From a virus: a DNA stretch of 64,000 nucleotides. The notes beneath the pieces are model-generated. The model saw only the letters and a program-made list of their open reading frames with translations. It was not told where the DNA came from and searched no databases. Of this stretch, positions 1 to 64,000 are shown piece after piece. The position numbers and the translations under genes are program-made. Every line of letters starts with the position of its first letter. Positions within the stretch are counted from its first letter, which is position 1. The stretch is taken from the IMG/VR virus record IMGVR_UViG_3300029922_000001, positions 230,512 through 294,511 of that record. One strand, given 5' to 3'.

Positions 1-741
1 GCTAGTATTAGAAATATTGTTTTAGCACAAGGTTATACTGCTGGTGTTCCTGTTGATCCTGCTTCAATTCCTGCTGGACCACAAACCCCTCCAACACAAA
101 CTCCTGCTCAAAAACCGCAAATTACTAACGATCAACAAAATTCTATGAATCAAGTTCTTGGTATGATTGGTGATATCATTAATCGTATTGAAAGTAATGC
201 AGGGGATTTTAAAAAACTAGGTGATCATATGGTTGACTTTAATGCTAATATTACAGCCTTGAAGTCTTTAATTTCTCAAAACCCAGCGGCAAGAAGTAAG
301 TATATTCAAGATAAACAAACAGCGGCAACACAAAGTCAAGCTAATGGTGGACAGCTTAGTACAAACGGTAAAGATGCCAATTTTGTTGATGCTAATGGTA
401 CTATTCATAAATATAAATTAGATGAAGAAATCGTGCCAACCGGAATGTCTACGATTCAAGGTGCTGGCGATGTCTATCAACGTATTATCCAAAATGGTTT
501 AGCTGCTAAAGCGCCTTGGTTACAAATTGCTCCACAATTAGTTAAAGCATGGCAAGTAGAACACAAACAAACTATGCCACCACCTATTTATGAGCAATAT
601 AGAATGTTTTATGCTCAAGAACTTAATGGTACATCACAACAAAAACCAGCAACACCAGGACAACCACAAACGCCACAACCACAAACGCCAGGACAACAAA
701 CACCAGGACAACCTGTAATTCCTGCCGCAAATGCTAATTAA
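1..741 (+). CDS. hypothetical protein, 5'-partial (open from window start, in frame with ATG at 145); C-terminal Pro/Gln/Thr-rich low-complexity tail (PQTPQPQTPGQQTPGQP)
   Basis: Uninterrupted frame 1 from nt 1 to the stop at 741. No recognisable domain. Compositional resemblance to the tail of the 6141..6995 product. Confidence 0.5.
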   Translation, partial: ASIRNIVLAQGYTAGVPVDPASIPAGPQTPPTQTPAQKPQITNDQQNSMNQVLGMIGDIINRIESNAGDFKKLGDHMVDFNANITALKSLISQNPAARSKYIQDKQTAATQSQANGGQLSTNGKDANFVDANGTIHKYKLDEEIVPTGMSTIQGAGDVYQRIIQNGLAAKAPWLQIAPQLVKAWQVEHKQTMPPPIYEQYRMFYAQELNGTSQQKPATPGQPQTPQPQTPGQQTPGQPVIPAANAN

Positions 742-1076
742 GGCGTTTTAGGTTTGATTGCAAAGTATATTCCACCATCTGCTTGAAAAGAAGTCCAACC
801 ATCTAAAACACTAGACTGATCTATACCACCACATTTAATATTGAATCCAAATGTGGTTTTTTTACTTCTTATAATTAAGAATGTTTCATTTTGTTCATTG
901 GTTCTTAATGAAATATCTTGTAAGATTTCATACTCGTTTTTAAATTTTTTATTCACAATTTTAATAAAACTTTTTCTTAGATCAACGATAAAGCCGTTTT
1001 TGTATTTAGCTTTATCGTTGACTAGCTGTTCCCAAAATTCTAAATTCTTAATTAAATACATGCATACATTATACAA
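738..1076 (-). CDS. hypothetical protein
   Basis: 112-aa ORF. The opposite-strand ORF 841..1110 is hydrophobic low-complexity and judged antisense noise. Confidence 0.35.
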   Translation of the reverse strand: MYNVCMYLIKNLEFWEQLVNDKAKYKNGFIVDLRKSFIKIVNKKFKNEYEILQDISLRTNEQNETFLIIRSKKTTFGFNIKCGGIDQSSVLDGWTSFQADGGIYFAIKPKTP

Positions 1077-1470
1077 TAGGTTTGTTAATATATTGATACA
1101 GATGATTTAATAGCCACGCCGCAATACGATATCCGTCAACTTCAGGATCATAACCAGCTTGTTTGCAAGCCACTACCAAATTGTAACCATTCATGGGATC
1201 ACCTTGTAAATCGTCATCTAAAATATCTACTTGCTCCCAAAAATCCTTATCTTCTTGAGTGTATTCATCTCCATCAGGTGGATTTGGTAAAGGTTTGGCG
1301 GTAATAACATAAGATGGATCATTCATTCGAACTAAACCTAACTCACCTTCATACCATCCATAGTCTGCTGAATCATAAGATTCAGTAGCCACATATAAAT
1401 AATAACCAGGAAGGACTTCGGATTCATCATCTCTTACTGGTTTTGCTTCGGTCAAACATTGCATACACAT
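1069..1470 (-). CDS. hypothetical acidic protein
   Basis: 133-aa ORF, Asp/Glu-rich, no motif recognised. Confidence 0.45.
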   Translation of the reverse strand: MCMQCLTEAKPVRDDESEVLPGYYLYVATESYDSADYGWYEGELGLVRMNDPSYVITAKPLPNPPDGDEYTQEDKDFWEQVDILDDDLQGDPMNGYNLVVACKQAGYDPEVDGYRIAAWLLNHLYQYINKPIV

Positions 1471-1485
1471 GCCTGTATTATAGCA

Positions 1486-2070
1486 TTAATAATGGGTAAT
1501 AGATCGTTTTTCTAGTTCTTTTTCGATCATTGGATAAATCGTTTCAAGAGTTTTTCTGTGTTCTACTAAAACCGGGTTATAAGAGACTTCATATTTACAA
1601 AGAAAGTCTACGATTGCATTATCTACTTCAATTGATTTTTTTAGATCATGTAATCTATTGTCATTTTCAAATTTATTATTAGGATTTCTGGTAAGTAGAA
1701 TATTGTAATTATCAAATTCATTGAATAATTCTAAAATGAAATTATTCCAAGCCTTTTTTGGCTTGGGATTATAAAAAATACCAAGTAAGATAGGAGAATC
1801 AGTAATAACAATATCCACTTGTCCATGCGGTTGCATTTGTCTTTGAATTTGAGTTCCTGTAACATAAGCTTGGTTTTTAATTGTTTTTTCATCCTGATCA
1901 TAGACTAAATCTTTGGCAAATTCCCTAACTAATTCAACATTATAACTATTTAATTTTAATTCATAAAATAGACCAGCAGCGAGCGTACTTTTTCCACAGC
2001 TTGGTCCTCCGAAGAAGTTTATTATGAGAGACATACTTTTATTGTACAGCTTGTGGTATAGTTGATACAT
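1486..2070 (-). CDS. P-loop NTPase (NadR-kinase/AAA_28-like or dNMP-kinase-like); paralog of 53962..54582
   Basis: Walker A FFGGPSCGKSTLAAGLFYEL. Clear end-to-end similarity to the 53962..54582 product (IINIFGGPGIGKSTVAAGVFYKL...). Confidence 0.5.
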   Translation of the reverse strand: MYQLYHKLYNKSMSLIINFFGGPSCGKSTLAAGLFYELKLNSYNVELVREFAKDLVYDQDEKTIKNQAYVTGTQIQRQMQPHGQVDIVITDSPILLGIFYNPKPKKAWNNFILELFNEFDNYNILLTRNPNNKFENDNRLHDLKKSIEVDNAIVDFLCKYEVSYNPVLVEHRKTLETIYPMIEKELEKRSITHY

Positions 2071-3592
2071 GAAAGCACCCGTGCTAGACCTAATTAATTA
2101 CGATCCCTCTAAAGATTATCTAATCCCGCCAGATAAGTTGGCAATGTGGGCAAAACACAAAATGAATGTTTTGTTCATTGGTGAGACTGGTGTAGGAAAA
2201 ACCGCAATTATCATGTCGTTTTTTGAACAACTTGGATTGCGCTGCAAATATTTTTCTGCACCTACGCTTGAACCATATATTGACATTATTGGTGTTCCTC
2301 GTGAACATACAGACGCAGATGGTAATACGTTCCTAGAGTTTATTCAAAAAAGAGAATTTGCTAAGGATGAAATTGATGTTGTGTTTATTGATGAATTCAA
2401 TAGGGCACGTCCTGAAGTTCGTAATGCTGTTATGGAGTTCGTGCAATTTAAGAGTATCAACGGTAAGAAATACCACAATCTTAAAATGGTTTGGGCTGCA
2501 ATTAACCCTTACGATGAAGATGGCACTTATGATGTTGATCGTCTTGACCCTGCTATGATGGGAAGATTCCCTATTAAGCATTTCGTAGATAATCGTCCTT
2601 GTCCAGCTTATTTTGAAGCTGTATTTGGTAAATATATAGCGGATACTTCTATTGAGTGGTGGACTAAGTTGACAACAGATCATCCTAATACTTTGGCTTT
2701 GGTTCCACCTAGAACATTACATGATGCAGTTAGTTGGTATTTGCTTGGTGGAGACGTTAGAGACGTGATGCCAAAAGACACTAATATTAATTGCACTGAA
2801 TTTGTAACAACTCTCGCGGCTGATCCAATTGAGGTTCAGGTTGAAAAACTCTTTACTAGACAAGATCAAAATGCTACTAAAGCATTTTTGAATACTGCTA
2901 ATACATTGTTCAGAGCTAAAAGTATTATTGAATCAAAAGAAGAGTGGCTAAACTACTTCCTTCCTTTGGCACGTCCTGAAGTAATTTCGGGTTGGGCTAG
3001 AGAATCAGAAGTGGTGTTAGATAATCTAGTTCGTAATATCAATATTGGTCCTAATCGAAGTATCATTGATGATTTTATCAATTTTCAACCTGATCTTAAA
3101 CCAAAAATTAAGCAAGCTTGGGTAACAACACCATTTATTCAAGATCCAGCTTATAGAGTTTTGACAGAAAAGATTGTTTTTGATATCAATCTAGCTTGTT
3201 CGGAATTTTATGTTTCTGTACCAACAGGTAAAGTTAATTATTCTTTCACAGAACGATTAATTGCCCTCAAGGTAAAAACTAATAATTTCGAATATAAGAA
3301 TGATCAGGATAAAGCAGGAACATGGACGGCACTTTGTGCTTATGTTCCAGGTGATCTTTCGGAAGATGATGCTAAATTCGGTCTGTATGTTATGGATACA
3401 TTGGCATCTGCCAAACTTGGCTTCTTGGCTGAATTTGATAAATCTGTTTCTTTGTTGAATACTTTTGCTGCAACCCTGTATTTTAAGCATGGTTATACTC
3501 CTGAACAGATTTGGAAAATCTGTCCACACGTTGAACAAAGTAATAAGTCTTTGACTTCAGCTAAGCATACTAAAAGTATGTTTTTGAAATAA
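2069..3592 (+). CDS. AAA+ ATPase, AAA_5 / MoxR-like (dynein-related) family
   Basis: Walker A NVLFIGETGVGKTA; Walker B VVFIDEFNRA followed by sensor residues. 507 aa with a long C-terminal extension. Sits directly upstream of a VWA/zincin gene. Confidence 0.7.
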   Translation: MKAPVLDLINYDPSKDYLIPPDKLAMWAKHKMNVLFIGETGVGKTAIIMSFFEQLGLRCKYFSAPTLEPYIDIIGVPREHTDADGNTFLEFIQKREFAKDEIDVVFIDEFNRARPEVRNAVMEFVQFKSINGKKYHNLKMVWAAINPYDEDGTYDVDRLDPAMMGRFPIKHFVDNRPCPAYFEAVFGKYIADTSIEWWTKLTTDHPNTLALVPPRTLHDAVSWYLLGGDVRDVMPKDTNINCTEFVTTLAADPIEVQVEKLFTRQDQNATKAFLNTANTLFRAKSIIESKEEWLNYFLPLARPEVISGWARESEVVLDNLVRNINIGPNRSIIDDFINFQPDLKPKIKQAWVTTPFIQDPAYRVLTEKIVFDINLACSEFYVSVPTGKVNYSFTERLIALKVKTNNFEYKNDQDKAGTWTALCAYVPGDLSEDDAKFGLYVMDTLASAKLGFLAEFDKSVSLLNTFAATLYFKHGYTPEQIWKICPHVEQSNKSLTSAKHTKSMFLK

Positions 3593-3593
3593 G

Positions 3594-3620
3594 ATTAGAG
3601 GCTAAAATTTAGCCTCTAAT
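3594..3620. terminator. palindromic hairpin (ATTAGAGGCTAAA/TTTAGCCTCTAAT) between the AAA+ ATPase and VWA genes
   Basis: Near-perfect inverted repeat, 13-bp arms. Confidence 0.5.
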
Positions 3621-3636
3621 CTGGTATACTCTAATT

Positions 3637-5034
3637 ATGCAATTCCTTAATCCAGTGGAAACCACAAAGATTCTTCGCGCTCTTGAGCGTTATCATATTG
3701 TGTTTTCTAAAATATTTGAATTTGGTTATGTCAGTTTCGATAAATCTGTACCTAGAGCATGTTTAAGATTTAATAAAGAAACTGGTAAACCTTTTCAGTA
3801 TGTTTTTAACCCAGATTTTTGGGAGTCAATTGATTTTGATACTAAACTTTTTATTATTAAACACGAAACTGCACACTCATTTTTGAATCATTGTCAAAGG
3901 GGAAAACAAATTTTGGCATCTGGTGGGAAAATAGAGACTTTGAATGTAGCTATGGATCTTGCCGTTAATCACATGTTGGTTGATTGCTTTGGTGTTGACA
4001 GAGATAACGTTAAAGATGCTGATAGTTATTGTTGGGTTGATACGGTTTTTCCTGATGATAAAATCCCTGATGATCTACACTTTGAGGGTTATTATGCTTT
4101 ATTGTTAAAGAAAGAACAAGATAAAAACGACGATAAAGAAGAACAAGATAAGGGTGACAATAAGGGTGATCAAGAATCTTCCGAAGACGATAAAGGTTCA
4201 TCACAAGGATCTGATGGCGGTAAAGGTTCGTCTAAACCACAAATTGTAGATAGTCATGAATTTTTAGATGAACAAGCGCAAGAAGCGTTTGAGAAAGTTC
4301 TTGAAAGAGTCAAAAAGCAATTAAACGTGGATGAACTTAAAGATTTTAATGATAAGCTTCAACAACATGGTGATGGTCCAAGCGGAATTCAATTTGAAAT
4401 TGAATTACCAAAACTTAAACCCAACTTAAAGTGGCTTAATCTTGTTACAAAATTTAAGTATAAACACAACGAACTACATTATAAAATTAAACCTCAGTTT
4501 GTTTTTAAAAATAGGCGCATGAATATGTTGCCTAAAACAAATTTAATGCCTCAAGAATATGAAGTCAGAGAAATTAGTGAAAAGAAAACCATTATTGATG
4601 TTTGGTGTTTTTTAGATGTTTCCGGTTCATGTATTAGTTTTAAAGAACATTTTCTTTTAGCTGTTAAAACTTTTCCAGAAGAATATTTTAGATTGAGGGT
4701 TTTTGTTTTTGATACTACCGTATTAGAAATAGACTTAAAAAAAACTATATTACGTTGTGGTGGTGGAACACATTTTCATATTATTGAGGATAAAATTCAA
4801 CATATATGTAAAACTGAATCTTGTAATTATCCAAGTATGGTTGTAGTGGTTACTGACGGAGAAGGAACCAGGGTTAATCCACAATATCCAAAAAGATGGC
4901 ATTGGCTTTTGACTGATAAAGCGGCTTATAAGAAAAAAGGACTAACTTATATTCCTGTGAAGTCTCGAATTTTTGAATTGAAGGAATTCTTTGATATTCC
5001 TACAGTTCAAAAACAATTAAGAAAGAAGTTTTGA
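3637..5034 (+). CDS. VWA-domain protein with N-terminal HExxH zincin-like motif (DUF2201-like architecture)
   Basis: HETAH at the N-terminus. Central acidic KD/E-rich linker. C-terminal VWA MIDAS signature DVSGS ... VVVTDGEGT. Confidence 0.65.
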   Translation: MQFLNPVETTKILRALERYHIVFSKIFEFGYVSFDKSVPRACLRFNKETGKPFQYVFNPDFWESIDFDTKLFIIKHETAHSFLNHCQRGKQILASGGKIETLNVAMDLAVNHMLVDCFGVDRDNVKDADSYCWVDTVFPDDKIPDDLHFEGYYALLLKKEQDKNDDKEEQDKGDNKGDQESSEDDKGSSQGSDGGKGSSKPQIVDSHEFLDEQAQEAFEKVLERVKKQLNVDELKDFNDKLQQHGDGPSGIQFEIELPKLKPNLKWLNLVTKFKYKHNELHYKIKPQFVFKNRRMNMLPKTNLMPQEYEVREISEKKTIIDVWCFLDVSGSCISFKEHFLLAVKTFPEEYFRLRVFVFDTTVLEIDLKKTILRCGGGTHFHIIEDKIQHICKTESCNYPSMVVVVTDGEGTRVNPQYPKRWHWLLTDKAAYKKKGLTYIPVKSRIFELKEFFDIPTVQKQLRKKF

Positions 5035-6084
5035 TTCTTTCATACTACCTGGTGTTAGAATAATGTATTCAGAATTGTCTCTAAGTTCTGTAATTGTTCT
5101 AGCACCAGAATAGGTTAAACCAGAACGGATACCACCAACAATTTCTTCTACTACATCTTCAGTGTTGCCTTTATATAGAACTTGTTTATCAACACCTTCA
5201 GCGGCAATACCCTTTTTCATTCCACCGCGTAAATGTTCCTGTGCGGTCTTACTAGACATTCCATACATGATCTTGTAATGTTTGCCATCAGACTCAAAAA
5301 CATCGCCAGGAGAGGCACTAGTGCCACACAACATGCCACCTAAAGTAATAGTATCAGCACCAAAAGCTAAAGCCTTGACAATATCACCAGAAGTAGTAAA
5401 ACCACCATCACCAATAATTTTGACATTATTAAAACCACGATTCGTTAATGATTCTTTTGCTTCTATAATTGATGTAAGTGTTGGAACTCCAAAACCAGTT
5501 TGAGTTCTCGTACTACAAACTGAACCTCCACCGATTCCACAACGTATTGCATCAGCACCAGCGTCAGCAAGATATAAAGCACCTGAACCTGTAGCAACAT
5601 TTCCAGCAATAACTTCGATATCATAATGATCTTTAATGTATTTGATCATTTTCTTAACTGAGTTTGAGTGACCGTGCGCAATGTCAATTAAAATAGCATC
5701 GGGTTTAAGTTGAACGTCAGGAAAGCCGTAAGATGCATTCATGAGTTTATCCACTAGCTCACAATCTTCATCTTTAGTTCCTACAGATGGAACAATAATA
5801 GAATTAGGATATTTTACCCTAAAGTCCATTAAAGTAGCTACCATTTTGTCTGGATGCATAAATCTATGTAAGAACCCTAATGATCCTGTTTTATACATAG
5901 CTTCCAACATGTTCTCTTCAGTAACCGTTGACATATTTGTTGATATAATTGGAATATCTAATTTAATATTAGGTGTTAAATAAGTTGATACATCGGTTTT
6001 AAGTCTACTTTCAACATCGCTATATTGAGGGACTAATAGAATATCATTAAAAGATAGTGCTTTGTGATTGTATAGATTCGCCAT
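5017..6084 (-). CDS. IMP dehydrogenase / GMP reductase family enzyme (no CBS subdomain; GuaC-like length)
   Basis: Catalytic loop CGIGGGSVCSTR with the active-site Cys. TIM-barrel IMPDH/GMPR motifs throughout. 355 aa. Confidence 0.85.
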   Translation of the reverse strand: MANLYNHKALSFNDILLVPQYSDVESRLKTDVSTYLTPNIKLDIPIISTNMSTVTEENMLEAMYKTGSLGFLHRFMHPDKMVATLMDFRVKYPNSIIVPSVGTKDEDCELVDKLMNASYGFPDVQLKPDAILIDIAHGHSNSVKKMIKYIKDHYDIEVIAGNVATGSGALYLADAGADAIRCGIGGGSVCSTRTQTGFGVPTLTSIIEAKESLTNRGFNNVKIIGDGGFTTSGDIVKALAFGADTITLGGMLCGTSASPGDVFESDGKHYKIMYGMSSKTAQEHLRGGMKKGIAAEGVDKQVLYKGNTEDVVEEIVGGIRSGLTYSGARTITELRDNSEYIILTPGSMKESKLLS

Positions 6085-6140
6085 GTTTTCCTTGAGGGGA
6101 AGTTCAGGTCCTTATTCATTTTACGTAAGTTTCGAATAGA

Positions 6141-6995
6141 ATGCAGGATTCGTTATCTAATAATTCCGAAAAAGTTTATATGGTTCAAGAAGAGTTAATT
6201 GGTTTAGTACGCTTTGCAGCAAAGCTAGAAGCTGACGGATATAGTGAGGATTCCGATTACGTCCTTAATGAAACAGTTCGTTTAGCTGGTTGGCTTGGTG
6301 AATTAGCTGGTGGCGTTGCGGAAAATGCAGGTAAATTAAAACAATTTTTAAGCCCAGCAAGCGAATATGGCGAAAACTTTTTTAAGAACATAGATAATAC
6401 AAAAACTTTTGCTCAACCAGCCGCCCAGAGTGCTTTAACTAACGCAACTTCAACTTTGACTAATTCAGATGCTCCTGCATTATTACAATTCGTTCAAAAG
6501 TATTTACCTGGTCAAACGGGCACAGTAACTAAGTTAGTACAAGATTCTTCTGCACTGGCAGAAGAAATAGCTAATCCTAGTGCTAATCCTTTTAGTACTT
6601 TTAGATCCGAATTTGAAAAAGAATTAGCAGATAGAGGGAAGACATTGGCACCAGAAGCTACAGATCCTAATTACTATAAGCAATTTTTAGAAAATAAACA
6701 AACTATAATTAACAATCAACTTTCATCATTAAAGAATGATATTGTTGCTAATCAATCGAACGCTATTAAGAAAAGTGTATTAGATAGTAATAATGGTGCT
6801 TTCCAAAATCAATACAGCTTAAATGGTTTAAATGCTGCCAAAAGCGGTGCTTTAGCTTATCTTGGATATAATCAAATTAAGAACCAATTTAATCAACCTA
6901 AAACACCAGGAGAAGGAGCCACAACTCCGACAACATCGACAACTCCCACTGCTCAAACATTAGACCCTAATTTTAAATTATTTGCCACTAATTAA
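6141..6995 (+). CDS. hypothetical protein with Thr/Pro/Gln-rich C-terminus
   Basis: 284-aa ORF with ATG start. Low-complexity tail similar in composition to the 1..741 product. Confidence 0.5.
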   Translation: MQDSLSNNSEKVYMVQEELIGLVRFAAKLEADGYSEDSDYVLNETVRLAGWLGELAGGVAENAGKLKQFLSPASEYGENFFKNIDNTKTFAQPAAQSALTNATSTLTNSDAPALLQFVQKYLPGQTGTVTKLVQDSSALAEEIANPSANPFSTFRSEFEKELADRGKTLAPEATDPNYYKQFLENKQTIINNQLSSLKNDIVANQSNAIKKSVLDSNNGAFQNQYSLNGLNAAKSGALAYLGYNQIKNQFNQPKTPGEGATTPTTSTTPTAQTLDPNFKLFATN

Positions 6996-7626
6996 ATAAT
7001 AGTTTAGATAGGGCAATTGCTCTCATTCGATGAAAAGCTGCTGAAGATGCTAGAATTTTTTCCATAGGTGATGACTCTGGATTTTCAGCAATAGCTTGTA
7101 AATCTAGTACACTTAAATCATTAGCGTCACAGTTGTCATCATCTTCTTCTAATAAAGCTTCCCATTTTGCTTTTAATGCATTGTATTCTGATTCTAATTG
7201 AGACTGTGCAAACATAGAAAGGATTTGATCATCAATAGGATCACCAGGTTGAGCTAATTCTTCAATAGGATACGTTTTGATGTTTTCAATATCATCTTTT
7301 GTAAATGTTCCAGTACTCGCCGCACCAGTTGTGAGGGTAAGTGTGTTTTTAGGATCTGTAATGGTGATTGTTGTTGTAGTATTTGGTGTCATGGAGTTTA
7401 AAGTTTTATTTGCGGCATCATAATCGGTAATGAATCTTTGTTTGAGTTCTTCAACTGCGTTTTTTTCATAGTCCCAACTAAGTGGATCTTCTGGTAATTT
7501 GTAGTGTGCCGATTTTGACCATAAAACGTTCCAACCATAACAGAATCTTTCTAAAAAAGATAAGTGTTTGAAAGAGTGAACATTATAATGCACAGTTTTA
7601 ATTTCGTTCATGTCCTTATTATACAT
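6988..7626 (-). CDS. hypothetical protein
   Basis: 212-aa ORF preceded on its strand by TGTATAATAAGGAC-ATG. Confidence 0.5.
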   Translation of the reverse strand: MYNKDMNEIKTVHYNVHSFKHLSFLERFCYGWNVLWSKSAHYKLPEDPLSWDYEKNAVEELKQRFITDYDAANKTLNSMTPNTTTTITITDPKNTLTLTTGAASTGTFTKDDIENIKTYPIEELAQPGDPIDDQILSMFAQSQLESEYNALKAKWEALLEEDDDNCDANDLSVLDLQAIAENPESSPMEKILASSAAFHRMRAIALSKLLFN

Positions 7627-7649
7627 ATCAATTAGGGTATAATAGAGAC

Positions 7650-7931
7650 ATGGTTAATGACGAAGTAATCCAAAAAAAAATCACCGGACGAAGACTCTCA
7701 ACAGTTTTCACTGAAATTAAAACAATCAAGAAGGATCTTGGCAACAAGTTCATTCGTGAACAACGCACACTCGTTAATGAGTATATTCGATTGGCACAAT
7801 CTGCTTTTGATCGTGAAGATTGGGGTAAGGCTCGTCTTTGGTCTGACGAAGCACTAGATATTGCTAAAACCAATCCTAATGGTAGAGCATGGATGTCTCG
7901 AAAGAACGATAGGAACACAGTAACCAAGTAG
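7650..7931 (+). CDS. hypothetical protein
   Basis: 93-aa ORF preceded by GGGTATAATAGAGAC-ATG and followed by a perfect 34-nt palindrome. The antisense ORF 7628..7927 was rejected. Confidence 0.45.
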   Translation: MVNDEVIQKKITGRRLSTVFTEIKTIKKDLGNKFIREQRTLVNEYIRLAQSAFDREDWGKARLWSDEALDIAKTNPNGRAWMSRKNDRNTVTK

Positions 7932-7942
7932 ATTGGAGGGTT

Positions 7943-7980
7943 TTAGCTTCATAATATATAATTATATATTATGAAGCTAA
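7943..7980. terminator. perfect 34-38-nt AT-rich palindrome (AGCTTCATAATATATAATTATATATTATGAAGCT)
   Basis: Verified to be self-complementary. Lies between the two plus-strand genes 7650..7931 and 7971..8156. The ATG of the downstream gene is inside the hairpin. Confidence 0.5.
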
Positions 7981-8156
7981 TAGATTTAATTGGTGAAAAA
8001 TTTGGAAGATTAATGGTTTTAAAACGAGAAAACTCCAAATGGCTATGTAAGTGTGAATGTGGAAATGAAAAGTTAATTTCTGGATGTAGTTTAAAAAACG
8101 GGAAAACTCAATCTTGCGGATGTCTACGTAGTAAACCATGCGAAGCTAGTTCTTGA
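7971..8156 (+). CDS. small Cys-rich (zinc-ribbon-like) protein
   Basis: CKCECGNE ... SCGC pattern. The ATG lies inside the upstream hairpin. Confidence 0.35.
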   Translation: MKLIDLIGEKFGRLMVLKRENSKWLCKCECGNEKLISGCSLKNGKTQSCGCLRSKPCEASS

Positions 8157-8279
8157 GTGGTTCTTTCTATTGAACTTTGTTGTATTCCGGTACAAGTGCA
8201 AACTTCAAAAACACAAAAACACAAAACACCACAACCGATGACGAATCTTGTAAAATCATTCCAATTAAATCTCATGATG

Positions 8280-8507
8280 TTATGATACCTGACTTTGTGG
8301 AATCCATACTTCAACTTTCGCAATACCAGCAGTAGGTTTTGAACAATTTCTAATGATTTCAGCGCATTCTTCAACTGTATCAACTTGATAAGAATTTTCA
8401 GGGAAAAATGTTCTTGCTGAATTAGGAGTAAATATATCAACACAATACTTATTTTCTAGGGATCTATCTCCACTCATGGCTTTTTCGAGAATTTTTTCTT
8501 TAGTCAT
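8280..8507 (-). CDS. hypothetical protein
   Basis: 75-aa ORF preceded on its strand by TTTATAATAAGTC-ATG. Confidence 0.4.
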   Translation of the reverse strand: MTKEKILEKAMSGDRSLENKYCVDIFTPNSARTFFPENSYQVDTVEECAEIIRNCSKPTAGIAKVEVWIPQSQVS

Positions 8508-8513
8508 GACTTA

Positions 8514-8741
8514 TTATAAATCAACTTTACACTTATTGTTAGTGCAATGACCTAAAGCGTCTTTTAATAGATAATTCTTAGCACCACGATCTTCATCACT
8601 CATAAGGCGATAATTTAATTTATCAATGCCTTCGTAACGAAATTTGAATTCGCTAATGATAGTTTCCATGAGTGTTTCAGCCATATCTGCTGATTCTTTT
8701 TCGTCTGTAAATAATGGGATGTCGATATGCAATCTGAACAT
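8514..8741 (-). CDS. hypothetical protein
   Basis: 75-aa ORF with a classical AGGAGA Shine-Dalgarno 7 nt upstream of the ATG. Confidence 0.5.
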   Translation of the reverse strand: MFRLHIDIPLFTDEKESADMAETLMETIISEFKFRYEGIDKLNYRLMSDEDRGAKNYLLKDALGHCTNNKCKVDL

Positions 8742-8759
8742 AATAATTCTCCTGTCTCG

Positions 8760-8833
8760 TGGTCCCTCTGCTGAGAATCGAACTCAGACCGAACCGTTAT
8801 AAGCGGTTCCGCTCTACCTTGAGCTACAAAGGG
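8760..8833 (-). tRNA. tRNA, anticodon UAU (Ile); CCA encoded
   Basis: Cloverleaf folded by hand: acceptor CCCTTTG/CAGAGGG, T-arm CTGAG-TTCGATT-CTCAG, anticodon stem AACCG/CGGTT with loop CTTATAA. Discriminator A is followed by an encoded CCA, then CGAG. Confidence 0.75.
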
Positions 8834-8996
8834 GTGTTTGTAATGGGTGTGGGGTTGGTATACGCTAATTAGCGTATACTTATGAAGCCAAACGCAGGAG
8901 AGTTCTGGGAAATATCATTATAGATTTGATAGTTTGACTTCATTACGTATCTATTATACCAGCATTTAGAGGAAAATTGTCTGAATTTCTATGTGT

Positions 8997-9233
8997 TTAT
9001 TGATATTCTACTGTTACTGTTCCGCTAACATCAACTTCTTTATGGTTATCTTTAGTGCAAAAATAATAAATACCACTTGAGAGATGAACTTCTCCATCAG
9101 AAGTATATTGATTGAGAATCTTGCCATCACTTGAATAAACCGTAACTTTGGAGTCAGTGTAATCTGCTCCACAACCGCACATGATTAACGAAAATAAGGA
9201 TAAGGTAAGAATAGAGATTGTAATTCTTTTCAT
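8997..9233 (-). CDS. small secreted/lipoprotein-like protein
   Basis: N-terminal signal peptide MKRITISILTLSLFSLIMCGC. Preceded by GGTATAATAAAACC-ATG on its strand. Confidence 0.4.
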   Translation of the reverse strand: MKRITISILTLSLFSLIMCGCGADYTDSKVTVYSSDGKILNQYTSDGEVHLSSGIYYFCTKDNHKEVDVSGTVTVEYQ

Positions 9234-9652
9234 GGTTTTATTATACCATATTTTGGCATACGAATCATATCTATGTAACCGCCCATTTCTGCACGAGTTT
9301 TGCCGGTTTGGTTTATGAAATTTTCAACTACAAATCCATGACGATTATACCATTCGATAAGTTGTTGTTCATTTAATTTAGGTATTCCATGATCATATAA
9401 AGGAAGTGGTTTAACTTCTAACCATAAGGTTACACCATGACGATCTGCGTAATAGGAAATTTCATCTAGAGTTCTAGAAGCAAAGCCTTTAAATTCATGA
9501 TCTGATTTGATGTAATCAATATAAAGTATTTTATTATTTCTGCCTATCAATAGTTCAACTTCAATAAGACCAAAATAAATAAAATGCTGTGATGTTTTTG
9601 GTGTAACATTATATGAACATTTCATATCAAGAAGCATTTCAGAGACGCCCAT
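9230..9652 (-). CDS. hypothetical protein, possibly GNAT-fold acetyltransferase
   Basis: C-terminal LIEWYNRHGFVVENF resembles the GNAT motif-B region. This is a weak assignment. Confidence 0.4.
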   Translation of the reverse strand: MGVSEMLLDMKCSYNVTPKTSQHFIYFGLIEVELLIGRNNKILYIDYIKSDHEFKGFASRTLDEISYYADRHGVTLWLEVKPLPLYDHGIPKLNEQQLIEWYNRHGFVVENFINQTGKTRAEMGGYIDMIRMPKYGIIKP

Positions 9653-9691
9653 ATTGAATCATTCAAAAAATAAAGCTTTTATCCTATGTAA

Positions 9692-10027
9692 TTACTTACT
9701 TATGATAAAAGCTTTATCGCTGATTCGCATGACAAAAACAGCTTCTTGTGCATAATGTTTCAAAGTGAATTCCACAATCGTTTTAATTTGTTCTTCGTTA
9801 CAGGCAATCCTTACTGGAATCATTAATTCTTTATGGATTTTACCTGTGGGACTAACCCATTGCCCTTTAGAAACTTTTTGAATAGTTAATCCTCCAGCAA
9901 TATCTCTCACATAATCATCCCAGATATTGTGATAGGGAACTAATACATTTTTCCTTCCCATTTTATAGGGAACCAATATTTCCCAAACTTCAGTTTCTAA
10001 ATTCATGATGAAATTATTATGACACAA
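9692..10027 (-). CDS. hypothetical protein
   Basis: 111-aa ORF. Confidence 0.4.
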   Translation of the reverse strand: MCHNNFIMNLETEVWEILVPYKMGRKNVLVPYHNIWDDYVRDIAGGLTIQKVSKGQWVSPTGKIHKELMIPVRIACNEEQIKTIVEFTLKHYAQEAVFVMRISDKAFIISK

Positions 10028-10037
10028 TCTATGCTAT

Positions 10038-10322
10038 TTATGCAAGGGCAGGAGATTTTGTTTTAATAACGTTCAAACAGTCGATGTAACCCATTGCTCT
10101 TTCTTTAATTTCTTTATTATCAAAGATTAGAACTGTAGGTACGGTAGTGATAAAAAATGATTCTGCGGCTTCCATGTTTTCTTCGATATCACAAATAGCA
10201 ACATTCATATCGTCTGTAATTTGCTTTTTAAGATTTTGGCATGGCGCACACCAAGGGGCAGAAAATAAGACTATGCTTTGCGAAGCTGTGTCTTTAATTT
10301 GTTCGTATGTAATTGATTTCAT
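10038..10322 (-). CDS. thioredoxin
   Basis: WCAPCQ active site in a 94-aa thioredoxin-fold context. Confidence 0.8.
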   Translation of the reverse strand: MKSITYEQIKDTASQSIVLFSAPWCAPCQNLKKQITDDMNVAICDIEENMEAAESFFITTVPTVLIFDNKEIKERAMGYIDCLNVIKTKSPALA

Positions 10323-10491
10323 AGGTATATATTATGATAATTCAAATGAACCCAAATATAACCAAAAAGGTTAGAACTCGTCGGAGTGAATCAGTAGAAG
10401 GCTAGGAAATCGAGTCCTTAACGGCTATTTACCGTCACACCTATTTTCGAAATAGGGCTAATAACCATATTAGAAAACCTTCTTATAATTC

Positions 10492-10746
10492 TTACTGTAG
10501 TGTAGCCAAGAATTCATCAATAGCTTCGCTAAATGATGCAAACTCAACTCTGGAACGATCAGGGTACAAAACAGACCAAGTTTCACCATCCATCTTTTCA
10601 ATTAAAGATTTTTTACCTGAAACCTTCAATCCATATTGCAAAACTTGAGCAATAGGCATCTTTAACAGTGAGTTGTGATAATAAGGTTCTGGGGCAGGAA
10701 TTGGTGGAACGACGTTAGATTCTTTTACTGGTTTTTCTTTTTTCAT
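10492..10746 (-). CDS. hypothetical protein
   Basis: 84-aa ORF with an AGGAGA Shine-Dalgarno 5 nt upstream of the ATG. Confidence 0.45.
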   Translation of the reverse strand: MKKEKPVKESNVVPPIPAPEPYYHNSLLKMPIAQVLQYGLKVSGKKSLIEKMDGETWSVLYPDRSRVEFASFSEAIDEFLATLQ

Positions 10747-10766
10747 ATTAATCTCCTAATAATGAA

Positions 10767-11114
10767 TTATACAGTTAATTCAGTATTAGGAGATTTGATT
10801 TTGGATTTTTGATATAAATCTTCGTAGTGTTTATCAATTTCTTGTTTAAAAGTCTTGAAATTCAAACCATGTTCAGGTGCCCATGATCTACTACCACAAG
10901 AAGTAACGACATCTAAATCAATAAGCATTTTGCCCACTGTGCTATCAGAAATATAAGCATCATGATTTTCTAACTCTTCTAAAAGTTCGAATAAATCTTG
11001 AAGATCATATTCAACATCGTTAATAGTAATCCAATAACGATAAGCTATATATGGTTCAAGTCTTGGTTTACTAATAGGCAAATCGTTAGTCAAATCTAAG
11101 GTTAATTGTGGCAT
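10767..11114 (-). CDS. hypothetical protein (weak paralog of 11133..11492)
   Basis: 115-aa ORF preceded by GGTATACTCAGATT-ATG. Shares the spacing pattern V.Y..Q.L...E....T..L.DL.V with its neighbour. Confidence 0.45.
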   Translation of the reverse strand: MPQLTLDLTNDLPISKPRLEPYIAYRYWITINDVEYDLQDLFELLEELENHDAYISDSTVGKMLIDLDVVTSCGSRSWAPEHGLNFKTFKQEIDKHYEDLYQKSKIKSPNTELTV

Positions 11115-11132
11115 AATCTGAGTATACCTTAA

Positions 11133-11492
11133 TTAGTCATTTATGTGTGCTAAACGACTTTTATAGATTAAAGTCGTTAATTCTTCATTGAGAAAAGATA
11201 TAAATTTATCATAATTAACATCGGCATTTTGAATGGAATGATTTACCTCTGGATATTTACCTTTATTCGAATGCACAATAACTTTTAAGTCTTGTAACAT
11301 AGCTCTTGTGGCTGGATTCCAAACATGTCCCCATCTACGATGTTCAAAACTTTTAAATATATCCAGTAATTCCTGAATGTTATATTTGACTCCCTTAACC
11401 ACAATGAAATAATGATGAACCCAAACTTGCTCAGACTCATATTTAACAGTATCAATGCCTAAATCATTCATAATATCAGAAGTATACCTCAA
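11133..11492 (-). CDS. hypothetical protein (weak paralog of 10767..11114)
   Basis: 119-aa ORF. Confidence 0.45.
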   Translation of the reverse strand: MRYTSDIMNDLGIDTVKYESEQVWVHHYFIVVKGVKYNIQELLDIFKSFEHRRWGHVWNPATRAMLQDLKVIVHSNKGKYPEVNHSIQNADVNYDKFISFLNEELTTLIYKSRLAHIND

Positions 11493-12136
11493 ATCGTATA
11501 TGATTTGAGGTTATAAAAATACGCCCTTGTTAATCTTTTGACCGTAGAGCTAGGTCCAATCCAAGACATGACGTGCCAACCACTAACACCCATTGACGAG
11601 CCTGTAACAGCCATTTGGAGCCTAATGGATATGTTCTTGACTTTCATGCCCAACTCTACACATAATGCTTTAATTGTGGTTTGAACCCACTCTAAGGAAA
11701 TGTCATTCTCACCTTCAAGAAGAGGTATATAATGATCTAAAAACAATCTAAAATCATCATCAAAAAGAGTTGGATTCTCAAAGGGAATTTCATAGTCAGA
11801 AATGGCAATACAACTCAAATGTTTAGCAAAATCAGATAGAATAAATGCTTTATCCTTAATATGCACAAGCATTTCATCAATGCGAGGATGATTCAAAGTG
11901 TCTTTGAAATGATGTAGTTGCGCTCCCATCAATCGTTTATTGAAATCCTTAATTTGCTTATTGTAGTCAACCTCATTGTCCTCATTGACTTCTATGGGGT
12001 TGTTTTTAATGATCGTATCTAAGATCATGAGATTTGGTAACTTTGAGTTATCAATATCGAACAAATTTGGTTTGTATAGAAAATCGCGCATAATGCGTTT
12101 ATTATACTTTATATTAACCCCTTTCAGCTTCTTCAA
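11489..12136 (-). CDS. hypothetical protein
   Basis: 215-aa ORF. Confidence 0.5.
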   Translation of the reverse strand: MKKLKGVNIKYNKRIMRDFLYKPNLFDIDNSKLPNLMILDTIIKNNPIEVNEDNEVDYNKQIKDFNKRLMGAQLHHFKDTLNHPRIDEMLVHIKDKAFILSDFAKHLSCIAISDYEIPFENPTLFDDDFRLFLDHYIPLLEGENDISLEWVQTTIKALCVELGMKVKNISIRLQMAVTGSSMGVSGWHVMSWIGPSSTVKRLTRAYFYNLKSYTI

Positions 12137-12533
12137 GAGCTAATTTAAGCATACCAACTTGACATTCTTTCCAATTAGCCACTCTTGGATTTTTGGAGTT
12201 TTGTTCGTATTTGCGAATATTATCTTTTAGATATTCGCATTGTTGAGCTAATTCTTTTTTCTTTTTATCTAAAATGATAACCAGTTGTTCTTTAAGTGTT
12301 TTAACATTATTATCAATCAAAATATGTTTTACGTCCCAAGGATTATAATGTCTATAATTGTACTTACCAAGTCTAACAACAAATAAATCAACTTTACCAT
12401 TTGGCAAAATTACATCTTCTGTAGCGTTTGTCCAGTCGGATTCGTAAACATAACATTCCGTTATAACGAATTCATTATTGGCTTGACTATACAATAAACC
12501 GAATGTATTTGGTTTTTCTTTGGGCAATAACAT
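12114..12533 (-). CDS. hypothetical protein
   Basis: 139-aa ORF preceded by GGTATAAT on its strand. Confidence 0.5.
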   Translation of the reverse strand: MLLPKEKPNTFGLLYSQANNEFVITECYVYESDWTNATEDVILPNGKVDLFVVRLGKYNYRHYNPWDVKHILIDNNVKTLKEQLVIILDKKKKELAQQCEYLKDNIRKYEQNSKNPRVANWKECQVGMLKLALEEAERG

Positions 12534-12817
12534 TATAATGGTATTATACCTTTTTTGCCGTATGTCTTGTTAGGTAATGGTTTTGTCCATGAAATCAAAT
12601 CATCGCCAGCTTTTTGCAGTTCTTTTCTAGTTGGTGTTCCATGAAGCATATACATTCCTATTGCTTTAACATCTTTTGATACATCTTCCAGTACATAATC
12701 TAATCCAGTGTAATCATGTAATTTCAACTGTGCGGCATTAGATTGTGCAATTACAGTTAAAATTGAAGCTTCTTCTGCGGGAACATTAATCATATTATTC
12801 CTCAATATAGAAGTCAC
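12533..12817 (-). CDS. hypothetical protein
   Basis: 94-aa ORF. Confidence 0.45.
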   Translation of the reverse strand: MTSILRNNMINVPAEEASILTVIAQSNAAQLKLHDYTGLDYVLEDVSKDVKAIGMYMLHGTPTRKELQKAGDDLISWTKPLPNKTYGKKGIIPL

Positions 12818-13181
12818 TTAATTTGCCAAGGAAAAAATCGTGAATTATTTCAGTGTCACTTTCTGCGTCTTCGTCAGTTGTTTTAGTGTCACCCTCTTCA
12901 TCTTCGTCACCTACTTCAATTGTTGCAACTATAACATTATTACTATCACTAACTATTGCAACCAAACCGTTAATTAAACCTAGTGCTGAAATGTAAAACT
13001 TGTCATCAATACAAGTAAGACCACAAGTTAAACCATCTAATTTTTCTACTGTTTCGGTATCTATTGGATGTTTAGTTAACAAAACCTTTGATACTATTTC
13101 TGGGGCAACTTCAACATATTTATTTAATAATGAAATGATAGATTCTAAATTGTCACTTCCAAGTCCACTGTACATACTCAT
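12795..13181 (-). CDS. hypothetical protein with acidic C-terminal tract
   Basis: 128-aa ORF containing EVGDEDEEGDTKTTDEDAESDTE. Confidence 0.45.
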   Translation of the reverse strand: MSMYSGLGSDNLESIISLLNKYVEVAPEIVSKVLLTKHPIDTETVEKLDGLTCGLTCIDDKFYISALGLINGLVAIVSDSNNVIVATIEVGDEDEEGDTKTTDEDAESDTEIIHDFFLGKLSDFYIEE

Positions 13182-13197
13182 GCTTTATTGTAAAGCA

Positions 13198-13551
13198 TTA
13201 AAATGTGTCATGTGGTTCTTGACCAATAGCTTGTTTTAAATCTGTGTGAAATTGGGCAACAGGATTTGGTTGTTGTTGCAATAATGGTTGTTGAGTAGCG
13301 TCAGGCTTATAAATTAAATGCCACAACCCTTCAATGGTCTTTAAGATTTGTGGTAGTTTAGAATCGGTATCATCAACTTCATGTTCTATAACAGAAGCAA
13401 GATCACGTAACTCTCCAGCGGCATGAGTACAAGTACTTGCAGTTGTTAATCTAATAGCAACTCTAGTAACAGAGTCCGCTTTTTTAAATTCACCCTTTTT
13501 GTCATATGCCGTTGCGTATTCAATAAGTTTATCTGCGTTCATGATTACCAA
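13198..13551 (-). CDS. hypothetical protein
   Basis: 117-aa ORF. Confidence 0.45.
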   Translation of the reverse strand: MVIMNADKLIEYATAYDKKGEFKKADSVTRVAIRLTTASTCTHAAGELRDLASVIEHEVDDTDSKLPQILKTIEGLWHLIYKPDATQQPLLQQQPNPVAQFHTDLKQAIGQEPHDTF

Positions 13552-13578
13552 ATTCTACAAACCTGGTAATCATTCCTT

Positions 13579-13935
13579 TTAATCAGTATTAACTTTTAGA
13601 ATTAATCTTGTTAAATCTGCGGTGTCTGCTTTAATGCCATAAAATTCTTGTAAGTCTAATGCCCTATTCCATGCGGAATTGTATGGATTTTCAGGTTTAC
13701 TAACTTCAAATTCCTTTTGAATTGCCACAATTTCTTCATCTAGTCTAAATTGTGCGTTAGTTAAATATTTATAAATCCACTTTACCGTTCCATATTCTTT
13801 TTGACGTTCAACATGCACTGTTGCGTGTGCTAAAATAGCATCAGTAAAATTGTGATTTTTTCTAACAACGATCACTGGATTGAAAGCAAAAGCTTGACAT
13901 GCTCCAGGTAGCCAAGACACACGGATAATTTTCAT
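13579..13935 (-). CDS. hypothetical protein
   Basis: 118-aa ORF. Confidence 0.45.
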   Translation of the reverse strand: MKIIRVSWLPGACQAFAFNPVIVVRKNHNFTDAILAHATVHVERQKEYGTVKWIYKYLTNAQFRLDEEIVAIQKEFEVSKPENPYNSAWNRALDLQEFYGIKADTADLTRLILKVNTD

Positions 13936-14144
13936 ATGATTATTATAGCTTGTTTTGTTGAGCTAAATCAAGTAGTATTTTTTGACGTTCTAATGGTGCA
14001 GAGACATAATCTGTTTTGATTAATTTACTGGTTTGCGTACTAGATAGACGATCTAATATACCAATCATGCTATTTAATAATATAATTTTTCTATTTTTTC
14101 TTTATCGCAATTTACAATAATTTTATCCAGTCTATCCAATCTAT

Positions 14145-14471
14145 TCATTTTATTCGCTCCATTAATATTTTGCTTCTTTTAGATGGTGATTTGGTTAGGA
14201 AGCCACAACCTTTAGCTTTATTGTAATCTAAATCAAAATCAAATTGATCTTTAGTGATATCAACTATGTCTTGTGTTTGTGGATTTTTTAAAAACCAATG
14301 AGTAATACCATCGACATTTAAAATGAATGGTTTGAAACCCAATTCTTTATATTTAAGATGATAAGCTACCTCGGAAGCCACATAACAATGACCCCAATAA
14401 GGATTAGAATGACCCCTGAATTGGGGTTTTAATAAATCTTGTGTTAAATGGCTTTGGATTTGTGTAATCAT
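14145..14471 (-). CDS. hypothetical protein
   Basis: 108-aa ORF. Confidence 0.45.
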   Translation of the reverse strand: MITQIQSHLTQDLLKPQFRGHSNPYWGHCYVASEVAYHLKYKELGFKPFILNVDGITHWFLKNPQTQDIVDITKDQFDFDLDYNKAKGCGFLTKSPSKRSKILMERIK

Positions 14472-15016
14472 TTCTTGACGATTCTTTTCCTGATATCAGC
14501 TTCAATTAAGGCATAGTCAGCACGTACTCTATCTGTGACTTGATAACCATCCTCAACATCAATACCAAAACGTTTTCGTGCATTGACGGTATCAGCATCT
14601 GGACCTGTCATGGGTAGATATTTAAGACTACCATTAACTTTAACCATTTCTCTATCGTTATTGCCGTAAGCACATTTAGCTACTGAATTGTAAGGATTAC
14701 CATCTTCTGGAATATAACCACGCAGTTTACTTCCGTCCCAATAAATAATAAAGAACACCGGATATTCCCAGTCTCCACCAGCACTAACTCCTAAAAAGGT
14801 TAAACCATTATCAAGGGTGTGAATACCCGTTAATGGTGTGAATTTATCTTCAGCATCTTCTACGTTCTCACAATCAAAGCTAACTTTTGCTAAATCCTTT
14901 GTGATAGTTGTGGTAAGTGTTGGGTATTGATAATAACCGAATTCATCAGAATCTCTAGCTTTTTGAAGTTTAATTCTAAAATCTTTTTCAGGTATTTCCA
15001 CAAAGAATCTACTCAT
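14468..15016 (-). CDS. hypothetical protein
   Basis: 182-aa ORF. Confidence 0.5.
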   Translation of the reverse strand: MSRFFVEIPEKDFRIKLQKARDSDEFGYYQYPTLTTTITKDLAKVSFDCENVEDAEDKFTPLTGIHTLDNGLTFLGVSAGGDWEYPVFFIIYWDGSKLRGYIPEDGNPYNSVAKCAYGNNDREMVKVNGSLKYLPMTGPDADTVNARKRFGIDVEDGYQVTDRVRADYALIEADIRKRIVKK

Positions 15017-15209
15017 TGTCTAGATCCACTACTTTAGTTAAATTAGGTAATAACTCTACTAGCTTACGATAAGCTTTAGTGTTAATATGAAATTTTTCAG
15101 TATCTGTGTATATTCTAAACTGACTATCATTGAACGAAGTTACAATACCTACAATTTTATCTGTATTAACATGGTAAATATATGGTCCATTTTTATATGT
15201 GATATACAT
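15009..15209 (-). CDS. hypothetical small protein
   Basis: 66-aa ORF. Confidence 0.35.
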   Translation of the reverse strand: MYITYKNGPYIYHVNTDKIVGIVTSFNDSQFRIYTDTEKFHINTKAYRKLVELLPNLTKVVDLDNE

Positions 15210-15379
15210 GCTTACATTATAACACTATTTGACTATAAAATACAACACTTTAGGTGGATTACGGTAATATTTAGCTAAAGTTGCTTGACCCTCCAGTGTT
15301 GCTAATGCACGATCAATAATAGCTTCTCTATCTTTCATATCTTGAATAATTGCATTAATATTTTTCGTGTTACTCGTGG

Positions 15380-15482
15380 AGCGGGTAGCGGAATTCGAAT
15401 CCGCATTTTAGCGTTCCTCTAAGTAAATATTTTAATATTTCTCACAGGCAACGCCATGTTCTAACCATTGAACTATATCCGC
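15380..15482 (-). tRNA. intron-containing tRNA, probable anticodon GCC (Gly); about 31-nt insertion in the anticodon loop; CCA encoded (15377..15379)
   Basis: Acceptor GCGGATA/TACCCGC with one mismatch. D-arm GTTC-AATGGTTA-GAAC. T-arm GCGGA-TTCGAAT-TCCGC. Anticodon stem TGGCG/CGCTA flanks TTGCC + 31 nt + AA. The insert contains an AAATATT/AATATTT hairpin. Confidence 0.55.
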
Positions 15483-15503
15483 GTGAATATATTATACCAC
15501 TTA

Positions 15504-15770
15504 TTAAGACGCTTTGACCTTTTTGTGAGTGTATTGTTCGGCGTTAATTAATTGTGAAATATTAGGATCTGAGCTAAATTCAATATCATTCTTAATGATA
15601 TTGAGGACTTCTTCACCATTTGGCATAGAAATTAATTTCTCTATTAAAGAAAATAATTTTCTATTTTGTTCCATTTGTGCGTCAAGTACATCTTTATTAA
15701 CCATAATTTTGGGTGTAAAATTTGGTATATATTTATAACTGCATGGCATTCTTTCTGATCGTATTGGCAT
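15504..15770 (-). CDS. hypothetical protein
   Basis: 88-aa ORF. Confidence 0.4.
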   Translation of the reverse strand: MPIRSERMPCSYKYIPNFTPKIMVNKDVLDAQMEQNRKLFSLIEKLISMPNGEEVLNIIKNDIEFSSDPNISQLINAEQYTHKKVKAS

Positions 15771-15776
15771 AGATTA

Positions 15777-16145
15777 TTATAGTCTAATTCTAAAAGAAAC
15801 TGATGGATCAACAATAATTACAGGTTCTGGATCATAATAACCAACAATAGGACCGTTTTCATAATAAGCTACCCCACCACCTTCATACCAAAACATGGTG
15901 ACATCACCAATAACGTAGGTTGTAACCCAATGGCATCTAGGTCTTTCACCAATGCGCCAAACACGAGTAGGAGTGAATCTATAATGTTCAAATCTACGAA
16001 TTCTAGAGTGTTCTGGTCTGCGATTTTGTTCTTGTCTAATTGCGGGTCTGCGTGATTCTTGATGACCACCACGACGCTGAGCTAAACCACTAACAGAAAG
16101 AGCTAGAATAGAGCAAAGAGCAATAAGTTTTAGATTTTGTTTCAT
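15777..16145 (-). CDS. secreted Arg/Pro-rich hypothetical protein
   Basis: Signal peptide MKQNLKLIALCSILALSVSGLA. Confidence 0.45.
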   Translation of the reverse strand: MKQNLKLIALCSILALSVSGLAQRRGGHQESRRPAIRQEQNRRPEHSRIRRFEHYRFTPTRVWRIGERPRCHWVTTYVIGDVTMFWYEGGGVAYYENGPIVGYYDPEPVIIVDPSVSFRIRL

Positions 16146-16175
16146 ACCTTATTATTATCCCTTTGCACTTTAAAT

Positions 16176-16526
16176 TTACTGAGAATTATTTAAGATATCA
16201 CTTCTTAAATGATCATATTTGCTTCGTTCATCTGCATACAAAGTGATAAGGGATTGTAGTCTTTCATCAGTAATGTCAGTAAGAATTTCCATTTCTGGAA
16301 TTTCACCCCATACGTTGTATATCTTATGTTTAATACAAAACTGCGTATGTCTTCGTTTACAATAAGGCTGGAAAATTAGCACATAAAACATAAATATTGT
16401 GAAAATACAGCCCATTACAAGTACCCAATGGAAAATAGCACTTGCAATTAAAAGAAAGTATCCACCAAAAACAATCCACATTGGCAGAACACGAGTGGTG
16501 AAATGTGTGTTATAAAAATTACTCAT
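16176..16526 (-). CDS. small membrane protein
   Basis: Two hydrophobic helices: FGGYFLLIASAIFHWVLVMGCIFTIFMFYVLIF. Confidence 0.45.
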   Translation of the reverse strand: MSNFYNTHFTTRVLPMWIVFGGYFLLIASAIFHWVLVMGCIFTIFMFYVLIFQPYCKRRHTQFCIKHKIYNVWGEIPEMEILTDITDERLQSLITLYADERSKYDHLRSDILNNSQ

Positions 16527-16756
16527 GATGAAAGTGTACCTTATTTCTTGATATGTTTATGGGTGTACTCATGAAATTCGGCAAGATGAAGATGCGGATG
16601 GGCGTTATTTTGAGCCATTTGCTGTATTGATTTCTTTGCCTTTAAGCATTTAGTATGGAAATATCCTTCCGGGGGGTTGACACAAGCTTAAAACATTTTA
16701 AATGCCAATTCCAGTGTTTGTTACAAAACTTACAAGTTTTCATATATAACTCGTGG

Positions 16757-16818
16757 AGCGAATAGCGGGATTCGAACCCGCCGATTTATAATTTAATGTG
16801 GTTTACCATATTGATCGC
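16757..16818 (-). pseudogene. truncated tRNA-like element (3' half only: T-arm, acceptor 3' strand, encoded CCA)
   Basis: GCGGG-TTCGAAT-CCCGC T-arm, then TATTCGC, T, CCA, CGAG. No D-arm or anticodon arm can be folded from the roughly 30 nt upstream. Confidence 0.3.
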
Positions 16819-17002
16819 CAAAATATATCAAAGCAATTAATTCTAGAAAAACAGAACTAAAATGATGAAATTCCAATGAACCTAATAAGGCTATGAAGAA
16901 AAATATCATGGAAACTTACACTTTTACATTTTGGACAATGTAGTTTTTCTGTAGCTTTCAAGTCTTTGAAATTGACAATAAATTGTCTTGTTGCTATCAT
17001 AG

Positions 17003-17099
17003 TTTTACTCGGAGCGGGTGTGGGTAGTCGAAACCCAATCTACTACTTCCTTTAGGTATATTCCTATCCCAAAGGAAGGAAGTTATAATAGCCGTTATA
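17003..17099 (-). tRNA. intron-containing tRNA (97 nt); anticodon CCU (Arg) if the insert sits between positions 36/37, otherwise uncertain
   Basis: Perfect acceptor GCGGGTG/CACCCGC. Discriminator T, then CC, then GAG. Anticodon stem CTTCC/GGAAG flanks TTCCT + about 20 nt + AA. The insert contains AGGAA, complementary to the loop. Confidence 0.5.
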
Positions 17100-17136
17100 A
17101 GACACCCGCTTACACATATATTATGCCCAATAATGA

Positions 17137-17388
17137 TTAGGTTTTTAGTGCAAATTCCTCATTTGTAGATACTAATTTTCTGATATATTCGGAAAGAACG
17201 TCTTCTACACCATTTGAACCATAGTCGGCAGTAAAAGCATAATCACCACCATCAATTCCTGAATTTTCGTATTTAACCAGTAGGCGCTTATGTGGTCTTT
17301 CATAAATACCAACAGCACGTCCACATACCATAGTTACATATAATCTTTGATTTTCCATGTGATTATTATAGCACAAAATCCGCCGCAA
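17137..17388 (-). CDS. hypothetical protein
   Basis: 83-aa ORF. Confidence 0.4.
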   Translation of the reverse strand: MRRILCYNNHMENQRLYVTMVCGRAVGIYERPHKRLLVKYENSGIDGGDYAFTADYGSNGVEDVLSEYIRKLVSTNEEFALKT

Positions 17389-17713
17389 CTTCTATGTGTT
17401 TTACAGTACTCACCTCACTTGCTTCTTTATTGTATTGATCAATTTTATTAGCCATACCAACAAGGCATTCTGCTATTTCTCTTAAATCTTCTGTTTCTAT
17501 AAACGGCATATGTATTTCTGATCTACAATCCCCTTCTTCGCCACAAAACACAAACGTCGTGAATAAATTAGGACCTCCTGGGAATTGACGATTTGGATTG
17601 ATATCTATTGTGTCAATATAAAAACATTGTTTAGCGCCTTCTCTATCCGTATTTTCCGCACCAACTACTCTATATGTTTTTGTTTTAACTTCACGATCAA
17701 TCATTTTATTCAT
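17366..17713 (-). CDS. hypothetical protein
   Basis: 115-aa ORF. Confidence 0.45.
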   Translation of the reverse strand: MNKMIDREVKTKTYRVVGAENTDREGAKQCFYIDTIDINPNRQFPGGPNLFTTFVFCGEEGDCRSEIHMPFIETEDLREIAECLVGMANKIDQYNKEASEVSTVKHIEVAADFVL

Positions 17714-17985
17714 CCTTCAACCTCAATAACTTTATTATATTGAATTTGTTCAGATAGCGTGTACTCTACAATTTCTACGGAATTTAAATATTCTTTATTA
17801 GAAACATTTCTTTGAGGATCATAATAAGAAATGTTTCTAAACTGAGTTAAATGCGCTTTAATATGATTTAACTGTTTCCATATTTTACCTTTTTTGTTAA
17901 ATAACGGATCTAATCCACCTGTAGAAAATAATCCAGTTTCTTTATTTCTTAATTTATATACTTTCATTGTAAAACTCGAATACAT
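17710..17985 (-). CDS. hypothetical protein
   Basis: 91-aa ORF. Confidence 0.4.
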   Translation of the reverse strand: MYSSFTMKVYKLRNKETGLFSTGGLDPLFNKKGKIWKQLNHIKAHLTQFRNISYYDPQRNVSNKEYLNSVEIVEYTLSEQIQYNKVIEVEG

Positions 17986-18002
17986 TATTAGTATATAATG
18001 TA

Positions 18003-18290
18003 TTATTTAATTAATGATTTAGCAGAAACTTCAACTAATTCCACTAAAGATTTTTCACTCAAATATCCACTATTAAATAATTTAACAGATTGAGCAAGAA
18101 ATTCAGATTCTTCCAATACCATTTTTTCTGTTAATGGCACAGAATTTCGTAATTTTTCAGCAAGTAAAATTATGGTTTTTCGCAATTCTACATCTAAATG
18201 TTTTCCGTTTTCTAATTTAAATTTAAGTAAATTTAAAGTTTCATTCAATTCGTAATTAATTTCTTCTAGGGTTTCAACAGTGTGTTTCAT
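18003..18290 (-). CDS. hypothetical protein
   Basis: 95-aa ORF. Confidence 0.4.
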   Translation of the reverse strand: MKHTVETLEEINYELNETLNLLKFKLENGKHLDVELRKTIILLAEKLRNSVPLTEKMVLEESEFLAQSVKLFNSGYLSEKSLVELVEVSAKSLIK

Positions 18291-18429
18291 ATCAAATAAT
18301 AATTTAATAATTTATATATTCTATACCTTCGGTTTGTTAATGAGTTTTGTCTGCAAATCATATTATATTTAAAATACTAGTAATTTTACTTGTTTATGGT
18401 ATATAAATAAAATTATTCTTATCACAATC

Positions 18430-18942
18430 CTAAGTACTATCTTTAGTTGGATTAACACTAAATAATTCTTTTCTTATTTCCATCCACAATTTTCCTAATT
18501 GATTTTGTCCATCTTTATTAGGTCCCCATCCCCAAAAATTATCACGCCAACTACACTCTACGATTGCATTATCACCACTAGCTTTAAGTTTTTTCATAAC
18601 ATACGGATGTTGATTTGCTTTTTCTTTTAAAATTTCTTTCATAATATCAAGTTTAACTTCATCCCAATCAACACGTCTTATATTTTTATTTTCCTCAGCC
18701 CATTTGAAACAAGCATGTGCTGAAGGCATTTTTCTAATCATATTTTTGATTTTTGGATCGTCAAATTTCTCAGAATGATAAGCGTGTTCTGATGTTGGAT
18801 AAATCTTACCCTTCCAATATAGTTGAAATGCAGAAAAATTAGAGAAAATATAATAATCACGTTCATAACAATCAAGGATTGGTAAGTCGTAATTCGCTAA
18901 ATCGTGATATTCAATCATGCTATTATTATAAGTAATCTTCAT
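18430..18942 (-). CDS. NADAR (YbiA-like) domain protein; predicted ADP-ribose N-glycosidase/hydrolase family
   Basis: Family signatures FSNFSAF ... YPTSEHAYHSEKF ... WGWGPNKDGQNQLGKLWMEIR. Confidence 0.8.
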   Translation of the reverse strand: MKITYNNSMIEYHDLANYDLPILDCYERDYYIFSNFSAFQLYWKGKIYPTSEHAYHSEKFDDPKIKNMIRKMPSAHACFKWAEENKNIRRVDWDEVKLDIMKEILKEKANQHPYVMKKLKASGDNAIVECSWRDNFWGWGPNKDGQNQLGKLWMEIRKELFSVNPTKDST

Positions 18943-19186
18943 GATATTCTACTACTGGAGTGTTTGATTTAGCTTTAGACTCTTCTTCAGCTAACATGCC
19001 CTTTTGATAAGCCTCATTAAGCAATCTTAAATGTCTAGCTTCATGATCAGTAATCTCTCCATCCATTTGTGAAATTGAATTTATATCTTGTTCAACATAC
19101 ATCATCTTAGGAGATTCGTTAACGTCCTGAAATAATTTAAGATCGTGTGTTTTGGTTGTATTTTCGTTTATGATATTTGGTTTCAT
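18926..19186 (-). CDS. hypothetical protein
   Basis: 86-aa ORF. Its 5' end and upstream region are duplicated at 19609..19720. Confidence 0.4.
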   Translation of the reverse strand: MKPNIINENTTKTHDLKLFQDVNESPKMMYVEQDINSISQMDGEITDHEARHLRLLNEAYQKGMLAEEESKAKSNTPVVEYHEDYL

Positions 19187-19242
19187 GCTTTATTATGAGC
19201 AATAATCACGTAAGAATACCTGTTTTTGGGACTTTTAGAAAT

Positions 19243-19521
19243 TTAATGATGTAAATAAATAATCCTGATAATGCCAAAAACAGCAAAAGTAGCGACAATT
19301 ATATTGATGATTGCAGATTGATAAATTTTCTTATGATAAGTTAGAATGAATGCGCCAGTAGCACCCATTAAAACAATAATGTAATAAATTACTTGATTGG
19401 AATTAATGACATTAAAACTAGATAATGCATAAGAAAGTATTACAAAAAATACACCTATCCAACCAATAAATTCAATGATTTTGTTTTTCAACTTTGACTT
19501 CATTGAATTAGTATACCTCAC
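19243..19521 (-). CDS. small membrane protein
   Basis: Three predicted transmembrane helices. Confidence 0.4.
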   Translation of the reverse strand: MRYTNSMKSKLKNKIIEFIGWIGVFFVILSYALSSFNVINSNQVIYYIIVLMGATGAFILTYHKKIYQSAIINIIVATFAVFGIIRIIYLHH

Positions 19522-19527
19522 TCGTGG

Positions 19528-19590
19528 AGGGCTATGTGAGAATCAAAGGAATTTATATTCTTATTTAGAACTTCAATGTATGGAACCTTT
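19528..19590 (-). pseudogene. tRNA-like remnant (3' end ATAGCCC, T, CCA, CGAG) that does not fold into a cloverleaf
   Basis: Shares the CCA-CGAG 3' signature of the neighbouring tRNAs and has a TTTGATTC T-loop-like segment. No acceptor 5' partner was found. Confidence 0.25.
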
Positions 19591-19608
19591 CATATTATTA
19601 AATACACC

Positions 19609-19707
19609 AGATCATCTTAGGAGATTCGTGAACGTCCTGAAATAATTTAAGATCGTGTGTTTTGGCTGGATTTTCGTTTATGACATTTGTCTTCATGCTT
19701 TATTATG
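19609..19707 (-). pseudogene. truncated duplicate of the 5' end of gene 18926..19186 (32 codons: MKTNVINENPAKTHDLKLFQDVHESPKMIWCI, then stop)
   Basis: A segment of about 110 nt is roughly 90% identical to 19089..19200, including the upstream GCTTTATTATGAG region. Confidence 0.45.
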
Positions 19708-19723
19708 AGTAAAAATACCAGTT

Positions 19724-20074
19724 TTATACGCAGGTTTTAAGTTTGTTATTAAGGCGTTTAAACAATAAATAAACATCATTCTTGTCAGAATCGCTAATTT
19801 CCATACCCCAATAACAATTATATCCTGCTCTATGAGAACAGCCGCAGAATAAAATCTTTTGGTCGCGTTTAACGCATACATCAAAACTACCCTCCCTGGT
19901 ATTATAACCGTAATTTAAAGTTAACCCCATTTTAGAAACATCTTCAAAATCAACATTATGTGAATTAAGATCGCTTATTGTCTTAACAAAATTATGCAAC
20001 ATTACATTTTCGGGATTATAATTTTCCTCAAAATATGGGCTTGTTGTTTCTTGGAAATCTTCAAAAGTTCTCAT
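19724..20074 (-). CDS. hypothetical protein
   Basis: 116-aa ORF. The overlapping ORF 19693..19884 was rejected. Confidence 0.45.
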   Translation of the reverse strand: MRTFEDFQETTSPYFEENYNPENVMLHNFVKTISDLNSHNVDFEDVSKMGLTLNYGYNTREGSFDVCVKRDQKILFCGCSHRAGYNCYWGMEISDSDKNDVYLLFKRLNNKLKTCV

Positions 20075-20087
20075 AATTTATTATAAA

Positions 20088-20750
20088 TCAATCTTTTAGT
20101 TCCCAGCCCAATTTTATTAATTTCTTGCATAAATCTTTCCAGTGGGCTGCACCGTAATGGATATACATATTGCCTTCTTGCTCTTTAATGTGTTTAATTA
20201 AAATATCATTTCTTTCGTAAAGAACCATTTTGTATGTTATTATAAATAAAATTGTATCAATCAATTCCATTAAAAAACATTTCATAAAATCAGGTAGCAT
20301 TTTAAATAATTTTTTAATATTTTTGTAGTTTGCAAATAATAACCAGTAAATAATTTTATGTTTTACAATTATAGCTATGCTTTTTTCTGCATGTTCCTGA
20401 AAACTCATATCCGCTAAAATATATTTATTGTCTTTGAAACGTTGAATTGTGTTGCCTTCTCCAAAGTCTAGATATTCAAAAGTTTGGTTTTGGAATTTAA
20501 GTTTGTTGGAAAACCTGCGTGAGTTACTGATGTTTTTAAATCTATCGTAAATGCAAAAAATTCTTTCATCTAAAGTTTTGTATCTTAAATTACCATCACC
20601 ATAATATAGACCCTCAAATAGAAAAATGTAATTTTGATTGGTGTAAAACTCTATATCTTTTTGTATTTTTTGATATTTTTCTTTAGTGTCAAAATGCGTC
20701 ATGCCTTGAAAAACTATAGTTTGATTATTTTTGTGAAGAATTTTTTTCAT
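20088..20750 (-). CDS. hypothetical protein (possible TraB/GumN-like)
   Basis: 220-aa ORF. The motifs QGMTHF and HYGAAHW are only weakly reminiscent of TraB/GumN. Confidence 0.5.
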   Translation of the reverse strand: MKKILHKNNQTIVFQGMTHFDTKEKYQKIQKDIEFYTNQNYIFLFEGLYYGDGNLRYKTLDERIFCIYDRFKNISNSRRFSNKLKFQNQTFEYLDFGEGNTIQRFKDNKYILADMSFQEHAEKSIAIIVKHKIIYWLLFANYKNIKKLFKMLPDFMKCFLMELIDTILFIITYKMVLYERNDILIKHIKEQEGNMYIHYGAAHWKDLCKKLIKLGWELKD

Positions 20751-20931
20751 TGCGAATTGGGATTTCTATGGTGAATTTTGCGCCTGAGTTTATTAATTCA
20801 GTATTTGAGACGATTAATTTTAAAATATGATCAAATTCTTCTTTATTAATATCTTTATTTATTAATAAAAAACCAGCTTTCATCGCCATATCATATGCTT
20901 TGTTGTTGTTCATAAGTACTCGGAGGGGCAT
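20725..20931 (-). CDS. hypothetical small protein
   Basis: 68-aa ORF. Its annotated start overlaps the 3' end of tRNA 20924..21013, so the true start may be internal. Confidence 0.3.
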   Translation of the reverse strand: MPLRVLMNNNKAYDMAMKAGFLLINKDINKEEFDHILKLIVSNTELINSGAKFTIEIPIRNEKNSSQK

Positions 20932-21013
20932 ACTAGAATCAAACTAGTTCATAACGCATTTGCTAGATCATTAACCTAGCAGTGCGTCGCGATTCTCATT
21001 TCGCCAATGCCCC
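20924..21013 (-). tRNA. intron-containing class I tRNA; anticodon GCU with a canonical or 36/37 insert, or GCA (Cys) if the insert lies 1-2 nt upstream; discriminator U
   Basis: Perfect acceptor GGGGCAT/ATGCCCC. D-arm GCG/CGC. T-arm ACTAG-TTTGATT-CTAGT. Anticodon stem ACGCA/TGCGT flanks CTGCT + 17 nt + AA. The insert hairpin GCTAG..CTAGC pairs with the anticodon. Confidence 0.6.
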
Positions 21014-21023
21014 AAACTCTCGG

Positions 21024-21099
21024 AGCGCGGAGGGAGAATCGAACTCAACCGAATAATGGTTTTGCAGACCATTCCAATTAACCACTCTGGTACCCGCGC
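21024..21099 (-). tRNA. tRNA-Cys (GCA)
   Basis: Acceptor GCGCGGG/TCCGCGC. D-arm CCAG-AGTGGTTAA-TTGG. Perfect anticodon stem ATGGT/ACCAT with loop CTGCAAA. Discriminator U, then CC, then GAG. The T-stem is weak. Confidence 0.7.
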
Positions 21100-21121
21100 A
21101 TATTTATCTCGCTGAGGTTCT

Positions 21122-21802
21122 TTATACCTCATATTGCTTCATTAATTCTGGATCACTTTGAGCCGCTATCCATTTATCATATTCTTCAATTTGCTCTTTA
21201 ATTTGTTCAGCACTATCTGCTGTTTTAGATTGGCAACTTTTAATGTCGTTTAATTTACTAAATAATGATTCCACAAGAGGATGTTTTGGTAAATAACATA
21301 TTCCCTTAGAAGCATAATAATCAATTAATTCTTTTTGTTTAAGTTTTGATTCTAATTTATTTTCTTCTGAACATGAACACTTTGGATGAAATGCGTTATA
21401 CATTCTCATATCTTCAATTCTATTTTCTTCAGTGTAAGCACTACAATTAAACAAAATTTCATCATCTTTATCATCCAACTCTAACAGATTAATTAATTCT
21501 TTAATTTTATAAGTTGGTCGATTTTGCTTGTACCAATCCGATTTTTCGTTCTCTTGATTATTTATTAATAAATTCTGTTTTAATGATGGTATTAATTTTT
21601 CAAAAACCTCATGTAGTGTACTTCCTTTAATTTGCACTCTACCAGCAGGTTGAAAATTTAAATTAAATTTAATATTGCCTTTTTTGGACATTGTTAAAGT
21701 CATATGATTCGTTCCACCCATGTTACTTAATCCATCTGGACAATTTTGTAAAAACTCTTTTAATATTTTTAATGTTTTATCTATATTCATTTCCTTTACC
21801 AA
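21122..21802 (-). CDS. hypothetical protein
   Basis: 226-aa ORF. Confidence 0.5.
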   Translation of the reverse strand: MVKEMNIDKTLKILKEFLQNCPDGLSNMGGTNHMTLTMSKKGNIKFNLNFQPAGRVQIKGSTLHEVFEKLIPSLKQNLLINNQENEKSDWYKQNRPTYKIKELINLLELDDKDDEILFNCSAYTEENRIEDMRMYNAFHPKCSCSEENKLESKLKQKELIDYYASKGICYLPKHPLVESLFSKLNDIKSCQSKTADSAEQIKEQIEEYDKWIAAQSDPELMKQYEV

Positions 21803-22137
21803 GATATTGTTAACTGATAACTTTCATAACTTTCATATCCTTCGTATTCACGATCCTTTACAAGAACAACACCATATTCTTCGTCTTCAAAAAACTTTTT
21901 AACATTACAGGCAATTTGATAATTATATAATGTCTCCGTATGACATTCATACTCACCCCTTTTGGCATGTTTTTCAATTAATTTTTTACATTCATCAATG
22001 GTAGTTATTTCTAACTGTTGAAGTCGTAGTTTTTCAGATTGAGCGAATTGTCTTTCTTCTTCTTCAAGAGCAAGTCTTCTTGCTTCAATTTGTTCTTTAG
22101 CTTCTTGAGTTAATCTTCTTGCTTCTTGGATGTTCAT
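21796..22137 (-). CDS. hypothetical coiled-coil protein
   Basis: 113-aa ORF with a charged heptad-like N-terminus. Confidence 0.45.
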   Translation of the reverse strand: MNIQEARRLTQEAKEQIEARRLALEEEERQFAQSEKLRLQQLEITTIDECKKLIEKHAKRGEYECHTETLYNYQIACNVKKFFEDEEYGVVLVKDREYEGYESYESYQLTISW

Positions 22138-22145
22138 TGTAACTA

Positions 22146-22293
22146 TTATACCTTACGACGAATTCGTATGAGAGTATTATCTACTTCTTTTCTTGTGATA
22201 CCTAAAAAAGCAGCAATTGCACGATAAGATTTATTTAAACCATAAGCAATATAAACCTTGGTTTCATTTTGAGTTAATTCTAAATTATTCATA
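22146..22293 (-). CDS. small (about 48 aa) LuxR/sigma-70 region-4-type helix-turn-helix protein; not in the supplied ORF track
   Basis: Hand translation gives MNNLELTQNETKVYIAYGLNKSYRAIAAFLGITRKEVDNTLIRIRRKV. This matches the LuxR-type HTH consensus (LT..E..V......G.s..eIA..LgIs..TV...l.rI..Kl). Coordinates are +/-2 nt. Confidence 0.4.
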
Positions 22294-22318
22294 AGTGTAT
22301 TATAGCATATTTTCTCGC

Positions 22319-22407
22319 GGGAGCTTAGAGATTCGAACTCTAAAGGCGCTTTTTACACGCCTAGCTGTTTTCAAGACAGTTTACCGTCACCAATGGCAGA
22401 ACTCCCG
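22319..22407 (-). tRNA. tRNA-Ser (UGA), class II
   Basis: Acceptor GGGAGTT/AGCTCCC. Anticodon loop CTTGAAA. Variable arm GGCG-TGTAAAAAG-CGCC. T-arm TAGAG-TTCGAAT-CTCTA. Discriminator G, then CGAG. Confidence 0.7.
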
Positions 22408-22516
22408 TATTATTTCGCGGTAAGTAAAATATTCGAATTCGATTCAAAGAATATGAAGACAAACTTTGTTTAATTATTGATTCTATTTTAGGTAGACTTA
22501 ACAATTAAACATCTCG

Positions 22517-22602
22517 AAGACACCAGAATCGAACTGGACTCGCTTTTTACACGAGCGAACAACTTTCCAGGTTGCCGTCATCACCATCAGACATTATCTT
22601 CC
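22517..22602 (-). tRNA. tRNA-Ser (GGA), class II
   Basis: Acceptor GAAGATA/TGTCTTC. Anticodon stem GCAAC/GTTGT with loop CTGGAAA. Variable arm is homologous to that of the Ser(UGA) gene (..GTGTAAAAAGCG..). T-loop TTCGATT. Confidence 0.6.
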
Positions 22603-22615
22603 ATATTATCTCGGA

Positions 22616-22688
22616 GCGCCAAATTGGAATCGAACCAATTTCCTATTGCTTACCAAGCAATCGTTCACCCACATGAACTTTAAGCGCA
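22616..22688 (-). tRNA. tRNA-Thr (GGU)
   Basis: D-arm GTTC/GAAC. Perfect anticodon stem ATTGC/GCAAT with loop TTGGTAA. T-arm ATTGG-TTCGATT-CCAAT. U6:U67 mismatch in the acceptor stem. Discriminator T, then CC, then GAG. Confidence 0.7.
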
Positions 22689-22701
22689 TATATCTCGTGG
22701 A

Positions 22702-22772
22702 GGCTCAATAGAGAATCAAACTCTACTCTGCGGTTTACAAAACCGCTGCATCGTCACAATGCTTTAAAGCCA
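22702..22772 (-). tRNA. tRNA-Thr (UGU); CCA encoded (22699..22701)
   Basis: Acceptor GGCTTTA/TTGAGCC (U:U at 6:67). D-arm GCAT/ATGC. Anticodon stem GCGGT/ACCGC with loop TTTGTAA. T-arm TAGAG-TTTGATT-CTCTA. Confidence 0.7.
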
Positions 22773-22785
22773 TATTATCTCGTAA

Positions 22786-22884
22786 GCCTAGTATCTGATT
22801 CGAACAGATGATGTTTGTATTCTTACTTGTTCTATTTTTTAACACAACAAGGTAAGTGCAATCGACCGCTATGCAAACTAGGCA
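22786..22884 (-). tRNA. intron-containing tRNA (99 nt), probable anticodon UGU (Thr); duplicate of 22702..22772 carrying an insert
   Basis: Perfect acceptor GCCTAGT/ACTAGGC. T-arm ATCTG-TTCGAAT-CAGAT. Anticodon stem CTTAC/GTAAG flanks CTTGT + 18 nt + AA. The insert extends the anticodon helix (CTTGTT/AACAAG). Confidence 0.5.
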
Positions 22885-22898
22885 TTTTATCTCGTGGA

Positions 22899-22984
22899 GG
22901 AAGGCAGCGGGATCGAACCGCAGACGTATTTCAGTCCGTATAGTTTAGCAAACTATCCTAATCGCCGTTTTAGATTACCTTCCA
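22899..22984 (-). tRNA. tRNA-Ser (GCU), class II; CCA encoded (22896..22898)
   Basis: Acceptor GGAAGGT/GCCTTCC. Anticodon stem ATAGT/ACTAT with loop TTGCTAA. Long variable arm. T-loop TTCGATC. Confidence 0.65.
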
Positions 22985-22992
22985 TTATCTCG

Positions 22993-23076
22993 GCTAACGG
23001 GGAGATTCAAACTCCCGAAGGTTTTCACCGATGCATTACGAGTGCATTCCAATTGATCAACTATGGGACGTTAGCA
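22993..23076 (-). tRNA. class II-like tRNA with anticodon CGU (Thr by anticodon; identity uncertain)
   Basis: Perfect acceptor GCTAACG/CGTTAGC. Perfect anticodon stem ATGCA/TGCAT with loop CTCGTAA. Variable arm GGT-GAAA-ACC. T-arm GGGAG-TTTGAAT-CTCCC. Confidence 0.5.
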
Positions 23077-23399
23077 TTTAACATTTCTACATATCTAACT
23101 AAAACCTGACCGTGACACCTTTCTTGTTCGCCCCAACCAGTTTTAGGTCTACAAAAGCATACCAATTTTTTATTATGTAAGGATTTTACCTTATCTTTGA
23201 ATATTAAATCAGTTTCTAATCTATTTTTTAGATATTTTTCATATTCTGGTAAAGTAGAACTAGGAACTTGACCTGGAGATAATACTATTGGATTGCCAAA
23301 ATATCCACTCTGTCCTTTCCCTGCTCTACCTATGTAGACATATTCAGAATCTTGTTCCCAACCCTTGTTGAGATGATATAAATTTACTACTTCAGTCAT
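23061..23399 (-). CDS. DUF4326-like protein
   Basis: VYIGRAGKGQSGYFGNP ... KLVCFCRPKTGWGEQERCHGQVL matches the DUF4326 conserved core as recalled. Its 3' end overlaps the tRNA at 22993..23076 by about 16 nt. Confidence 0.5.
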   Translation of the reverse strand: MTEVVNLYHLNKGWEQDSEYVYIGRAGKGQSGYFGNPIVLSPGQVPSSTLPEYEKYLKNRLETDLIFKDKVKSLHNKKLVCFCRPKTGWGEQERCHGQVLVRYVEMLNANVP

Positions 23400-23952
23400 T
23401 GACTTCCTCTATATATGCTGGTGGCACATATTCTGTTAACCATACACCATTTTCAGAACGATAAAAAACAAATCTATTCAAATCCATTTGCTTTGAATCC
23501 ACCTTCAATAGTGCATACTTTCCTCTTCTAGAACCAACATTAATTGCTGTTTCTATGTTTTCAGAAAGATGAACCGCATGACGATACATCTTCTTAATTC
23601 CTTCCTCTAAAATCATTGGTACAGCATCATATGTTGTACCATGATAAAGAATGGCAGGAGGATTCAATGGAACTAACTGAAGATCAACTTCACAAGAATG
23701 ACCTTGATTGGCTCTAATTCTTGCTCCTGATTCATCATAAGAATATCTTTGCTTATTATTTTCCGTCACTAACTGATCTAAATCAGCCTTTGTGATGTTA
23801 ATATTAAACTTTTTCAAACCGTCTAATAGTTGTGTTACGAATACATAACCTCCAAGATCAAGCTTTTCAACTCCAATCTTTTGTGGCTCATGTCGCAATA
23901 TTAACGAAATAAACTTTCCTATTCTTTTAAATTCACGTTCATCCTTAATCAT
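23392..23952 (-). CDS. tpt1: RNA 2'-phosphotransferase Tpt1/KptA
   Basis: Canonical Tpt1 motifs: ISLILRHEPQKIG, ARIRANQGHS, LYHGT, RHAVHLS. Confidence 0.85.
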   Translation of the reverse strand: MIKDEREFKRIGKFISLILRHEPQKIGVEKLDLGGYVFVTQLLDGLKKFNINITKADLDQLVTENNKQRYSYDESGARIRANQGHSCEVDLQLVPLNPPAILYHGTTYDAVPMILEEGIKKMYRHAVHLSENIETAINVGSRRGKYALLKVDSKQMDLNRFVFYRSENGVWLTEYVPPAYIEEVND

Positions 23953-23974
23953 GTTCTTTTCCCTAACAATGCCC

Positions 23975-24505
23975 TTACTTTTTAGGTAAGAGCATTACTG
24001 TCATTTGTTTCCCTTGTAAGAGAATTTCCCTATCTACAGTTACAATATCATTTAGTTTTTCCAAACAATATTCCAACTTTTGCTTTCCAATATGAGGGTG
24101 AGCGAGTTCTTTTGTTTTGAACTTGCAAACCAACTGCACTTTGTCATGCTTCCCAATAAATTCAACCGCTTTACGAATTGACGTATCCAAGTCATGTACA
24201 GCCGTATTAGGGCTAATACAAAGTGTTTTAAGTTCTTGAGGCTTTTTACGGTTGTCTTTTGCACGTTTTGCCTCTTCATACTTATATTTGCCATAGCTTA
24301 CGATTTTGCAGATAGGTGGTTGTACCTTATCAGATACGCACAACAAATCTAAACCAGCATCATATGCTATTTGGATTGCATCCTTCGTGGGCATTACACC
24401 AATATTTTTGTTATTAGCGTCAATGACCGTTACTTCGGTAAATTGCTTAATGAGTCTTTCATTAAGGGGTGGGAATTCTCTGCGATTACTTTTTTTCATC
24501 ATCAT
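23975..24505 (-). CDS. infC: translation initiation factor IF3 (bacterial type)
   Basis: N-domain VTVIDANNKNIGVMPTKDAIQIAYDAGLDLLCVSDKVQPPICKIVSYGKYKYEE plus a C-domain. Matches the IF3 family end to end. Confidence 0.85.
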   Translation of the reverse strand: MMMKKSNRREFPPLNERLIKQFTEVTVIDANNKNIGVMPTKDAIQIAYDAGLDLLCVSDKVQPPICKIVSYGKYKYEEAKRAKDNRKKPQELKTLCISPNTAVHDLDTSIRKAVEFIGKHDKVQLVCKFKTKELAHPHIGKQKLEYCLEKLNDIVTVDREILLQGKQMTVMLLPKK

Positions 24506-24602
24506 AATAGATTGACCTATTATACCAGGGTATTCTTCTTCATTACAATCTTTCTCTATTCAATTTTCAATGTGCTTGAGTTTTAATTCTCGGTAAATAA
24601 AA

Positions 24603-24640
24603 AACAGGAAGTCCGACTTAGGTCTGTCGGACTTCCTGTT
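24603..24640. terminator. hairpin AACAGGAAGTCCGAC-(8 nt)-GTCGGACTTCCTGTT
   Basis: 15-bp perfect arms, unusually GC-rich for this sequence. Downstream of the minus-strand gene 24793..25326. Confidence 0.5.
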
Positions 24641-24792
24641 GAATCTTTCTATTTGGTTTTCTTTATGCTTGCCCGACAACAGCATTTCTACAGCTTCCAC
24701 AACTTGTGGAACTGGTAGTACTTGATGTTGATGTTGACGTGACTAATTTCATTTTAACCTGCTACGTTTATTATACCCAATGTTTTGATTGT

Positions 24793-25326
24793 TTACCATG
24801 TTTTTTTGCTTTTACCATCAAAACCTGTTTCTTTTAAGATTCTATCCCAAATTTCTTCTTTTGGAGTGTTCCCTAAATATGGATCTTTTGCCCAATTCAA
24901 GTTGGTAATTTCTAGTATAACAGGAAATGGTGGAGTATAGGCTTCAGCTTCTTCTAAAGAAGAAAATTCCATTTCCATACTAAGCAAATAATGTCTATGG
25001 ATCATATATTCATTAATTTCTTCACCGCTAGATAAAAAAGTTCTTCGTTTTTCAACTCTTTTCATTTTTGGTATTAAATTGTAATTATAAAACCAATTAA
25101 AAAGAAAAATTGGGATTTTAATATTGTATTCTTTTCTGACCAAAGGATCTGAGGTTTTTAATTTAAAAGTTAATTCGCATTTATTTGAAACTGAATATGT
25201 TTTACGAATGCGACAACTTTTAAAAAATGGAAAATATCCTTGTGAAATGTATACGTTGTGTGTTTGAGTATCCCAAGGAATATCATTTTGATTTACTATA
25301 AACTTGCGTTCAATTTCATTAGCCAT
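24793..25326 (-). CDS. hypothetical protein, member of a local tandem paralog family (MANEIERKFIV...)
   Basis: 177 aa. The N- and C-terminal halves recur separately in 25653..25886 and 25340..25600. Confidence 0.5.
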   Translation of the reverse strand: MANEIERKFIVNQNDIPWDTQTHNVYISQGYFPFFKSCRIRKTYSVSNKCELTFKLKTSDPLVRKEYNIKIPIFLFNWFYNYNLIPKMKRVEKRRTFLSSGEEINEYMIHRHYLLSMEMEFSSLEEAEAYTPPFPVILEITNLNWAKDPYLGNTPKEEIWDRILKETGFDGKSKKTW

Positions 25327-25339
25327 GCTTTAGTATACT

Positions 25340-25886
25340 TCATTTACCAGGACCCCACTCAAGACCAGGGAATTTATTTAAATTTTCCTCAATTTCTTTC
25401 CAGGGTGTGATTGATAGATATGGCTCTTTCGCCCAAGGCACATGTGTAATCTCTGTAACGTACTTGAAATCAGGAATATAAGCTTGTGCATCTTCCAGAG
25501 AATCAAATTCCATTTCTACGATTACATAATACTGACCAGGATATTCATTAATTTGTTCTCCTGTTGGAATAATGTGTCGTGTTTTTTTAGTTTTAGTCAT
25601 CCAAGGTGTAAGATACCAAAGCGGGAAAAAGACAAATTTAGGGATTTTAAAGTTATATTCCTTCCTGTCCTAAATTGGTCTGTTTATTCTTGTTTTTCTT
25701 GAATGTCAATTCGTATGTGCGGTCTTCATCTGAATATAATTCTTCATAGGTAATGATAGACTCACGAATTCTGAGATTTTTAATTAAAGGGAAATATCCT
25801 TGGGAAATGTCATGCCATTCTATAACATTTTCCCAAGGAATTTGGGTTGGTCGCACTATAAACTTGCGTTCAATTTCATTAGCCAT
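25340..25886 (-). pseudogene. disrupted paralog of 24793..25326, split into an N-terminal ORF (25653..25886) and a C-terminal ORF (25340..25600) in different frames
   Basis: The 31-nt string TATAAACTTGCGTTCAATTTCATTAGCCAT is identical at 25296..25326 and 25856..25886. C-terminal homology: EMEFDSLEDAQAY..PWAKEPYL versus EMEFSSLEEAEAY..NWAKDPYL. Confidence 0.45.
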
Positions 25887-25893
25887 ATGGCTA

Positions 25894-26883
25894 TTATACT
25901 TGAGCAAGTTCGGCTTGTAGCTCTTTAATGCGCTTTTGGAGTTCAAGTTTCTTTTTAAGTGTCGCTTCTTCTCTAAGCAAAGCTTGGAATTCAGCATCAA
26001 CTTCTTCCACTGCAACAGTCTCTAAAGCAACATGCTTCTTTATGGCTTTAGCTGCTTTAGGCATTTCTGTAGCCAAGATTGGTACATATCCTCTTAGTAT
26101 AAGAGTAAGACTTGTTGCATGATCTTCAATATCAATCCATTCTTTTTGACCAAAGGTTTGATTGGATCTGCTACCTTCAACAGTGCAAACATCTTGTTCT
26201 CTTGATTCATTTAAAGATTTTGGCATAGCATTCGCAAATGAGTCTAAAGAATCCATTGACATGCTTGAAGCGGAATATGTTGGAGAACCAAAGCTTAATG
26301 AATTCAGTGAATTTACTGAATCTGAGCATAATCCTCTTACATTGCTTTTCATGGAAGATTGACCAATTAAAGCATTATTACTACCACACCAGACTTCATC
26401 ATGTCGTCTAGGGTAATGCTTGTAAGGGTATGAATAATCACGATACCAAGGATATGAATAATCATGATAATGATGATGATCTACTACGATTGGAATGTAG
26501 ACTGGTTGTGGTTTTTCTTTTTCTAACCAGAAGAAGGCTTCAACAACACCTTTGGAGCGGTCTTCATTAGAACCATTTTTTCCAAAATCAATAGCGTCAT
26601 TACTGTCTAAAGCAGCTAATTTAAAGCATTTGTTGGTTTCATAGAAGCGTTCAAGATCAATTGCGCTGTTAGCGTTAATAATATATCCATCACCGGATAC
26701 ATTTTCCCCGTCAATATGAATTTTGACCAAGGCTCTACGATTGTTTTTGTTTCTGAGGCGTAAACTATATTCTGATCCGAATGGAACTAGTACAGAATGA
26801 TCGTTTCTCTCTGGGAGAAAGTCGTTTTGATTTTTGAGCTTGATAGCAAGCACGAAGTTTTTGTTATACATATTTTTAACCAT
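25894..26883 (-). CDS. hypothetical protein with His/Tyr-rich low-complexity segment and C-terminal coiled coil
   Basis: The ORF is open to 26949. An internal Met at about 26883 avoids overlapping the divergent PARP gene. Contains HHHYHDYSYPWYRDYSYPYKHY. Confidence 0.5.
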   Translation of the reverse strand: MVKNMYNKNFVLAIKLKNQNDFLPERNDHSVLVPFGSEYSLRLRNKNNRRALVKIHIDGENVSGDGYIINANSAIDLERFYETNKCFKLAALDSNDAIDFGKNGSNEDRSKGVVEAFFWLEKEKPQPVYIPIVVDHHHYHDYSYPWYRDYSYPYKHYPRRHDEVWCGSNNALIGQSSMKSNVRGLCSDSVNSLNSLSFGSPTYSASSMSMDSLDSFANAMPKSLNESREQDVCTVEGSRSNQTFGQKEWIDIEDHATSLTLILRGYVPILATEMPKAAKAIKKHVALETVAVEEVDAEFQALLREEATLKKKLELQKRIKELQAELAQV

Positions 26884-27081
26884 TATAATCCTAACTCTTG
26901 TCCTCATGAGAGCGTGATTCGGCACCTTAATGGCGAGTGCCAAGGACAATTCTATTATACACCCGTTTTGAGGTTTTTTACCTTCGGATTAAAAAACAGT
27001 CCAAACACAATAAAATTAATTATAATAAATTACCTTGTGAATAGGCTTGACAGTCTGAGGAATAGGAGGTATTATAACAAC

Positions 27082-28380
27082 ATGAGTAGCATTCTCGCTA
27101 GTAAGAAATACATTTATACGGATATCCAGGCGAATAACAATAAGTTCTGGAATATTGACCGCTATGACGATCATACAGTAATTACACGTTGGGGACGTGT
27201 TGGCGACAAAGAACAAAGCAAATCTTTCCCACATGGATCTGAAACTTCCGCAATTGCTTTTTTTAATCAAAAGTGTAGTGAAAAATCCAAGAAGGGTTAT
27301 ACCGAACAACGAACCATTGAATCCAATACTACCGTAAAGCAAACAACCGTTGCTTCATCCAATCTTGAAAGTATTGCTAAAAGACAGATTCAAACTAATT
27401 CACCTGAACTAGATGCTTTGATTTCAAGGCTTACCAAAGCTAACATTCATAGCATTGTCGCAAACAGTAATATTAGCTATAACGATACAACTGGTTTGTT
27501 TTCAACGCCATTAGGAATTATTGATGAAGATGCGATTTTGGAAGCTAGAGAACTTCTAGTGTCCATTAATTCTATTGTTCTCAATAGAGACTTTGGAAAT
27601 AAGGATTTTGCTGGAATCACCAATAAGTATTTTAGAATCGTTCCTACAGTTATCGGTAGATATCGTCAAGAACCTCAAGACCTATTCCCTAATAAGGAAA
27701 CCGTTGTAAAGCAAAATGATCTTTTGGACTCACTTGAAGTCAGCTTGCAAACTGCTAAGGCAACCCCTGTAACTGCTACAACATCTGTTGAACCTGAAAA
27801 GAACATCTTTAATGTTAAGCTTCATGTGGTTGATGATCTTCCTGTTATTCAACGAATTACAGCCAAATATCAATCAACAATGAATCGTGGTCATCAGTGT
27901 TCCCATCTTGGTGTTAAGCGTGTTTATGAATTAGAAATTGGTGCTATGAAGACTGCTTTCGAAAATAAGGGTAAGCAAATTGGTGGTATTCAAGAGTTGT
28001 GGCACGGTTCAAGAGTTGCCAATATTCTTTCTATTCTCTATAAGGGAATGATTATCCCACCTTCTAATTCTAGTTTTGTGGCTGGTCGTTTGTTTGGAGA
28101 CGGTTTGTATTTTGCCAACCAAAGCACAAAGTCTCTTAATTATTCTTATGGATATTGGGATGCTAAAGGCAAGGACGAAAATTGCTTTATGTTCCTTTGT
28201 GATGTAGCTATGGGCAAGCACTATACTCCTAAGTATTTACAATCCAATATTCCTGCTGGATATGATAGTTTCTGGGCTAAGGCTGGTATTTCTGGCGTAC
28301 AGAATGATGAAATCATCGTTCCACGTCTTTATCAAGCCAATCCTAGATATTTGATCGAATTCTCACCAGGTGGTAGATAA
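27082..28380 (+). CDS. poly(ADP-ribose) polymerase (WGR domain + PARP regulatory/catalytic domains)
   Basis: WGR domain FWNIDRYDDHTVITRWGRVGDKEQSKS. Catalytic region HGSRVANILSILYKGM ... GDGLYFANQSTKSLNYS ... E in the C-terminus. True ATG is at 27082; the longer track ORF from 26797 overlaps the neighbouring gene. Confidence 0.85.
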   Translation: MSSILASKKYIYTDIQANNNKFWNIDRYDDHTVITRWGRVGDKEQSKSFPHGSETSAIAFFNQKCSEKSKKGYTEQRTIESNTTVKQTTVASSNLESIAKRQIQTNSPELDALISRLTKANIHSIVANSNISYNDTTGLFSTPLGIIDEDAILEARELLVSINSIVLNRDFGNKDFAGITNKYFRIVPTVIGRYRQEPQDLFPNKETVVKQNDLLDSLEVSLQTAKATPVTATTSVEPEKNIFNVKLHVVDDLPVIQRITAKYQSTMNRGHQCSHLGVKRVYELEIGAMKTAFENKGKQIGGIQELWHGSRVANILSILYKGMIIPPSNSSFVAGRLFGDGLYFANQSTKSLNYSYGYWDAKGKDENCFMFLCDVAMGKHYTPKYLQSNIPAGYDSFWAKAGISGVQNDEIIVPRLYQANPRYLIEFSPGGR

Positions 28381-28414
28381 GATCAAGCCTGTTCTTGAGG
28401 TATAATAAATCATT

Positions 28415-28843
28415 ATGGTACTTCAAGAACAGGCTGAAACCCGCGCAATGCGGAAACGAGCTAGAAAACTCAAAGAACGCAAACCAAAGAAAACACCTTG
28501 GGAATTGCGTCGTGAGCGTTATGAACGTGAAAATCCACCCGCCCCACGAGTTTGGTGGCATGTCATTCGTGTTTCTGACTATTTTTATGAAGCCAACGAA
28601 CATCGTAGTGCTTGTCGTAATGTTACTTTTTCAATTGGTGGATGTTATGAATCTAAAAATCAAGCCGCAAAAGCTAGAAACCAAGAAACAAATTCACATG
28701 AACATGATGAAGATCATAATAGGTTTTGTGTGCGGAAAAGATACGCTGGAGAATCTGTGTTTCAACTTAAACAACGTATGGAAATGGAACTTTATGGAAA
28801 AGTTATCTCCAAATATGAATATTTAGAAAGACAGAATCACTAA
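28415..28843 (+). CDS. hypothetical basic protein
   Basis: 142-aa ORF, Lys/Arg-rich at the N-terminus. Its ATG lies inside the inverted repeat that follows the PARP gene. Confidence 0.45.
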   Translation: MVLQEQAETRAMRKRARKLKERKPKKTPWELRRERYERENPPAPRVWWHVIRVSDYFYEANEHRSACRNVTFSIGGCYESKNQAAKARNQETNSHEHDEDHNRFCVRKRYAGESVFQLKQRMEMELYGKVISKYEYLERQNH

Positions 28844-28851
28844 AATAAAGT

Positions 28852-29325
28852 ATGGAAGAACAAATTGAACAAAGACCTGATCTTGAACACGCATTAAGTA
28901 ATTTAATCAATAGCTATAGTCAAGAAAATCTTAGTAATACACCAGATTTTATTTTAGCTCAGTACCTTTTAGATGCTCTTAATGCCTTTAATAAGGCGAC
29001 TAATAGCCGTAATAAGTGGTACGGTCACGATAAAACTGAGTGGTCAAGTGATCGAATCAACACCATAGAAGAAGTTTTACCCTTACAAGAAGAAATAGCT
29101 TTTTATGAAGAAAATCTAGAGGAATGGTTGGAACATTATTATGGATTAATTGTATTGGTTAAAGGACGTAAATTAATTAATATTTTCAAGAACCATGACG
29201 AAGCACTTATGAGTGCAGCTAAACAATTCGGTAGAGGTCCTTACTTAATTCGTCAAGTTCTTAAAGAACAGCCTGTTGTAAGTATACCTACTGTGTTTCT
29301 AGGGTCAAATGTTATTAAAAGTTAG
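28852..29325 (+). CDS. hypothetical protein
   Basis: 157-aa ORF. Confidence 0.5.
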   Translation: MEEQIEQRPDLEHALSNLINSYSQENLSNTPDFILAQYLLDALNAFNKATNSRNKWYGHDKTEWSSDRINTIEEVLPLQEEIAFYEENLEEWLEHYYGLIVLVKGRKLINIFKNHDEALMSAAKQFGRGPYLIRQVLKEQPVVSIPTVFLGSNVIKS

Positions 29326-29554
29326 AACAAAAATGTTAGGGTTTCCTCCGTATAATTCAACGTATAATTCAACGTATTGGATACGTAAAGATCATTGGGA
29401 CACCAAAAGCTATGATCAAATAGTTTTGTGTAATAAAGCTGGAAAAGCATATCATTATGCGGAAAATGGGAATATTACAGTCAGACCTAAAGGCAGGAAT
29501 GGAAGTGATATTATTTCCATTCCTCGTGATAAGGTCATATTCGTTGAGGTATAA
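29309..29554 (+). CDS. hypothetical small protein
   Basis: 81-aa ORF that overlaps the next ORF. Start uncertain. Confidence 0.3.
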   Translation: MLLKVRTKMLGFPPYNSTYNSTYWIRKDHWDTKSYDQIVLCNKAGKAYHYAENGNITVRPKGRNGSDIISIPRDKVIFVEV

Positions 29555-29780
29555 TCAAGATATGAAAATGCAAGACTTGATTGATAAAATGATTAGAGAG
29601 TATTCTGAAGAAGATAGAAAGCGATTAGAAGTCGTAATTTGCGATTATGATGAAACCGCTTCTTATGGAGACGGATATACAAATTATCCTGTGCAATATA
29701 TCACTTTGGAAAAGGGTGATTACGAAGAAGTGGATGGTCCTGGTTACGTAAAAGATACTGAATATGTGGTGATATCATGA
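29457..29780 (+). CDS. hypothetical protein (likely true start near 29562, MKMQDLIDKMIREY)
   Basis: ORF followed by a palindromic hairpin at 29793..29819. Confidence 0.4.
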   Translation: MRKMGILQSDLKAGMEVILFPFLVIRSYSLRYNQDMKMQDLIDKMIREYSEEDRKRLEVVICDYDETASYGDGYTNYPVQYITLEKGDYEEVDGPGYVKDTEYVVIS

Positions 29781-29792
29781 TGGTAAAATAAT

Positions 29793-29819
29793 TGTATGTT
29801 ACTAAGAGTAACATACAAG
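29793..29819. terminator. hairpin TTGTATGTTACT-AAGA-GTAACATACAA
   Basis: Lies 3' of gene 29457..29780. Confidence 0.45.
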
Positions 29820-29885
29820 CACTACAGCAAAAATCTATAATAATATTAAATATAGAAATTTAAAATTATATACACGAGTATAAAT

Positions 29886-30398
29886 ATGAAAAATTTTATT
29901 ATAGACGTAGAAGCTAATGGACCCTGCCCCGGTCTTTATAGTATGGTGAGTTTTGGGGCTGTTTTAGTAGACGGTAAAAATCAAGTAACATTCAAAGGTG
30001 AAGTTAGACCAATTACTGAATTATACGATCAAGGTGCTTATGATGCTATTGGTGTAACCTATGCAGAACACTTAACGTATGATGATCCTGAAAAGGTTAT
30101 GCTTGCTTTTAATAAGTGGGTTAATAATACCACAGGAAATGATAGGGCTACTTTATGGAGCGATAATAACCAATTTGATGGACAATATATGAATTATTAT
30201 TTCCATAGATATGTGGGAAGTAATCCATTTGGATTTTCTTCAAGACGTATTGGTGATTTGTATTCTGGATATGTTAAAGATATTAGTACAGCCACTAAAT
30301 GGAAGAATTTAAGAGATACAAAACACAATCATGAGGCTTTAACAGACGCTATAGGCAATGCCGAAGCCTTATGGAAAATAATGCAATGGATGAAATAA
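29886..30398 (+). CDS. DEDDh 3'-5' exonuclease (DnaQ/oligoribonuclease-like)
   Basis: Exo motif I DVEANG (D-x-E). Motif III HEALTDAIGNAEAL (H-x4-D). Confidence 0.65.
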   Translation: MKNFIIDVEANGPCPGLYSMVSFGAVLVDGKNQVTFKGEVRPITELYDQGAYDAIGVTYAEHLTYDDPEKVMLAFNKWVNNTTGNDRATLWSDNNQFDGQYMNYYFHRYVGSNPFGFSSRRIGDLYSGYVKDISTATKWKNLRDTKHNHEALTDAIGNAEALWKIMQWMK

Positions 30399-30537
30399 AC
30401 AATTCCCTAATTTATAGGGATAATGCCCTATTATCCTTACAAAAGATGCTGACAGTATGTGCATAGTTTTGTGATCTTGCGCTTTATTTGTATTTTTTAA
30501 ATAAAGCAGGAAAAAATACCTGCATATCGTCAAAATA

Positions 30538-31234
30538 CATTATGGGGCTAAGTAAAGTATTCATAAACTTATTCATTGTTCTATTATGTTGCCAGGTGTT
30601 TGCACAAACTCCAAACAACAAACAGATAATCAATGATACTAAAGACGCTATTGTTTTAATCTCTGTAAAACACAGAGAAAATGGAGAATTTTTTCCCGCT
30701 GGTACTGGGTGGCTTTATAAAGATGGCAATCATATAGCTACAGCGGCACATGTCGTAAGTGAAACTAAAGATCATAAACTTGTCGTAAGTTATGCTGTTA
30801 AAGTTACTTTTACAGATGGTGAAGAAGAAAGTGCTGAGACTATATTATCAAAATTTACAGATGTTGCAGTTCTAACTATTAAAGCTAAAAAAGAAAGGAA
30901 CCCCTTAGTTTTAGCTAATAAAAATCCAGAGTTATGTGATTTTCTTATTGGTTCAGGTTATGCTTTAGGAAAATCAACAATTACTGTATTTGTTGGTATT
31001 GTTTCAGGCGAATCAGAAAATTTTGGATATGATGGATTTCCTTATTTGGTAGACGCAATGCAAACAAATGCTATCATCTGCCCAGGTCATTCAGGCAGTG
31101 CTGCGCTAAATAATAAAGGTGAAGTCATTGGTCTAATTGTGGCAAACTCTTATCAGTGTCCTTCTAGAAATTATTTTATACCTAAAGATATTGTAGAGAA
31201 AGAATTAAAGCTATTATTGTCTGACGAGACTTGA
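30538..31234 (+). CDS. secreted trypsin-like (S1/DegP-like) serine protease
   Basis: Signal peptide MGLSKVFINLFIVLLCCQVFAQ. Catalytic triad contexts TAAHVV (His), an Asp, and CPGHSGSA (Ser). The track ORF starts at a TTG at 30488; the first ATG is at 30538. Confidence 0.75.
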
Positions 31235-31265
31235 CTTTTATATAGTCCATGTCAGTATAATACGT

Positions 31266-31502
31266 TTGATGAAAAATGATGCATTGAAAAAGTTGTTCAG
31301 TGGTGTTATGCTTATAGCATACGCTCTGTTTATGGCACTCTACACTCCTGTTAGTCAAACAGCTAATTCTTTGGCTCAAGCACATAATGCTTTACCTACC
31401 ACAGATACAACTTTAGTATTTTTGCATAGCTGGGGATTGGTAGCAGTTCTCATTGTGTTGTTTGTGATTTGGCTCCCAAATATCCTAAAAGGTACAAAAT
31501 AA
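31266..31502 (+). CDS. small membrane protein
   Basis: Two hydrophobic helices. Confidence 0.35.
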   Translation: MMKNDALKKLFSGVMLIAYALFMALYTPVSQTANSLAQAHNALPTTDTTLVFLHSWGLVAVLIVLFVIWLPNILKGTK

Positions 31503-32501
31503 ATGAAAATTAAAAAAATTATTTCGTTAATGTTTCTCGCTGTTGTAGCTATGTATGCTACTGGTTGCAAGCCTTATATGCAACCTAAATTCGAAGACGT
31601 TGGTCCTTCCGAAACAGCTTTCGTTATCCCTCTTGAGGGTGATGCGACTACTCAAACTAAGATGCAATCTGAAGATATGTTGCGACAACATATGGTTTCA
31701 GCAAAGCGTATTCAAGTTTCACAACGTGAAGTTTCCGTTGGACGTGGTTGGTGGGCTGTGCAATATCTTCCAACTGTGCGTGTTATCAAGGTTGACCGTG
31801 CTACTGTTACTCGTGAATGGACAGAAGATGACAAGTCTGGAACATCAGAACGAAATCAGGCTATTGGTGCGAACACCAAGAATGGTCAAGGTTTTATTGC
31901 CAGAATGAACATTGCGGCTCAAATTCAAGAAGATGACGCTCCTAAGTTCCTCTATTACTACGCTTCTCGTAAGCTAGAACAGGTTATGGATGCTGAAATC
32001 TATAGTCGTATCAGTGCTAGATTCGTAAATGAATCAGAACAGTACACTACTGATGAATTGATGTCCTCAAAGGGCAAGATCATGGACAAGGTTAGTGCCG
32101 ATGTACTACCTTACTTCAAAGAGCGTGGTGTAACTATTACAGTATTGGGTCTAAAGGGTGAACTCAAGTTCACAACTCCAGAAGTCCAAGCCACAATGGA
32201 TAAGAGTTTTATTACCGCTAAAGAAGCGTTGAATCAAGATTCCATTAACTCCAAGAAAGAGAAGGAAGCAAAAGCTATGGCTTTGTACGGTAAGACCTTG
32301 CTAAGTCCAGAAGGTCAGGCTGCTACCAATCTTCAACTCAAGCAAAAAGAGCTAGAGAACCAAACAGCACTTATTGCGGCATACACAGAATATGTTAAGA
32401 CTTGGAACGGTGTCGGTCCAGTTGTTACAAGTTCTGGAAGCAGTATGTTGAACTTCCCATCTGAACTCCTAGAATCTTCTAAGCCAAAAGCTAAGAAGTA
32501 A
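31503..32501 (+). CDS. lipoprotein (lipobox YATGC); possibly SPFH/band-7-like with C-terminal coiled coil
   Basis: MKIKKIISLMFLAVVAMYATGC, a signal peptide with a lipobox cysteine. The SPFH-like domain call is weak. Confidence 0.55.
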   Translation: MKIKKIISLMFLAVVAMYATGCKPYMQPKFEDVGPSETAFVIPLEGDATTQTKMQSEDMLRQHMVSAKRIQVSQREVSVGRGWWAVQYLPTVRVIKVDRATVTREWTEDDKSGTSERNQAIGANTKNGQGFIARMNIAAQIQEDDAPKFLYYYASRKLEQVMDAEIYSRISARFVNESEQYTTDELMSSKGKIMDKVSADVLPYFKERGVTITVLGLKGELKFTTPEVQATMDKSFITAKEALNQDSINSKKEKEAKAMALYGKTLLSPEGQAATNLQLKQKELENQTALIAAYTEYVKTWNGVGPVVTSSGSSMLNFPSELLESSKPKAKK

Positions 32502-32528
32502 TAACTATCATCCCGAAAGGGATTCGCG

Positions 32529-32810
32529 ATGAATTATATATCCACTTTTATTTTTGTTATAGTAATGTTGGCATTATATGGGTTTTTCTGGTGTGTGATT
32601 AATTATCAATTATTATGGTTTTGGTATTTGAGAGCAACCGCTAAATCATATCGTAAAGTTGGTGGATCTATTATTGACCATTCCACACCGGACAGCATAA
32701 CCCTTAGAAATCACGAAGGTTTAACCACATATTCTTGGCAAGAAGTTTTTTCTAAATTTCCTGAAGAAAAAGAAAATTTAGTTGTTCAACATGAGCTAAA
32801 TTATTTATAA
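32529..32810 (+). CDS. small membrane protein
   Basis: Two predicted transmembrane helices at the N-terminus. Confidence 0.4.
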   Translation: MNYISTFIFVIVMLALYGFFWCVINYQLLWFWYLRATAKSYRKVGGSIIDHSTPDSITLRNHEGLTTYSWQEVFSKFPEEKENLVVQHELNYL

Positions 32811-32864
32811 TAGTTTAAGAGATAATAGCCGTAATGGTTGACAATGCTCTGTAAATGAGGTAAT

Positions 32865-33530
32865 ATGTGTAACATGAATCCAACTCAACAAAACTTAATG
32901 GAATTGATTCTTCAATCCAAACTCGCAAACAACGAACTCTTCACCGCTTTTGACATTACTTTGGCTATTAGAGCTAGTGGTGTTCCAGTTTTTCACAATG
33001 AAGTTCGTGAAGCTATTCATGATGCTTATCTAAATGGTGGTATGGGCAATCTTTATATTAAGACCTACCATAAGCTAGGCAATGGAGAATCAGCGTTTGT
33101 TTTCCATCCTCACACTATCGGCGTTTATAACTACCAGATTCAACCTGTAACAGTTAATCAGCCTACTAACAAGAATTCACAACCAGCTAACGTTGTTCCA
33201 GCTAAGATTACACCAACTTTGGTTAAGACTAAGCGTAATAGCGATCCTTCTAGCTTGACACCTGATGCATGGCAACGAATTCGTATTCCTGCTCAGCTTA
33301 CAAGACAAATTGGTTTGAAGCCTTACGATTATGCTGACATCAGTTTTGATTCTAAGACCGGCACCATTCAAGTTGGTAAGGTTGGTTCAAATCCTAGCGC
33401 ACTTCAATCTAATACAGTTGACCAATATGGCAACATCAGAATTGGTTTGAAACAGCACAATATTAACGCAACTCAATTTAAGACCATTCCGCTTCCTAGT
33501 AAGGGTCTTTTGCAAATCATTGCTGATTAA
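32865..33530 (+). CDS. hypothetical protein
   Basis: 221-aa ORF. Convergent with the 33578..34270 gene across a palindromic hairpin. Confidence 0.5.
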   Translation: MCNMNPTQQNLMELILQSKLANNELFTAFDITLAIRASGVPVFHNEVREAIHDAYLNGGMGNLYIKTYHKLGNGESAFVFHPHTIGVYNYQIQPVTVNQPTNKNSQPANVVPAKITPTLVKTKRNSDPSSLTPDAWQRIRIPAQLTRQIGLKPYDYADISFDSKTGTIQVGKVGSNPSALQSNTVDQYGNIRIGLKQHNINATQFKTIPLPSKGLLQIIAD

Positions 33531-33540
33531 TTTCAGACAT

Positions 33541-33575
33541 AATTTAGCCCAATCTTTTTAGGATTGGGCTAAATT
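33541..33575. terminator. hairpin AATTTAGCCCAATC-(7 nt)-GATTGGGCTAAATT between convergent genes
   Basis: 14-bp perfect arms. Lies between 32865..33530 (+) and 33578..34270 (-). Confidence 0.5.
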
Positions 33576-33577
33576 GT

Positions 33578-34270
33578 TTATTTCTTGTCAGATAAGTCTT
33601 TAGCTTCTTCTTCTGCATAAAGTAGACGATCTTCATCCTTGAAGAATGATGCATCTGACATACAAGCTGCTCCAGCTAAAGCCATACGAGAGGTTGCTTG
33701 TCCAACAGTGCTATACATAGCTCTTGTTGCACCCTTCCTATAATTAAATGAATTAGCTTGTGTTCCACCTAGCTGTTGAGCAACACCCCAAGCGTTCATG
33801 TCTGCACCCAGATAAGTGAATGTCCATTGTCCAGTAGCTTCTAATTCTGAAATCAAAGTTTTAAGCTTAGTAGTATCTTTATATTCTTTAGAAGAATTTT
33901 CATGACCATCAGTGTTAACCACTACAACAGATTTATATTCGCCTGATAGTTCATTCTTAGCTCTATAAACCGTAATACCAATACCATCCCATAATGCAGT
34001 CATGCCATTTGGAGCGTACGTATTGGTTGTTAATGGTTCTACTTCACTAAGAGGCTTATTTGCATAAACTGTAGTTACTTGATTACTGAATTTAACGAGA
34101 GTGACATAATAAACTACATCAACGTCTTTCTTGAGGGTGTCGATATACTCATTGATACCTTCAATGAGTTCAAGTCTGACGTTTTCCATTGAACTGGATT
34201 CGTCAAGGATCAAATATACATAAACTGGAATATTTGATGGAATCTGGGCTGTTACATTTGCTTCTACCAT
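33578..34270 (-). CDS. VWA-domain protein
   Basis: MIDAS motif DESSSM near the N-terminus, plus VVVNTDGHENS. Confidence 0.65.
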   Translation of the reverse strand: MVEANVTAQIPSNIPVYVYLILDESSSMENVRLELIEGINEYIDTLKKDVDVVYYVTLVKFSNQVTTVYANKPLSEVEPLTTNTYAPNGMTALWDGIGITVYRAKNELSGEYKSVVVVNTDGHENSSKEYKDTTKLKTLISELEATGQWTFTYLGADMNAWGVAQQLGGTQANSFNYRKGATRAMYSTVGQATSRMALAGAACMSDASFFKDEDRLLYAEEEAKDLSDKK

Positions 34271-34303
34271 GCTTTATTATAAGGAAATATTGATGGCTTT
34301 TAC

Positions 34304-35779
34304 ATGAATCAGTTATGGTATACTAACTCCATGTTTGACACAGATCGTTTAATTCATTTAGAAAAGCTACAAGAAGCTGGTTTAAATCCATTTGATAATT
34401 ATGGATTTAAGATGACTTCACCAATTGGGTTATATCTTGATACTTTTAATGTATTGATTAATGCTGTTTGTTTTGATAATACACATAGTTTATGTGGTCG
34501 CATTATTTCTATGCGTATTATGGGTAATATGGCTTTTGTTGATATTTCCGATGGTTCTCACAAGGTCCAGGCTGTTTTCCGTAAGAACCTAATGGATGCT
34601 GACACTTATAAGGCATTAAGATACCTAGATGAAGGTGATCATATTGGCGTGACTGGCAATCCATTTCTTACCCAAGCTGGTGAGAAGTCAATTCTTGTTA
34701 CAGAAATTAAGGTTCTAAGTAAGTGTCTTATCCCTTTACCAATTGGTAAGAGGAAGGATGGGGAAGTCTTTGATGCAGTTGTAGATCCAGATATTAGGCT
34801 TAGGCATCGTCATATTGACCTTGTAGCCAATCCAGATAATAGGGCGATGTTAATTGCACGTTCAAAGATGGTAAGCTGTATTAGGCGATTTTTAGATCAA
34901 GAAGATTTTCTTGAAGTTGAAACACCTTTACTAACTGAGGTTGCTGGTGGAGCAAGTGCTAAGACATTTGATACTCATTATAATGCTTATGATTTAGATA
35001 TGCATCTTCGTATTTCTTTGGAAATTCCTTTGAAGAAGTTGATTTGTGGTGATATTCCTGCCGTTTATGAAATTGGTAAGGTTTTCCGCAATGAAGGTGC
35101 TGACGCAACTCATAATCCAGAATTTACACTTTTGGAATGGTATCGTGCGTATTCAACACCAGAAGAGGAAATGCAAAGGGTTCAAGATTTAGTTTCATAT
35201 TTGATGCAAAAGTGGGATGCTGATCCTGCATGGGATGTAATTACTGTGCGTGATGCTATTTTAACCTATGTGCCTGATGTTTCCTGGTATGATCTTGATG
35301 TTATTGAGAAAATGAGAGAACATGCTCGTAGAAATGGAATCCATGTAACAGATCAAGATACTATGGGGAAGATTGAAGAAAAGCTAGTCGCTAAGTTCGT
35401 TGAGCCTAATCTGTTATATCCCACATTCTTAACAGAACATCATATCAGTAATTCACCTTTAGCTAGAACAGCACCAGGGAAGCCTGATCGTGCTTATAGA
35501 TTTGAAGCATATATTAATGGTTATGAAATCGCTAATGGTTATTCTGAGTTAAACAATGCAGTTGAACAAAAGGAACGATTAGAGGATCAAGTAGCTCAAA
35601 GAAATGGTGGAGACGCTGAAGCACAACCTTATGATCAAGATTTTATTTATGCTCTTGCCTCCGGTTGCCCTGCCGTAACGGGCGTGGGAATCGGTCTAGA
35701 TAGATTGGCAATGGTATTATATGGAGCAACACAAATTAGGCAAGTAATATTTTTCCCAACAATGAAGCATAGGAGTTAA
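34304..35779 (+). CDS. lysS: lysyl-tRNA synthetase (class IIb)
   Basis: N-terminal OB anticodon-binding domain. Motif 2 FRNEGADATHNPEFTLLEWYRAY is LysRS-specific (HNPEFT). Motif 3 GVGIGLDRLAMVL. Confidence 0.9.
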   Translation: MNQLWYTNSMFDTDRLIHLEKLQEAGLNPFDNYGFKMTSPIGLYLDTFNVLINAVCFDNTHSLCGRIISMRIMGNMAFVDISDGSHKVQAVFRKNLMDADTYKALRYLDEGDHIGVTGNPFLTQAGEKSILVTEIKVLSKCLIPLPIGKRKDGEVFDAVVDPDIRLRHRHIDLVANPDNRAMLIARSKMVSCIRRFLDQEDFLEVETPLLTEVAGGASAKTFDTHYNAYDLDMHLRISLEIPLKKLICGDIPAVYEIGKVFRNEGADATHNPEFTLLEWYRAYSTPEEEMQRVQDLVSYLMQKWDADPAWDVITVRDAILTYVPDVSWYDLDVIEKMREHARRNGIHVTDQDTMGKIEEKLVAKFVEPNLLYPTFLTEHHISNSPLARTAPGKPDRAYRFEAYINGYEIANGYSELNNAVEQKERLEDQVAQRNGGDAEAQPYDQDFIYALASGCPAVTGVGIGLDRLAMVLYGATQIRQVIFFPTMKHRS

Positions 35780-35780
35780 A

Positions 35781-36353
35781 ATGGTAAGTCACGATTATTT
35801 AAAAGCATCAATTAAAGGTTATCTTGTTAAGGCACAAGATTACACTTGGACTTTACAGGGATTTGGAATGTTAAGACTTCATCTAACAGATGAATTCCGA
35901 CTCAATGTTTGGGATTCTAACTTTAGAGTCCCAAATGTAACACTTACTCATACCCATCCTTGGGATTTTGAAAGTGTGATTATTGCAGGTATGGTTGATA
36001 ATGTCATTATGGAAGAAACTGATGAAGAAGAAATGTCTTGTCCTTATCTTCGCGCCTCTATTAAACCAGGAATTGGTGGAGGTATTGATGTAAATACAAT
36101 TAAACCTGTAAATTTACGTGATGCAAGTATTAAGAGGTATACTGAAGGACAGGTTTATAGCCAAACAGCAAATATGATTCATGTTAGTAATCCTTTGGAT
36201 GGCTCTATTACATTTAATCGTCGTCATCGTGTTGGCGAAGATAAAGCACTTGTATATTGGGCTAGTAAAGAATTTATTACAGCAGAACCAAGAATTGCTA
36301 CGTCAGAAGAAGTTTCTACTATAACAAAACGATCACTTAATTTGTGGTTTTAA
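35781..36353 (+). CDS. hypothetical protein
   Basis: 190-aa ORF with an AGGAG Shine-Dalgarno upstream. Confidence 0.5.
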   Translation: MVSHDYLKASIKGYLVKAQDYTWTLQGFGMLRLHLTDEFRLNVWDSNFRVPNVTLTHTHPWDFESVIIAGMVDNVIMEETDEEEMSCPYLRASIKPGIGGGIDVNTIKPVNLRDASIKRYTEGQVYSQTANMIHVSNPLDGSITFNRRHRVGEDKALVYWASKEFITAEPRIATSEEVSTITKRSLNLWF

Positions 36354-36381
36354 TCAAGAATGATTGTGGTATACTGAAATC

Positions 36382-37500
36382 ATGGGTTGTTTTAATGTAG
36401 CTTGTAATTTATCAAGCGTATCAATGTATTCGGATGAAGCTTTGTGGATTCCACTGATCTGTAGTGACGCATCAGGCAAATTGCCAATGGGAGATAATCT
36501 TTATATTTACTCTTCCTGTCAATTTACCCCTGTAGCATGTCCAGTATTTGGAAATGTAGATTCTTATGGGCGACTAGAAAATATCGTCAGAAACGCCAAC
36601 GTAGAAGCAATTGAGAAGCTTTTTGGTGCCTCTATTGAAGATATCATAGATGAACCAGGTAATTTTTCTGTACCAGGTTTGCCTAACTCTAAACTCTCTG
36701 GCACTTTTGTCAATAAAGAAGCTTTTGAATTAACCAAAAAAACACTTTATGGAGATTATCAAGATAATCTCGCATGTATTACTTCTTATGATATGAAGGA
36801 TGACATTCTCAATATTTGTAATTTCTTTTTCGTTAAAGAAGACAAAACCAAAGGTAGATATAATCGCCTATATACTTGTGAACGATATCCAGGCGTGGAA
36901 TGGTGGAGCGATGGGACTTGGGGTAGGTTGTATGTAAACGACACATGTCACGAAAGTATTTTTAATCCTATTCAATTTTTCAATAAATTGGAAAAAGTTA
37001 CTGGTATTCTAACGGATGAAAATGTTATTAACATTCTGGAAAACACTTGGAGTGCTAAATTCAAAATTGACTCTATTGTGAATCGACTTAAAGTAGATGA
37101 AAAAGAAGATGAACAATTTGATCATCTAGACATTCCAGAACTTGCGGAAATCAAAGCATTGCTTAAAAAGCCTTCAATGAGTTCTATTAATATGGATTTG
37201 TTTTCTTTCTCTCAATTTGAAAGTTCCAGATGGGAAATTAGAGAAGTCTTTGAGAAAATGTATAGTCATAATCTTGAACTTTACGCTGAAGATATAGCAA
37301 ATCTTGAACATCTTAGTATGGCAATGTTCCTATCTAACAGATTTTGGAGTCCTCAAGCCAATGGTTGCCAACACGGTAGTAAGCGACAAGAAATAGCACT
37401 AGCTGAGTTTGTTATTCAAAGAGCTAGTAGAATGCTGAAAGAATACAATGATGAAAATGCTGCGTTTTATGCTCAACTTGAAGCAGAAGGTGAAAAATAA
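36382..37500 (+). CDS. hypothetical protein
   Basis: The track ORF begins at a TTG at 36364. The first ATG (36382) is preceded by TGGTATACTGAAATC, so the ATG start is preferred. Confidence 0.5.
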   Translation: MGCFNVACNLSSVSMYSDEALWIPLICSDASGKLPMGDNLYIYSSCQFTPVACPVFGNVDSYGRLENIVRNANVEAIEKLFGASIEDIIDEPGNFSVPGLPNSKLSGTFVNKEAFELTKKTLYGDYQDNLACITSYDMKDDILNICNFFFVKEDKTKGRYNRLYTCERYPGVEWWSDGTWGRLYVNDTCHESIFNPIQFFNKLEKVTGILTDENVINILENTWSAKFKIDSIVNRLKVDEKEDEQFDHLDIPELAEIKALLKKPSMSSINMDLFSFSQFESSRWEIREVFEKMYSHNLELYAEDIANLEHLSMAMFLSNRFWSPQANGCQHGSKRQEIALAEFVIQRASRMLKEYNDENAAFYAQLEAEGEK

Positions 37501-38087
37501 TGTTTTGGAATAAAAAGAAGACTGAACAAGAAGTTCAACAAGAAGTTGAAGCTAAGCGTGATATTTCTGAAATTGACGGATGGACAGCAAGTGATATTCA
37601 AGATTTCATATTATGCGGTAAAAGTTTTTTTCCTGTGCATAATTTAGCGCACGACATTATCCATAGTGAGGGAAATAACAAACCAGTTGACGAATGGGCG
37701 AAAGTAGCAAGTTTAATTTTGAATTTTTTTCAAGAATATGCTCAATGGATGCATCTTATACGTAGAAGCGGTCAAGATCATAGATTAGCCTATAGATGTT
37801 TAAATTCATTGCACCACAATTGGCAAATTATTATTGAAGAGGCTGTTAAGTATGAAACAGATCATGATGTTGATCTTGTGCGACAAGTATTGAAATTTAA
37901 TCGTGATTTGTTGTTCTACATTAATTTATGTGAGAAGTATCAAGAATATCTAAATGAACACTACAAAGATAATCCTAGAGATTCTTACATGTTAAAACCC
38001 TTAGATAAGCGAATTGAACTTTCGGCACCTAAATATCAAAACAAAGAAATAAGAAATTATGCACCAGAGGAAAACAATGGAAACTAA
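37500..38087 (+). CDS. hypothetical protein
   Basis: 195-aa ORF. Its ATG overlaps the upstream stop (ATAATG). Confidence 0.5.
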   Translation: MFWNKKKTEQEVQQEVEAKRDISEIDGWTASDIQDFILCGKSFFPVHNLAHDIIHSEGNNKPVDEWAKVASLILNFFQEYAQWMHLIRRSGQDHRLAYRCLNSLHHNWQIIIEEAVKYETDHDVDLVRQVLKFNRDLLFYINLCEKYQEYLNEHYKDNPRDSYMLKPLDKRIELSAPKYQNKEIRNYAPEENNGN

Positions 38088-38286
38088 AACAGCAATAGAA
38101 ATGTCAATATAAGAAATTAATATATTCTTAGCCACTAAAGTATTTGGTTGGACTAACGTTAAAAAGAAACGCCCTTAATTTATGTAAGGCTTCTGTTAGA
38201 ACCTTGATTCTGTTTTCTTTTTTAGCAATATCGTCTGCTACTTTTTGTTTAAATATGATATTATCTAAGCAATTATTCATAGCCTA

Positions 38287-39183
38287 TTATAAGAGAACTA
38301 CTCTGTCCTCAATAATACTCTTTACAAAACCACCAACGTATGTGGTGAACTCTGGATTCCAATGCTTAGGCATAAATTGAGGATTCATACACTCCACAAA
38401 GTGATTTCGCCAAAGCTTAATCATTCCTTCTGGTGTGTATTTAGCTACAATTAAGTTCCAAGTATTCTGTTCCTTATATCGCTTCTTTAATACATACTTG
38501 CTTAGGTTTTGGTTCTTCTTTTTAATGCTTTCTTTTAGTTCTGGAGACATGCTCTTTCGAATTTCTTCTCTAGCATCATATTCTTCCTTAGCATATTTGT
38601 AAACCAAATCAAGATCCAATGGCGCACCAATCTGCTTTTCAAGCTTATTCCATAGTGCTACCCATTCATAGCTATTCATTGAAGTTTCTGAATAAACTAA
38701 ATGGAAACACTGTTTCTTAAATGTGCCTCTCATAACCAAACTAGTATGTTCAACTTCACTCTTTAGCTTTGCCTTCAAAGGATTAGCAAACTTTTGTTCA
38801 TATAGTTCATGACATTCACGACAAGTTAACACTAAATCGTGTGCTTCAGCAAACTTCTTATACTTTACAGGAAAGAAATTACGTACACATTTAGGAATAA
38901 CGTGATGCCTGTCTAAATTATCTGGTCTACCGCAAACAACACACATAGTTTGTCTAGGTGTTTTGTAGATTGGGTGAGTCAAATTTAAAATTTCGTCACT
39001 TGGTTTCTTATTGAGTTGTAATACGCAAGGTTGCTGCGATACGATTTGTCCTTTTTCGTATCTCAATAAGAGATTAGCAATACTTCTACCTGTGTAAAAG
39101 ACTACTTCATTATTTGGGTCAACGACCTTCACATTTTGATAAAATGGATTTTCGTCTGACCACCGATTTCCTTTTGAAGCCAT
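38287..39183 (-). CDS. HNH endonuclease domain protein
   Basis: CVVCGRPDNLDRHHVIPK ... LTCRECHELYE (HNH: C..C...H-H...C..C.H). Confidence 0.65.
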   Translation of the reverse strand: MASKGNRWSDENPFYQNVKVVDPNNEVVFYTGRSIANLLLRYEKGQIVSQQPCVLQLNKKPSDEILNLTHPIYKTPRQTMCVVCGRPDNLDRHHVIPKCVRNFFPVKYKKFAEAHDLVLTCRECHELYEQKFANPLKAKLKSEVEHTSLVMRGTFKKQCFHLVYSETSMNSYEWVALWNKLEKQIGAPLDLDLVYKYAKEEYDAREEIRKSMSPELKESIKKKNQNLSKYVLKKRYKEQNTWNLIVAKYTPEGMIKLWRNHFVECMNPQFMPKHWNPEFTTYVGGFVKSIIEDRVVLL

Positions 39184-39204
39184 ATAAGCTATTGTAGCAT
39201 ATTT

Positions 39205-39651
39205 CTATGGTGATTTCGCCCAATAGTTTTTATAATGTTTAACTTCAGCATCTAAATCAAAAGGTAATCCTTTAACATGGTTGAAGTAAGCTTTAGATAT
39301 AATGCCAGTCATATCATCCGCATGAAGTACTCCTAAATTTTTAAACCACTTAGCTAATACGGAGTCATGCCACAATCCCCAGGTATTGCGCATATAAGTA
39401 CCATAGCCATGATGTGGCATCATTTCATAAGTGGATTTAGCATCATTTTTGATGAAATCTATATATTCAGGAGTTGCCACTGAATCAAAATAAGCGATAA
39501 CTTCATCTAGATTATTTGGGATATTGGTTGCACTAATAGCGGGTAAGATTTTTACAACCTTAACTAGCCTATTAAAATATTCATTATTATCGAAAGCGTC
39601 TTGAATTGATTTGTCTGTGACTTTTTCCATGCGTACTTCATCATTGTTCAT
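39205..39651 (-). CDS. hypothetical protein
   Basis: 148-aa ORF. Confidence 0.45.
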   Translation of the reverse strand: MNNDEVRMEKVTDKSIQDAFDNNEYFNRLVKVVKILPAISATNIPNNLDEVIAYFDSVATPEYIDFIKNDAKSTYEMMPHHGYGTYMRNTWGLWHDSVLAKWFKNLGVLHADDMTGIISKAYFNHVKGLPFDLDAEVKHYKNYWAKSP

Positions 39652-40196
39652 AGTTTATTATACTTAATCAGATTCTCTTCTTGTGTGATTTTATCCCAAG
39701 GTGCTTTAGATTGAAGAACTTTTTCAACAGTTGGATCATAATCCCAACGTTTAATCATATTTTGAATACTTTTAAGAGGTACACTATGTTGATTTCTTTT
39801 AGCTAATTCTTGTGCATCGAATTTCCAAGGTGTTTCAGGTTCATGAAAACTAACTTTATAATCATATTTTTGAGCAAGTTTTACGTACTCTCGAAATTCA
39901 TAAAAAGAACAATTTGTATTGTCACAAATAATAGGAGTAATACCTTGTTGCATTGCCACTTCAGTTCTTCTTTCATTTTCTTTATGATTTTCAGTTAGTT
40001 TATTAACATCAAATTTATATTCACCATTAACCATAAATAGATCATCAGTAGAATGAATAACTCCACCTTTTCCTAATTGCTTAGAAAGAAAACTTTTGCC
40101 AGAACCGGGAAGTCCGCGAATTATTCTTAACTCTTTTTCTTGTTGTGCTTTTCTATACCAAGTAGACATAATTCGATTATACCATTTTTCTATCAA
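39648..40196 (-). CDS. P-loop kinase (AAA_33 / polynucleotide-kinase-like)
   Basis: Walker A RGLPGSGKSFLSKQL and a downstream ICDNTN segment, consistent with a Walker B / Asp-containing lid. 182 aa. Confidence 0.6.
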   Translation of the reverse strand: MIEKWYNRIMSTWYRKAQQEKELRIIRGLPGSGKSFLSKQLGKGGVIHSTDDLFMVNGEYKFDVNKLTENHKENERRTEVAMQQGITPIICDNTNCSFYEFREYVKLAQKYDYKVSFHEPETPWKFDAQELAKRNQHSVPLKSIQNMIKRWDYDPTVEKVLQSKAPWDKITQEENLIKYNKL

Positions 40197-40884
40197 TAAT
40201 TTCTCTAGTAATATATCCAGTAAACTTCTGCCAAGATTTCCGCGTCATTTGTTTTCTTACTCTTTTATATAAAGAATGTTTCTTAATTGCTTTAGTTATT
40301 GCTTTACCATTGAGCTTAATAGAGTCAACATCAATGCACGACATAAAGCTTTTTGCTAAAGCTTGAACTTCTAGGGGATTGTTAAAATACGCATACTCTC
40401 CCATGTCATAGATGTTGATATATGTTTTGTCTTTACGTTTTTCTGTATACTCATTTTGAAAATTAGTAATATACAAATCATAATCAGCATGAAAATCTGG
40501 CACACATCCTGCTTGTAAACAGTGAACCAACTCATGTCCCAATCTATCAACATAATCTGCGAGACAATGACATTCACATATATCAAGATATATGTAATAG
40601 TACATATATCTTTCACCAAAACCGCTGGAATCATCATCTAAAAGAAATATTCTAATAGGATATTTAAACATTTTTAGTGAGTTTAACCAATTTTCTATTT
40701 CTAATAGTTTTCTTCTAAATTTATTACCATTAATGGAACTTTCTAATATACCAATACTTTCCTCAATACAAGGATGACGTTGTTTAACTGTTTTTGTTTT
40801 TATTTCACTTAATTTCCAATTAACTTCAATTAATCGTTTAGCTAATTCAACTTCAATTCCATGTGTATCGGGGATTTTAGGCAT
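40177..40884 (-). CDS. hypothetical protein with HExxH motif (possible zinc metallopeptidase)
   Basis: GHELVHCLQAG. Confidence 0.45.
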   Translation of the reverse strand: MPKIPDTHGIEVELAKRLIEVNWKLSEIKTKTVKQRHPCIEESIGILESSINGNKFRRKLLEIENWLNSLKMFKYPIRIFLLDDDSSGFGERYMYYYIYLDICECHCLADYVDRLGHELVHCLQAGCVPDFHADYDLYITNFQNEYTEKRKDKTYINIYDMGEYAYFNNPLEVQALAKSFMSCIDVDSIKLNGKAITKAIKKHSLYKRVRKQMTRKSWQKFTGYITREIIDRKMV

Positions 40885-40934
40885 AAACTCTTAAACTCTC
40901 TAACTCGTAAGCACCTTGTGGTGCTTTATTATAC

Positions 40935-41219
40935 TTATCGGTAAATATGAATGTGAGCAAAGGTTGGTTTATTGGTTAATGCTACTTCGTATTTCAAAAC
41001 ACAAGAATCTTCACCATCTTTCATGTGTTTGGCAGATATAATTTCTTTATCAATACCATCTTTTCCAGCAAGACGAATACCTGTTTGTTTAAGAGCGGCA
41101 GATTTGATAGCGTGTTGGAAAAATATATCAGCGTGTTGTGAATATCCTTCACGATCTAATCTAGCACTCATTTCTAAAATTAAATCTTGATTCATATAAC
41201 CAATATACGCAATCCACAA
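40935..41219 (-). CDS. hypothetical protein
   Basis: 94-aa ORF. Confidence 0.4.
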   Translation of the reverse strand: MWIAYIGYMNQDLILEMSARLDREGYSQHADIFFQHAIKSAALKQTGIRLAGKDGIDKEIISAKHMKDGEDSCVLKYEVALTNKPTFAHIHIYR

Positions 41220-41407
41220 TTAAAAACCTTTACAATAAAATATGGTTTCTAAGCGTAAAATACTCAAAGTAATAAATAGAGAAATTAGAATAGTCAACTC
41301 TAATATACAAAGATGTAGTTCAAAAAGTAGCTATTTGAGACTTATGACACGTAAAATTCTCTTAATTAATTATCAACACAAATTACAATAATTCTTATAA
41401 TACAATT

Positions 41408-41800
41408 ATGGAAAATACAAATAAAATCCCTAAAGAAATTAAGATCGTAAAAGTTGGTAGTGACGATTATCCTGCATCTGAAGCAGATTTAGAAGCAGTT
41501 CAAGAAGAATTAGCCGCATTAGCTAACGATCCCACATTGCCTAAAACTAATAAATATAAAACTCAAACCATTAAACCTTCCGGTAAAGGTGAAAAACAAA
41601 TTTTATTTGTTAAACTTGGTAATAGACATCGTTATGCCAGTGAGTCAGACCTGGATTCAGTAAGGGAAGAAATACTTAAATCATTAAAAGATTTAAAAAA
41701 TGATAATCTACTCACCTGGGTCGTACCTCATGATTTTAACATCAAAATTCTCAATGTTGATTCACAAGATGATATTGAAGTAAAAGTTGAACGCGGATAA
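41408..41800 (+). CDS. hypothetical protein
   Basis: 130-aa ORF preceded by CTTATAATACAATT-ATG. Confidence 0.45.
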   Translation: MENTNKIPKEIKIVKVGSDDYPASEADLEAVQEELAALANDPTLPKTNKYKTQTIKPSGKGEKQILFVKLGNRHRYASESDLDSVREEILKSLKDLKNDNLLTWVVPHDFNIKILNVDSQDDIEVKVERG

Positions 41801-42151
41801 TTACCAAATAAGAGTTGCATAAGTTATGTCATCTTCAGTCCAATAATGGACTTCGTAGCCCATAATAGCCATTTCTGCGGCAAATAAACTACCATCATCA
41901 TGAGTTGCGTAAGTTGGTTGACTGATTGTTATTTTCCGTTTACCAGCTTGTGCTGCTCCACTAATTCGCTTAAAAACCGATGCAAAACGTTGTTCGATTT
42001 GTTCCTGACGTTGTTTCTTTTCTATTACAGGAATTGCTGTCACTTTTGGCATTAATCCTCTAGCTTCTTTGGCTTTCATATCATTATTGTACTTATAATA
42101 GAGATATGAAGCCATTATGGACAGATAGAGATCGTAGCCCAAGTGAACCAA
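41801..42151 (-). CDS. hypothetical protein
   Basis: 116-aa ORF. Confidence 0.4.
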   Translation of the reverse strand: MVHLGYDLYLSIMASYLYYKYNNDMKAKEARGLMPKVTAIPVIEKKQRQEQIEQRFASVFKRISGAAQAGKRKITISQPTYATHDDGSLFAAEMAIMGYEVHYWTEDDITYATLIW

Positions 42152-42456
42152 ATTTCACAGATTATACCTATGTGTATTTTCAAGGTCATAAAATTGGAGA
42201 AATTAAAGATTGCATAAGTTATTCTTTAACTCCATATTTAAATGAAGCTGAAATTGATGACATTGATCATATTTGCACTTTTACTATTATAAATCAATAT
42301 AAAGAATATGATCAAAAGTGTATAGAAATTGTAGATGAATGCGGAAGATATTACAACATGCATAATGAAATAATACAACTTGGATTAAAGGCTAAAATTC
42401 AACAGTTAGGTGAATTGTATGCAAATGAAACTAAAAAGATGGCTACTGTTGTATAA
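42106..42456 (+). CDS. hypothetical protein
   Basis: 116-aa ORF. Confidence 0.4.
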   Translation: MKPLWTDRDRSPSEPNFTDYTYVYFQGHKIGEIKDCISYSLTPYLNEAEIDDIDHICTFTIINQYKEYDQKCIEIVDECGRYYNMHNEIIQLGLKAKIQQLGELYANETKKMATVV

Positions 42457-42764
42457 ACAGTAGCATGGATATTTTAGATAGATACAGTAAAGATACTATA
42501 GATTATGTGCTATTAACTGACGTATGCAAATCCGCAATACTCGACACCATTTTTCAGATGGTAGATAGAGGGGCACCAGATGAAGAGATTCTTGATGATA
42601 TCAGGCAATTAAGAGAAAGATATCTAAGTATTCGTTAAATTATGTAACAAATTAGGATTGCGGAATCCTAGTTAATATGGAACAAAATCTATTAACCATT
42701 CATATCAATCGTCTTCAAAAACTTATTCAAATGAACGCACCTGATTTTATCATAGAACAAGAGG

Positions 42765-43439
42765 TTAAATTATTACTCTCACTTTGGGTTTAACCCAAAG
42801 TGACTCAATAGTAAAATAAACAACAATACCTAAAGCTGGATTAATTTCATATTCATGCTCTCCATCTTCATTTATAACAGGTTGATCATTATCATCATAT
42901 AAATAAATATGCCCACGAACATCATCGGCAGGTAAACATTTAATTTTACTAACTTGTAAATCACCATAAACTTGTATATTTTTACATACGGCTTCACGGT
43001 GAGCATCCTCAAACATGTTTAAGCCATCATCAAATAGTAATTCTTGGCGATTGTAACCAGCCTGATTAAGTGTTTGATAAATATAAACATCTAATTGTCT
43101 AGATAAGCTTCTAATGGCTTTATTTGCACTAGACTCACTAAATAAAGCACCCATTCTTTCATCCCAAGGCAAATCACACTTTGGATCACGCATTCTTACT
43201 GCTAATGAACATGCTATTTCAATAGGTTTAATACTGTCTAAGTCTATTGTTTTAATTTGTTGTGGTATATGAAAGCGACTATTAGATAATGCCACAACGT
43301 CCATATTAATATATGAAGAATCTATGACTGTTAAAATACTTTTCCAAGTGTTGGTAATACCATCAAATTTTTCTTGAATAACTAATTCCTGTTGTTTAGT
43401 TGCTTCAATCCTATCATTTACATTTTTAAAGTAATTCAT
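42765..43439 (-). CDS. hypothetical protein
   Basis: 224-aa ORF. Confidence 0.5.
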   Translation of the reverse strand: MNYFKNVNDRIEATKQQELVIQEKFDGITNTWKSILTVIDSSYINMDVVALSNSRFHIPQQIKTIDLDSIKPIEIACSLAVRMRDPKCDLPWDERMGALFSESSANKAIRSLSRQLDVYIYQTLNQAGYNRQELLFDDGLNMFEDAHREAVCKNIQVYGDLQVSKIKCLPADDVRGHIYLYDDNDQPVINEDGEHEYEINPALGIVVYFTIESLWVKPKVRVII

Positions 43440-44302
43440 ATATTATTATAAGTCATTTTATAATCATAATCATAAGCCTTAAACCACTTCCTGATAGCAT
43501 TATCACTAACTCCATATTTCTTACCAATCTTAACCATTGATAAAGTTTTGTAATCTTCAATTAATTGTTCTAATGATGGTCTTTCTGCTTTTCGTGTATT
43601 TAATGCACGATCTTGTGAGTTTGGTAATACAATATTAAAGTATTTACATATTCTTATAATTTTACTTTCAGAACATTTAAATTGTTTGCCAATTAATTTT
43701 AATCCATTTTTATTAATCAATTGTTGGAGTTCTTCTTTGGTTAAATTATTATCATCTACCCAAATTTTATAATCTTTTTTTTGTCTTTCTTTAACCTCTT
43801 TTATTGATAAATGTTTTGCCCATAATTTGTTTTTAGATCCAAAATTATCAGTTTGACTATGACAGTTAGGACATAAAAATCTTAAATTATCTTGTGTATT
43901 ATGAGTGTAGTTTCCATCAACATGATCAACGTGTAATGTTATTTTCTTTCCTAACCAATCTTTATTGACAAAACATTCACTACCTTCACACTCATAAGGT
44001 CTTCCAGTTTCAATAAGAGCCCTAGTTAATAATTTAGATGATACTCTGTTATTTCCAAATTTTATATTTACTAAAATATCTTCGGCAGTTTTACGATTTA
44101 CACTTTTCTTGCCTCTCATCCAGTTTTCACTATTGAAATGGTCTGTATTAATATTAAAATAATTAACTCTACGTTTAATGTGTGTTTGGCTACCACCAGC
44201 TTGTACAATATTTAGATTTCTTAAAACCCCTGCATAGGAAAAACTTTTATTTACCGCTTCTTCTAATATGTCTTTTGTGTATTTTTCTTTATATTTTCTC
44301 AT
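43436..44302 (-). CDS. HNH homing-endonuclease-like protein
   Basis: HVDHVDGNYTHNTQDNLRFLCPNCHSQTD (HNH core), plus a C-terminal DNA-binding-like region. Lies directly next to the tRNA-Leu array. Confidence 0.7.
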   Translation of the reverse strand: MRKYKEKYTKDILEEAVNKSFSYAGVLRNLNIVQAGGSQTHIKRRVNYFNINTDHFNSENWMRGKKSVNRKTAEDILVNIKFGNNRVSSKLLTRALIETGRPYECEGSECFVNKDWLGKKITLHVDHVDGNYTHNTQDNLRFLCPNCHSQTDNFGSKNKLWAKHLSIKEVKERQKKDYKIWVDDNNLTKEELQQLINKNGLKLIGKQFKCSESKIIRICKYFNIVLPNSQDRALNTRKAERPSLEQLIEDYKTLSMVKIGKKYGVSDNAIRKWFKAYDYDYKMTYNNI

Positions 44303-44381
44303 ACTATTAATATACTGGAAGATACACTAAATTACCTTTAATTAAAGGTATAGGTTCAAATTTATAATAAAATTTATCTCG

Positions 44382-44462
44382 TACTAGGAAAGGGACTCGA
44401 ACCCTCAAGGATCATTCGTTCTTAACGAAGTGGGTCTGCCATTTCCCATTATCCACCCTAGC
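44382..44462 (-). tRNA. tRNA-Leu-like (anticodon AAG), atypical: about 5 extra nt between acceptor stem and D-arm; possible pseudogene or duplicate of 44983..45068
   Basis: Acceptor GCTAGGG/TCCTAGT. Anticodon loop TTAAGAA. T-arm GAGGG-TTCGAGT-CCCTT. The 5' half does not fit the canonical 9-nt spacing. Confidence 0.4.
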
Positions 44463-44475
44463 ATATTAATCTCGG

Positions 44476-44557
44476 TACTAGAGAAGGGATTCGAACCCTC
44501 AAGGATTTTTGTTTCTAAAACAAAACGGTCTACCGATTCCACGTTATCCACCCTAGC
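44476..44557 (-). tRNA. tRNA-Leu-like (anticodon UAG), atypical 5' half; possible pseudogene or duplicate of 44872..44973
   Basis: Shares its first 14 nt (GCTAGGGTGGATAA) with 44382..44462. Anticodon stem TTTGT/ACAAA with loop TTTAGAA. T-loop TTCGAAT. Confidence 0.4.
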
Positions 44558-44567
44558 ATTTATCTCG

Positions 44568-44651
44568 TCCCGGCGAGTGGACTCGAACCACCACGCCCTT
44601 TCAGGCAACAGATTTTGAGTCTGCCGCATCTACCAATTACACCACACCGGG
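44568..44651 (-). tRNA. tRNA-Leu (CAA), class II
   Basis: Acceptor CCCGGTG/CGCCGGG. Anticodon stem GCAGA/TCTGT with loop CTCAAAA. Variable arm GCC-TGAAAG-GGC. T-arm GGTGG-TTCGAGT-CCACT. Discriminator A, then CGAG. Confidence 0.75.
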
Positions 44652-44871
44652 ATATTTCTCGTATAAGAAATTAATTCTTATTTTGTGAATCAAGTTGTCT
44701 TACTCTACTAAATAAAGCATCTCTCATTTCTTTGTTTTCACTTACTTCTTTAGCGTATGCACCCATCATATTTCTAAACATTTTTTGACCTTCTTCAGTA
44801 TTCATTGCTGATTCAATTATTTTCATTTTTTCAGGACTTGTTATAATCATATTAATTCTCCAATATCTCGG

Positions 44872-44973
44872 TGAGCAAACAGGGACTTGAACCCTGATGA
44901 CATTTTACTGTCGATGGGTTAGCAAAATTCTGATCTTGCTAAGCCCATTGCGTCTACATTTCGCCATTCGCCC
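44872..44973 (-). tRNA. intron-containing tRNA-Leu (UAG), class II, 102 nt with an 18-nt insert in the anticodon loop
   Basis: Acceptor GGGCGAA/TTTGCTC. Anticodon stem ATGGG/CCCAT flanks CTTAG + 18 nt + AA. The insert forms the TTAGCAA/TTGCTAA helix with the anticodon. Variable arm GACA-GTAAAA-TGTC. T-arm CAGGG-TTCAAGT-CCCTG. Confidence 0.55.
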
Positions 44974-44982
44974 ATATTCTCG

Positions 44983-45068
44983 TGCGGAGTAAAAGATTTG
45001 AACTTTCACCTGTTGATAAGACAGAATGGGACCTTAGCCCATCGCGGCTACCATTACGCCAACCCCGC
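44983..45068 (-). tRNA. tRNA-Leu (AAG), class II
   Basis: Acceptor GCGGGGT/ACTCCGC. D-arm GCG/CGC. Perfect anticodon stem ATGGG/CCCAT with loop CTAAGGT. Variable arm CTGT-CTTATCA-ACAG. T-arm GAAAG-TTCAAAT-CTTTT. Confidence 0.75.
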
Positions 45069-45077
45069 ATATTCTCG

Positions 45078-45159
45078 TCCGGGCGAGAGGGTTTGAACCT
45101 CCATGTCTTGCGACGGCAGGTTTTAAACCTGCTGCGGCTACCAATTTCGCCACACCCGG
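45078..45159 (-). tRNA. tRNA-Leu (UAA), class II
   Basis: Acceptor CCGGGTG/CGCCCGG. Anticodon stem GCAGG/CCTGC with loop TTTAAAA. Variable arm GTC-GCAA-GAC. T-arm GGAGG-TTCAAAC-CCTCT. Confidence 0.75.
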
Positions 45160-45417
45160 ATATGTAACAACAATACTTAAAACAACAAAAAAAAGCCTGA
45201 TTAGGATCAGATCCCAACCAGGCTTAACAAGTAAAATACAGTACTCTTATGCAGCTAGTTGGGTTCCTCCTAATAGTAGGAGGCTTGTTAAACCTTGTAG
45301 TTGCAAAGAATTCTTGTTCACGTATATATTATAGCATGATCCGAATGAAATTAACCATAATTTCTATAAATTATTTGAAAGAAGGAATTATTCATATAGA
45401 CATTGTAGATATTTAGT

Positions 45418-46764
45418 GTGAAACAAATTATTACAGCTAAATTAAAATTAGAAACAAATAAAGAACAATTTAAAGAATTAACTAATCTTAGTTTAGCTTA
45501 TTGTGGCGCTTTGAATTTTGGCTCTAATAAAGCCTTTGAATTAGACAAAACTACTAATGCTAACTTATTGCACAAAAGTATATATCGAGAATGTCGTGAT
45601 AAATTTGGATTACCATCACAATTAGCTTGTAGCGTTTCTAGATATGTTACTGCTTCTTATAAAACATTGTGGACAATTACCAATAAAAATATTAAAGCAA
45701 GAAAAAACAAAGAAACTAAGAGAGTTTATAAAGGACTGAATAAAGCTCCAAAATATATATCAAGAACGACTATGTTTCAATATGGTAGAGATTTTACATT
45801 CAAGAAGGATCAACAAATTAGTATTATTACTCTTAATGGAAGAATTCTTCTAGATTATAAAGGATGGAATAAACATCTTAATTTAATTAAAGATGAAAAT
45901 ACCAAAATTGGTGGAGCTAAACTTTATTATGATAAAGCTAAGAAAACTTTCTATCTCTTAGTTAGTTTAGAAATAGAAACACAAGAAGAAAAACAAATTA
46001 ACACAATAGGTATTGATTTGGGTCAAAGATATTTGGCTGTGGTAACTGATACACAAGATAATACATTGTTTATTCCTGGTAAGGAATGTATTAATCAAGT
46101 TGGAAAATATCAACGAGTTCGTAGTAGTCTTCAAAAAAAGATTAAAACGAATAAGAAAAATGGTAAAGGCACTCGTTCTATAACTAGAAAATTAATCCAA
46201 GTTAAAGGACAAGAGAGACGGTATAGATTATCATTAAATCATCAAACAGCAAGTTCGATATTACAAAGATTTCCTAATTCAAATATAGGATTAGAAAATC
46301 TTAAAGATATTAGAACAAGAACAGAAAGACATAGCAGTAAAAAAGATAGCAAAAAAAGAAAAGAAGCTAATCGTAATAAAGCTTCTTGGTCTTTTAATGA
46401 GTTACAACAATTAATAGAATATAAAGCTAATTTATATGGTAGTAAAATATTTAAAGTAGATGCCCATTATACATCTCAAATGTGTACTAAATGTGGTTAT
46501 ACTTCTAAAGAAAACAGACCTAAAAGTGGCTTGAATTTTATTTGTTGTAATTGTAATTTTAAATTACATGCTGATTTGATTGGAGCTAGAAATATAGCTA
46601 TGAGAACATTGTTATCTAGACAAGATTTAGATAATAAGGGGCATTTATCAATTGTCCCAGTAAGCGGCAAAGCCGCTTTAGATACCTCGAACAGTGAAGT
46701 TAAAGCGGAATCCTTGAAAAAGTATTCTGAATTGAGATGGAGTTCGGAGGCAAACTTAACTTAA
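45418..46764 (+). CDS. tnpB: TnpB (IS200/IS605 OrfB) RuvC-like RNA-guided-nuclease family protein (Fanzor/TnpB-like)
   Basis: RuvC-I IGIDLGQRYLAVVTD. RuvC-II ..SWSFNELQQLIEYKA. Zinc finger CTKCGY ... CCNCNF. RuvC-III HADLIGARNIAMR. GTG start in the track. Confidence 0.8.
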   Translation: MKQIITAKLKLETNKEQFKELTNLSLAYCGALNFGSNKAFELDKTTNANLLHKSIYRECRDKFGLPSQLACSVSRYVTASYKTLWTITNKNIKARKNKETKRVYKGLNKAPKYISRTTMFQYGRDFTFKKDQQISIITLNGRILLDYKGWNKHLNLIKDENTKIGGAKLYYDKAKKTFYLLVSLEIETQEEKQINTIGIDLGQRYLAVVTDTQDNTLFIPGKECINQVGKYQRVRSSLQKKIKTNKKNGKGTRSITRKLIQVKGQERRYRLSLNHQTASSILQRFPNSNIGLENLKDIRTRTERHSSKKDSKKRKEANRNKASWSFNELQQLIEYKANLYGSKIFKVDAHYTSQMCTKCGYTSKENRPKSGLNFICCNCNFKLHADLIGARNIAMRTLLSRQDLDNKGHLSIVPVSGKAALDTSNSEVKAESLKKYSELRWSSEANLT

Positions 46765-46830
46765 TTGCTAAGCATTTTGATAACGATCTTATTATACTCT
46801 TGTTTCTTCCTTTTTGCTATCTTTTCTAGA

Positions 46831-47091
46831 TTATTTTTGACTTATTTTATAATTCATATATTCTATAACTGGATCATCTAATAACTCCATAATAACATTA
46901 AATTTTGTATTTATACCACCTGAAGCCTCAGCGAGTAGACCTTCAAATTGTGGATCAAATTGAAATAATTTACAAGGAGTCATAAGGTTCGATTTATTTT
47001 TTAATATAAATCTCACTTGCTCTTGTATCGTGTAGCCAATAATTATATTCATATATCCATTAGCTAAAATTTGTTTAGACTTTATAAGCAT
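46831..47091 (-). CDS. hypothetical protein
   Basis: 86-aa ORF. Confidence 0.4.
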   Translation of the reverse strand: MLIKSKQILANGYMNIIIGYTIQEQVRFILKNKSNLMTPCKLFQFDPQFEGLLAEASGGINTKFNVIMELLDDPVIEYMNYKISQK

Positions 47092-47108
47092 ATTACTCTA
47101 ATACTAGA

Positions 47109-47417
47109 CTAAAGCCTTGATGACCTAACCTTACCACTCTTTTCTGGATTATTTCTATCAACAACATAAAATCTTCTTTGACGAAATGTTTCCTTGTGAT
47201 GTTGCTTTCTAGTAACTTTCTCTTCATCGGAAATATCTACATCTAGAAAAACCTGATTCCACATATCGTAAATAGTTTTCTTTTCGTAGTCATACCATAT
47301 ACCTGTTTCAATACTCCATAGTCCACTTGTTTTAAGTTTAATAGTGGGAATATTTATTGATGCTAAATTTTCTGAAGTAATAGAATTTATTTTATCGTTT
47401 AGTTGTGTGCCATTCAT
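47109..47417 (-). CDS. hypothetical protein
   Basis: 102-aa ORF. Confidence 0.45.
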   Translation of the reverse strand: MNGTQLNDKINSITSENLASINIPTIKLKTSGLWSIETGIWYDYEKKTIYDMWNQVFLDVDISDEEKVTRKQHHKETFRQRRFYVVDRNNPEKSGKVRSSRL

Positions 47418-47423
47418 ACTTTA

Positions 47424-47981
47424 TTATACGTTTGGTTTTCTATTGACAACACCTACAACAGATTGATCTTTATTTGTATACCAATCACCACTTTCTACCC
47501 CTGCTGGTTCATCTCTAAATAATGGATTATCGTAATCAGCCATTGGACTATAGTGATATTTAACTTGTTGACCATCATGAAGTTCAACAGAACCATTACC
47601 TAATGATTTTTGAATGCTAGGATGTTTTCTAACAAATATAGCTTGATTATATGGATTTTTAGCCCACGAAGGACCATCGCTAAAAAATGTTAATTCGGGA
47701 CCATCACCATGTTCGTCTTGTACATTTTGCCAATGTTCTGTACTTTTAAGAAAATCACCAGCGGAAGGATAAATACCATATTTAAAATCAGTATTATCAG
47801 GTTTTCTAGCGTGAACTAATAATTTACCTTGTTCTAATCCGCGTTGTAATTCATCATGAGACTGGTATTTGTCATCATACTCGTCATCATCAGGAAATAA
47901 TTGTAAATCATGATGATGTTCAAAGGGGTTCCAACTGTCGTCAGTATCAAATATAGCTGTTTTAATACGTCTATACCACAT
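47424..47981 (-). CDS. hypothetical protein
   Basis: 185-aa ORF. Confidence 0.5.
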   Translation of the reverse strand: MWYRRIKTAIFDTDDSWNPFEHHHDLQLFPDDDEYDDKYQSHDELQRGLEQGKLLVHARKPDNTDFKYGIYPSAGDFLKSTEHWQNVQDEHGDGPELTFFSDGPSWAKNPYNQAIFVRKHPSIQKSLGNGSVELHDGQQVKYHYSPMADYDNPLFRDEPAGVESGDWYTNKDQSVVGVVNRKPNV

Positions 47982-47989
47982 ATTGATAT

Positions 47990-48376
47990 TTACGTAATTG
48001 CTTTATCTTCAACCTCTAGCTTATCTTGAATTTGTTTGATTAGGTTTTCTGGCATATTCTGAAATGGAAATGTTAGTGTACGAATATGAGGGTATATTTC
48101 TAAAACCCATTCACACGTGTCATTTAGTGTTAAACGCATTCCATAACCATTCCCAGAAGTTGTTACATTAAAACAATTATTCCTAACACAATCATGTAGT
48201 GTTGTCATTAAATCAATATATAAATTAGTAATCATTGATTGAGTATTAATGTTTGTATTATTACGTTGATTCAATAAAGGTTGACTTGCCTCTACGACAG
48301 AGGCAATATACATTTGAATTAAATCTCTATTTTTTAGTATAAAATTTTCTATTATTTCTTCTTCATATTCTTGCAT
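47990..48376 (-). CDS. hypothetical protein
   Basis: 128-aa ORF. Confidence 0.45.
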   Translation of the reverse strand: MQEYEEEIIENFILKNRDLIQMYIASVVEASQPLLNQRNNTNINTQSMITNLYIDLMTTLHDCVRNNCFNVTTSGNGYGMRLTLNDTCEWVLEIYPHIRTLTFPFQNMPENLIKQIQDKLEVEDKAIT

Positions 48377-49558
48377 TTATGCCGCCTTCTTTTCTGATAT
48401 TTTATCAATAAATTTTCCATCACCCCTTAAATCCACAAAACGACAAGGGTTTTCATAAACTTTCCAAGTTGGCATATTTTCATTCACTTCTAATCGAAGT
48501 TTTTTAGGTTCTTCGGCTGGAATGATAATGATATCGTTTTTACTTGCCTTAACAGGTGGTTCCCACTTTGTTGCACCAATACAACCACAATATTCAACAT
48601 GATCACCAACTACAACCATGCCATGCACAGGTTCTAGAATAACAGTGCCATCTTCTTGTTCTAGCTTATTAGAACCAATAACACCAGCAAAGATTTTATA
48701 ATCCGTATCTGTAGTTAAGTTTTTATAATTTACAGTGGCGATACCATGAGGGAAATTCTTACCCATCAAATCTTCATCTAACTCACAAATGAACTTAGTA
48801 ATCCAACCAGAAACATAGAAGTCACTACCAGAACCACACTTTTCACCAATGTACATATTAGACCAAAAATCTTGATCTTCTAAATTCATCAGTAATTTAT
48901 CACTTAAAAACATGAGTAGATTCCATGCCCATTCACCATTATCTTTTAGTTGAGGAAATTCTTCAGCAACGTCAAGCATCATATTAGCAACGCTATACCA
49001 AGCTTTATATAACTTTTCCCAATCTTCTCTATCGCCCTTAACTGTAATAGAAGGAAAACCACAACAAAACATACGGTAATTATAATATTGACTAACACAT
49101 TCAAGGGTTAAAGCACAACTAGCTAAATAGCTGAAACCGGTTGATGTAGTAAATTCAGGAGTAATCCTTGAAACATCAAAAGGTGACTTTTCTTTAACCC
49201 CTGCAATAAGAGAAGTTATAAATGCTCCAATAGGAAGCGGACCCATCACTATAATATCCTGTTTTTCTTGTGAGGTCGTGAAATACTTTCTAAACTCTTC
49301 TGGGTGTGCGACAACAATCTTTACAAATTCAGAAAATGCTAATTGCCAAAGTAAATCAGGAGTAATAACCAATCCACCATGATCGCCCCAACACTGTTCA
49401 AAATACCCACCAATGCCTTGAGAATAAAAATCTGCTATCGTGGTTGAATATAATTCTGTAGAGACTTTTTCAGGAATAAAACTTTTAATAGTAGCTGGAG
49501 TTTCATAAGGTGAACCCCAAAACTTCTTTTTCGCATCTAATATGTACGTATTTGTCAT
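48377..49558 (-). CDS. hypothetical protein (393 aa)
   Basis: Long ORF preceded by GGAGTATAATAAAGC-ATG on its strand. No motif recognised. Confidence 0.55.
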   Translation of the reverse strand: MTNTYILDAKKKFWGSPYETPATIKSFIPEKVSTELYSTTIADFYSQGIGGYFEQCWGDHGGLVITPDLLWQLAFSEFVKIVVAHPEEFRKYFTTSQEKQDIIVMGPLPIGAFITSLIAGVKEKSPFDVSRITPEFTTSTGFSYLASCALTLECVSQYYNYRMFCCGFPSITVKGDREDWEKLYKAWYSVANMMLDVAEEFPQLKDNGEWAWNLLMFLSDKLLMNLEDQDFWSNMYIGEKCGSGSDFYVSGWITKFICELDEDLMGKNFPHGIATVNYKNLTTDTDYKIFAGVIGSNKLEQEDGTVILEPVHGMVVVGDHVEYCGCIGATKWEPPVKASKNDIIIIPAEEPKKLRLEVNENMPTWKVYENPCRFVDLRGDGKFIDKISEKKAA

Positions 49559-49564
49559 GCTTTA

Positions 49565-49816
49565 TTATACTCCAATAATTTCCGGTTGAGAATTGAACAT
49601 TGCATCAACTTGCTCTTGGGTGATTCTTTTGCCCTTATAATAATACTCTGGAGTATCTAATCTGTACACTTTACCATTTTCATCCACTCCGACACCAATA
49701 CAACAAATACCCTCTTCTTCATATATGTGAGGTAAATTTGATTTCCAATCTTCATTAGGATTAGAAAAATCACGAGGGGGAATTTTAATTACATTCATGT
49801 TTTCATTATAGCTCAT
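49565..49816 (-). CDS. hypothetical protein
   Basis: 83-aa ORF. Confidence 0.4.
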   Translation of the reverse strand: MSYNENMNVIKIPPRDFSNPNEDWKSNLPHIYEEEGICCIGVGVDENGKVYRLDTPEYYYKGKRITQEQVDAMFNSQPEIIGV

Positions 49817-49854
49817 GTTTTCATTATAGCGTTTAGCAGTATAATAAGAACATC

Positions 49855-50547
49855 ATGGGAAAACAAAGTCGCCTAAGAAAAGAAAGAAAAGAGCGTCAAG
49901 AGAAAATCGCAATTGAGCAACCACAGTCTAGCTATTTACTAGAACCAGAACGTGCTGATTTAAGAACCGACTTAGGTGAAATTGCTGATTTTGCAGAGAC
50001 AATGCAACTAGATCAACTCAATAAGAAATTAAAGAAAATGATTGATTGGTTTAGAGGACATTTTGATGGCATCTGCACTACTATTAATGAAAATATTGTA
50101 GATATTGAAAATATTGGTATTTACAATGTTGACACAAACGAAGTAGAACCTTTGAAAGCGGCAAACATTGCTAAAGGACTATTAACACTTCCACCTTCAA
50201 GATTTCCTGTTGCACTAAAAGAACCTATCACAGAATCATTTGTTTCAGAAGATATAGATGCTATTGTTGACGAAACCAAAAACAACAAGATTCTAGATGA
50301 AATTACTATTGCTATTTTGAAGCTTGCTGAATGTAATAAAATTATGGCAGCAGCACAACAATTAGTTATGATGAATGATCTGCCATTAAATTTGGTTCAC
50401 GAAAAACTTGGCGACATCCGACTAGAGAAAGGTGACATGACTTATCCTTGCTATGAAATTACAGCAATTATGGCTGGTTTAATTGTTCTCGCTTCTGTTG
50501 GCAGTACCAGTTCATTTAATCCAAAGAATTTCCAATTTGTTCTATAA
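49855..50547 (+). CDS. hypothetical protein
   Basis: 230-aa ORF. Confidence 0.5.
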   Translation: MGKQSRLRKERKERQEKIAIEQPQSSYLLEPERADLRTDLGEIADFAETMQLDQLNKKLKKMIDWFRGHFDGICTTINENIVDIENIGIYNVDTNEVEPLKAANIAKGLLTLPPSRFPVALKEPITESFVSEDIDAIVDETKNNKILDEITIAILKLAECNKIMAAAQQLVMMNDLPLNLVHEKLGDIRLEKGDMTYPCYEITAIMAGLIVLASVGSTSSFNPKNFQFVL

Positions 50548-50575
50548 ACTTCATAACCTATTGTATAAATAGAAT

Positions 50576-51202
50576 ATGAAGTTTATCAAGAATTGGCTTG
50601 TAAAATTATTTAAACCTATTATTGATGAATTAGTACGTCAAAACATACAGTCCATTATTGACGATCTACATATTTATGTAGATCACGCGAAAAACGACAT
50701 CAAAAGTACATTAACTCATGATTTAAATGATTTTTCAGAACAAATAAGTGCAACAGAAAAACTAATACAACAAAAATCTAATACTATAGATAGTAAGTTA
50801 AGTGATTATGATTCAAAAATCAAACTTATAGATACCCATGTTATAGATTTTACTAATAGGTTTTCAAACACCACAGAACAAATTAAAGAAACACACAATC
50901 AAGCCATAGATAAAATTAATACAGAGCTAGGTTTGGCAATTCAAAAATCTTCAAGTAAAAACACTACAGATATGCTCAATGAGATTGACAGTTTACGTGA
51001 ATCTCTTAAAATGACTTATCGTGCTGTTGATGATGAACTTAACCGTGTTCATTTTAGAATCAAAGGTGTGGAAGTAATCACAGAAGCTGAACTAAAAGAT
51101 ATAGAAACAAAAACCAAGAACGAAGTAATTGGTCTTCTTGAATATATTGATAATAACTGTGTTTTGAGAGAAGGTGATTATATAAATAATCTAGAACATT
51201 AA
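50576..51202 (+). CDS. hypothetical coiled-coil protein
   Basis: 208-aa ORF. Its ATG lies inside the inverted repeat ACTTCATA...TATGAAGT. Confidence 0.5.
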   Translation: MKFIKNWLVKLFKPIIDELVRQNIQSIIDDLHIYVDHAKNDIKSTLTHDLNDFSEQISATEKLIQQKSNTIDSKLSDYDSKIKLIDTHVIDFTNRFSNTTEQIKETHNQAIDKINTELGLAIQKSSSKNTTDMLNEIDSLRESLKMTYRAVDDELNRVHFRIKGVEVITEAELKDIETKTKNEVIGLLEYIDNNCVLREGDYINNLEH

Positions 51203-51205
51203 ATT

Positions 51206-52018
51206 ATGAATATAAAAGTTAGTGGAATATATAGAATTATAAACAAAATAAACAATAAATCATATGTAGGAAGTTCTACAGATATACAAGATAGATGGTG
51301 GAAACATAGAAAAATGTTAAAAAATAATAATCATTCTAATCCTCATTTACAGGCATCATATAATAAATATTCAAGTGTTGTTTTTGATTTTGAAATATTG
51401 CAATCTATGCCAGGGGCAACCACTAAAGAACTCCAAGAAAAAGAATTATCATGGATGTTATTTTTAAATGTACATAATAATAAAAATGGGTATAACATTA
51501 ACGGAGTTGAAGGTTATAAAATAGGTTTTAAGCACACTGAAGAAACTAAAAAGAAAATAAGTGAATCTGTAAAAAACAGAACATACACAGAAGAACAATT
51601 GGAAAATTTAAGAAACAATTTAAGTAAAATAATTAACAATCCAGAAACGAAAAGGAAAATTTCAGAATCTAAAAAAGGAAAATTATTAACAAAAGAACAT
51701 AAAAGGAAAATTTCAGAATCTAAAAAAGGAAAATTATTAACAGAAGAACATAAAAGAAAAGTTGGTGATGGTAATCGCGGTAAAATAATAAGCGAAGACA
51801 CAAGAGAAAAACAAAAAATATCTATTTTAAACAATAAGGAATTTATGAACAAATTAATTAAAAAATGGATAATAATAAATCCTGATGGGGAAGAATATAA
51901 AATAGAAAATTTATCTCAATTTTGTAGAGATAATCAATTAAGAGATGGATGTATGTCTTTAGTTGCGCAAGGTAAAAGAAAATCACATAAAGGATGGAGT
52001 TGTTATGAAATTAAATAA
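51206..52018 (+). CDS. GIY-YIG homing endonuclease with NUMOD3-type DNA-binding repeats (T4 Seg-like)
   Basis: [18 protein letters not shown] ... R..H (GIY-YIG core). Tandem repeats [16 protein letters not shown](K/E)[24 protein letters not shown]. Confidence 0.8.
51655..51750 (+). repeat. direct tandem repeat (about 42 nt x 2.2) encoding the NUMOD3-like [14 protein letters not shown] unit inside the GIY-YIG gene
   Basis: AAAGGAAAATTTCAGAATCTAAAAAAGGAAAATTATTAACA.AGAACATAAAAG appears twice in succession. Confidence 0.6.
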
Positions 52019-52553
52019 TATTAACATTTTTTATACTGCGATCAAATTCACATTAAGTTTTGAGGGGTCATATAGTTTAAATAAAGATGATCCAGGTGGG
52101 GCTACAAACTATGGAATTATTCAATCTGAATATAATATCTATAGAAAATCTAAAAAACTACCAGAACAATCTGTTAAGTTAATTACAATAGTTGAAGTTA
52201 AAGATATCTATAAAAACAGTTATTGGTTGTCTGCCAAATGTGATAAATATCAAACAAAATTAGCTATTGTAATGTTTGATACCGCTGTTAATTTTGGGAC
52301 CGGTAGAGCCGCAAAATGGCTTCAAAAATCACTAGATGTTGCACAAGATGGTGCTATTGATCCAGCTACTTTAGCAAAATTAGCAAAAACAGATCAAGGA
52401 TTATTAGCCAATAGAATTTGTGAGTATAGAATTGCATTCAGATATGCAAGAGTAGCATCTGCGCCTAGTCAAAAAGTCTTTTTAAATGGTTGGCTTAATA
52501 GAGACAATGCACTTAAAAAACTAATTGGTGGGACTATCACTTTGGTTAGTTAA
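51963..52553 (+). CDS. GH108-type lysozyme-like N-terminal domain + peptidoglycan-binding (PG_binding_3-like) C-terminal domain; endolysin-like peptidoglycan hydrolase
   Basis: [20 protein letters not shown] is the GH108 catalytic-Glu motif. The C-terminus ..[11 protein letters not shown] resembles the PG-binding domain. The likely start is the internal ATG near 52005 (MKLNNINIF). Confidence 0.7.
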
Positions 52554-52684
52554 TTCTAATAAAAACATATCTATTTCTCTAGCAAAAGAAGTAAATAAAA
52601 TCTTTTTATTAGCTGGAGTTTCATTATTAATATACGCCATTAATGAAGCTGCTAATATAGAAGCCTCTTGTCAATTACCCACAG

Positions 52685-53794
52685 CTAAAGCAGTGGGCTT
52701 GTTACAACCGCGCTTTGCGCGGGAACAATAGGGATATTGACTAATCCCCTACATTGAATATTTAAGGAAGCATTATAATCAGCATTAGCAGCGAAGCTGC
52801 AAGATAAACATTTAAATTCACTCTGATTCTTCCTATTTTTCTTATTACAATATCCACAATGAGAACACGTCTGGGACGTGTATGCTGGATTAACAAGAAA
52901 AACAGGAACACCTTGTTCCTTGGCTTTATATTCAATAAACGATCTAAGTTGAGCGAAGCTCCAACTTAATCTTTCATTACGATTAGCTTTTCTGACCGTT
53001 ACTCTTTTATTGATTCCTTTTAACTCTTCTAGAGCTATACCAAATTGAGTGCCTTTAGCTTTATTAACTATTTCTTTGGAAATACAATGATTAACATCTT
53101 TTCTAAATCTTGATTCTTTATTTCCAATAGTTTTAATTCTTTTCTTTGCAGAGCGTGTCCCACGCTTCTGTAATCTCGTTCTGTGATCATGATATTTCTT
53201 TCTCTTATTTTCTATTTTATCAGAACTATAGATAGTATTATCAGAAGTAGTAGCAATATTTTTAACACCTAAATCGACTCCAATAATTCCTTTAGTATTA
53301 TATTTTTCTTCAGTTGGAGTTGGAATATCAAGAGTACATAATAAGTAAAATTTATTATTTTGAAGTACTAGATCAACTTGACCTTTTCTAAATTTAAATA
53401 ATTCATTATTCCATATTTGGATTGGAATATTCATTCTTCCTTCAATAGTCCAAATATTAACTATTTTATTATTTTTAAAAGTAATAACTCTGTCGTCATA
53501 GACGACAGCAGAAGTTTTCTTAAATGAATTAGGATATTTTCTATGTTTACTTATTTTATAAGAACAAGATACAACGTCAATAGCTCTAATGGTTAATTGA
53601 GAAGAAAATTCTTTATATTTTTCTCTTGAAGGATGATAAACAATTTTTTGCAATTGATTTTTATGAAATTGCCCAACTTTAAAAGCTTCTTCAGAAAATT
53701 CATTACAAATTTGATTAAAGACATTCATCGTGCCCAAGAGGGCACGATATTGATTATCATCTGTATTTAGCTTAATCTTCAATATTTTCTTCAC
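52685..53794 (-). CDS. tnpB: TnpB (IS200/IS605 OrfB) RuvC-like nuclease family protein, second diverged copy
   Basis: RuvC-I IGVDLGVKNIATTSD. RuvC-II ..SWSFAQLRSFIEYKA. Zinc finger CSHCGY ... CLSCSF. RuvC-III ADYNASLNI. Confidence 0.8.
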   Translation of the reverse strand: MKKILKIKLNTDDNQYRALLGTMNVFNQICNEFSEEAFKVGQFHKNQLQKIVYHPSREKYKEFSSQLTIRAIDVVSCSYKISKHRKYPNSFKKTSAVVYDDRVITFKNNKIVNIWTIEGRMNIPIQIWNNELFKFRKGQVDLVLQNNKFYLLCTLDIPTPTEEKYNTKGIIGVDLGVKNIATTSDNTIYSSDKIENKRKKYHDHRTRLQKRGTRSAKKRIKTIGNKESRFRKDVNHCISKEIVNKAKGTQFGIALEELKGINKRVTVRKANRNERLSWSFAQLRSFIEYKAKEQGVPVFLVNPAYTSQTCSHCGYCNKKNRKNQSEFKCLSCSFAANADYNASLNIQCRGLVNIPIVPAQSAVVTSPLL

Positions 53795-53961
53795 TATTAG
53801 TGTTATACATATTAATTAATGATATTCCTTCTTTTTGGTAAATATTTATTGAAAATATTTGGTTCGATTCCTCCCACGGCTGAAGACCGTGGGCTTCCTC
53901 TCACATTATCGTGAAGGTACTTCAATAGAGTTAGTTTTATTCCAGTAACAAGGATACCTAA

Positions 53962-54582
53962 TCATTTTTTCTGTCCATATCTATCAAAAACCTCAAGAGT
54001 ATCTTCATAGTTCTTACGATCTACTTCTTCTTGTTTGTAAGTTAATACCATTTTAACAATCTGATCTACTGTGTCTTCGCCTTCCATTTTTACAGAATGA
54101 TAGGTAATGCTATTTCTATCTAATACGTTTTTGATATCAGCATCTGCTTCTAGTGCCTTAGTTAAATCTTGATAACGACCTGATTCATCATAAGCTACCA
54201 AATCTAAGTTTCTTTCGATTAACACGTTGAAGTTATTAAACTCATTGAAAATTTCCACAATGTATGGTTCAAACAAAGAAGTACAACCAAACCCTTTATA
54301 GATAGTTCCCATTAAGATAGAAGTATCAGTGACGGCAATATCGACTTTACCAATAACTGGAATCATTTGACGCATATATTGTTTCACAGTAACGTATAAC
54401 TGATTTTTTATTTTATTATCTTCAGTCCAATATAAGTCTTTTGCGTATTCTGGAATATACTCAACATTAACCCCTTTTACCTTTAATTTATAAAATACAC
54501 CAGCAGCAACTGTTGATTTACCAATTCCAGGTCCGCCAAAAATGTTTATTATGATTGTATCTTTAATGTTGTGTGGCATCAT
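53962..54582 (-). CDS. P-loop NTPase, paralog of 1486..2070
   Basis: Walker A IFGGPGIGKSTVAAGVFYKL. Collinear with the 1486..2070 product. Confidence 0.5.
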   Translation of the reverse strand: MMPHNIKDTIIINIFGGPGIGKSTVAAGVFYKLKVKGVNVEYIPEYAKDLYWTEDNKIKNQLYVTVKQYMRQMIPVIGKVDIAVTDTSILMGTIYKGFGCTSLFEPYIVEIFNEFNNFNVLIERNLDLVAYDESGRYQDLTKALEADADIKNVLDRNSITYHSVKMEGEDTVDQIVKMVLTYKQEEVDRKNYEDTLEVFDRYGQKK

Positions 54583-54810
54583 GATAACTTATTATACGTT
54601 CACGATTTCTTTCGTTTCAGTCTGATATCATTCTCTTTTTTGGCATACATAATAAGGCATATAATAAATTAAGCTAGATATAAATATAAGAGGAATTTAT
54701 TTTTTGAAATTTTCAAAAAACCTGTAATTTCATTAAGTAATGAAGTATATTAATATTTTGGGTTATAACGATTAAACAAACTATTTACGCTTAGGTGTAT
54801 AATAGTAGTG

Positions 54811-55245
54811 ATGGTAGTACAAGACTTTTTTGAGATAATTGAAGATTTGTGTAGTAAATCTTTATCCTTTGTTATAGGAAATTCACATAATAAGAGCTAT
54901 AAAGCGATTTTAATGATCAATGATTTTGGAGAAGTGATTTATATAGCGGGTAAAGGGTTACTGCCAGTCACTAGAGAACACATAATTAAACGTATAGATG
55001 ATATCACCGAAACAATTTCCAGTATTATTATTACATCAGTTTTATCAGATGGTAGTAAAGAAATTTATGGTTTTTATCTAGAACGATGCGTTGACGGCTT
55101 TGTTTATAAAACAATCAATGCTTCCCATCTTTTTGCAATGTACAATACAAATATGGATAAGTCAATGGATTTACCTAAGATGAATGTGGTATATTGTGAT
55201 ATCAACGGAGATAGATACGCACCATTTGAACTAATAAGGAAATAA
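54811..55245 (+). CDS. hypothetical protein
   Basis: The track ORF starts at a GTG at 54808; the ATG follows at 54811. Preceded by GTGTATAATAGTAGTG. Confidence 0.45.
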   Translation: MVVQDFFEIIEDLCSKSLSFVIGNSHNKSYKAILMINDFGEVIYIAGKGLLPVTREHIIKRIDDITETISSIIITSVLSDGSKEIYGFYLERCVDGFVYKTINASHLFAMYNTNMDKSMDLPKMNVVYCDINGDRYAPFELIRK

Positions 55246-55246
55246 C

Positions 55247-55696
55247 TTGAGAATACTATTTTTAGATGACATGCCTGAACGCTATGACTACTTCATGGGT
55301 TTGTTGAACCGTCCAGATATTGAAGTTGATTGGGCTAAAAATGCTGATGAATTTTATCCGATGCTTGAAAATCCAAGATATGACATTTTCTTTTTGGATC
55401 ATGATTTAAGTGCAGAACATTACACTAAATTAAACACCCTAGATCAAGCAGATCATACAAAAATAGAATGTAAAGAAGAAACTGGATATGATATTACTAA
55501 ACGATTAATCCACTTACAAAAAGACAAACATCCTGATTATATTGTTGTTCATACACTGAATTCTCAAGGTGGTAAAAATATGATGTCTTGTTTAAGAGAA
55601 ATGGATTCAACTCTTATTCGCGCATATTTCGCATTTCCTGATTTTCAGAATGTGGTTTATCAACTCGCCCACCAAAAAATTAGTAAAACTAATTAG
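55247..55696 (+). CDS. hypothetical protein, possible receiver (REC/CheY-like) fold
   Basis: MRILFLDD ... DIFFLDHDLS ... YIVVHTLNSQGG resembles REC beta1/beta3/beta4 elements. This is a weak call. TTG start 2 nt after the upstream stop. Confidence 0.4.
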   Translation: MRILFLDDMPERYDYFMGLLNRPDIEVDWAKNADEFYPMLENPRYDIFFLDHDLSAEHYTKLNTLDQADHTKIECKEETGYDITKRLIHLQKDKHPDYIVVHTLNSQGGKNMMSCLREMDSTLIRAYFAFPDFQNVVYQLAHQKISKTN

Positions 55697-55890
55697 CCTA
55701 CATGAAATTCGGTGATACATTTATGTTCATCAATGTGGATTTGAAGTCGATCATTTCTGTACTGTTCAGCATATAGAAAGCCAGGTTTTCTAATTTCTGT
55801 TAGTAATCCACAATTCTTTTTGATTTCATCAATGACATCATCAAGTTTTTTGCCTATAAAATGTTCGTAACGAGTAGTCATGGTAATCAT
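55693..55890 (-). CDS. hypothetical small protein
   Basis: 65-aa ORF. Confidence 0.3.
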   Translation of the reverse strand: MITMTTRYEHFIGKKLDDVIDEIKKNCGLLTEIRKPGFLYAEQYRNDRLQIHIDEHKCITEFHVG

Positions 55891-56171
55891 ATAACCTCTG
55901 TGTTTTCTAAATCTTCTGGAACCTCTTCAATGGTATCTTGGTTTTCATTTTCCAATTCTTTCTTAATCATAGCAACAATTGATTTAGTTTGTTGATTAAA
56001 CATATAGTGACCTACTACATAGTCAGGAAAATATCCAAAATAACTAAAATATCTATTTTGGACTTCCTTACTTTCTGTAGACTTCTTTTTAATTTGATAA
56101 TCTAGCATACGTATATTATACCGCAGGTTGCCAGAATGAAACAAGAGATTTAGCTTGATCAACATCAACAT
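55887..56171 (-). CDS. hypothetical protein
   Basis: 94-aa ORF. Confidence 0.35.
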   Translation of the reverse strand: MLMLIKLNLLFHSGNLRYNIRMLDYQIKKKSTESKEVQNRYFSYFGYFPDYVVGHYMFNQQTKSIVAMIKKELENENQDTIEEVPEDLENTEVI

Positions 56172-56772
56172 CTAATCCAACAACTGTTTCTGATTGACCT
56201 TGTAGAACGTCCCAATCAGTATATGTTTTAGAATCTTCCCAACCAGGAGATTGAGCCATCCAGCCATAATGAGCCAAACCTTTACTCTTTAATACTCTAC
56301 ACACTTCACCAGAACCATAAACACCAACTAGGTAACCAGCAGCTTTAATAATTGGGTGAGCAATAGTGAAATATTCTGCTACAGCACCTTCAGCGGGAAG
56401 GTCAACATCAATAGCTAAATAAATAGCGATTTTAGGGTTATTAACGTCACCAGGAACACCTAGTGCTTTTAAAACAGCTACAGATTGTTCTGCGTGTGAT
56501 TTAGCATTTGAAGCAGTAAATGTACTTGCTGTATTACCCTCTTCCCAAACAAATCCACAAGAGATTTTCATGGTGTGTAATCCTGCGATTTCATTACTTT
56601 CAACTCTTTTATTCTTGAAATTAGCTGAATCTGGTGAAATGTAACGAATAACAAAATTGTATTTATCTGCATCAATTGTATGAGCTTTATTGTATACAGA
56701 ATAAGGAGTGTCAAAACCCTTATACATAACACTTGATTCTGAAAGAAATTCTTCTGATTGTTTGCTTAACAT
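56116..56772 (-). CDS. hypothetical protein (possible GH25-like/DUF1906-like TIM-barrel)
   Basis: 218-aa ORF. FVIRYISPD ... is weakly reminiscent of Rv2525c-like glycoside-hydrolase-like proteins. Confidence 0.5.
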   Translation of the reverse strand: MLSKQSEEFLSESSVMYKGFDTPYSVYNKAHTIDADKYNFVIRYISPDSANFKNKRVESNEIAGLHTMKISCGFVWEEGNTASTFTASNAKSHAEQSVAVLKALGVPGDVNNPKIAIYLAIDVDLPAEGAVAEYFTIAHPIIKAAGYLVGVYGSGEVCRVLKSKGLAHYGWMAQSPGWEDSKTYTDWDVLQGQSETVVGLDVDVDQAKSLVSFWQPAV

Positions 56773-56861
56773 AGTATTGTTATTTTAAATTTGCAATTAT
56801 TAATATCCTTTTTTATTTATTATCCATTTTTGATGATCGTTTGATGTATACTAGAATTATG

Positions 56862-57332
56862 GAAAATGAAGATAATGATCTTGCTGCAATTCTAGATGAA
56901 ATTGATGCAATTCCTTCTGAAAAAGAACTTAATCAGAGAGTTGAGGAAATCCTCAAGGAAGCTGGTGGTGTTAGAAAAATTAAAGATAAAACACTATATA
57001 CATTTGATGAAGCGGTAGCTGAGTGTGAACGTATGAATGCATATTCTAAAGAGTTTTGGCTTGAAAATAAATATAATGTTTGGGATTGTGAACATTATAT
57101 GAATATTCGTGCAGCTAATCCAAAAGCCCCATCAGATGGATATGCAATTCATTGGGGTTTAGATTATGCTTATAGACAAGCTGAAACCGGTAAAGTTCAC
57201 GTTTCCGCGTCAAACGTCTTGGCTGGTGATGGTAGGGCATATAATAAAGACGGTTCACTATATGAAATCCCAGAAGATATTTTAAGTAGAAAAGAATTTA
57301 GCGTTGATGAATTAGATTATATTTTCTGGTAA
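56862..57332 (+). CDS. hypothetical protein
   Basis: The track ORF begins at a TTG at 56841. The first ATG (56862) is preceded by GATGTATACTAGAATT, so the ATG start is preferred. Confidence 0.5.
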   Translation, partial: ENEDNDLAAILDEIDAIPSEKELNQRVEEILKEAGGVRKIKDKTLYTFDEAVAECERMNAYSKEFWLENKYNVWDCEHYMNIRAANPKAPSDGYAIHWGLDYAYRQAETGKVHVSASNVLAGDGRAYNKDGSLYEIPEDILSRKEFSVDELDYIFW

Positions 57333-57371
57333 ATATAGCATTATCATACGTTTGCTTGGTATAATCAATGT

Positions 57372-58250
57372 ATGATGAAATCAAAATCTCAAGAGGTGTG
57401 GATGCTACGCGGCGTCCCCGGCAGTGGAAAAAGCACTTGGGCAAAGGAATTTATTAAAAATAATCCTGGTTATGTTCGCACTAATAACGATGAAATTAGA
57501 CTTGAAATGTTTAATCGCGTTTTTGATAAGAATGATACTAAGGCTGTTGATGCTGAGCGAAACAGAGTTATTAAGGAAACCCTTGATAATGGTCTTAGTA
57601 TTGTTATTGATAACACTAATTTGTCACCTAAGCGTGAAGACGAATACAAGACGTTGGCGAAGAAGTATGGTGCTGAATTTAAGATTCAGTGTTTTATGCA
57701 TGTACCTTTACGTGATTGTTTGGCAAACAACTATAAGCGACCTAATCCGGTTGGTGAGAAGATTATCAAGGATATGTACAGACAGTTTGTAGAGCCTTTG
57801 TTGAAGCCAACTCCTGTTGAATATGTAGAGGGTTTAGAGGACGTGTACGTGTGCGATATGGATCAAACATTATCTTTAATGAAAGGAATTCGTGGACCTT
57901 TCGAATGGCATAAGGTTAATTTAGATTTACCAAATATTCCGGTAGTTAAATTAATTCAAAAACTTGCTAAGACAAATAAAATCATTATTATGTCTGGTAG
58001 GGATGGTTGTTGCCGTGATTTAACTATTGAATGGCTTAATCAACATGAAGTTCCGTTTTTTGAATTGCATATGAGGGCGATGAATGACTCTAGAAAGGAT
58101 AGTACTGTGAAGGAAGAACTTTATAAATCAAAATTACAATATCGTTTTAATATTCTAGGTTGGTTCGACGACCGCGAAGCGGTTTGTGAACTAGTTTATT
58201 CATTAGGATTACCACTGTTCCGTGTGGGGGACCCTCATAGTTCGTTTTGA
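57372..58250 (+). CDS. bifunctional polynucleotide 5'-kinase / 3'-phosphatase (T4 PseT-like): N-terminal P-loop kinase + C-terminal HAD phosphatase
   Basis: Walker A LRGVPGSGKSTWAKEF. HAD motif I CDMDQTLS (DxDxT) in the C-terminal half. Preceded by TTGGTATAATCAATGT-ATG. Confidence 0.75.
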   Translation: MMKSKSQEVWMLRGVPGSGKSTWAKEFIKNNPGYVRTNNDEIRLEMFNRVFDKNDTKAVDAERNRVIKETLDNGLSIVIDNTNLSPKREDEYKTLAKKYGAEFKIQCFMHVPLRDCLANNYKRPNPVGEKIIKDMYRQFVEPLLKPTPVEYVEGLEDVYVCDMDQTLSLMKGIRGPFEWHKVNLDLPNIPVVKLIQKLAKTNKIIIMSGRDGCCRDLTIEWLNQHEVPFFELHMRAMNDSRKDSTVKEELYKSKLQYRFNILGWFDDREAVCELVYSLGLPLFRVGDPHSSF

Positions 58251-58294
58251 TTAAAGGTTTAAATATAGCTTATTTATAACATAAAAATGAAGTC

Positions 58295-58576
58295 ATGTTT
58301 AAATTCCTTAGAAATATATTTAGCAAAGAAGCTGAAGCTTCATGGGTACACTGTGGTACCTATTTAGACACCAATCATTATTACGCAGCAGATGATTGCT
58401 ATTGTGTGAACTGTTTACCTGATAGCCCAGCTTACTCTCTGGTTAAGGTGTTTAAAAAACACACTAGAGATAATAAATGGCAGATGAAGGAAACTATATT
58501 CGCATTATCTCTCGAAGAGTATCAAGGATATTCAAAGAAAATCCCTAACACTCTGATGCCACCACCTATTAGTTGA
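58295..58576 (+). CDS. small Cys-rich protein
   Basis: WVHCGTYLDTNHYYAADDCYCVNC. Confidence 0.4.
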   Translation: MFKFLRNIFSKEAEASWVHCGTYLDTNHYYAADDCYCVNCLPDSPAYSLVKVFKKHTRDNKWQMKETIFALSLEEYQGYSKKIPNTLMPPPIS

Positions 58577-59789
58577 GTGGTAATGGTGTTTCTTGTTTGT
58601 AAATGCTTTGGTCAGCGCATGAGCCAAGTGATTTATTTTTATCTCTTTCTTGTCTAAGGGTAATATTAATTGCGTCATTTCGTTGTTTTTGTCTTTTTAG
58701 TTCATGTTCTATTTTTTCTTTTTCTATCAATAATTTTTGATAATCTTTTTTAAGTGTTTTGAGATTTAAGCATTTATTTTCTGTATGAACTAATATCTTA
58801 ACTATGCCATAATCATTCATAATGCCAACTCCCATGTCAGCCAATACAGTCCAAGATGCTTCAATTTCATTAATATTTATATTTTTTTCAGAATTAAAAA
58901 TTGGATAAAAACCTGTTTCATTGGCGTAAGCCAGTGTGTCTATTAACTCTATAGGTCTTTTACCTTCGATATATTTATTTTCATATACTTTAATATCCTG
59001 TAATACATTAATTACTCCAATATATTCTTTTTTACTTAGTATATAAACAGCATTTTTAGGACATATAGTACAAACTAAAATTGGAATATTTTTATAATAA
59101 GCCCAAATAGGTGCTACTCCAACTTCGTGATTTTCAACATCGTAATTAGTTTTAATAAGTTCTTCGTGATCCCAACTTTCAACATGGCTCCACAAACAAG
59201 GGGACATTAAAATTGCTCCACGAGGTAGTCCATGTTGATCAATTAATGACAAAGCGAAATTTATGTTTTCTGGCTCCAATTTATCAATTACAGTTATTGA
59301 ATGGTCAGCTTCTACTGCTGCATTAACAACATTTAATACTAATGTATCTATTTGTCTCATTAAAGCATCTTTTGATCTTTCTAAAATATGTTTATGAGCA
59401 AGCTCTTTACTTTTAAAATGTTTATATAGCTCTCTGGATTCTTTTTTTGTTAATAATGGATAACTAGCCATAGTAACAGTGGGTATGGATAAAGCCTCTG
59501 GTTTTATATTGACAACTGGCACTGTTCCGCACGGATCACCACCAATTATATAAGCTTTAGAAGCTATGTCTCTCATATGATAAATACGAATATAATTATC
59601 TCTAAGATTATCATAGTATTCTTTAAGTTCTTCGTTTGTAAGTGTAAGATGAACATTATTATGTTTATGTTGATCTTGTTTTATTTTATGATGTTCTTTA
59701 ATTTCCGCTTCTGTGAAATCATCACGTTGTAAAATATGAAATGCCACCGGATTATAGGGTGCGCTAACAGGTATAGTACGTATATTCAT
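58569..59789 (-). CDS. hypothetical protein, tandem paralog of 59948..61045, C-terminal coiled coil
   Basis: Shared blocks NPVAFHILQRDD, CPKNAVYILSKKEYIGVI, NDYGIVKILV. Confidence 0.55.
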   Translation of the reverse strand: MNIRTIPVSAPYNPVAFHILQRDDFTEAEIKEHHKIKQDQHKHNNVHLTLTNEELKEYYDNLRDNYIRIYHMRDIASKAYIIGGDPCGTVPVVNIKPEALSIPTVTMASYPLLTKKESRELYKHFKSKELAHKHILERSKDALMRQIDTLVLNVVNAAVEADHSITVIDKLEPENINFALSLIDQHGLPRGAILMSPCLWSHVESWDHEELIKTNYDVENHEVGVAPIWAYYKNIPILVCTICPKNAVYILSKKEYIGVINVLQDIKVYENKYIEGKRPIELIDTLAYANETGFYPIFNSEKNININEIEASWTVLADMGVGIMNDYGIVKILVHTENKCLNLKTLKKDYQKLLIEKEKIEHELKRQKQRNDAINITLRQERDKNKSLGSCADQSIYKQETPLPLN

Positions 59790-59947
59790 TTGTATAACTC
59801 CTTGACTATTTACAAAATAATAACATACTAGCTATTTCCATGCAATCTTAGCTACTGGATGTTTCACTGTTTTATTGCGATGGGCTATTAAGATAAAATA
59901 TGTAATGTCAATGTATTTATACACTGACATTACATATTTTATTATTC

Positions 59948-61045
59948 CTACTCTATTTCATCGTCAAATATTTTAGTTTCAAGTTTTTGTATTGTACGCT
60001 TTAAATTTCTAATCTCATGTTTTAGTTCCCAATTTTCTTCTTCTAATTGTTTAAGATCAGATTCTTCCTTAGTGGAATAGTTAACTAAAATTCTAGCAAT
60101 AGTCCAGTCATTCATAACATGAACACCAACTCTGGCTGATACAATCCAAGATTTTTCTAAAGTGTCAGCTAATTCCTGAGTGCATTCAAGTTGATAACCA
60201 TTAGATGATTTAGACAATTTTGTGTTATGCCATCGTAATGGGTTTATATCACTTTCATTAGTTCGTACTGTGGATATAAATTCAACTGGAGCAACTTCAA
60301 TATCTTGTTCAACTGGAATTGTACCAATATACTCTTTTTTGCTTAATATATAAATGGCGTTTTTAGGGCACATATTTGATACATAAATAGGAACATTTTT
60401 ATAATGTCCCCAAATGGGTGGTGTATCAATATTTGGATCTTCAATATCGTAATTAGTGTAAGTTAGAGGAACAATTTCTTCGTCGGTGCCAACTCCCCAA
60501 TCTTCAATATCACGCCATCTAGCACTGTGCATTACAATTGCTCCACGAGGTTGTTCGTGAGAGTCTAGTAAATATAAAGCTAAGTTAAGATTGCATGGTT
60601 GTAATGTTCCAACAACAGATATACAGTGTTCACCTGGAACTGCTGCATTAATTGTCATAAATAATTCAGTGTCTATTTGTCGTCTGACACTATCTTTAAA
60701 ACGTTCAATAATTTGTTTTTCTACATTCTCTAGACTTCCATAAGCTTTAACTAAATTTGGAACTTCTTTTTTTTGCAGAATAGGATTTGAGGCAATAGTG
60801 CGACACTGTACAAAAAGTTGTTCAGTTTCTATAGGTTGAGGTCGTAATTCATTATTTCCAATACTATTGGGAATATTGTTGAGAACATAGGATTTAGCAG
60901 AAATGTCTGTTGAATAAAAACAGTTTTGAGGGTTGGCGATTTCTTCAATGGTACGATCATCACGTTGAAGTAGATGAAAGGCTACTGGGTGATACCAGAC
61001 AGCGTTACGAATAACACGTTGTTTCATAATAGATACCTTTGACAA
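59948..61045 (-). CDS. hypothetical protein, tandem paralog of 58569..59789
   Basis: Shared blocks HPVAFHLLQRDD, CPKNAIYILSKKEYIGTI, NDWTIARILV. Confidence 0.55.
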   Translation of the reverse strand: MSKVSIMKQRVIRNAVWYHPVAFHLLQRDDRTIEEIANPQNCFYSTDISAKSYVLNNIPNSIGNNELRPQPIETEQLFVQCRTIASNPILQKKEVPNLVKAYGSLENVEKQIIERFKDSVRRQIDTELFMTINAAVPGEHCISVVGTLQPCNLNLALYLLDSHEQPRGAIVMHSARWRDIEDWGVGTDEEIVPLTYTNYDIEDPNIDTPPIWGHYKNVPIYVSNMCPKNAIYILSKKEYIGTIPVEQDIEVAPVEFISTVRTNESDINPLRWHNTKLSKSSNGYQLECTQELADTLEKSWIVSARVGVHVMNDWTIARILVNYSTKEESDLKQLEEENWELKHEIRNLKRTIQKLETKIFDDEIE

Positions 61046-61151
61046 TTCACATAATCTGTCATACTAGTATTCCAGTGTAATCTTAACGATTGATATATTC
61101 GCTTTTATATTACTAAAGGCTATTAAGGCATATTTTGCAATGTCAATATAT

Positions 61152-61511
61152 TTATACACCCAATTCTGCTTTGAGTTGTTCAAGCATCTTTTGCTTCTTT
61201 TCTAACTCTTTTTGCTGTCGCTTCTTTTCTGCTTCAGTTTTCTTGAGTTCTCTAGCAATTCGACTTCTTTCTTCATCATCTTTTTGCTTTTGAACGAAAA
61301 CCTTGATAGATTTTATTTTTTCTTGTATGAATGGTTGTGATGTTACATCATCATAGAGCATATAGTCATAGTTGTGCTGTGCCCACTTTTTCAACCATTC
61401 ATAATCTTCTTCACTAACTTCTTCCCAGTCGCTAAAATCATCTGAGGGACTCTTATGATCGCAATCATAACATCTTTCACCATAGACACGAATTATCTTT
61501 ACTTTTCTCAT
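61152..61511 (-). CDS. hypothetical protein with Cys pair and Lys/Glu-rich coiled-coil tail
   Basis: 119-aa ORF. Confidence 0.45.
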   Translation of the reverse strand: MRKVKIIRVYGERCYDCDHKSPSDDFSDWEEVSEEDYEWLKKWAQHNYDYMLYDDVTSQPFIQEKIKSIKVFVQKQKDDEERSRIARELKKTEAEKKRQQKELEKKQKMLEQLKAELGV

Positions 61512-62077
61512 ACCTTATTATACGTATAAGGGTTTGTATATTGTATAGCAGTTGTCTTTCTTACTCCAGCATCAAAACGCTTTTGAGCTAATGCAATTGA
61601 AGCCGCTACTGTATCTGATAATGTGTTATAGATAGGAAGTTCGTCATATCCCTGATCCTCTGCATCAACCTTATTCATGATATCAGGATAAGACATGCGA
61701 TAGGCGTCATCAGGTCTACCGTAGACAACCTTCTCATGATTACGTCCCATCCAATATCCTAGCTCATAATTAGTGGTTAAACCAATTAGCTCTCTTGTTC
61801 TAGGAATCCAGAACAAGATGGCATCAGCATTAACAAGACCAGTAAACTCCCATCGTGGAATCCAGCCCTTGCCAAGATCACTCTCAGTACGAACAGTAAA
61901 TTCTGGAGATACGAGAATGCCCTCAAATCCTTGCTTAGTAAACTCTTCAACGCACTCAATGCGCCAAGAAGTCAAGTGCGGTTGATTTCCGCGAACGGTG
62001 TTTCCAGCGAGGAAAATTATAGGAACCTTCTCATTATAAAGATTGTCTAAAGAAGTCTCATATCTAAATAGTTTCAT
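61508..62077 (-). CDS. nucleoside 2-deoxyribosyltransferase-like (NDT/LOG/DUF4406 Rossmann-like fold) protein
   Basis: IIFLAGN ... ADAILFWIP ... GLTTNYELGYWMG matches the conserved NDT-like Gx(T/S)xxE(L/I)G motif. Confidence 0.6.
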   Translation of the reverse strand: MKLFRYETSLDNLYNEKVPIIFLAGNTVRGNQPHLTSWRIECVEEFTKQGFEGILVSPEFTVRTESDLGKGWIPRWEFTGLVNADAILFWIPRTRELIGLTTNYELGYWMGRNHEKVVYGRPDDAYRMSYPDIMNKVDAEDQGYDELPIYNTLSDTVAASIALAQKRFDAGVRKTTAIQYTNPYTYNKV

Positions 62078-62084
62078 ACTTCAA

Positions 62085-62675
62085 TTATACCTCATATGGA
62101 GGTTCTGGAGTGCGAATAGTGTAATCATCATCGTGTTTACCGTTAAAATCTTCTTGGCGCATAAATTGTTTTACATATTCGGCATTAGCTTCAATCTTGT
62201 ATTGTAGGGCGGCAGAAGTGGCTTGTATTGCTGTACATTTTGCTAATTTATAATCATCAAAATCAAGCATTTTTTCTTCAAGGATTTTCTCAACTTGAAT
62301 ATTTGCTAATTTAGTTGCCTTCTTAGTTGCAACATCTGCAAGGTCTTTCTGCTTTTTAATTTCAATATCAGCTAAACCTTGAACCCTGTTAATTTCAATG
62401 ATAGCGGCATTAGCTTTTGCTTTATTGATTTTTTCTAGAAGGTCTAATTCTGTTTGTAGTGGCAACGCTAAACGGGTTCTTTCTAGTTCAATTTCTTGTC
62501 TTAATAGACTAACACTTTCTTTTTCTCTTTCGAGTCGTTCTTTTTCTTCTAGAATAATTTGACGATCTATAATCATATTTGCTTTATTGTGCAAATAGCT
62601 GTTAAAAATTCTTTGCTTACTTTGAATAAGATAAACAATGTATAGAAGGACGAGACATGCTAAAGTAAACCACAT
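62085..62675 (-). CDS. membrane-anchored coiled-coil protein
   Basis: N-terminal transmembrane helix MWFTLACLVLLYIVYLIQS followed by heptad repeats. Confidence 0.45.
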   Translation of the reverse strand: MWFTLACLVLLYIVYLIQSKQRIFNSYLHNKANMIIDRQIILEEKERLEREKESVSLLRQEIELERTRLALPLQTELDLLEKINKAKANAAIIEINRVQGLADIEIKKQKDLADVATKKATKLANIQVEKILEEKMLDFDDYKLAKCTAIQATSAALQYKIEANAEYVKQFMRQEDFNGKHDDDYTIRTPEPPYEV

Positions 62676-62701
62676 AACTCTATTATACTCTATAATAGAC
62701 T

Positions 62702-63010
62702 ATGGAAAAAGTAATTCCCCAAAGAAAGGGTTCTTTAAAAGAGTTGGAACAATGTTTGAATCTATATAAAGAAAATCTGTATTACATTCAAAAGATTTTT
62801 GAATGCTATCTAGATATAACACATAATACCTATTGGCTGGATAGTAGCAGCATGGGTGTTCAACACGGTCTTGTAATAGCAAGAAATTCCTACCACCCAA
62901 GAGATAAATACTTTATGCCCATTAAATATATTTTGATGGAAGATCCTATTACATATATGAATGAGCATAAAGAACAAATTAAGAAAGAATATGATGAAAA
63001 ACGTTGGTAA
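62702..63010 (+). CDS. hypothetical protein
   Basis: 102-aa ORF preceded by TATACTCTATAATAGACT-ATG. The antisense ORFs were rejected. Confidence 0.4.
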   Translation: MEKVIPQRKGSLKELEQCLNLYKENLYYIQKIFECYLDITHNTYWLDSSSMGVQHGLVIARNSYHPRDKYFMPIKYILMEDPITYMNEHKEQIKKEYDEKRW

Positions 63011-63421
63011 GGGTTGACTAATTCTGTGAAGATGGTGGTATAATAGATACGTGATAACAAGTGGGCTCGTAAGGGAATCGACATGTTGCATATATTGATG
63101 AACTTGAGTGAGAGATTACCCTTGGCTCTCTAAAAATGGGTAGAAAACATAAACGGCAAATCATATGCTTATGTAGGTTAATTCCTACCGCAAAAAATAA
63201 AGGTTAGTTGAGGACACTTTATTGAGCGTTGAAAAAATTCAACTACGCTATTAGGGTTGGTGGACCTTGGACCTGAAATAGTTAAATTAATCAAGTATCC
63301 GGTTGCAGCGGTTTGATTTATACCAACATGCTTCCTATTAAATAAATCTACGCTCATAAAAAATAATTATTGGTATATCAGTAATGGAAACGGCTTCGAG
63401 TGCCGTCGGGTCCACCCGCGA

Positions 63422-63449
63422 AACATCCACCTTAATTAAGGTGGATGTT
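63422..63449. terminator. perfect palindrome AACATCCACCTTAATTAAGGTGGATGTT
   Basis: Lies 3' of the minus-strand gene 63502..63987. Confidence 0.5.
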
Positions 63450-63501
63450 ATTCTTTATGGCTTGACAAAATTCTATTAATTGTTCTTGGTTAAAATTACA
63501 T

Positions 63502-63987
63502 TTAGCTAAATTTATCATAACACTCACAAATTGAATGTTGTTTTGCGTATATCCCTTCAGCGGTAATAACGTCCACATTTAATGTTTCAATATCTTCATG
63601 TTCTAGTGTGTCTTGAATATGTGTACTCAAATTAATAGGCGGTACAGGTTGTGCCCCACCAATATGAAAATGATTTTCAATTAAACTAGCCACATGTTTT
63701 CTGCGTTCTTCCCTGGCTTTTAGAATAGCATTTACTAAATTCATTTGATTACTTTGCATAGCTTCAGCCAGTGCCTGTGAATTAATATCTTTAGGTATAA
63801 TCACTCCTGATGCATACAGTAATTCAATATCAAAACTTACAAATGACTCTTGTGGTAATTGACTTATAATTCTTTGGTAGTACCTTTCAACATCTTCTAG
63901 ATGTATGATAATGTCTTTAATTTCATCATTAGTAAAACCATCTTTTTTGTAAAACAATAAATTGTTATTTTTTTTATTGAAAAACAT
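63502..63987 (-). CDS. hypothetical protein
   Basis: 161-aa ORF. Its 3' end is followed by the 28-nt perfect palindrome at 63422..63449. Confidence 0.45.
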   Translation of the reverse strand: MFFNKKNNNLLFYKKDGFTNDEIKDIIIHLEDVERYYQRIISQLPQESFVSFDIELLYASGVIIPKDINSQALAEAMQSNQMNLVNAILKAREERRKHVASLIENHFHIGGAQPVPPINLSTHIQDTLEHEDIETLNVDVITAEGIYAKQHSICECYDKFS

Positions 63988-64000
63988 TGATATAATTGAA

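Follow-up and report, generated by a model that had tools for sequence, protein, structure and literature searches.

Genes encoding a NADAR protein, a DUF4326 protein, the RNA 2'-phosphotransferase Tpt1/KptA and a WGR-PARP were found in a stretch of 64 kb (hereafter, the window) of a metagenomic contig of 521,591 bp from a huge tailed phage (Table 1). The viral origin suggested in the first-pass annotation was borne out by head-protein-like paralogues and a GH108 endolysin encoded on the contig, which also carries tRNAs and a tmRNA (ARAGORN) and bacterial-type IF3 and LysRS. INPHARED held no close relative of this uncultured 521-kb phage. Besides the window, about 16 kb of flanking sequence (~8 kb on each side) was read. 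All four ORFs were present at exactly the coordinates listed, and a second, independent gene caller returned the same products from the source contig, differing only in a NADAR start eight codons later. Judged from sequence, the Pfam scores of the NADAR, DUF4326, Tpt1, PARP and polynucleotide kinase-phosphatase (PNKP) proteins are far above chance, protein by protein, and the catalytic or family-invariant residues of the first four are intact. The domain assignments of the first-pass annotation were upheld for these four proteins, all above their Pfam thresholds, and for the PNKP; its NDT-like assignment was borderline.

Table 1 Genes and sequence features of the window discussed in the text
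Feature	Coordinates	Strand	Evidence or remark
YbiA-type NADAR (ribosyl N-glycosidase / base-ADP-ribose glycohydrolase family)	18430..18942	-	Pfam NADAR E 4e-27
Six tRNA genes: Ser-tga, Ser-gga, Thr-ggt, Thr-tgt, Ser-gct, Thr-cgt	22317..23075	-	ARAGORN
DUF4326 protein, 112 aa	23061..23399	-	Pfam E 3e-14, 54 bits (cut-off 25)
Tpt1/KptA NAD-dependent RNA 2'-phosphotransferase	23392..23952	-	Pfam E 2e-44, 152.5 bits (cut-off 26)
IF3 (translation initiation factor) homologue, first gene of probable unit	23975..24505	-	IF3_N E 1e-23, IF3_C E 3e-19
Promoter-like site TTGTAA-18-TATAAT with TG	24519-24548	-	Consensus scan; between CYTH and IF3
Terminator-like hairpin (15-bp stem, then T run)	24603-24640	-	Consensus scan; between CYTH and IF3
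CYTH / triphosphate-tunnel metalloenzyme homologue	24793..25326	-	phmmer against PDB: NeuTTM (3typ, 2fbl) E 4e-6
Second CYTH copy, split	25340-25600 + 25653-25884		Paralogy by local phmmer
351-aa protein, family without name	25894..26949	-	Divergent from PARP
WGR - helical domain - PARP catalytic domain protein, 432 aa, PARP2-like architecture	27082..28380	+	Pfam
cREC (cyclic-phosphate-processing receiver-like) domain protein	55271..55696	+	PF20274 E 1.4e-12, 48.5 bits (cut-off 27)
T4-type PNKP (P-loop kinase + HAD phosphatase)	57372..58250	+	HAD_PNKP E 4e-32, AAA_33 E 2e-20
NDT-like (nucleoside 2-deoxyribosyltransferase-like), borderline	61508..62077	-	PF15891 29.7 bits (cut-off 30)

IF3, Tpt1, DUF4326 and the six tRNA genes probably form one unit. 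Tpt1 lies 22 nt downstream of IF3 and overlaps DUF4326 by 8 nt, and the 3' end of the DUF4326 ORF shares 15 nt with tRNA-Thr(cgt); the tRNA array directly downstream is context and not an ADP-ribose gene. The promoter-like site and the strong terminator-like hairpin upstream of IF3 are pattern matches only, and promoter-like sites are no commoner in the region than in shuffled sequence. In Tpt1, R20, H21, R69 and R124 are invariant columns of a 25-sequence alignment. DUF4326 has been seen in NAD/ADP-ribose contexts, as the first-pass annotation had it (PMC7824862, PMC9503650), and others predict an enzyme that processes phosphates of ADP-ribose derivatives. No intron-containing tRNA was detected in the window by ARAGORN.

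The NADAR gene follows 4.1 kb downstream of the Tpt1-DUF4326 pair. Its product scored 95.8 bits against Pfam NADAR (cut-off 35.1) and 87.9 bits against NCBIfam TIGR02464 (cut-off 73.7), had E. coli YbiA as the top solved-structure match (2b3w, E 2e-22, residues 28-160 aligned), and retains the motifs PTSEH (E52), IVEC (E129, Glu-type last strand) and RDNFWGWG. NADARs reverse ADP-ribosylation of guanine or cytosine bases, and phosphate-end ADP-ribosylation is not a substrate (PMC11833690; on substrate range see also PMC11543638, PMC11125620, PMC12945103). Tpt1 and PARPs modify nucleic acids at phosphate ends. Because NADAR acts on base N-glycosidic links and is inactive on phosphate ends, it is not the eraser of Tpt1 or PARP products. 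That phage NADARs can counter DarT-like enzymes, as suggested, is documented: they are proven anti-DarT1 factors (PMC11825919). The YbiA-type status of the window NADAR counts against the protective role proposed for it below: detoxification of riboflavin intermediates has also been proposed as a housekeeping role for this subfamily, and E. coli YbiA conferred no protection against DarT1 in vivo (PMC11125620).

PARP is encoded on the strand opposite to NADAR, Tpt1 and DUF4326. Pfam recognized its catalytic domain (E 3e-23, 83 bits, cut-off 26.7) and WGR domain (E 5e-16, 58.9 bits, cut-off 22), PARP_reg scored 26.6 bits, just under the cut-off of 26.8, and residues 12-379 align with the WGR-HD-CAT of human PARP2. 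An alignment of 27 family members shows H308, Y343 and E410 to be invariant. A total of 763 homologues were found at E<=1e-5, the closest cellular ones belonging to Armatimonadota in 20 of 27 genome matches, and the clade is common mainly to huge phages and Armatimonadota. In bacteria, WGR-PARPs carry out DNA-dependent PARylation (PMC8120803). Between PARP and the Tpt1 unit lie the CYTH homologue (N-terminal EIERKF motif; phrog_6660 match, E 3e-13) with its split copy, and the 351-aa protein, which had no match in Pfam, PHROG or PADLOC. Three other phage loci also have a homologue of the latter close to PARP: adjacent and divergent in L093, at 1.5 kb in L122 and at 6 kb in L142.

The cREC gene was missed in the first-pass annotation; a precomputed annotation concurs with its assignment. 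Homologues of the NDT-like protein lie 107 bp upstream of PARP in one phage locus (L147, 59% identical) and 360 bp upstream of Tpt1 in another (L065, 40%). The search for a macro-domain gene proposed at the outset located one in the same genome, 7.4 kb past the window end. Macro proteins are real erasers of phosphate-end and protein ADP-ribose. HNH, GIY-YIG and TnpB genes were also present within the window.

To place these genes in context, we compared non-redundant sets of viral loci, 40 around Tpt1 and 63 around PARP (66 for tRNA counts). In general, NADAR, DUF4326, Tpt1 and PARP are rarely neighbours of each other. Near Tpt1, PARP was found at one of the 40 loci, NADAR at five within 10 kb (four within 3.2 kb), and DUF4326 at none by a single-query local HMM of limited sensitivity; nor was DUF4326 among the best 25 of 45 Pfam families in the two genes on either side. 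NADAR lay within 10 kb of PARP at 6 of 63 loci; Tpt1 and DUF4326 were found close to PARP at none of them. The co-occurrence of homologues that the first-pass annotation had named as a test of its reading was therefore largely lacking. One relative keeps the block from PARP through the 351-aa protein, CYTH, IF3, Tpt1 and DUF4326 to the tRNAs at ~70% amino-acid identity, and PARP loci further off are without Tpt1 and DUF4326. In another huge phage (L008), Tpt1 belongs to a PTH2-Tpt1-x-x-NADAR-PDF-GlxRS cluster. Phage PARPs recurrently adjoin DNA or RNA ligases (four ATP-dependent DNA ligases and three to four RNA ligases among 150 ORFs at ±2 genes, and one further ligase in L007), and one ligase was counted among the 141 ORFs around viral Tpt1; no ligase adjoins PARP in the window. 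Transfer RNAs were within 1 kb of Tpt1 at 5/40 loci and of PARP at 5/66 (within 10 kb, 11/40 and 31/66), so having a tRNA close by does not distinguish Tpt1.

All these families are already known in jumbo phages (Iyer et al. 2021, 2022), and phage NADARs as anti-DarT1 factors (PMC11825919). On balance, and with moderate confidence, we read the region as an accessory-gene stretch of a huge phage that holds several independent members of the NAD/ADP-ribose repertoire and no single system. Three modules are proposed. The first comprises IF3, Tpt1, DUF4326 and the six tRNAs; its layout is observed and its function is what we infer. With its intact R-H-R-R tetrad, Tpt1 would use NAD+ to strip a 2'-phosphate off RNA, possibly at the junction left after repair of a nuclease-cut tRNA, and would release ADP-ribose 1'',2''-cyclic phosphate. 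This product or its phosphate may be disposed of by the translationally coupled DUF4326 or, alternatively, by the Macro protein, and cREC and PNKP, about 32 kb off, would heal cyclic-phosphate and 5'-OH ends. Against such a function, two assemblies of the nearest relative show an in-frame TAA in Tpt1 ahead of the essential R-H dyad, and Tpt1 may thus be dispensable. The second module, the stand-alone NADAR, most likely acts as a glycohydrolase on ADP-ribosylated G or C bases, with a soluble ribosyl N-glycoside as the alternative substrate, and would shield phage nucleic acid against host base-directed ADP-ribosyltransferases. The third, the WGR-PARP with its intact H-Y-E triad, is most likely an ADP-ribosyltransferase switched on by DNA nicks or breaks, which would serve phage DNA metabolism or host takeover.

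It is possible, though unlikely, that the genes other than PARP make up a single NAD-dependent RNA-repair pathway as reconstructed by Aravind and colleagues. In this pathway, whose logic is laid out in PMC9503650, cREC would open 2',3'-cyclic phosphates, PNKP phosphorylate the 5'-OH, an unseen ligase seal the ends and Tpt1 remove the junction 2'-phosphate, with NADAR, DUF4326 and Macro degrading ADP-ribose 1'',2''-cyclic phosphate. All but the ligase lie inside the window or, for Macro, just beyond. Viral Tpt1 neighbours elsewhere include RNA ligase, Thg1, SIR2, NAMPT, calcineurin-like phosphoesterases (Pfam Metallophos) and NADAR, with a PNKP 0.9 kb upstream of Tpt1 in L083. The NADAR counts within 3.2 kb of Tpt1 fit as well, as does the distance of 1.1 kb between Tpt1 and NADAR in L008. 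However, the roughly 80 kb read (the window and ~8 kb to each side) yielded neither an RNA ligase nor a 2H phosphoesterase, so the pathway is incomplete there, which also counts against the function proposed for the first module. The components of the pathway are scattered across at least 50 kb. Against both as well, a pathway through the T4-type 3'-phosphatase of PNKP needs no Tpt1, and Tpt1 is interrupted in the relative. NADAR turns up within 10 kb of PARP nearly as frequently as within 10 kb of Tpt1, and neither NADAR nor DUF4326 is known to act on ADP-ribose cyclic phosphate.

The first-pass annotation favoured one reversible ADP-ribosylation system, in which PARP and Tpt1 would write on nucleic acids or proteins and NADAR with DUF4326 would erase. 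Within 10 kb there are indeed two NAD-consuming transferases, both intact, and two or more putative ADP-ribose processors; the block from PARP to the tRNAs is syntenic in the relative, the Macro gene is in the same genome, and the NDT-like homologues beside PARP and Tpt1 hint at a shared NAD-linked biology. Such a single coordinated set is nevertheless improbable: the chemistry of NADAR (PMC11833690) mismatches the Tpt1 and PARP products, the genes are split over strands and transcription units, their co-localisation breaks down beyond the close relative, and the families listed around the 25 closest cellular PARP loci include no PARG, macro or ARH as a conserved neighbour. An accidental co-location of singly acquired genes without functional link, some maybe decaying, in a variable island rich in tRNAs and homing endonucleases would accommodate the Armatimonadota affinity of PARP and of the best-named Tpt1 match (such a lineage being a possible donor), the mobile-element genes of the window, the tRNA-rich loci flanked by homing endonucleases that surround many PARP and Tpt1 genes of other phages, the split CYTH copy and the stop codon in the relative's Tpt1, but is likewise improbable given that every catalytic or invariant residue is kept in all four proteins, that the Tpt1/DUF4326 overlap is preserved at 70% identity and that 44-58% identity to cellular homologues indicates transfers that are not recent.

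The first-pass interpretation is, overall, partly supported. Its statement that no described system combines all these genes overlooked two surveys that treat the families as co-occurring parts of a jumbo-phage NAD+/ADP-ribose network (PMC7824862, PMC9503650), with which the window shares the same families in the same kind of genome. There, KptA/Tpt1 was reported from some jumbo phages, for RNA repair, PARP/PART from a few and NADAR from about 48% of medium and jumbo phages, and DUF4326 and cREC were handled as ADP-ribose or cyclic-phosphate processing domains beside PNK-HAD (Iyer et al. 2021, 2022). Unlike in those descriptions, Tpt1 and DUF4326 overlap here inside an IF3-tRNA unit, an arrangement seen at none of the 40 other viral Tpt1 loci, and the NADAR is plain YbiA-type without fusion. 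The PARP shares its WGR/helical/ART architecture, H-Y-E triad and length of ~430 aa with bacterial WGR-PARPs of Herpetosiphon aurantiacus and Clostridioides difficile CD160 (PMC8120803); the characterised bacterial enzymes are paired with PARG, whereas none was found in the window, and PARG was absent among the recurrent neighbours of the 63 phage and 25 cellular PARP loci. Like AdfN (T4 gp30.3 and the Bas32/Bas60 NADARs), which neutralises DarTG1, the window NADAR stands alone, lacks the DarG1 N-terminal extension and conserves the catalytic residues, but T4-type AdfN has His for the last-strand Glu, which the window NADAR keeps, passing the YbiA/riboflavin N-glycosidase model cut-off; only one phage NADAR was found near the YbiA group (PMC11825919). 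Finally, the fungal and plant Trl1-Tpt1-Poa1 route of tRNA ligation with Appr>p / Appr1p processing (PMC8120803, PMC9503650) differs from the phage set in that no phage ligase was seen, the components are scattered and the PNKP phosphatase is T4-type, and resembles it in the Tpt1 catalytic tetrad and in a genome that holds a polynucleotide kinase, a putative cyclic-phosphate opener (cREC) and Macro.

The ADP-ribose-related genes named by the first-pass annotation were all found as open reading frames at the positions it gave, and a second, independent gene prediction for the source contig gave the same products, apart from a NADAR start placed 8 codons later. Profile searches confirmed every assignment to NADAR, DUF4326, Tpt1 and WGR-PARP, and PNKP proved to be a T4-type kinase with a HAD phosphatase. 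For the NDT-like gene a family match was seen, yet it falls narrowly below the Pfam cut-off. The cREC, CYTH and Macro genes come in addition to those that the first-pass annotation named. The observation itself therefore stands, and its interpretation has partial support; what had been taken for one set of ADP-ribose writers and erasers is best read as three or four separate modules instead.

Features of the window and of the adjoining contig of the same phage (L163), with supporting matches
Feature	Position	Strand	Support or remark
AAA_28 P-loop proteins (two)	1486-2070 and 53962-54582	both -	family includes NadR ribosylnicotinamide kinase domain
Stand-alone Glx-tRNA-synthetase anticodon-binding domain protein	11489-12091		translation-related
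NADAR	18430-18942	-	Pfam E 4e-27; PF08719 95.8 bits vs 35.1
DUF4326	23061-23399	-	Pfam E 3e-14; 54 bits vs 25
Tpt1/KptA	23392-23952	-	Pfam E 2e-44
Promoter-like site	24519-24548	-	5' of IF3
Hairpin, 15-bp stem and T run	24603-24640	-	5' of IF3
CYTH/triphosphate-tunnel homologue	24793-25326	-	
Second CYTH/triphosphate-tunnel paralogue	25340-25600 + 25653-25884	-	split N-/C-terminal ORFs; part of middle missing
WGR-PARP, 432 aa	27082-28380	+	Pfam WGR E 5e-16; PARP_reg marginal; PARP catalytic domain E 3e-23
LysRS	34304-35779		translation-related
HNH homing-endonuclease genes	38287-39183 and 43436-44302		
TnpB/OrfB_IS605-type gene	45772-46764	+	Cas12f1-like TNB domain
GIY-YIG/NUMOD3 homing-endonuclease gene	51206-52018		
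TnpB/OrfB_IS605-type gene	52685-53728	-	Cas12f1-like TNB domain
cREC (cyclic-phosphate-processing receiver)	55271-55696		PF20274 48.5 bits vs 27; precomputed annotation agrees
PNKP	57372-58250		T4-type kinase + HAD phosphatase
Tandem head-protein-like paralogues (two)	58569-59789 + 59948-61027	-	major-head-protein phrog_2522, E 3e-17 and 4e-13
NDT-like	61508-62077		0.3 bits below Pfam cut-off
tmRNA	63063-63416	+	phage-encoded; tag peptide GKSYAYVG*
Macro, 190 aa, MacroD-like	L163:663-1235 (= ~71441-72013 window-extended)	+	NAAN, GGGLD, GIFGFP motifs

The window corresponds to bases 231,361-295,360 of a 521,591-bp metagenome contig (ENA ERZ27248709, k141_1408874), whose size, together with genes for head-like proteins, a GH108 endolysin, 11 tRNAs and a tmRNA, bacterial-type IF3 and LysRS, TnpB and homing endonucleases, identifies the source as a huge phage. 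No close relative among deposited phages was retrieved by megablast of 12 kb against INPHARED. From its TnpB, HNH and GIY-YIG genes, the stretch is recognisable as a variable accessory region. The tmRNA, LysRS, IF3 and the Glx-tRNA-synthetase anticodon-binding protein form a translation-related gene set. The 406-aa and 359-aa proteins beside PNKP, suspected as RNA ligases, matched a major-head-protein PHROG instead. Serglycin matches in the profile searches were discounted as artefacts of Gly-Ser linkers. The window AAA_28 proteins may have a role in NAD salvage. An AAA_28 gene of another phage (L095) adjoins ARH and an NMNAT-like gene.

Of the ADP-ribose genes, Tpt1 and DUF4326 alone are tightly linked physically. 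In the order IF3-Tpt1-DUF4326 on the minus strand, a 22-nt gap is followed by an 8-nt overlap, Tpt1 and DUF4326 are translationally coupled, and the DUF4326 ORF overlaps the first gene of a six-tRNA array by 15 nt. The PTS_2-RNA domain of Tpt1 scores 152.5 bits (threshold 26) over profile positions 4-176 of 177, and the Arg-His-Arg-Arg tetrad that defines Tpt1/KptA (PMC8120803) is found at R20, H21, R69 and R124, all of them invariant positions in an alignment of 25 sequences. DUF4326 keeps every family-invariant residue of a 46-sequence alignment, in the motifs YIGR (Y22-I23-G24-R25), FGNP (F34-G35-N36), CFC.P (C81, C83) and CHG (C95-H96-G97). From the coupling, a hypothetical substrate can be named for DUF4326: the cyclic phosphate of ADP-ribose that Tpt1 produces. 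The domain has been proposed to process the terminal phosphates of ADP-ribose derivatives (PMC7824862, PMC9503650) and to have a rhodanese-phosphatase-like fold (PMC9503650). Its AF2 model is confident (pLDDT 92) and matches other viral DUF4326 proteins in BFVD; Foldseek returned no match for it, and the profile-profile comparison with NADARs was not significant. The CX5R phosphatase loop is absent from the family, and its invariant CxC...CH residues might just as well form a metal site. In a relative phage with ~70% amino acid identity, the Tpt1 orthologue (L093:7645-8194) carries an in-frame TAA (…GAA AAT TAA TTT TCC…) directly before the essential Arg-His dyad. Two assemblies (L093, L094) show it in identical form, and the overlapping DUF4326 is intact there. 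The TAA is a pseudogene mark, a readthrough site or an assembly error, and Tpt1 may be dispensable in this lineage.

The PARP catalytic domain (PF00644) scores 83 bits, above the Pfam gathering score of 26.7, and the WGR domain, N-terminal to the ART domain, reaches 58.9 bits (cut-off 22); the helical domain PARP_reg is marginal at 26.6 against 26.8 bits. Residues 12-379 align continuously to WGR-HD-CAT of human PARP2, with matching H and Y motifs, and the H-Y-E triad (H308, Y343, E410) is invariant in 27 homologues. E410 was assigned by local alignment to a PARP1 motif. The best sigma-70-like match in the region (27047-27075, plus strand; TTGACA-17-TATTAT, 11/12) ends 7 nt ahead of the PARP start codon, so that the mRNA would be nearly leaderless; promoter-like sites overall were no more frequent than in shuffled sequence. 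Bacterial WGR-PARPs are DNA-dependent PARylating enzymes (PMC8120803). Unlike in the bacterial PARP-PARG pair, no PAR glycohydrolase partner was seen for the window PARP: PARG, ARH and macro matches were absent from the scanned window ORFs and from the recurrent neighbours listed for phage or cellular PARP homologues. The Macro gene lies ~43 kb away.

Alignment-based scans were needed for the IMG/VR searches, as single-protein scans found almost nothing; they gave 66 viral PARP loci (L096-L161), 63 of them non-redundant. In the 150 ORFs around phage PARPs, the functional families that recur are ATP-dependent DNA ligase (4 cases) and RNA ligase (3-4 cases); homing endonucleases and DUF7487 make up the rest of the recurrent families, whereas a ligase was seen once among 141 Tpt1-flanking ORFs. 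Some 15% of phage WGR-PARP loci (L004, L096-L161) have a ligase at most two genes away, either ATP-dependent DNA ligase or RNA ligase, and at one further PARP locus DNA ligase is two genes off and ARH 4 kb off; in the window, no ligase lies next to PARP. The ligase-rich neighbourhood fits a nick- or break-sensing role, as for eukaryotic PARP1-3, and suggests a PARP-ligase nick-handling axis in bacterial viruses.

Armatimonadota accounted for 20 of the 27 cellular genome matches to PARP (L164-L190), megabase contigs among them. The closest cellular homologues have 44-51% identity, and the gene, found in Chthonomonadaceae, Armatimonadaceae and Capsulimonadales, stands alone amid housekeeping genes; no PARG, macro or ARH neighbour recurred beside cellular PARP homologues. 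For Tpt1, the best-named homologue belongs to Fimbriimonas (58%). Armatimonadota, almost alone, share this PARP clade and may be the host or a gene-exchange partner. As a host assignment from the PARP and Tpt1 affinities this is weakened by base composition, since the phage has 33% GC and those genomes have 52-65%, which argues against a simple assignment.

NADAR also passes the NCBIfam YbiA-type model TIGR02464 (87.9 against 73.7 bits), and its best PDB match is E. coli YbiA (2b3w, 133 residues aligned). The last beta-strand residue is Glu in the YbiA subfamily, Asp in DarT1-linked and His in T4-type NADARs (PMC11125620), and the window protein has the Glu ('AIVEC' opposite YbiA 'KLVEH'). The gene lies 4.1 kb further downstream of the IF3-Tpt1-DUF4326-tRNA unit on the same strand, separated from it by nine small ORFs and a seventh tRNA. 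In contrast to the DarT1-NADAR toxin-antitoxin system, no DarT ADP-ribosyltransferase gene adjoins it, and its neighbours are without family match. A phage-borne defence system was dismissed as the identity of these genes, as PADLOC found no known system among the proteins and, near NADAR, a weak match to a candidate family.

Experiments have shown that phage NADARs clear phage DNA of the ADP-ribose that DarT1 installs (PMC11825919). [quoted passage not shown] For such ends, Macro could take that part. A macro-domain gene was indeed found elsewhere in the genome, 7.4 kb past the window end beside a DFP/CoaBC-like gene, on a contig that matches the window at 100% identity across 9.35 kb; its product could plausibly erase ADP-ribose from phosphate ends or proteins, or process ADP-ribose-1''-phosphate. 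PARG, ARH, 2H, Nudix and RNA ligase were not detected in window ORFs of at least 60 aa and ~8 kb on each side.

PARP is transcribed divergently from a 351-aa gene of no known family, and the ~70% relative keeps the full block from PARP through orf351-CYTH-IF3-Tpt1-DUF4326 to the tRNAs, with one CYTH copy only (L093). A shared block at this identity is ordinary synteny, and beyond this relative the association dissolves. In 40 non-redundant loci derived from the best 80 of 261 IMG/VR Tpt1-encoding stretches, local HMM searches within 10 kb of Tpt1 found PARP once (L015), NADAR five times and DUF4326 never; a 115-aa ORF after Tpt1 in another viral stretch (L008), suspected as DUF4326, showed no similarity by BLASTP. 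Conversely, neither Tpt1 nor DUF4326 occurred within 10 kb of PARP in the 66 viral loci, and NADAR did so in six distinct loci. Tpt1 and PARP lie 150 kb apart on one other contig (L018, L128).

A PTH2-Tpt1-x-x-NADAR-deformylase-GlxRS cluster in another huge phage indicates that a loose Tpt1-NADAR link recurs. Within 3.2 kb NADAR is commoner by Tpt1 (4/40, all on the same strand) than by PARP (2/63), but within 10 kb the two are almost equal, so the link is weak. A Pfam scan of two genes on each side of Tpt1 found neck and sheath proteins and Ku, with single cases of SIR2, NAMPT, Thg1, RNA ligase, NADAR and NDT-like genes. In one huge phage an NDT-like homologue precedes WGR-PARP by 107 bp (L147:9322-9807, 59% identity), and in another such a homologue precedes Tpt1 by 360 bp (L065:5841-6320, 40% identity), which ties this uncharacterised family to two different NAD-consuming transferases. 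The position of Tpt1 within tRNA arrays was rejected as specific evidence of a tRNA role, since the PARP control loci gave similar or higher values (tRNA within 1 kb, 5/40 Tpt1 against 5/66 PARP loci; within 10 kb, 11/40 against 31/66); tRNA neighbourhood is a property of big-phage accessory regions, not of Tpt1. Suppressor-type cta/tta-anticodon tRNAs are present in arrays near Tpt1 in three other Tpt1-carrying viral contigs (L042, L071, L072), which hints at stop-codon recoding in those phages.

As separate modules, the IF3-Tpt1-DUF4326-tRNA unit is predicted to perform NAD-dependent RNA 2'-phosphate removal and by-product clean-up, the YbiA-type NADAR probably serves base-ADP-ribose removal or counter-defence, the PARP2-like transferase would sense nicks, and cREC, PNKP and Macro are putative distant end-healing genes. 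We consider it improbable that ADP-ribose serves this phage as a chemical cap, placed reversibly on the ends of nucleic acids. In that case 5'-phosphorylated DNA nicks would be marked or protected by WGR-PARP and then handed to a ligase, Tpt1 would cap 5'-phosphate RNA or tRNA fragments, and Macro and DUF4326 would take off the marks or phosphate by-products, DUF4326 being a stripped-down NADAR-fold relative and dedicated Tpt1 partner. If true, this would give an enzymatic role to DUF4326, a widespread viral domain of unknown function.

The genes are of value as an example rather than a discovery, with intact PARP, Tpt1, NADAR, DUF4326, cREC, PNKP and Macro in one uncultured 521-kb phage, and the leads (Tpt1-DUF4326 coupling, PARP-ligase proximity and Armatimonadota affinity) overturn nothing in current understanding. 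The first-pass annotation held that no described system combines all of these families. Two surveys already describe them in jumbo phages, whose repertoire includes KptA/Tpt1, NADAR, PARP-like ARTs, DUF4326, cREC, PNK-HAD, CYTH and IF3 (PMC7824862, PMC9503650), and all modules found here belong to that repertoire.

Follow-up and report, generated by a model that had tools for sequence, protein, structure and literature searches.

Hairpin inserts in four tRNA genes of a large bacteriophage fit one junction rule that suggests cut-and-rejoin splicing

Introduction

Four tRNA genes of a bacteriophage carry a short, hairpin-forming insert in the anticodon loop. The question raised by this locus is whether such genes are disabled, or whether the inserts can be cut out and the tRNA rejoined. 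The boundaries of the four inserts fit one rule, and this suggests cut-and-rejoin splicing in a bacterial virus.

The DNA analyzed (termed the window, 64 kb in its full length) is the tRNA island of a ~520 kb bacteriophage (contig size 521,591 bp), with the tRNA arrays all on the minus strand. Hallmarks of a bacterial host are IF3, a tmRNA (62.9 bits), a GH108 lysozyme (a peptidoglycan hydrolase) and Shine-Dalgarno sites, and the HK97-type capsid protein is nearest to its counterpart in Bacillus phage G. With a bacterial host, cellular tRNA-splicing machinery is therefore not expected; to our knowledge, bacteria have no tRNA-splicing pathway of the archaeal/eukaryal type.

The tRNA arrays

A default ARAGORN run is the source of 11 clean tRNA calls, all with the canonical 7-nt anticodon loop; only 6 of the 11 reach the Rfam RF00005 threshold. 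The default run misses the genes with inserts, and the intron option recovers all four (Gly, Cys, Thr and Leu), two of which are also called by Rfam. Two aberrant Leu-like units complete the set (Table 1). Intron-aware tRNA finders search the anticodon loop only, thus the detection of inserts is biased.

Table 1. Features of the window. Inserts are given with their positions; z is the stability score of the anticodon arm.
Feature	Positions	Strand	Called by	Remarks
tRNA-Ile(UAU)	8760..8833	-	ARAGORN, Rfam	clean; CCA-CGAGA trailer
tRNA-Gly(GCC) with insert	15377..15482	-	intron-aware ARAGORN, Rfam	31-nt insert 15416-15446; U73, C2-G71, G3-C70; loop TTGCC-insert-AA; z = -6.5
tRNA-Cys(GCA) with insert	20924..21013 (ARAGORN 20922-21013)	-	intron-aware ARAGORN	17-nt insert 20962-20978, TAGGTTAATGATCTAGC; U73; loop CTGC-insert-AAA; z = -4.8
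tRNA-Cys(GCA)	21022..21099	-	ARAGORN	clean
tRNA-Ser(UGA)	22317..22406	-	ARAGORN	last unit of array 2
T-arm-like remnant	22407..22514	-	reading of sequence	in 108-nt gap of array 2
tRNA-Ser(GGA)	22515..22601	-	ARAGORN	
tRNA-Thr(GGU)	22613..22687	-	ARAGORN, Rfam	clean
tRNA-Thr(UGU)	22698..22771	-	ARAGORN, Rfam	clean; CCA encoded
tRNA-Thr(UGU) with insert	22785..22883	-	intron-aware ARAGORN	18-nt insert 22829-22846, TGTGTTAAAAAATAGAAC; loop CTTGT-insert-AA; z = -5.0
tRNA-Ser(GCU)	22895..22983	-	ARAGORN	
tRNA-Thr(CGU)	22992..23075	-	ARAGORN	84 nt, atypical; first unit of array 2
Tpt1/KptA, RNA 2'-phosphotransferase	23392..23952	-		PF01885; ~320 nt upstream of array 2, same strand
Aberrant Leu-like unit, AAG	44382..44462	-	reading of sequence	
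Aberrant Leu-like unit, UAG	44474..44557	-	ARAGORN, lowered threshold only	miscalled Lys
tRNA-Leu(CAA)	44567..44651	-	ARAGORN, Rfam	clean
59-aa open reading frame	44671..44850	-		inside array 3; CGAGA spacers on either side
tRNA-Leu(UAG) with insert	44872..44973 (ARAGORN 44870-44973)	-	intron-aware ARAGORN, Rfam	18-nt insert 44921-44938, CAAGATCAGAATTTTGCT; long variable arm, A73; loop CTTAG-insert-AA; z = -5.0
tRNA-Leu(AAG)	44982..45068	-	ARAGORN, Rfam	clean
tRNA-Leu(UAA)	45077..45159	-	ARAGORN, Rfam	clean; first unit of array 3
Intrinsic-terminator-like hairpin	45193..45225	-		15-bp stem and T-run; directly upstream of array 3
cREC_REC protein	55247..55696	+	domain match	"cyclic-phosphate processing receiver" domain; RNA-repair context
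Polynucleotide kinase-phosphatase	57372..58250	+	domain match	AAA_33 kinase, HAD_PNKP phosphatase

The arrays hold Cys (array 1), Ser and Thr (array 2) and Leu (array 3) units. This arrangement by amino-acid family, first seen in a sequence-only reading, is borne out by ARAGORN; it is plainly not random, and related phages show it too. The tRNA genes form short minus-strand transcription units that keep isoacceptors of one family together. A CGAG(A) spacer is conserved 0–3 nt past the 3′ end of every tRNA and is probably an endonucleolytic processing signal. The strong terminator-like hairpin upstream of array 3 indicates that this array is a transcription unit of its own. A family search with the small open reading frame inside array 3 gave no match. 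The tRNA supply had also been thought to match an AT-rich codon usage. This claim is weak, as the arrays do not follow the AT-rich codons but are complete decoding sets that include tRNAs for rare codons (Thr-CGU and Leu-CAA); Thr-CGU decodes ACG, which makes up 7% of Thr codons.

The Leu units described earlier as having an aberrant 5′ half are real, though both score under the normal tRNA thresholds. The UAG unit is without a long variable arm, and its acceptor and D stems are separated by an additional 5–6 bases (GATAAC). AAG and UAG each occur twice, as proposed, but neither UAG copy is canonical, one being insert-bearing and the other aberrant. The two aberrant units display 76% mutual identity, and their anticodon stems differ by compensatory changes. 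Judged by sequence, they look like duplicates of one another, and no other pair does. The T-arm-like remnant in array 2 is probably a decayed tRNA unit. In a related phage (L049, see below) the arrays include a chimeric Asp unit.

The insert-bearing tRNAs for Cys, Thr and Leu each have an insert-free copy with the same anticodon close by (the Leu copy being just the aberrant UAG unit), and the default and intron-aware runs together uphold the earlier observation that clean and insert-bearing isoacceptors lie side by side. No partner with the same anticodon was found within the window for the insert-bearing tRNA-Gly. Adjacent position and common anticodons, the 76% identity of the aberrant Leu-like units, and the gain or loss of inserts over short timescales are in keeping with the model first proposed, i.e. 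a recent local duplication for each pair followed by intron gain, loss or decay. The identities within pairs are however 61% (Cys), 59% (Thr-UGU) and 63% (Leu and the aberrant UAG unit), against an all-against-all background of 59 ± 4% (mean and sd) for unrelated tRNAs of the window. The pairs are thus either ancient or not related, and something else must account for the grouping by amino acid; recent duplication appears very unlikely.

Insert-bearing tRNA genes

ARAGORN names three of the four insert-bearing tRNAs differently (Val-AAC, Arg-UCU and Pro-AGG), because the choice of cut sites determines which anticodon is read. Body identity elements, neighbouring genes and the structural rule given below support the earlier assignments Thr-UGU and Leu-UAG. 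For the Cys sibling, previously read as GCU or GCA, the same evidence settles on GCA and not GCU. The tRNA-Gly with an insert, at 15.4 kb, is beyond the range covered by the earlier reading.

Three further cases (Phe-i, Asn-i1 and Asn-i2) come from L049, a related phage with at least three such genes that was picked up by way of the common CGAGA spacer motif. In all seven genes the cloverleaf is intact and the sole anomaly is a lengthened anticodon arm, formed by pairing of the insert with the anticodon. Each arm adds 5–10 pairs on top of the 5-bp anticodon stem. The predicted arms are uninterrupted helices in which no more than C32 is bulged out; the Leu insert and Phe-i show 10 unbroken pairs. 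Five of the seven arms have stability scores of z = -4.8 to -6.5. Asn-i2 has a G-G mismatch at one exon-insert pair and its arm has z = -1.2.

All possible cuts that restore a 7-nt loop were enumerated for each insert. Only with a 2-bp stagger does the isotype agree with the tRNA body and neighbours in 7/7 cases. For Phe-i and Asn-i1 no other solution exists; in the other five several cut positions yield the expected anticodon, and the rule therefore rests on two unambiguous cases and on consistency elsewhere. In every loop restored with this stagger, position 33 is U and position 37 a purine, and restored loops equal those of clean paralogues (CTGCAAA, CTGTTAA). Junctions that give the family anticodon are at 36/37 in Leu, Thr and Gly and at 35/36 in Cys, Phe and Asn. 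The predicted splice junction joins GGGCUUAG to AACCCAU in tRNA-Leu, and CGCACUGC to AAAUGCG in tRNA-Cys.

An insert-free allele of Phe-i is present in L048, a sister strain of L049. The L049 allele holds an 18-nt insert. As an independent test of the rule, a MAFFT alignment puts an 18-nt gap precisely on the predicted junction (CTGA^AAA vs CTGA[TAGGTTTTTAAATCTATC]AGA). The L048 allele is an ordinary tRNA-Phe and confirms the 35/36 junction. Intron gain or loss, as had been surmised, is therefore a live process.

Some inserts are homologous and sit in unrelated tRNA bodies. The insert of tRNA-Cys in the window and that of Phe-i both read TAGGTT...ATCTA, and Asn-i1 and Asn-i2 have AGGAnCTACGGT in common. 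Pairing is kept by double changes (C35-G vs A35-U; A1-U21/A2-U20 vs U1-A21/G2-C20). Simple decay, which the earlier reading had allowed for, fits poorly with seven inserts that obey one geometric rule in intact cloverleaves with compensatory changes.

RNA-repair genes and proposed excision

The window encodes end-healing functions, namely Tpt1, a kinase-phosphatase and a cREC domain protein (Table 1), and the stretch between the tRNA arrays of the related phage encodes HAD_SAK_2 and an RNA ligase (PF09414). Searches of the ~120 open reading frames of the window for RNase III (rnc), a splicing endonuclease (EndA/Sen, PF01974/PF02778) and an RNA ligase gave no match.

From the genes, their helices, the uniform junction rule, the insert-free allele, the covariation and the nearby repair genes, all directly observed, we infer that the inserts are short introns excised by proteins and re-ligated, an interpretation held with moderate confidence. 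In the transcript, the insert would pair with the anticodon and the anticodon stem would grow into a hairpin of ~10–16 bp. An endonuclease would then cut both strands of the helix at sites 2 bp apart, so that the two bases ending the 5′ exon would pair with the two ending the insert. Such an offset would represent cutting across the minor groove, as with RNase III; the polarity of the stagger, for cut sites deduced from sequence, would correspond to 2-nt 3′ overhangs. An RNA ligase from the phage RNA-repair kit would reseal the 7-nt loop.

The candidate enzymes do not form a single picture. RNase III products have 3′-OH and 5′-P ends, whereas Tpt1, the kinase-phosphatase and the cREC protein imply 2′,3′-cyclic-phosphate chemistry, thus the enzyme assignments disagree. 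The helices are also short for a classical RNase III (they extend 5–10 bp past the anticodon stem, and the cut would lie 1–6 bp from the loop). If excision does take place, a plausible purpose is to mask the anticodon from host anticodon nucleases until phage enzymes mature the tRNA.

An excision enzyme was not found in the window, which is also what would be expected if the inserts disable redundant tRNA copies and the genes are young pseudogenes that never mature, in arrays subject to fast duplication, recombination and decay. The insert-free partners of the Cys, Thr and Leu genes would make loss of function tolerable; array wreckage is present (the remnant in array 2, the chimeric Asp unit and the aberrant Leu-like units), and the Phe insert is polymorphic between strains. 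This explanation is nevertheless judged unlikely. Random insertions would hardly have one junction geometry in 7/7, nor give back U33, a purine at 37 and the family anticodon, and they leave unexplained the compensatory changes between homologous inserts, the untouched remainder of the cloverleaf, and the recurrence of like inserts in two phage genomes and in Lak-A1 (see below).

The lack of an endonuclease match in the window would equally suit inserts that stay in the mature RNA, giving regulators or tRNA-shaped decoys with a masked anticodon, directed at anticodon nucleases or a tRNA-binding defence. The helices are stable and under selection, and tRNA variants in phages are known to be shaped by host defences that target tRNA, such as anticodon nucleases (PMC10264068, PMC11555353). 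A decoy, however, needs neither an exactly restorable 7-nt loop with the family anticodon nor full acceptor-stem identity elements, and the insert-free L048 allele is an ordinary tRNA-Phe. The synthetases for Thr, Cys, Gly, Asn and Phe read the anticodon, and a paired anticodon would block charging by them. Retention of the inserts is therefore considered distinctly improbable, and excision followed by re-ligation remains the preferred reading.

Comparison with known systems

Protein-spliced introns of archaea and eukaryotes (EndA/TSEN, RtcB or Trl1, Tpt1) are likewise short and located in the anticodon loop, with anticodon-intron pairing and a need for an endonuclease plus a ligase, as proposed here; near its arrays the window phage encodes Tpt1 together with a kinase-phosphatase and a domain for cyclic-phosphate processing. 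These features, the Tpt1 gene among them, could point to an archaeal or eukaryotic virus whose ordinary introns are cut by a host splicing endonuclease. Such a host is scarcely credible in view of the bacterial hallmarks (IF3, tmRNA, peptidoglycan hydrolase, Shine-Dalgarno sites and an HK97-type capsid protein nearest to that of phage G). In addition, the bulge-helix-bulge motif (3-nt bulge, 4-bp helix, 3-nt bulge) is absent at the predicted splice sites, where the helices are continuous, and the window and L049 junctions are at 35/36 or 36/37 and not at the canonical 37/38.

Intervening sequences of bacterial 23S rRNA are excised by RNase III, whose staggered cuts in both strands produce 2-nt 3′ overhangs. 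As in the window arms, a lengthened hairpin replaces the loop of a structural RNA, and its occurrence is sporadic between strains and gene copies. The rRNA pieces however stay unjoined and the ribosome works fragmented, whereas a tRNA cut in its loop must be re-ligated, and the window helices fall short of the length typical for RNase III substrates.

Group I ribozymes need at least about 200 nt. A self-splicing intron of this type was rejected for the inserts, which are only 17–31 nt; the Rfam matches are to tRNA and tmRNA only and not to an intron. Group I introns of bacterial and phage tRNA genes also interrupt the anticodon loop of bacterial-type tRNAs and are mobile between genes (cyanobacterial tRNA-Leu(UAA), Azoarcus tRNA-Ile, Patescibacteria; PMC3984707, PMC13011429).

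Phage T4 is comparable in having a tRNA cluster together with Pnkp/Rnl1 repair of anticodon-loop breaks, and phage tRNAs are known to serve in counter-defence (PMC10264068, PMC11555353). The T4 tRNAs are without inserts, whereas the anticodons of the window phage are masked. The window phage also differs in its several divergent copies per anticodon, family-wise order and conserved spacer motif.

The nearest precedent is the "enigmatic" tRNA introns of the Lak megaphages (Devoto et al., bioRxiv 10.1101/356790, later Nat Microbiol 2019). These are ~540 kb phages with tRNA genes broken in the anticodon loop, related genomes hold alleles with and without introns, and intron sequences are conserved; the preprint text gives no structural junction rule. 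The window phage likewise has anticodon-loop inserts, a genome of >500 kb and an insert-free allele in a relative (L048). The Lak lineage differs in GC content (26%), recoding and a Prevotella host, and lacks the CGAGA punctuation. Its inserts are heterogeneous and mostly longer (up to 114 nt, one with a tRNA-like fold); some are in the variable arm and some are without an anticodon-insert helix. No sequence homology was found between the window and Lak inserts. The Lak-A1 tRNA-Thr(UGU), with a 114-nt insert, nonetheless displays the C32 bulge, the anticodon-insert helix and the 2-bp stagger found in the window phage.

Phage identity and gene content

The window is a portion of a 521,591-bp metagenomic contig (k141_1408874, ENA ERZ27248709), and its gene content is that of a very large bacteriophage with a bacterial host. 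Both capsid-like proteins lie nearest to that of Bacillus phage G, whose major head protein was the sole match of the capsid protein (22% identity) and the closest from a cultured phage. A GH108 lysozyme is encoded, translation genes are dense (initiation factor IF3, a class II aminoacyl-tRNA synthetase and tmRNA), and stop-codon usage is standard. The tmRNA was missed by the first whole-window Rfam scan at gathering threshold. An archaeal or eukaryotic host for a phage with interrupted tRNA genes is argued against by these bacterial hallmarks and by the absence of the bulge-helix-bulge motif.

The tRNA island is ringed by mobile nucleases of the TnpB, HNH and GIY-YIG/NUMOD3 types. Separately, a region of small open reading frames contains direct 106-nt repeats at positions 19101–19206 and 19611–19716, which are 92% identical and 510 nt apart. 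Coordinates of the principal features are collected in the Table.

Table. Principal features of the window
Feature	Position	Strand	Remarks
Interrupted tRNA	c[15377,15482]	minus	31-nt insert; ARAGORN intron option
Interrupted tRNA	c[20922,21013]	minus	17-nt insert; ARAGORN intron option
Interrupted tRNA	c[22785,22883]	minus	18-nt insert; ARAGORN intron option
Interrupted tRNA	c[44870,44973]	minus	18-nt insert; ARAGORN intron option
Leu-like units	44474-44557 (UAG), 44382-44462 (AAG)	minus	seen only below normal thresholds
CGAG(A) spacer, examples	22604-22613, 22688-22697, 44558-44567	minus	conserved; also in L048 and L049
Tpt1 (RNA 2'-phosphotransferase)	23392-23952	minus	~320 nt upstream of array 2, same strand
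HNH endonuclease	43436-44302	minus	flanks array 3, opposite side from TnpB
TnpB genes (IS605 OrfB / Cas12f-like)	45418-46764 (+), 52685-53794 (-)		one adjoins array 3
GIY-YIG/NUMOD3 homing endonuclease	51206-52018	plus	near array 3
Two adjacent paralogous capsid-like genes	58569-59789, 59948-61045	minus	phrog_2522
tmRNA	63063-63417	plus	ARAGORN, tag peptide GKSYAYVG; Rfam 62.9 bits (sensitive search)

tRNA genes of the window

Default ARAGORN shows 11 tRNA genes and one tmRNA, and every tRNA is on the minus strand. Ten of the tRNAs agree in coordinates and anticodon with the sequence-only reading: Cys-GCA (array 1); Ser-UGA, Ser-GGA, Ser-GCU, Thr-GGU, Thr-UGU and Thr-CGU (array 2); and Leu-CAA, Leu-AAG and Leu-UAA (array 3). 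Rfam adds two ~100-nt tRNA matches with a large insertion (15380–15482 and 44872–44973), and the intron option of ARAGORN displays four interrupted genes. The arrays described earlier, arranged by amino acid, thus hold, with two amendments: the strand is minus, and a fourth interrupted gene lies beyond the range that had been considered. Leu-UAG was said to be present twice, once in canonical form; there are two copies, and neither is canonical.

That reading also attributed the clean and insert-bearing pairs to recent local duplication. Identities within pairs are no higher than background, and the duplication model therefore fails.

The two Leu-like units lack a long variable arm and have 5–6 extra bases, GATAA(C), between the acceptor and D stems. 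They are 76% identical and their anticodon-stem differences are compensatory, thus their structure seems to be under maintenance. RNAalifold gave no reliable fold for the two units. Pairing is possible between GGAT at positions 9–12 and an ATCC of the variable region.

Both the window and a related phage strain, L049, show wreckage in their arrays. A 108-nt gap in array 2 (22407–22514, minus strand) holds a T-arm-like remnant. A chimeric Asp unit in L049 (10911–11000, minus strand) has as its first 14 nt (CCCTACGGAGACTG) a duplicate of the preceding unit, and this copied 5' end makes the acceptor stem unpairable. The arrays recombine and decay quickly. Inside array 3, a 59-aa open reading frame (44671–44850, minus strand) lies between Leu-CAA and the insert-bearing Leu gene, bordered at both ends by CGAGA spacers, as if it were an insertion into, or replacement of, a tRNA unit; it has no family match. 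A DUF4326 open reading frame (23061–23399, minus strand), downstream of Tpt1, ends 15 nt within Thr-CGU (22992–23075), so that this gene and array 2 overlap. A promoter search around the arrays gave no sigma-70-type candidates above chance.

Anticodon assignment and the 2-bp junction rule

The anticodon of an interrupted gene varies with the cut position chosen. ARAGORN names the four genes Pro-AGG, Cys-GCA, Val-AAC and Arg-UCU, and three of these names conflict with the tRNA bodies, whose isotypes were judged by E. coli identity rules. The body at 15.4 kb displays U73, C2-G71 and G3-C70, which points to Gly (the gene is termed Gly-i, for insert-bearing). The body at 44.9 kb has a long variable arm and A73, which points to Leu (Leu-i). 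The body at 22.8 kb (Thr-i) has G1-C72 and C2-G71, plus U73 like the other Thr tRNAs of the phage.

Seven genes were compared: these three, Cys-i from array 1, and Phe-i, Asn-i1 and Asn-i2 from L049. Minimum-free-energy folds show the insert paired with the anticodon in every case, in a helix that continues the anticodon stem by stacking, C32 being bulged in most. Five of the seven arms have z-scores from –4.8 to –6.5, and the Asn pair score –2.8 and –1.2.

Every restoration of a 7-nt loop was enumerated for each gene and the distance between cuts across the helix was computed. Only an offset of 2 bp recovers the expected isotype across all seven genes; its polarity is such that the final two bases of the 5' exon pair with the final two of the insert. 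The restored loops all have U33 and a purine at position 37, and match the loops of clean paralogues exactly or almost exactly. With an offset of 0 or 4, the isotype is wrong or position 37 is a pyrimidine. More than one cut is permitted in five of the seven genes, and the rule is fixed by the two unambiguous genes together with the consistency of the others. The predicted spliced junctions (slash) are GGGCUUAG/AACCCAU for Leu-i, ACCUUGU/AAGUAAG for Thr-i, CACUGC/AAAUGCG for Cys-i and GCGUUGCC/AACGC for Gly-i. For Leu-i the predicted cuts fall after G36 and before A37.

Were the inserts retained, the genes would provide unspliced decoys with masked anticodons. Decoys would require none of the loop restorability observed, and this explanation is considered improbable.

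Related phages and an insert-free allele

Searches of the arrays against GenBank phages (megablast, blastn) gave generic tRNA matches only. IMG/VR searched with neighbouring proteins yielded no relatives, and motif scans of IMG/VR yielded chance matches without tRNAs. A scan of metagenomes for a T-arm plus CGAGA motif found one true relative, L015 (GC 32%, eight motif copies). Through its RNA ligase a second large phage was reached in two strains, L048 (GROS21-1 scaffold_17, 295,442 bp) and L049 (the L015 strain). Their architecture is that of the window: the arrays are on the minus strand, punctuated by CGAGA and grouped by amino acid.

The tRNAs of L048 include Asn (four), Asp (four), Phe (three to four) and Trp (two to three). 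At positions 6169–6598 and 14933–15802 (minus strand) there are about four divergent tRNAs each for Asn(GUU), Asp(GUC) and Phe(GAA), with the same anticodon within a set; these span 72 to 90 nt and include an Asn tRNA whose extra arm is long, and the anticodon loop of one unit is 6 nt.

L049 has three further interrupted tRNA genes, two of which ARAGORN mislabels (as Cys and as Ser). Applied to the “Cys” gene, the rule from the window predicted tRNA-Phe(GAA), cut at CTGA/.../AGA. The L048 orthologue of this Phe-i gene has no insert: its loop is CTGAAAA and its body is the same save for one stem base. A MAFFT alignment of the two shows an 18-nt gap exactly at the predicted junction. Judged by this alignment, the Phe insert is a true presence/absence polymorphism, which independently confirms one junction.

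More distant loci were also obtained. A Tpt1 homologue lies in a related 129-kb contig, with tRNAs absent near the gene, and another lies in a bacterial chromosome (L011). Four distant relatives found by their RNA ligase (L043, L053, L055 and L058; GC 41%–47%) have many clean tRNAs, and neither the CGAGA motif nor tRNA inserts were found in them.

Insert families and covariation

The Cys insert of the window (TAGGTTAATGATCTAGC) and the Phe insert of L049 (TAGGTTTTTAAATCTATC) have both helix arms in common, in different tRNA bodies and different genomes. The partner of position 35 covaries, C35-G with the Cys insert versus A35-U with the Phe insert. The two Asn inserts have AGGAnCTACGGT in common, and their stems are kept via two double substitutions. 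From the shared inserts and the covariation, the hairpins are under selection and have spread between tRNA genes. No stand-alone insert copies were found in the ~150 kb of sequence fetched, so the inserts are not a high-copy palindromic element or dispersed repeat.

The inserts may instead be disabling insertions in redundant tRNA copies. Redundancy of the tRNAs and the array wreckage are consistent with this, but the uniform geometry, the covariation and the intact tRNA bodies are at odds with it, and it is regarded as rather unlikely.

Other known element types were rejected. Bulge-helix-bulge and group I introns, and IS200/IS605 insertions (despite the two nearby TnpB genes), do not agree with inserts that are too small and lack direct repeats. 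DNA-transposition footprints (P-nucleotide, target-site duplication) were rejected for tiny insert size and absence of direct repeats.

The CGAGA spacer

The sequence CGAG(A), with an A/T-rich stretch, is found 0–3 nt past the discriminator or CCA in 17 of 17 tRNA units of the window. It also precedes two tRNAs that have an open reading frame upstream. Synonymous shuffling predicts 18.0 +/- 3.6 occurrences of CGAGA in the sense strands of open reading frames; 8 are observed, and the motif is the rarest among its 30 permutations. CGAGA may be a site for a processing endonuclease that is avoided by mRNAs.

RNA-repair enzymes and the proposed excision

Besides Tpt1, the window encodes PNKP, a kinase-phosphatase, and the “cyclic-phosphate processing” protein cREC, both 10–12 kb from array 3. 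The relative encodes a 185-aa RNA ligase (PF09414), a HAD_SAK_2 phosphatase and a CYTH protein between its arrays. The window yielded neither an RNase III nor an EndA-like endonuclease nor a ligase, and a further 8 kb to the left on the contig has no tRNA, ligase or RNase III. In the distant relatives the ligase is embedded amid tRNA genes free of inserts; the repair kit therefore must have uses beyond splicing. RtcB and Ro60/TROVE proteins occur among the tRNA genes of L043 (1940–3151, 13416–14744) and L055 (15028–16635), where additional RNA-repair and RNA-quality-control functions travel with phage tRNA islands.

The window also encodes a PARP-like protein with WGR, PARP regulatory and catalytic domains (26797–28380, plus strand) and a NADAR domain protein (18430–18942, minus strand). 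These and Tpt1 are all enzymes of ADP-ribose chemistry. Tpt1 could here serve nucleic-acid ADP-ribosylation instead of splice-junction dephosphorylation.

A dimeric nuclease that attacks an RNA helix across its minor groove leaves such a 2-bp offset with 3' overhangs. The classic example, RNase III, excises hairpin intervening sequences from bacterial 23S rRNA by the same staggered cut. From the 2-bp geometry, staggered excision of the hairpin followed by ligation is proposed. Short, horizontally spreading hairpin introns would mask the anticodon; a double-strand-specific endonuclease would excise the hairpin by RNase III-like 2-nt staggered cuts; a phage RNA-repair ligase would reseal the loop, and PNKP, cREC and Tpt1 would process the ends. 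Two points weaken the proposal: the helices are short relative to classical RNase III substrates, and Tpt1, PNKP and cREC imply cyclic-phosphate ends, which RNase III does not make.

Removal of the insert and resealing of the loop by proteins is given an even chance. That a giant-phage lineage has its own tRNA splicing, with all of the parts named (masking hairpin introns, RNase III-like cuts, and ligase with PNKP, cREC and Tpt1), is put forward only tentatively.

Codon usage and significance

Among 79 open reading frames, 42% of Leu codons are TTA and 7% of Thr codons are ACG. The arrays decode all Leu, Ser and Thr codons, rare ones included. They are complete decoding sets, and do not serve to supplement AT-rich codons.

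On the view that host defences aimed at tRNAs shape those of phages (PMC10264068, PMC11555353), the several divergent copies per anticodon, clearest in L048, could reflect such shaping.

New here are a testable cut-site rule for phage inserts with an allele pair that confirms one junction, evidence of insert movement between tRNA genes and genomes, and a link to RNA-repair genes including Tpt1. Excision, if confirmed, would be a new RNA-processing pathway and a new tactic in the conflict of phage with host defences over tRNAs. Standard finders would also be seen to under-call and mis-name megaphage tRNAs (three of four have a wrong anticodon here). Under the full pathway put forward tentatively above, maturation of these tRNAs would be phage-dependent and resistant to host anticodon nucleases. 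The substrate of bacterial and phage Tpt1 is a long-standing puzzle, and under that pathway the enzyme would gain a natural one. Even without confirmation of excision, the arrays show that giant phages gain and lose tRNA genes unusually fast.

Comparison with known systems

Protein-dependent tRNA splicing is regarded as a hallmark of archaea and eukaryotes and is not known from bacteria or their viruses, in which the only known tRNA introns are self-splicing group I ribozymes. Neither short hairpin introns in phage tRNAs nor an RNase III-plus-ligase route turned up in the literature searched. The closest parallel is the “enigmatic introns” of Lak megaphage tRNAs (Devoto et al., bioRxiv 10.1101/356790). 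In the whole genome of Lak-A1 six tRNA genes are called interrupted. One of these, Thr(UGU), has a 114-nt insert and displays the C32 bulge, the anticodon-insert helix and the 2-bp stagger as in the window, whereas the remaining interrupted genes differ in kind from those described here.

Follow-up and report, generated by a model that had tools for sequence, protein, structure and literature searches.

Huge phages carry dozens of tRNA genes and, to our knowledge, the way in which these tRNAs are excised from their transcripts is essentially unstudied. The stretch of phage DNA analysed here (64,000 nucleotides, the window) raises this question in a concrete form, as an earlier note on it had claimed that every tRNA 3' end is followed by CGAG and, within arrays, by an A-rich ATAAT or ATAAAT abutting the next tRNA, and had read the motif as a dedicated processing, termination or mini-promoter signal. 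Which of these functions, if any, does the motif have, and is it read on DNA or on RNA?

Transfer RNAs were called with ARAGORN (default, intron-tolerant and low-threshold runs) and Rfam together with hand inspection, and the discriminator (N73) was placed by acceptor-stem pairing. The DNA examined comprised the window and flanks of 8.7 kb and 7.9 kb, i.e. about 80 kb of a contig of 521,591 bp from an uncultivated phage. All tRNA sequences of the window, 18 genes and two 3'-half remnants, lie on its minus strand between 8.7 and 45.2 kb, and no tRNAs were found in the two flanks. Six tRNAs encode CCA, the remaining tRNA genes are CCA-less. A related genome with tRNAs for comparison was not found. 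The boxes and spacers are as follows:

8756..8762, minus strand: CCA-CGAG after tRNA-Ile(UAU) (8763-8833), then ACAGGAG (SD) and an ORF start
15373..15379, minus strand: CCA-CGAG after tRNA-Pro(GGG) (15380-15482), which has a 31-nt anticodon-loop insert
16750..16756, minus strand: CCA-CGAG after a tRNA 3'-half-like element (at 16757; a paralogue of the tRNA-Pro 3' half with T arm and acceptor 3' strand); the ATG of the next ORF lies 6 nt past CGAG
17008..17012, minus strand: C-CGAG after an unusual tRNA-like gene (17013-17109), a cloverleaf whose anticodon arm is rod-like; ATG 7 nt past CGAG
19521..19527, minus strand: CCA-CGAG after a tRNA 3'-end remnant (TTTGATTCTC-ACATAGCCC-T)
20919..20923, minus strand: C-CGAG after tRNA-Cys(GCA) (20924-21013), which has a 17-nt insert; ATG 5 nt past CGAG
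21014..21023, minus strand: spacer CCGAGAGTTT between tRNA-Cys and the insert-bearing tRNA-Cys
21100..21111, minus strand: CGAGATAAATAT, adjoining tRNA-Cys upstream and not itself following a tRNA; the ORF ahead of it ends with a hairpin (GAGGU...ACCUC)
22314..22317, minus strand: CGAG after tRNA-Ser(UGA), which closes array 1, then TGCTATAAT, promoter of the next ORF
22513..22516, minus strand: CGAG overlapping C72-G73 of tRNA-Ser(GGA)
22602..22614, minus strand: spacer CCGAGATAATAT(G) from tRNA-Thr(GGU) to tRNA-Ser(GGA)
22688..22700, minus strand: spacer CCACGAGATATAT from tRNA-Thr(UGU) to tRNA-Thr(GGU)
22772..22784, minus strand: spacer TACGAGATAATAT from the insert-bearing tRNA-Val to tRNA-Thr(UGU)
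22884..22897, minus strand: spacer CCACGAGATAAAAT from tRNA-Ser(GCU) to tRNA-Val
22984..22992, minus strand: spacer (C73)GAGATAAT from tRNA-Thr(CGU) to tRNA-Ser(GCU)
44372..44381, minus strand: CGAGATAAAT after the odd tRNA X2 (44382-44462), which ends the Leu array
44463..44475, minus strand: spacer CCGAGATTAATAT from the odd tRNA X1 to X2
44558..44567, minus strand: spacer CGAGATAAAT from tRNA-Leu(CAA) to X1
44652..44661, minus strand: CGAGAAATAT upstream of tRNA-Leu(CAA), after a 51-codon ORF, no tRNA before it
44867..44871, minus strand: C-CGAG after tRNA-Arg(UCU), which has an 18-nt insert, then ATATTGGAG (SD) and an ORF
44974..44982, minus strand: spacer CGAGAATAT from tRNA-Leu(AAG) to tRNA-Arg
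45069..45077, minus strand: spacer CGAGAATAT from tRNA-Leu(UAA) to tRNA-Leu(AAG)

Our analysis confirmed the association in a stronger form than first stated, as CGAG lies directly 3' of 20/20 tRNA or tRNA-like ends in the window, all on the minus strand, and the base after it is A or T at all 20 sites. The solitary tRNAs listed earlier (8756-8759, 15373-15376, 16750-16753) are included, and further cases were found at 17008-17011 and 19521-19524; the box upstream of the first Cys tRNA is likewise real and has a counterpart at 44652-44661, which brings the boxes with a CGAG core to 22/22. Positions given earlier were either correct or off by 1-4 nt (1 nt for 22691..22698, 22885..22895 and 22985..22993; the box placed at 44562..44571 lies at 44558..44567). 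CGAG starts between -2 and +3 nt from the discriminator, in detail at +3 (CCA-CGAG) in six cases, +1 (C-CGAG) in six, 0 in five, and +2, -1 and -2 in one each. With 57 CGAG occurrences on the minus strand of the 64 kb, a start within such a 6-nt interval is expected by chance at 0.005 per tRNA; GAG alone at 20/20 ends has a P of about 1e-27, and that for CGAG is below 1e-27.

The signal is positional. The extended word CGAGAWAW occurs 12 times in the whole window against 7.1 expected in shuffles, a total which by itself is not above shuffles, but 11 of the 12 copies lie on the minus strand at tRNA flanks. CGAG is kept at 100% while the tRNA bodies are far diverged, and within arrays it is the only fixed part of spacers of 8-14 nt, being followed by 5-8 A/T-rich nt of variable sequence in which C is rare (ATAAT, AATAT, ATAAAT and the like). 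It stays at the tRNA 3' end whatever comes downstream, be it another tRNA, an ORF that brings its own promoter or SD, or 75-108 nt without any feature, and is therefore a 3'-end signal. At two places (21100-21111, 44652-44661) a box with an A/T tail does stand in front of a first tRNA without another tRNA ahead of it; two arrays, which open with Thr-CGU and Leu-UAA, lack CGAG before these first tRNAs. One exception is the tmRNA (63063-63416, plus strand), which has its own promoter and terminator and ends with ACC-CGCGAAAC, without CGAG.

The A/T-rich half is of a different kind. Upstream of the next tRNA we found A(-2) in 16/18, T(-1) in 13/18 and A(-4) in 13/18 cases, and these leaders have the properties of canonical pre-tRNA leaders, namely U(-1), A(-2), lack of structure and no pairing to the 3' RCCA. 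Bacterial RNase P in general works best on leaders with A(-2)U(-1) (PMC10731613). The A-rich stretch described earlier is thus present in the arrays but is not dedicated to them, as unrelated control tRNAs share it (A at -2 in 17/19); it is a generic RNase P leader.

What sets CGAG apart is its avoidance in coding sequences. On the sense strand of the phage ORFs it occurs 19 times against 46.9 expected from synonymous-codon shuffles (z about -5), a 2.2-2.5-fold depletion, and among all 256 tetramers it is the most depleted non-palindromic one. TCGA is itself an avoided palindrome, and its overlap was excluded by counting [ACG]CGAG only, which gave 15 against 33.2 expected (0/400 shuffles as low); the antisense word CTCG[CGT] is not depleted (31 against 31.9). 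The sister words CGAA, CGAC, CGAT, CGGA and CGTA have ratios of 0.95-1.05, and AGAG and TGAG are not depleted either (1.00 and 1.04). Two reading frames independently show the depletion, and so do the genes of either DNA strand; it therefore tracks the direction of transcription. Unrelated loci of three GC classes gave CGAG ratios of 1.05, 0.99 and 1.00, and in a replication with 25 further genes of this phage, located outside the window, there was one CGAG against 9.4 expected and no [ACG]CGAG against 6.6. Being sense-only, word-specific, phage-specific and replicated, the depletion therefore points to CGAG being read on RNA. The avoidance would also fit a non-cleaving RNA-binding factor or a transcription-coupled signal.

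From the processing, termination or mini-promoter reading of the earlier note, the dedicated processing signal is the part that we retain, since the motif is anchored to 3' ends, strand-specific and avoided in sense ORFs. Our main proposal, to which we assign a probability of roughly 0.5, is that a sequence-specific endoribonuclease targets CGAG and the A/U-rich tail and so trims tRNA 3' trailers, much as T4 RegB with S1 acts at GGAGRAYARAA. The junction would then consist of two halves with different functions, both read on RNA. The CGAG box would be placed as near as possible to the tRNA 3' end, overlapping the encoded C, CC or CCA, and the endoribonuclease would recognise and cut CGAG with an A/U-rich, C-poor 3' neighbourhood, most simply at CGAG|A/U, separating the tRNA from the next tRNA or mRNA. 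Because the register of CGAG relative to N73 varies, no single cut within CGAG gives the right 3' end for all tRNAs, and therefore extra trimming or repair must be assumed: 3' exonucleases would trim the short 3' stub, so that the six CCA-encoding tRNAs may end at CCA, and the others would be completed by the CCA-adding enzyme. The 5-8 A/U-rich nt ending in A(-2)U(-1) would serve as an unstructured leader on which RNase P makes the 5' end of the next tRNA. The phage ORFs may have been purged of CGAG because a free CGAG inside a message would be harmful.

The enzyme could be encoded by the phage, which we slightly favour, or by its host. A more far-reaching version, which we consider rather doubtful, is that a phage-encoded endoribonuclease specific for CGAG and an A/U tail frees the tRNAs and some near-leaderless mRNAs and also destroys the unpurged host mRNAs, from which the phage's own messages would escape with CGAG selected out; if true, an enzyme resembling RegB would couple host shutoff to tRNA punctuation. 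Searches of about 70 ORFs with Pfam and PHROGs gave no endoribonuclease candidate in the roughly 80 kb examined of the 521 kb, and tblastn of T4 RegB against window and flanks reached a best E of 1.3, so that no RegB homologue was found in these 80 kb. Possible helpers are an Rv2179c-like 3'-5' exoribonuclease (29886-30398) and a PNKP (57372-58250). The HNH gene at 43436-44302, suggested earlier as a candidate for RNA cleavage, matches homing DNA endonuclease families, and nothing ties it to RNA cleavage.

Could ordinary host enzymes suffice? An RNase E type or RNase Y type activity (RN|WUU or G|A) together with RNase P might process the transcripts, CGAG being just a good instance of a weak consensus with no dedicated factor. 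RN|WUU, the general consensus of the RNase E type, is broadly fitted by the CGAG junctions, the A(-2)U(-1) leader is generic, and short unstructured spacers would be manageable by RNase P and exonucleases alone. The RNase Y motif is weak, consisting of a GA dinucleotide in an AU-rich unstructured context with structure further downstream, and CGAG|AUAAU followed by a structured tRNA fits it (PMC11780869). In B. subtilis, 37% of the RNase Y sites are without the G, and mutating the G had no effect (PMC11780869). However, a weak and degenerate consensus predicts neither an invariant tetranucleotide at 20/20 ends nor the purge of exactly CGAG and not of AGAG, TGAG or CGAA; in addition, the control phage and bacterial loci do not show the depletion, and the box is found on 0/19 control tRNAs. 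When 185,579 species were scanned for two CCA-CGAG tRNAs in succession, there were only 17 scattered, mostly high-GC matches, about chance level, and the motif was not seen in any other phage or bacterial lineage examined. We therefore regard host processing alone as unlikely.

To a transcription signal we give little credence. It would be a mini-promoter starting 5-8 nt after CGAG, or a terminator or pause for the upstream tRNA, read either by a phage polymerase or by that of the host carrying a phage sigma factor. In this apparently leaderless genome the promoters consist of (T)G(G)TATAAT boxes placed 5-8 nt ahead of the start codon, and similar distances do recur here: CGAG lies 5-8 nt from the next tRNA +1 at 12 junctions, and four ORFs without TATAAT box or SD start 5-7 nt after CGAG (16753, 17011, 20922, 29875). 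A sigma-70 r2/r4-like ORF lies just upstream of the window, and strand-specific avoidance could in principle reflect a signal on the non-template strand. Yet spacers of 8-14 nt are too short for the phage's own promoter type, and a GATAAT within them would start transcription inside the next tRNA. The mini-promoter proposed earlier finds no support in the arrays, where sigma-70-type sites, whether -35/-10 hexamers 16-18 nt apart or an extended -10 (TGnTATAAT) with a start 5-9 nt downstream, are not enriched (12 against 11.8 and 4 against 4.1 in shuffles), and the proposed terminator fares no better, as terminator-like sites are not enriched and no hairpin with a U-run follows the boxes. Moreover, CGAG is tied to the upstream tRNA 3' end even where nothing follows, or where the following gene has an SD or promoter of its own; it is missing upstream of the first tRNAs Thr-CGU and Leu-UAA, and is absent at -20..-3 of the 82 called gene starts.

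Still less credible, in our view, is an origin at the DNA level, in which the boxes would be scars or recombination sites of tRNA cassettes (unit duplication, microhomology insertion at C, CC or CCA, targets of homing endonucleases or integrases) without function on RNA. Some units do have CGAG on both sides (21111 and 21022; 44661 and 44567), the overlap with C, CC or CCA resembles microhomology, the two tRNA 3'-half remnants (16757, 19528) retain CCA-CGAG, X1 and X2 are tandem paralogues, and HNH, GIY-YIG and TnpB genes lie nearby. However, complete retention of CGAG next to diverged tRNA bodies needs selection, solitary tRNAs tens of kb apart also have the box, and unlike a DNA site the depletion follows the sense strand, not the antisense strand, in genes of either orientation. 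Finally, a translation-type signal, in which GAG, 5-8 nt and AUG (its G being the tRNA +1) mimic a ribosome-binding site and the boxes bind 30S or S1, deserves hardly any weight, for although GAG-N5-8-ATG is found at most junctions and three to four real ORFs have that spacing past CGAG, A(-2)U(-1)G(+1) accounts for the AUG, phage genes led by an SD use GGAG, AGGA or AAGG with CGAG at 0/82 called starts, and CGAG pairs with the anti-SD no better than the undepleted AGAG or UGAG.

Taken as a processing signal, an invariant box of four nucleotides after every tRNA, whose sequence is also avoided in mRNAs, amounts to a signature, obtained by computation alone, of sequence-specific RNA processing and provides a concrete, testable target, the enzyme reading CGAG. 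If phage-encoded, this would be the second phage endoribonuclease with a short defined specificity after RegB, a potential tool and a possible mechanism of host shutoff. Other phage genomes can be screened by the same test, for a word that is constant at tRNA flanks and depleted from sense ORFs.

The earlier statement that the motif was not recognised from a described system holds as far as we have checked, and several systems share part of its features. As in ToxI/ToxN type III toxin-antitoxin and CRISPR/Cas6 arrays, a short recurring sequence stands between RNA units and one enzyme could release all of them; those repeats, however, are 28-36 nt long and nearly identical with the nuclease gene adjacent, whereas here only 4 nt are fixed in variable spacers of 8-14 nt, and no such nuclease gene was found nearby. 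The arrangement also resembles the tRNA punctuation of mitochondrial transcripts, reportedly a model of Ojala, Montoya and Attardi, in that tRNAs lie scattered among ORFs on a single strand and several phage ORFs begin 5-7 nt past tRNA and CGAG; as the phage genome is apparently largely leaderless, tRNA excision could create near-leaderless mRNAs. Mitochondrial punctuation uses tRNA shape only (RNase P and RNase Z) and no sequence box, and unlike in mitochondria most phage ORFs have their own promoter.

Bacterial pre-tRNAs mature by RNase P at the 5' end and by RNase E, Y or Z, exonucleases and the CCA-adding enzyme at the 3' end. The phage arrays resemble bacterial polycistronic pre-tRNAs in having spacers that are short, unstructured and A/U-rich, leaders with A(-2)U(-1) and a mixture of CCA-encoding and CCA-less genes which need different 3' routes. 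For 3' trailers the determinants known are weak ones (RN|WUU, G|A and, for RNase Z, a U after N73), and we know of none that is an invariant tetranucleotide or is purged from mRNAs of the same genome. CGAG at 20/20 ends differs from such a weak consensus and is absent from the 19 control tRNAs, from the tRNAs of other phages and from T4, whose tRNA cluster has no conserved spacer motif.

The closest parallel is the T4 RegB/S1 site GGAGRAYARAA (T4 consensus GGAGAAUAAAA), which lies in single-stranded RNA and combines an unvarying core at its 5' end with a tail rich in A and poor in C (PMC1702504). The phage junctions read CGAGAAUAU, CGAGAUAAAU and CGAGAUAAUAU, and as in the RegB/S1 site a short invariant purine-rich core (GGA/GGAG there) is followed by a degenerate A-rich, C-poor 7-mer, although cleavage here is putative. 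RegB/S1 sites lie in SD sequences of early mRNAs, in intergenic positions, whereas the CGAG sites follow tRNAs. RegB cuts its tetranucleotide in the middle and is stimulated by S1. The A-rich, C-poor 7 nt 3' of the core are thus common to both systems, but the RegB/S1 core is GGA in 100% of cases (usually GGAG) and that of the phage boxes CGAG at 22/22, so that CGAGAAUAU and CGAGAUAAAU differ from the RegB/S1 consensus mainly at the first base.

CGAG directly follows the 3' end of 20 of 20 tRNAs or tRNA-like genes in the window when the discriminator base (N73) is placed from acceptor-stem pairing before the offset is scored, and the base directly 3' of it is A or T in all 20. Its register relative to N73+1 takes the following forms:

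CCA-CGAG, offset +3, 6 cases
C-CGAG, offset +1, 6 cases
CGAG, offset 0, 5 cases
UA-CGAG, offset +2, 1 case
CGAG reusing C73, offset -1, 1 case
CGAG reusing C72-G73, offset -2, 1 case

With 57 minus-strand copies of CGAG in 64 kb, its placement inside a 6-nt window at every one of these ends is far above chance, and GAG alone at all 20 has P ~1e-27; chance is excluded as the cause. Counted over the whole window, CGAGAWAW does not reach significance by itself, the significance lying in position. The statement in the earlier note that CGAG follows every tRNA 3' end was therefore borne out, with coordinates right to within 1-4 nt. Inside arrays, 5-8 A/T-rich bases with a final AT separate CGAG from the next tRNA, and two boxes (21100-21111 and 44652-44661) stand ahead of a first tRNA and have no tRNA upstream of them. 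That a hairpin would always stand before CGAG when the tRNA is missing was set aside as not reliable because there are too few cases (21111 supports it with z -2.6, 44661 is ambiguous, and at 40907 one is seen). The tmRNA (63063-63416 (+)), which has its own promoter and terminator, has no CGAG box and ends in ACC-CGCGAAAC. It encodes the unusual tag GKSYAYVG*, its promoter reads TTGACT / TGGTATAAT, and its terminator is a hairpin.

ARAGORN called 11 tRNAs by default, four more when introns were tolerated and three more at a lower threshold, and inspection of every minus-strand CGAG added two remnants. All tRNAs and remnants lie on the minus strand. The additional genes are:

15380-15482 (-), Pro tRNA, ARAGORN, intron-tolerant run
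20924-21013 (-), Cys tRNA, ARAGORN, intron-tolerant run
22785-22883 (-), Val tRNA, ARAGORN, intron-tolerant run
44872-44973 (-), Arg tRNA, ARAGORN, intron-tolerant run
44382-44462 and 44476-44557 (-), two odd tRNAs, ARAGORN, low threshold
17013-17109 (-), odd tRNA-like gene, ARAGORN, low threshold
ends at 16757 and 19528 (-), two tRNA 3'-half remnants, found by CGAG inspection

The inserts (31 nt in Pro-GGG, 17 nt in Cys-GCA, 18 nt each in Val-UAC and Arg-UCU) are all compatible with a site between nt 34 and 35, and the gene at 17013-17109 is a fifth, similar case. All five fold as cloverleaves in which the anticodon arm forms a long rod bearing a 1-nt bulge (z -3.4 to -6.1), and no bulge-helix-bulge is formed in their folds. 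"Enigmatic introns" have been reported in the tRNAs of Lak phages, which are huge phages as well (bioRxiv 10.1101/356790). A link between the inserts and CGAG was rejected, as the inserts contain no CGAG and share no boundary motif. The odd tandem pair in the Leu array (GCTAGGGTGGATAA...) has AAG and UAG (Leu) anticodon loops, in an array otherwise all Leu; its D region is enlarged and a long variable arm is missing. The pair is matched by ARAGORN at low threshold only and folds poorly in silico.

tRNA fragments, the two remnants above included, were seen at 16757-16800, 19528-19555, ~10380-10450 (-) and 22407-22514 (-). One is a 3' half that is a paralogue of tRNA-Pro, its T stem showing compensatory changes; another is a 3'-end remnant, and a third may be a Ser(CGA)-like element that has no T arm and is followed by A-CGAG. 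tRNA-Ser(UGA) is preceded by a gap of 108 nt that ends in CGAAATAATAC; this gap may represent a degenerate tRNA in which CGAG has mutated to CGAA. The DUF4326 ORF (23061-23399) has its stop codon inside tRNA-Thr(CGU) (23061-23075 (-)), so that RNase P cleavage of a co-transcript would strip the stop codon. A 15-bp hairpin with a T-run at 45193-45225 (-), beside a TnpB gene (45418-46764 (+)) and 34 nt ahead of the first Leu tRNA, may represent a terminator or else the end of an IS605-family element; given this hairpin, the Leu array is left without an obvious promoter.

CGAG is also depleted from messages. Against synonymous-codon shuffles of 97 ORFs, the sense strand holds 19 copies where 46.9 are expected (z about -5), which makes CGAG the third most depleted of the 256 tetramers, behind the palindromes GGCC (0 vs 26) and TCGA. 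Because TCGAG contains TCGA, this overlap was taken out: sense [ACG]CGAG occurs 15 times vs 33.2 expected, with 0 of 400 shuffles as low, and antisense CTCG[CGT] 31 times vs 31.9. Scored separately, two reading frames both show the depletion (0.28 and 0.38), as do genes of either DNA strand (6 vs 19.5; 13 vs 27.4), while the sister words CGAA, CGAC, CGAT, CGGA and CGTA give ratios of 0.95-1.05. In pooled unrelated loci of three GC classes, CGAG ratios were 1.05, 0.99 and 1.00, and GGAG was lowered everywhere, as Shine-Dalgarno (SD) avoidance predicts. The result was replicated in 25 further genes of this phage, located beyond the window (CGAG 1 vs 9.4, [ACG]CGAG 0 vs 6.6). Fixation of one word behind every tRNA, together with its removal from the sense strand of messages, is most simply explained by RNA cleavage or tight recognition at that word. 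CGAG is a real, lineage-specific, RNA-level signal, for which tRNA processing is the best-supported interpretation.

We propose that CGAG with its A/U-rich, C-poor tail would be the target of a sequence-specific endoribonuclease severing the tRNA 3' trailer, that RNase P would cleave the following tRNA's optimised leader, and that exonucleases and a CCA-adding enzyme would complete the 3' end; a gene for an RNase T-like exonuclease is present in the window. Since the register of CGAG varies, a cut directly after it (CGAG↓A/U) would be the only single position that keeps every tRNA intact. Reading of CGAG by a host RNase Y or RNase E fits G↓A in an AU-rich context with structure downstream (PMC11780869), although it leaves both the invariance of CGAG and the phage-specific purge unexplained.

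The earlier note had left the choice between a processing, a termination and a mini-promoter signal. The 20 ends and the sense-strand purge speak for the first, whereas promoter- and terminator-like scans showed no enrichment and the box is tied to the upstream tRNA, whatever comes next. Moreover, the real promoters of this genome look different: in about 50 of 82 called genes (window and flanks; loci L105, L119 and L120) a (T)G(G)TATAAT or GTATACT box ends 5-8 nt upstream of the ATG with no SD sequence, a minority of genes using GGAG or AGGA. This suggests that each gene has one extended -10 promoter and that most mRNAs are leaderless, and a comparable architecture has been described in Deinococcus-Thermus (PMC12340547). 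A DNA-level cassette or scar is contradicted by a depletion that follows the strand of transcription. Finally, none of the 82 called starts has CGAG upstream, and AGAG and TGAG are not depleted, which is at odds with SD mimicry.

The two halves of the junction differ in how ordinary they are. The leader half, with T(-1) in 13/18, A(-2) in 16/18 and A(-4) in 13/18, is ordinary: A(-2)U(-1) is the RNase P optimum, unstructured leaders being preferred (PMC10731613), and A(-2) is found in 17/19 unrelated tRNAs as well. CGAG is not ordinary among tRNA trailers, occurring at 0/19 tRNAs of unbiased control loci. Of the A-rich spacer taken by the earlier note as a dedicated signal, the CGAG thus stands and the A/T leader does not. 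Scanning IMG/VR for a T-loop followed by CGAGATAAW gave 104 stretches with one match each, whose other tRNAs lack CGAG, and two CCA-CGAG tRNAs in a row, sought in 185,579 species, gave 17 scattered matches, mostly high-GC and at about chance level.

The window derives from a 521,591-bp metagenomic contig (ena:ERZ27248709:k141_1408874; 33% GC) of an uncultivated huge phage, where it spans about 231,361-295,360. Identical sequence is present in SRR8555072 and in a bog metagenome from JGI; the phage also occurs in JGI 3300029913. Neither five proteins nor several DNA patterns, used as queries, turned up a relative with tRNAs. The major head protein is a distant relative of its Bacillus phage G counterpart (22% identity); among 5.8 billion proteins it has otherwise one homologue (52% identity), on an 8.6-kb contig without tRNAs. 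For IF-3, relatives at 34-43% identity came from three huge phages of IMG/VR and from 80 metagenome loci; their tRNAs have no CGAG. The HNH gene had no relatives, and neither had the 226-aa ORF located between the arrays; TnpB gave no host match in 185,579 species, array DNA matched known phages by single tRNAs only, and the contig flanks adjoining the window carry no tRNA.

Besides HNH and GIY-YIG endonucleases and two TnpB genes, the window codes for a class II aminoacyl-tRNA synthetase, IF-3 and tmRNA, and for Tpt1/KptA, a PARP-like protein, a NADAR protein, PNKP and an Rv2179c-like 3'-5' exoribonuclease. The GluRS anticodon-binding domain is a stand-alone 215-aa ORF (11489-12136 (-)).

23392-23952 (-), Tpt1/KptA RNA 2'-phosphotransferase, Pfam E 1.6e-44
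57372-58250 (+), T4-type PNKP
29886-30398 (+), Rv2179c-like 3'-5' exoribonuclease
23975-24505 (-), IF-3

tRNA array 1 (Thr/Ser/Val) begins 317 nt downstream of the Tpt1/KptA gene, which is accompanied in the window by the T4-type PNKP, the exoribonuclease and IF-3. Together these could make up a set of tools for RNA healing or splicing. Tpt1 might just as well go with the PARP-like (26797-28380) and NADAR (18430-18942) genes. Its nearest phage-like contigs (L107 and L115) have no nearby tRNAs and its remaining matches are bacterial. The set IMPDH/GMP reductase, NADAR, Tpt1 and GluRS was found again in two other large phage-like contigs (L107 and P0012), which suggests a wider group of translation-gene-rich phages. 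GGCC is absent from the 64-kb window, with ~26 copies expected in the ORFs alone, and from the flanking genes (L119 1-8675; L120 1-7932; 0 vs 9.3 expected), and TCGA is lowered to 0.45 of expectation; this likely reflects restriction-site avoidance and is a clue to the restriction-modification systems of the host.

The T4 tRNA cluster has no conserved spacer, and in the three IF-3-bearing huge phages CCA is followed by unrelated trailers. An unrelated huge phage (L056, IMGVR_UViG_3300020429_000539, 488 kb) has more than 20 tRNAs, nearly all with a T-rich trailer directly after the discriminator or CCA (N73-TTT or N73-CTT), an RNase Z-like signature unlike CGAG. Scans of about 70 ORFs with Pfam and PHROGs gave no nuclease candidate, and no homologue of RegB turned up in the 80 kb examined, about 15% of the genome. 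The nearest logic described so far is that of T4 RegB with S1, which acts on an 11-nt single-stranded site, GGAGRAYARAA, where GGA(G) is invariant and the A-rich tail degenerate (PMC1702504); set against this site, the CGAG junctions read CGAGAAUAU and CGAGAUAAAU. They depart from the RegB/S1 family in the core sequence and, with no RegB homologue in these 80 kb, the system is therefore best described as one that works like RegB rather than one that is RegB.
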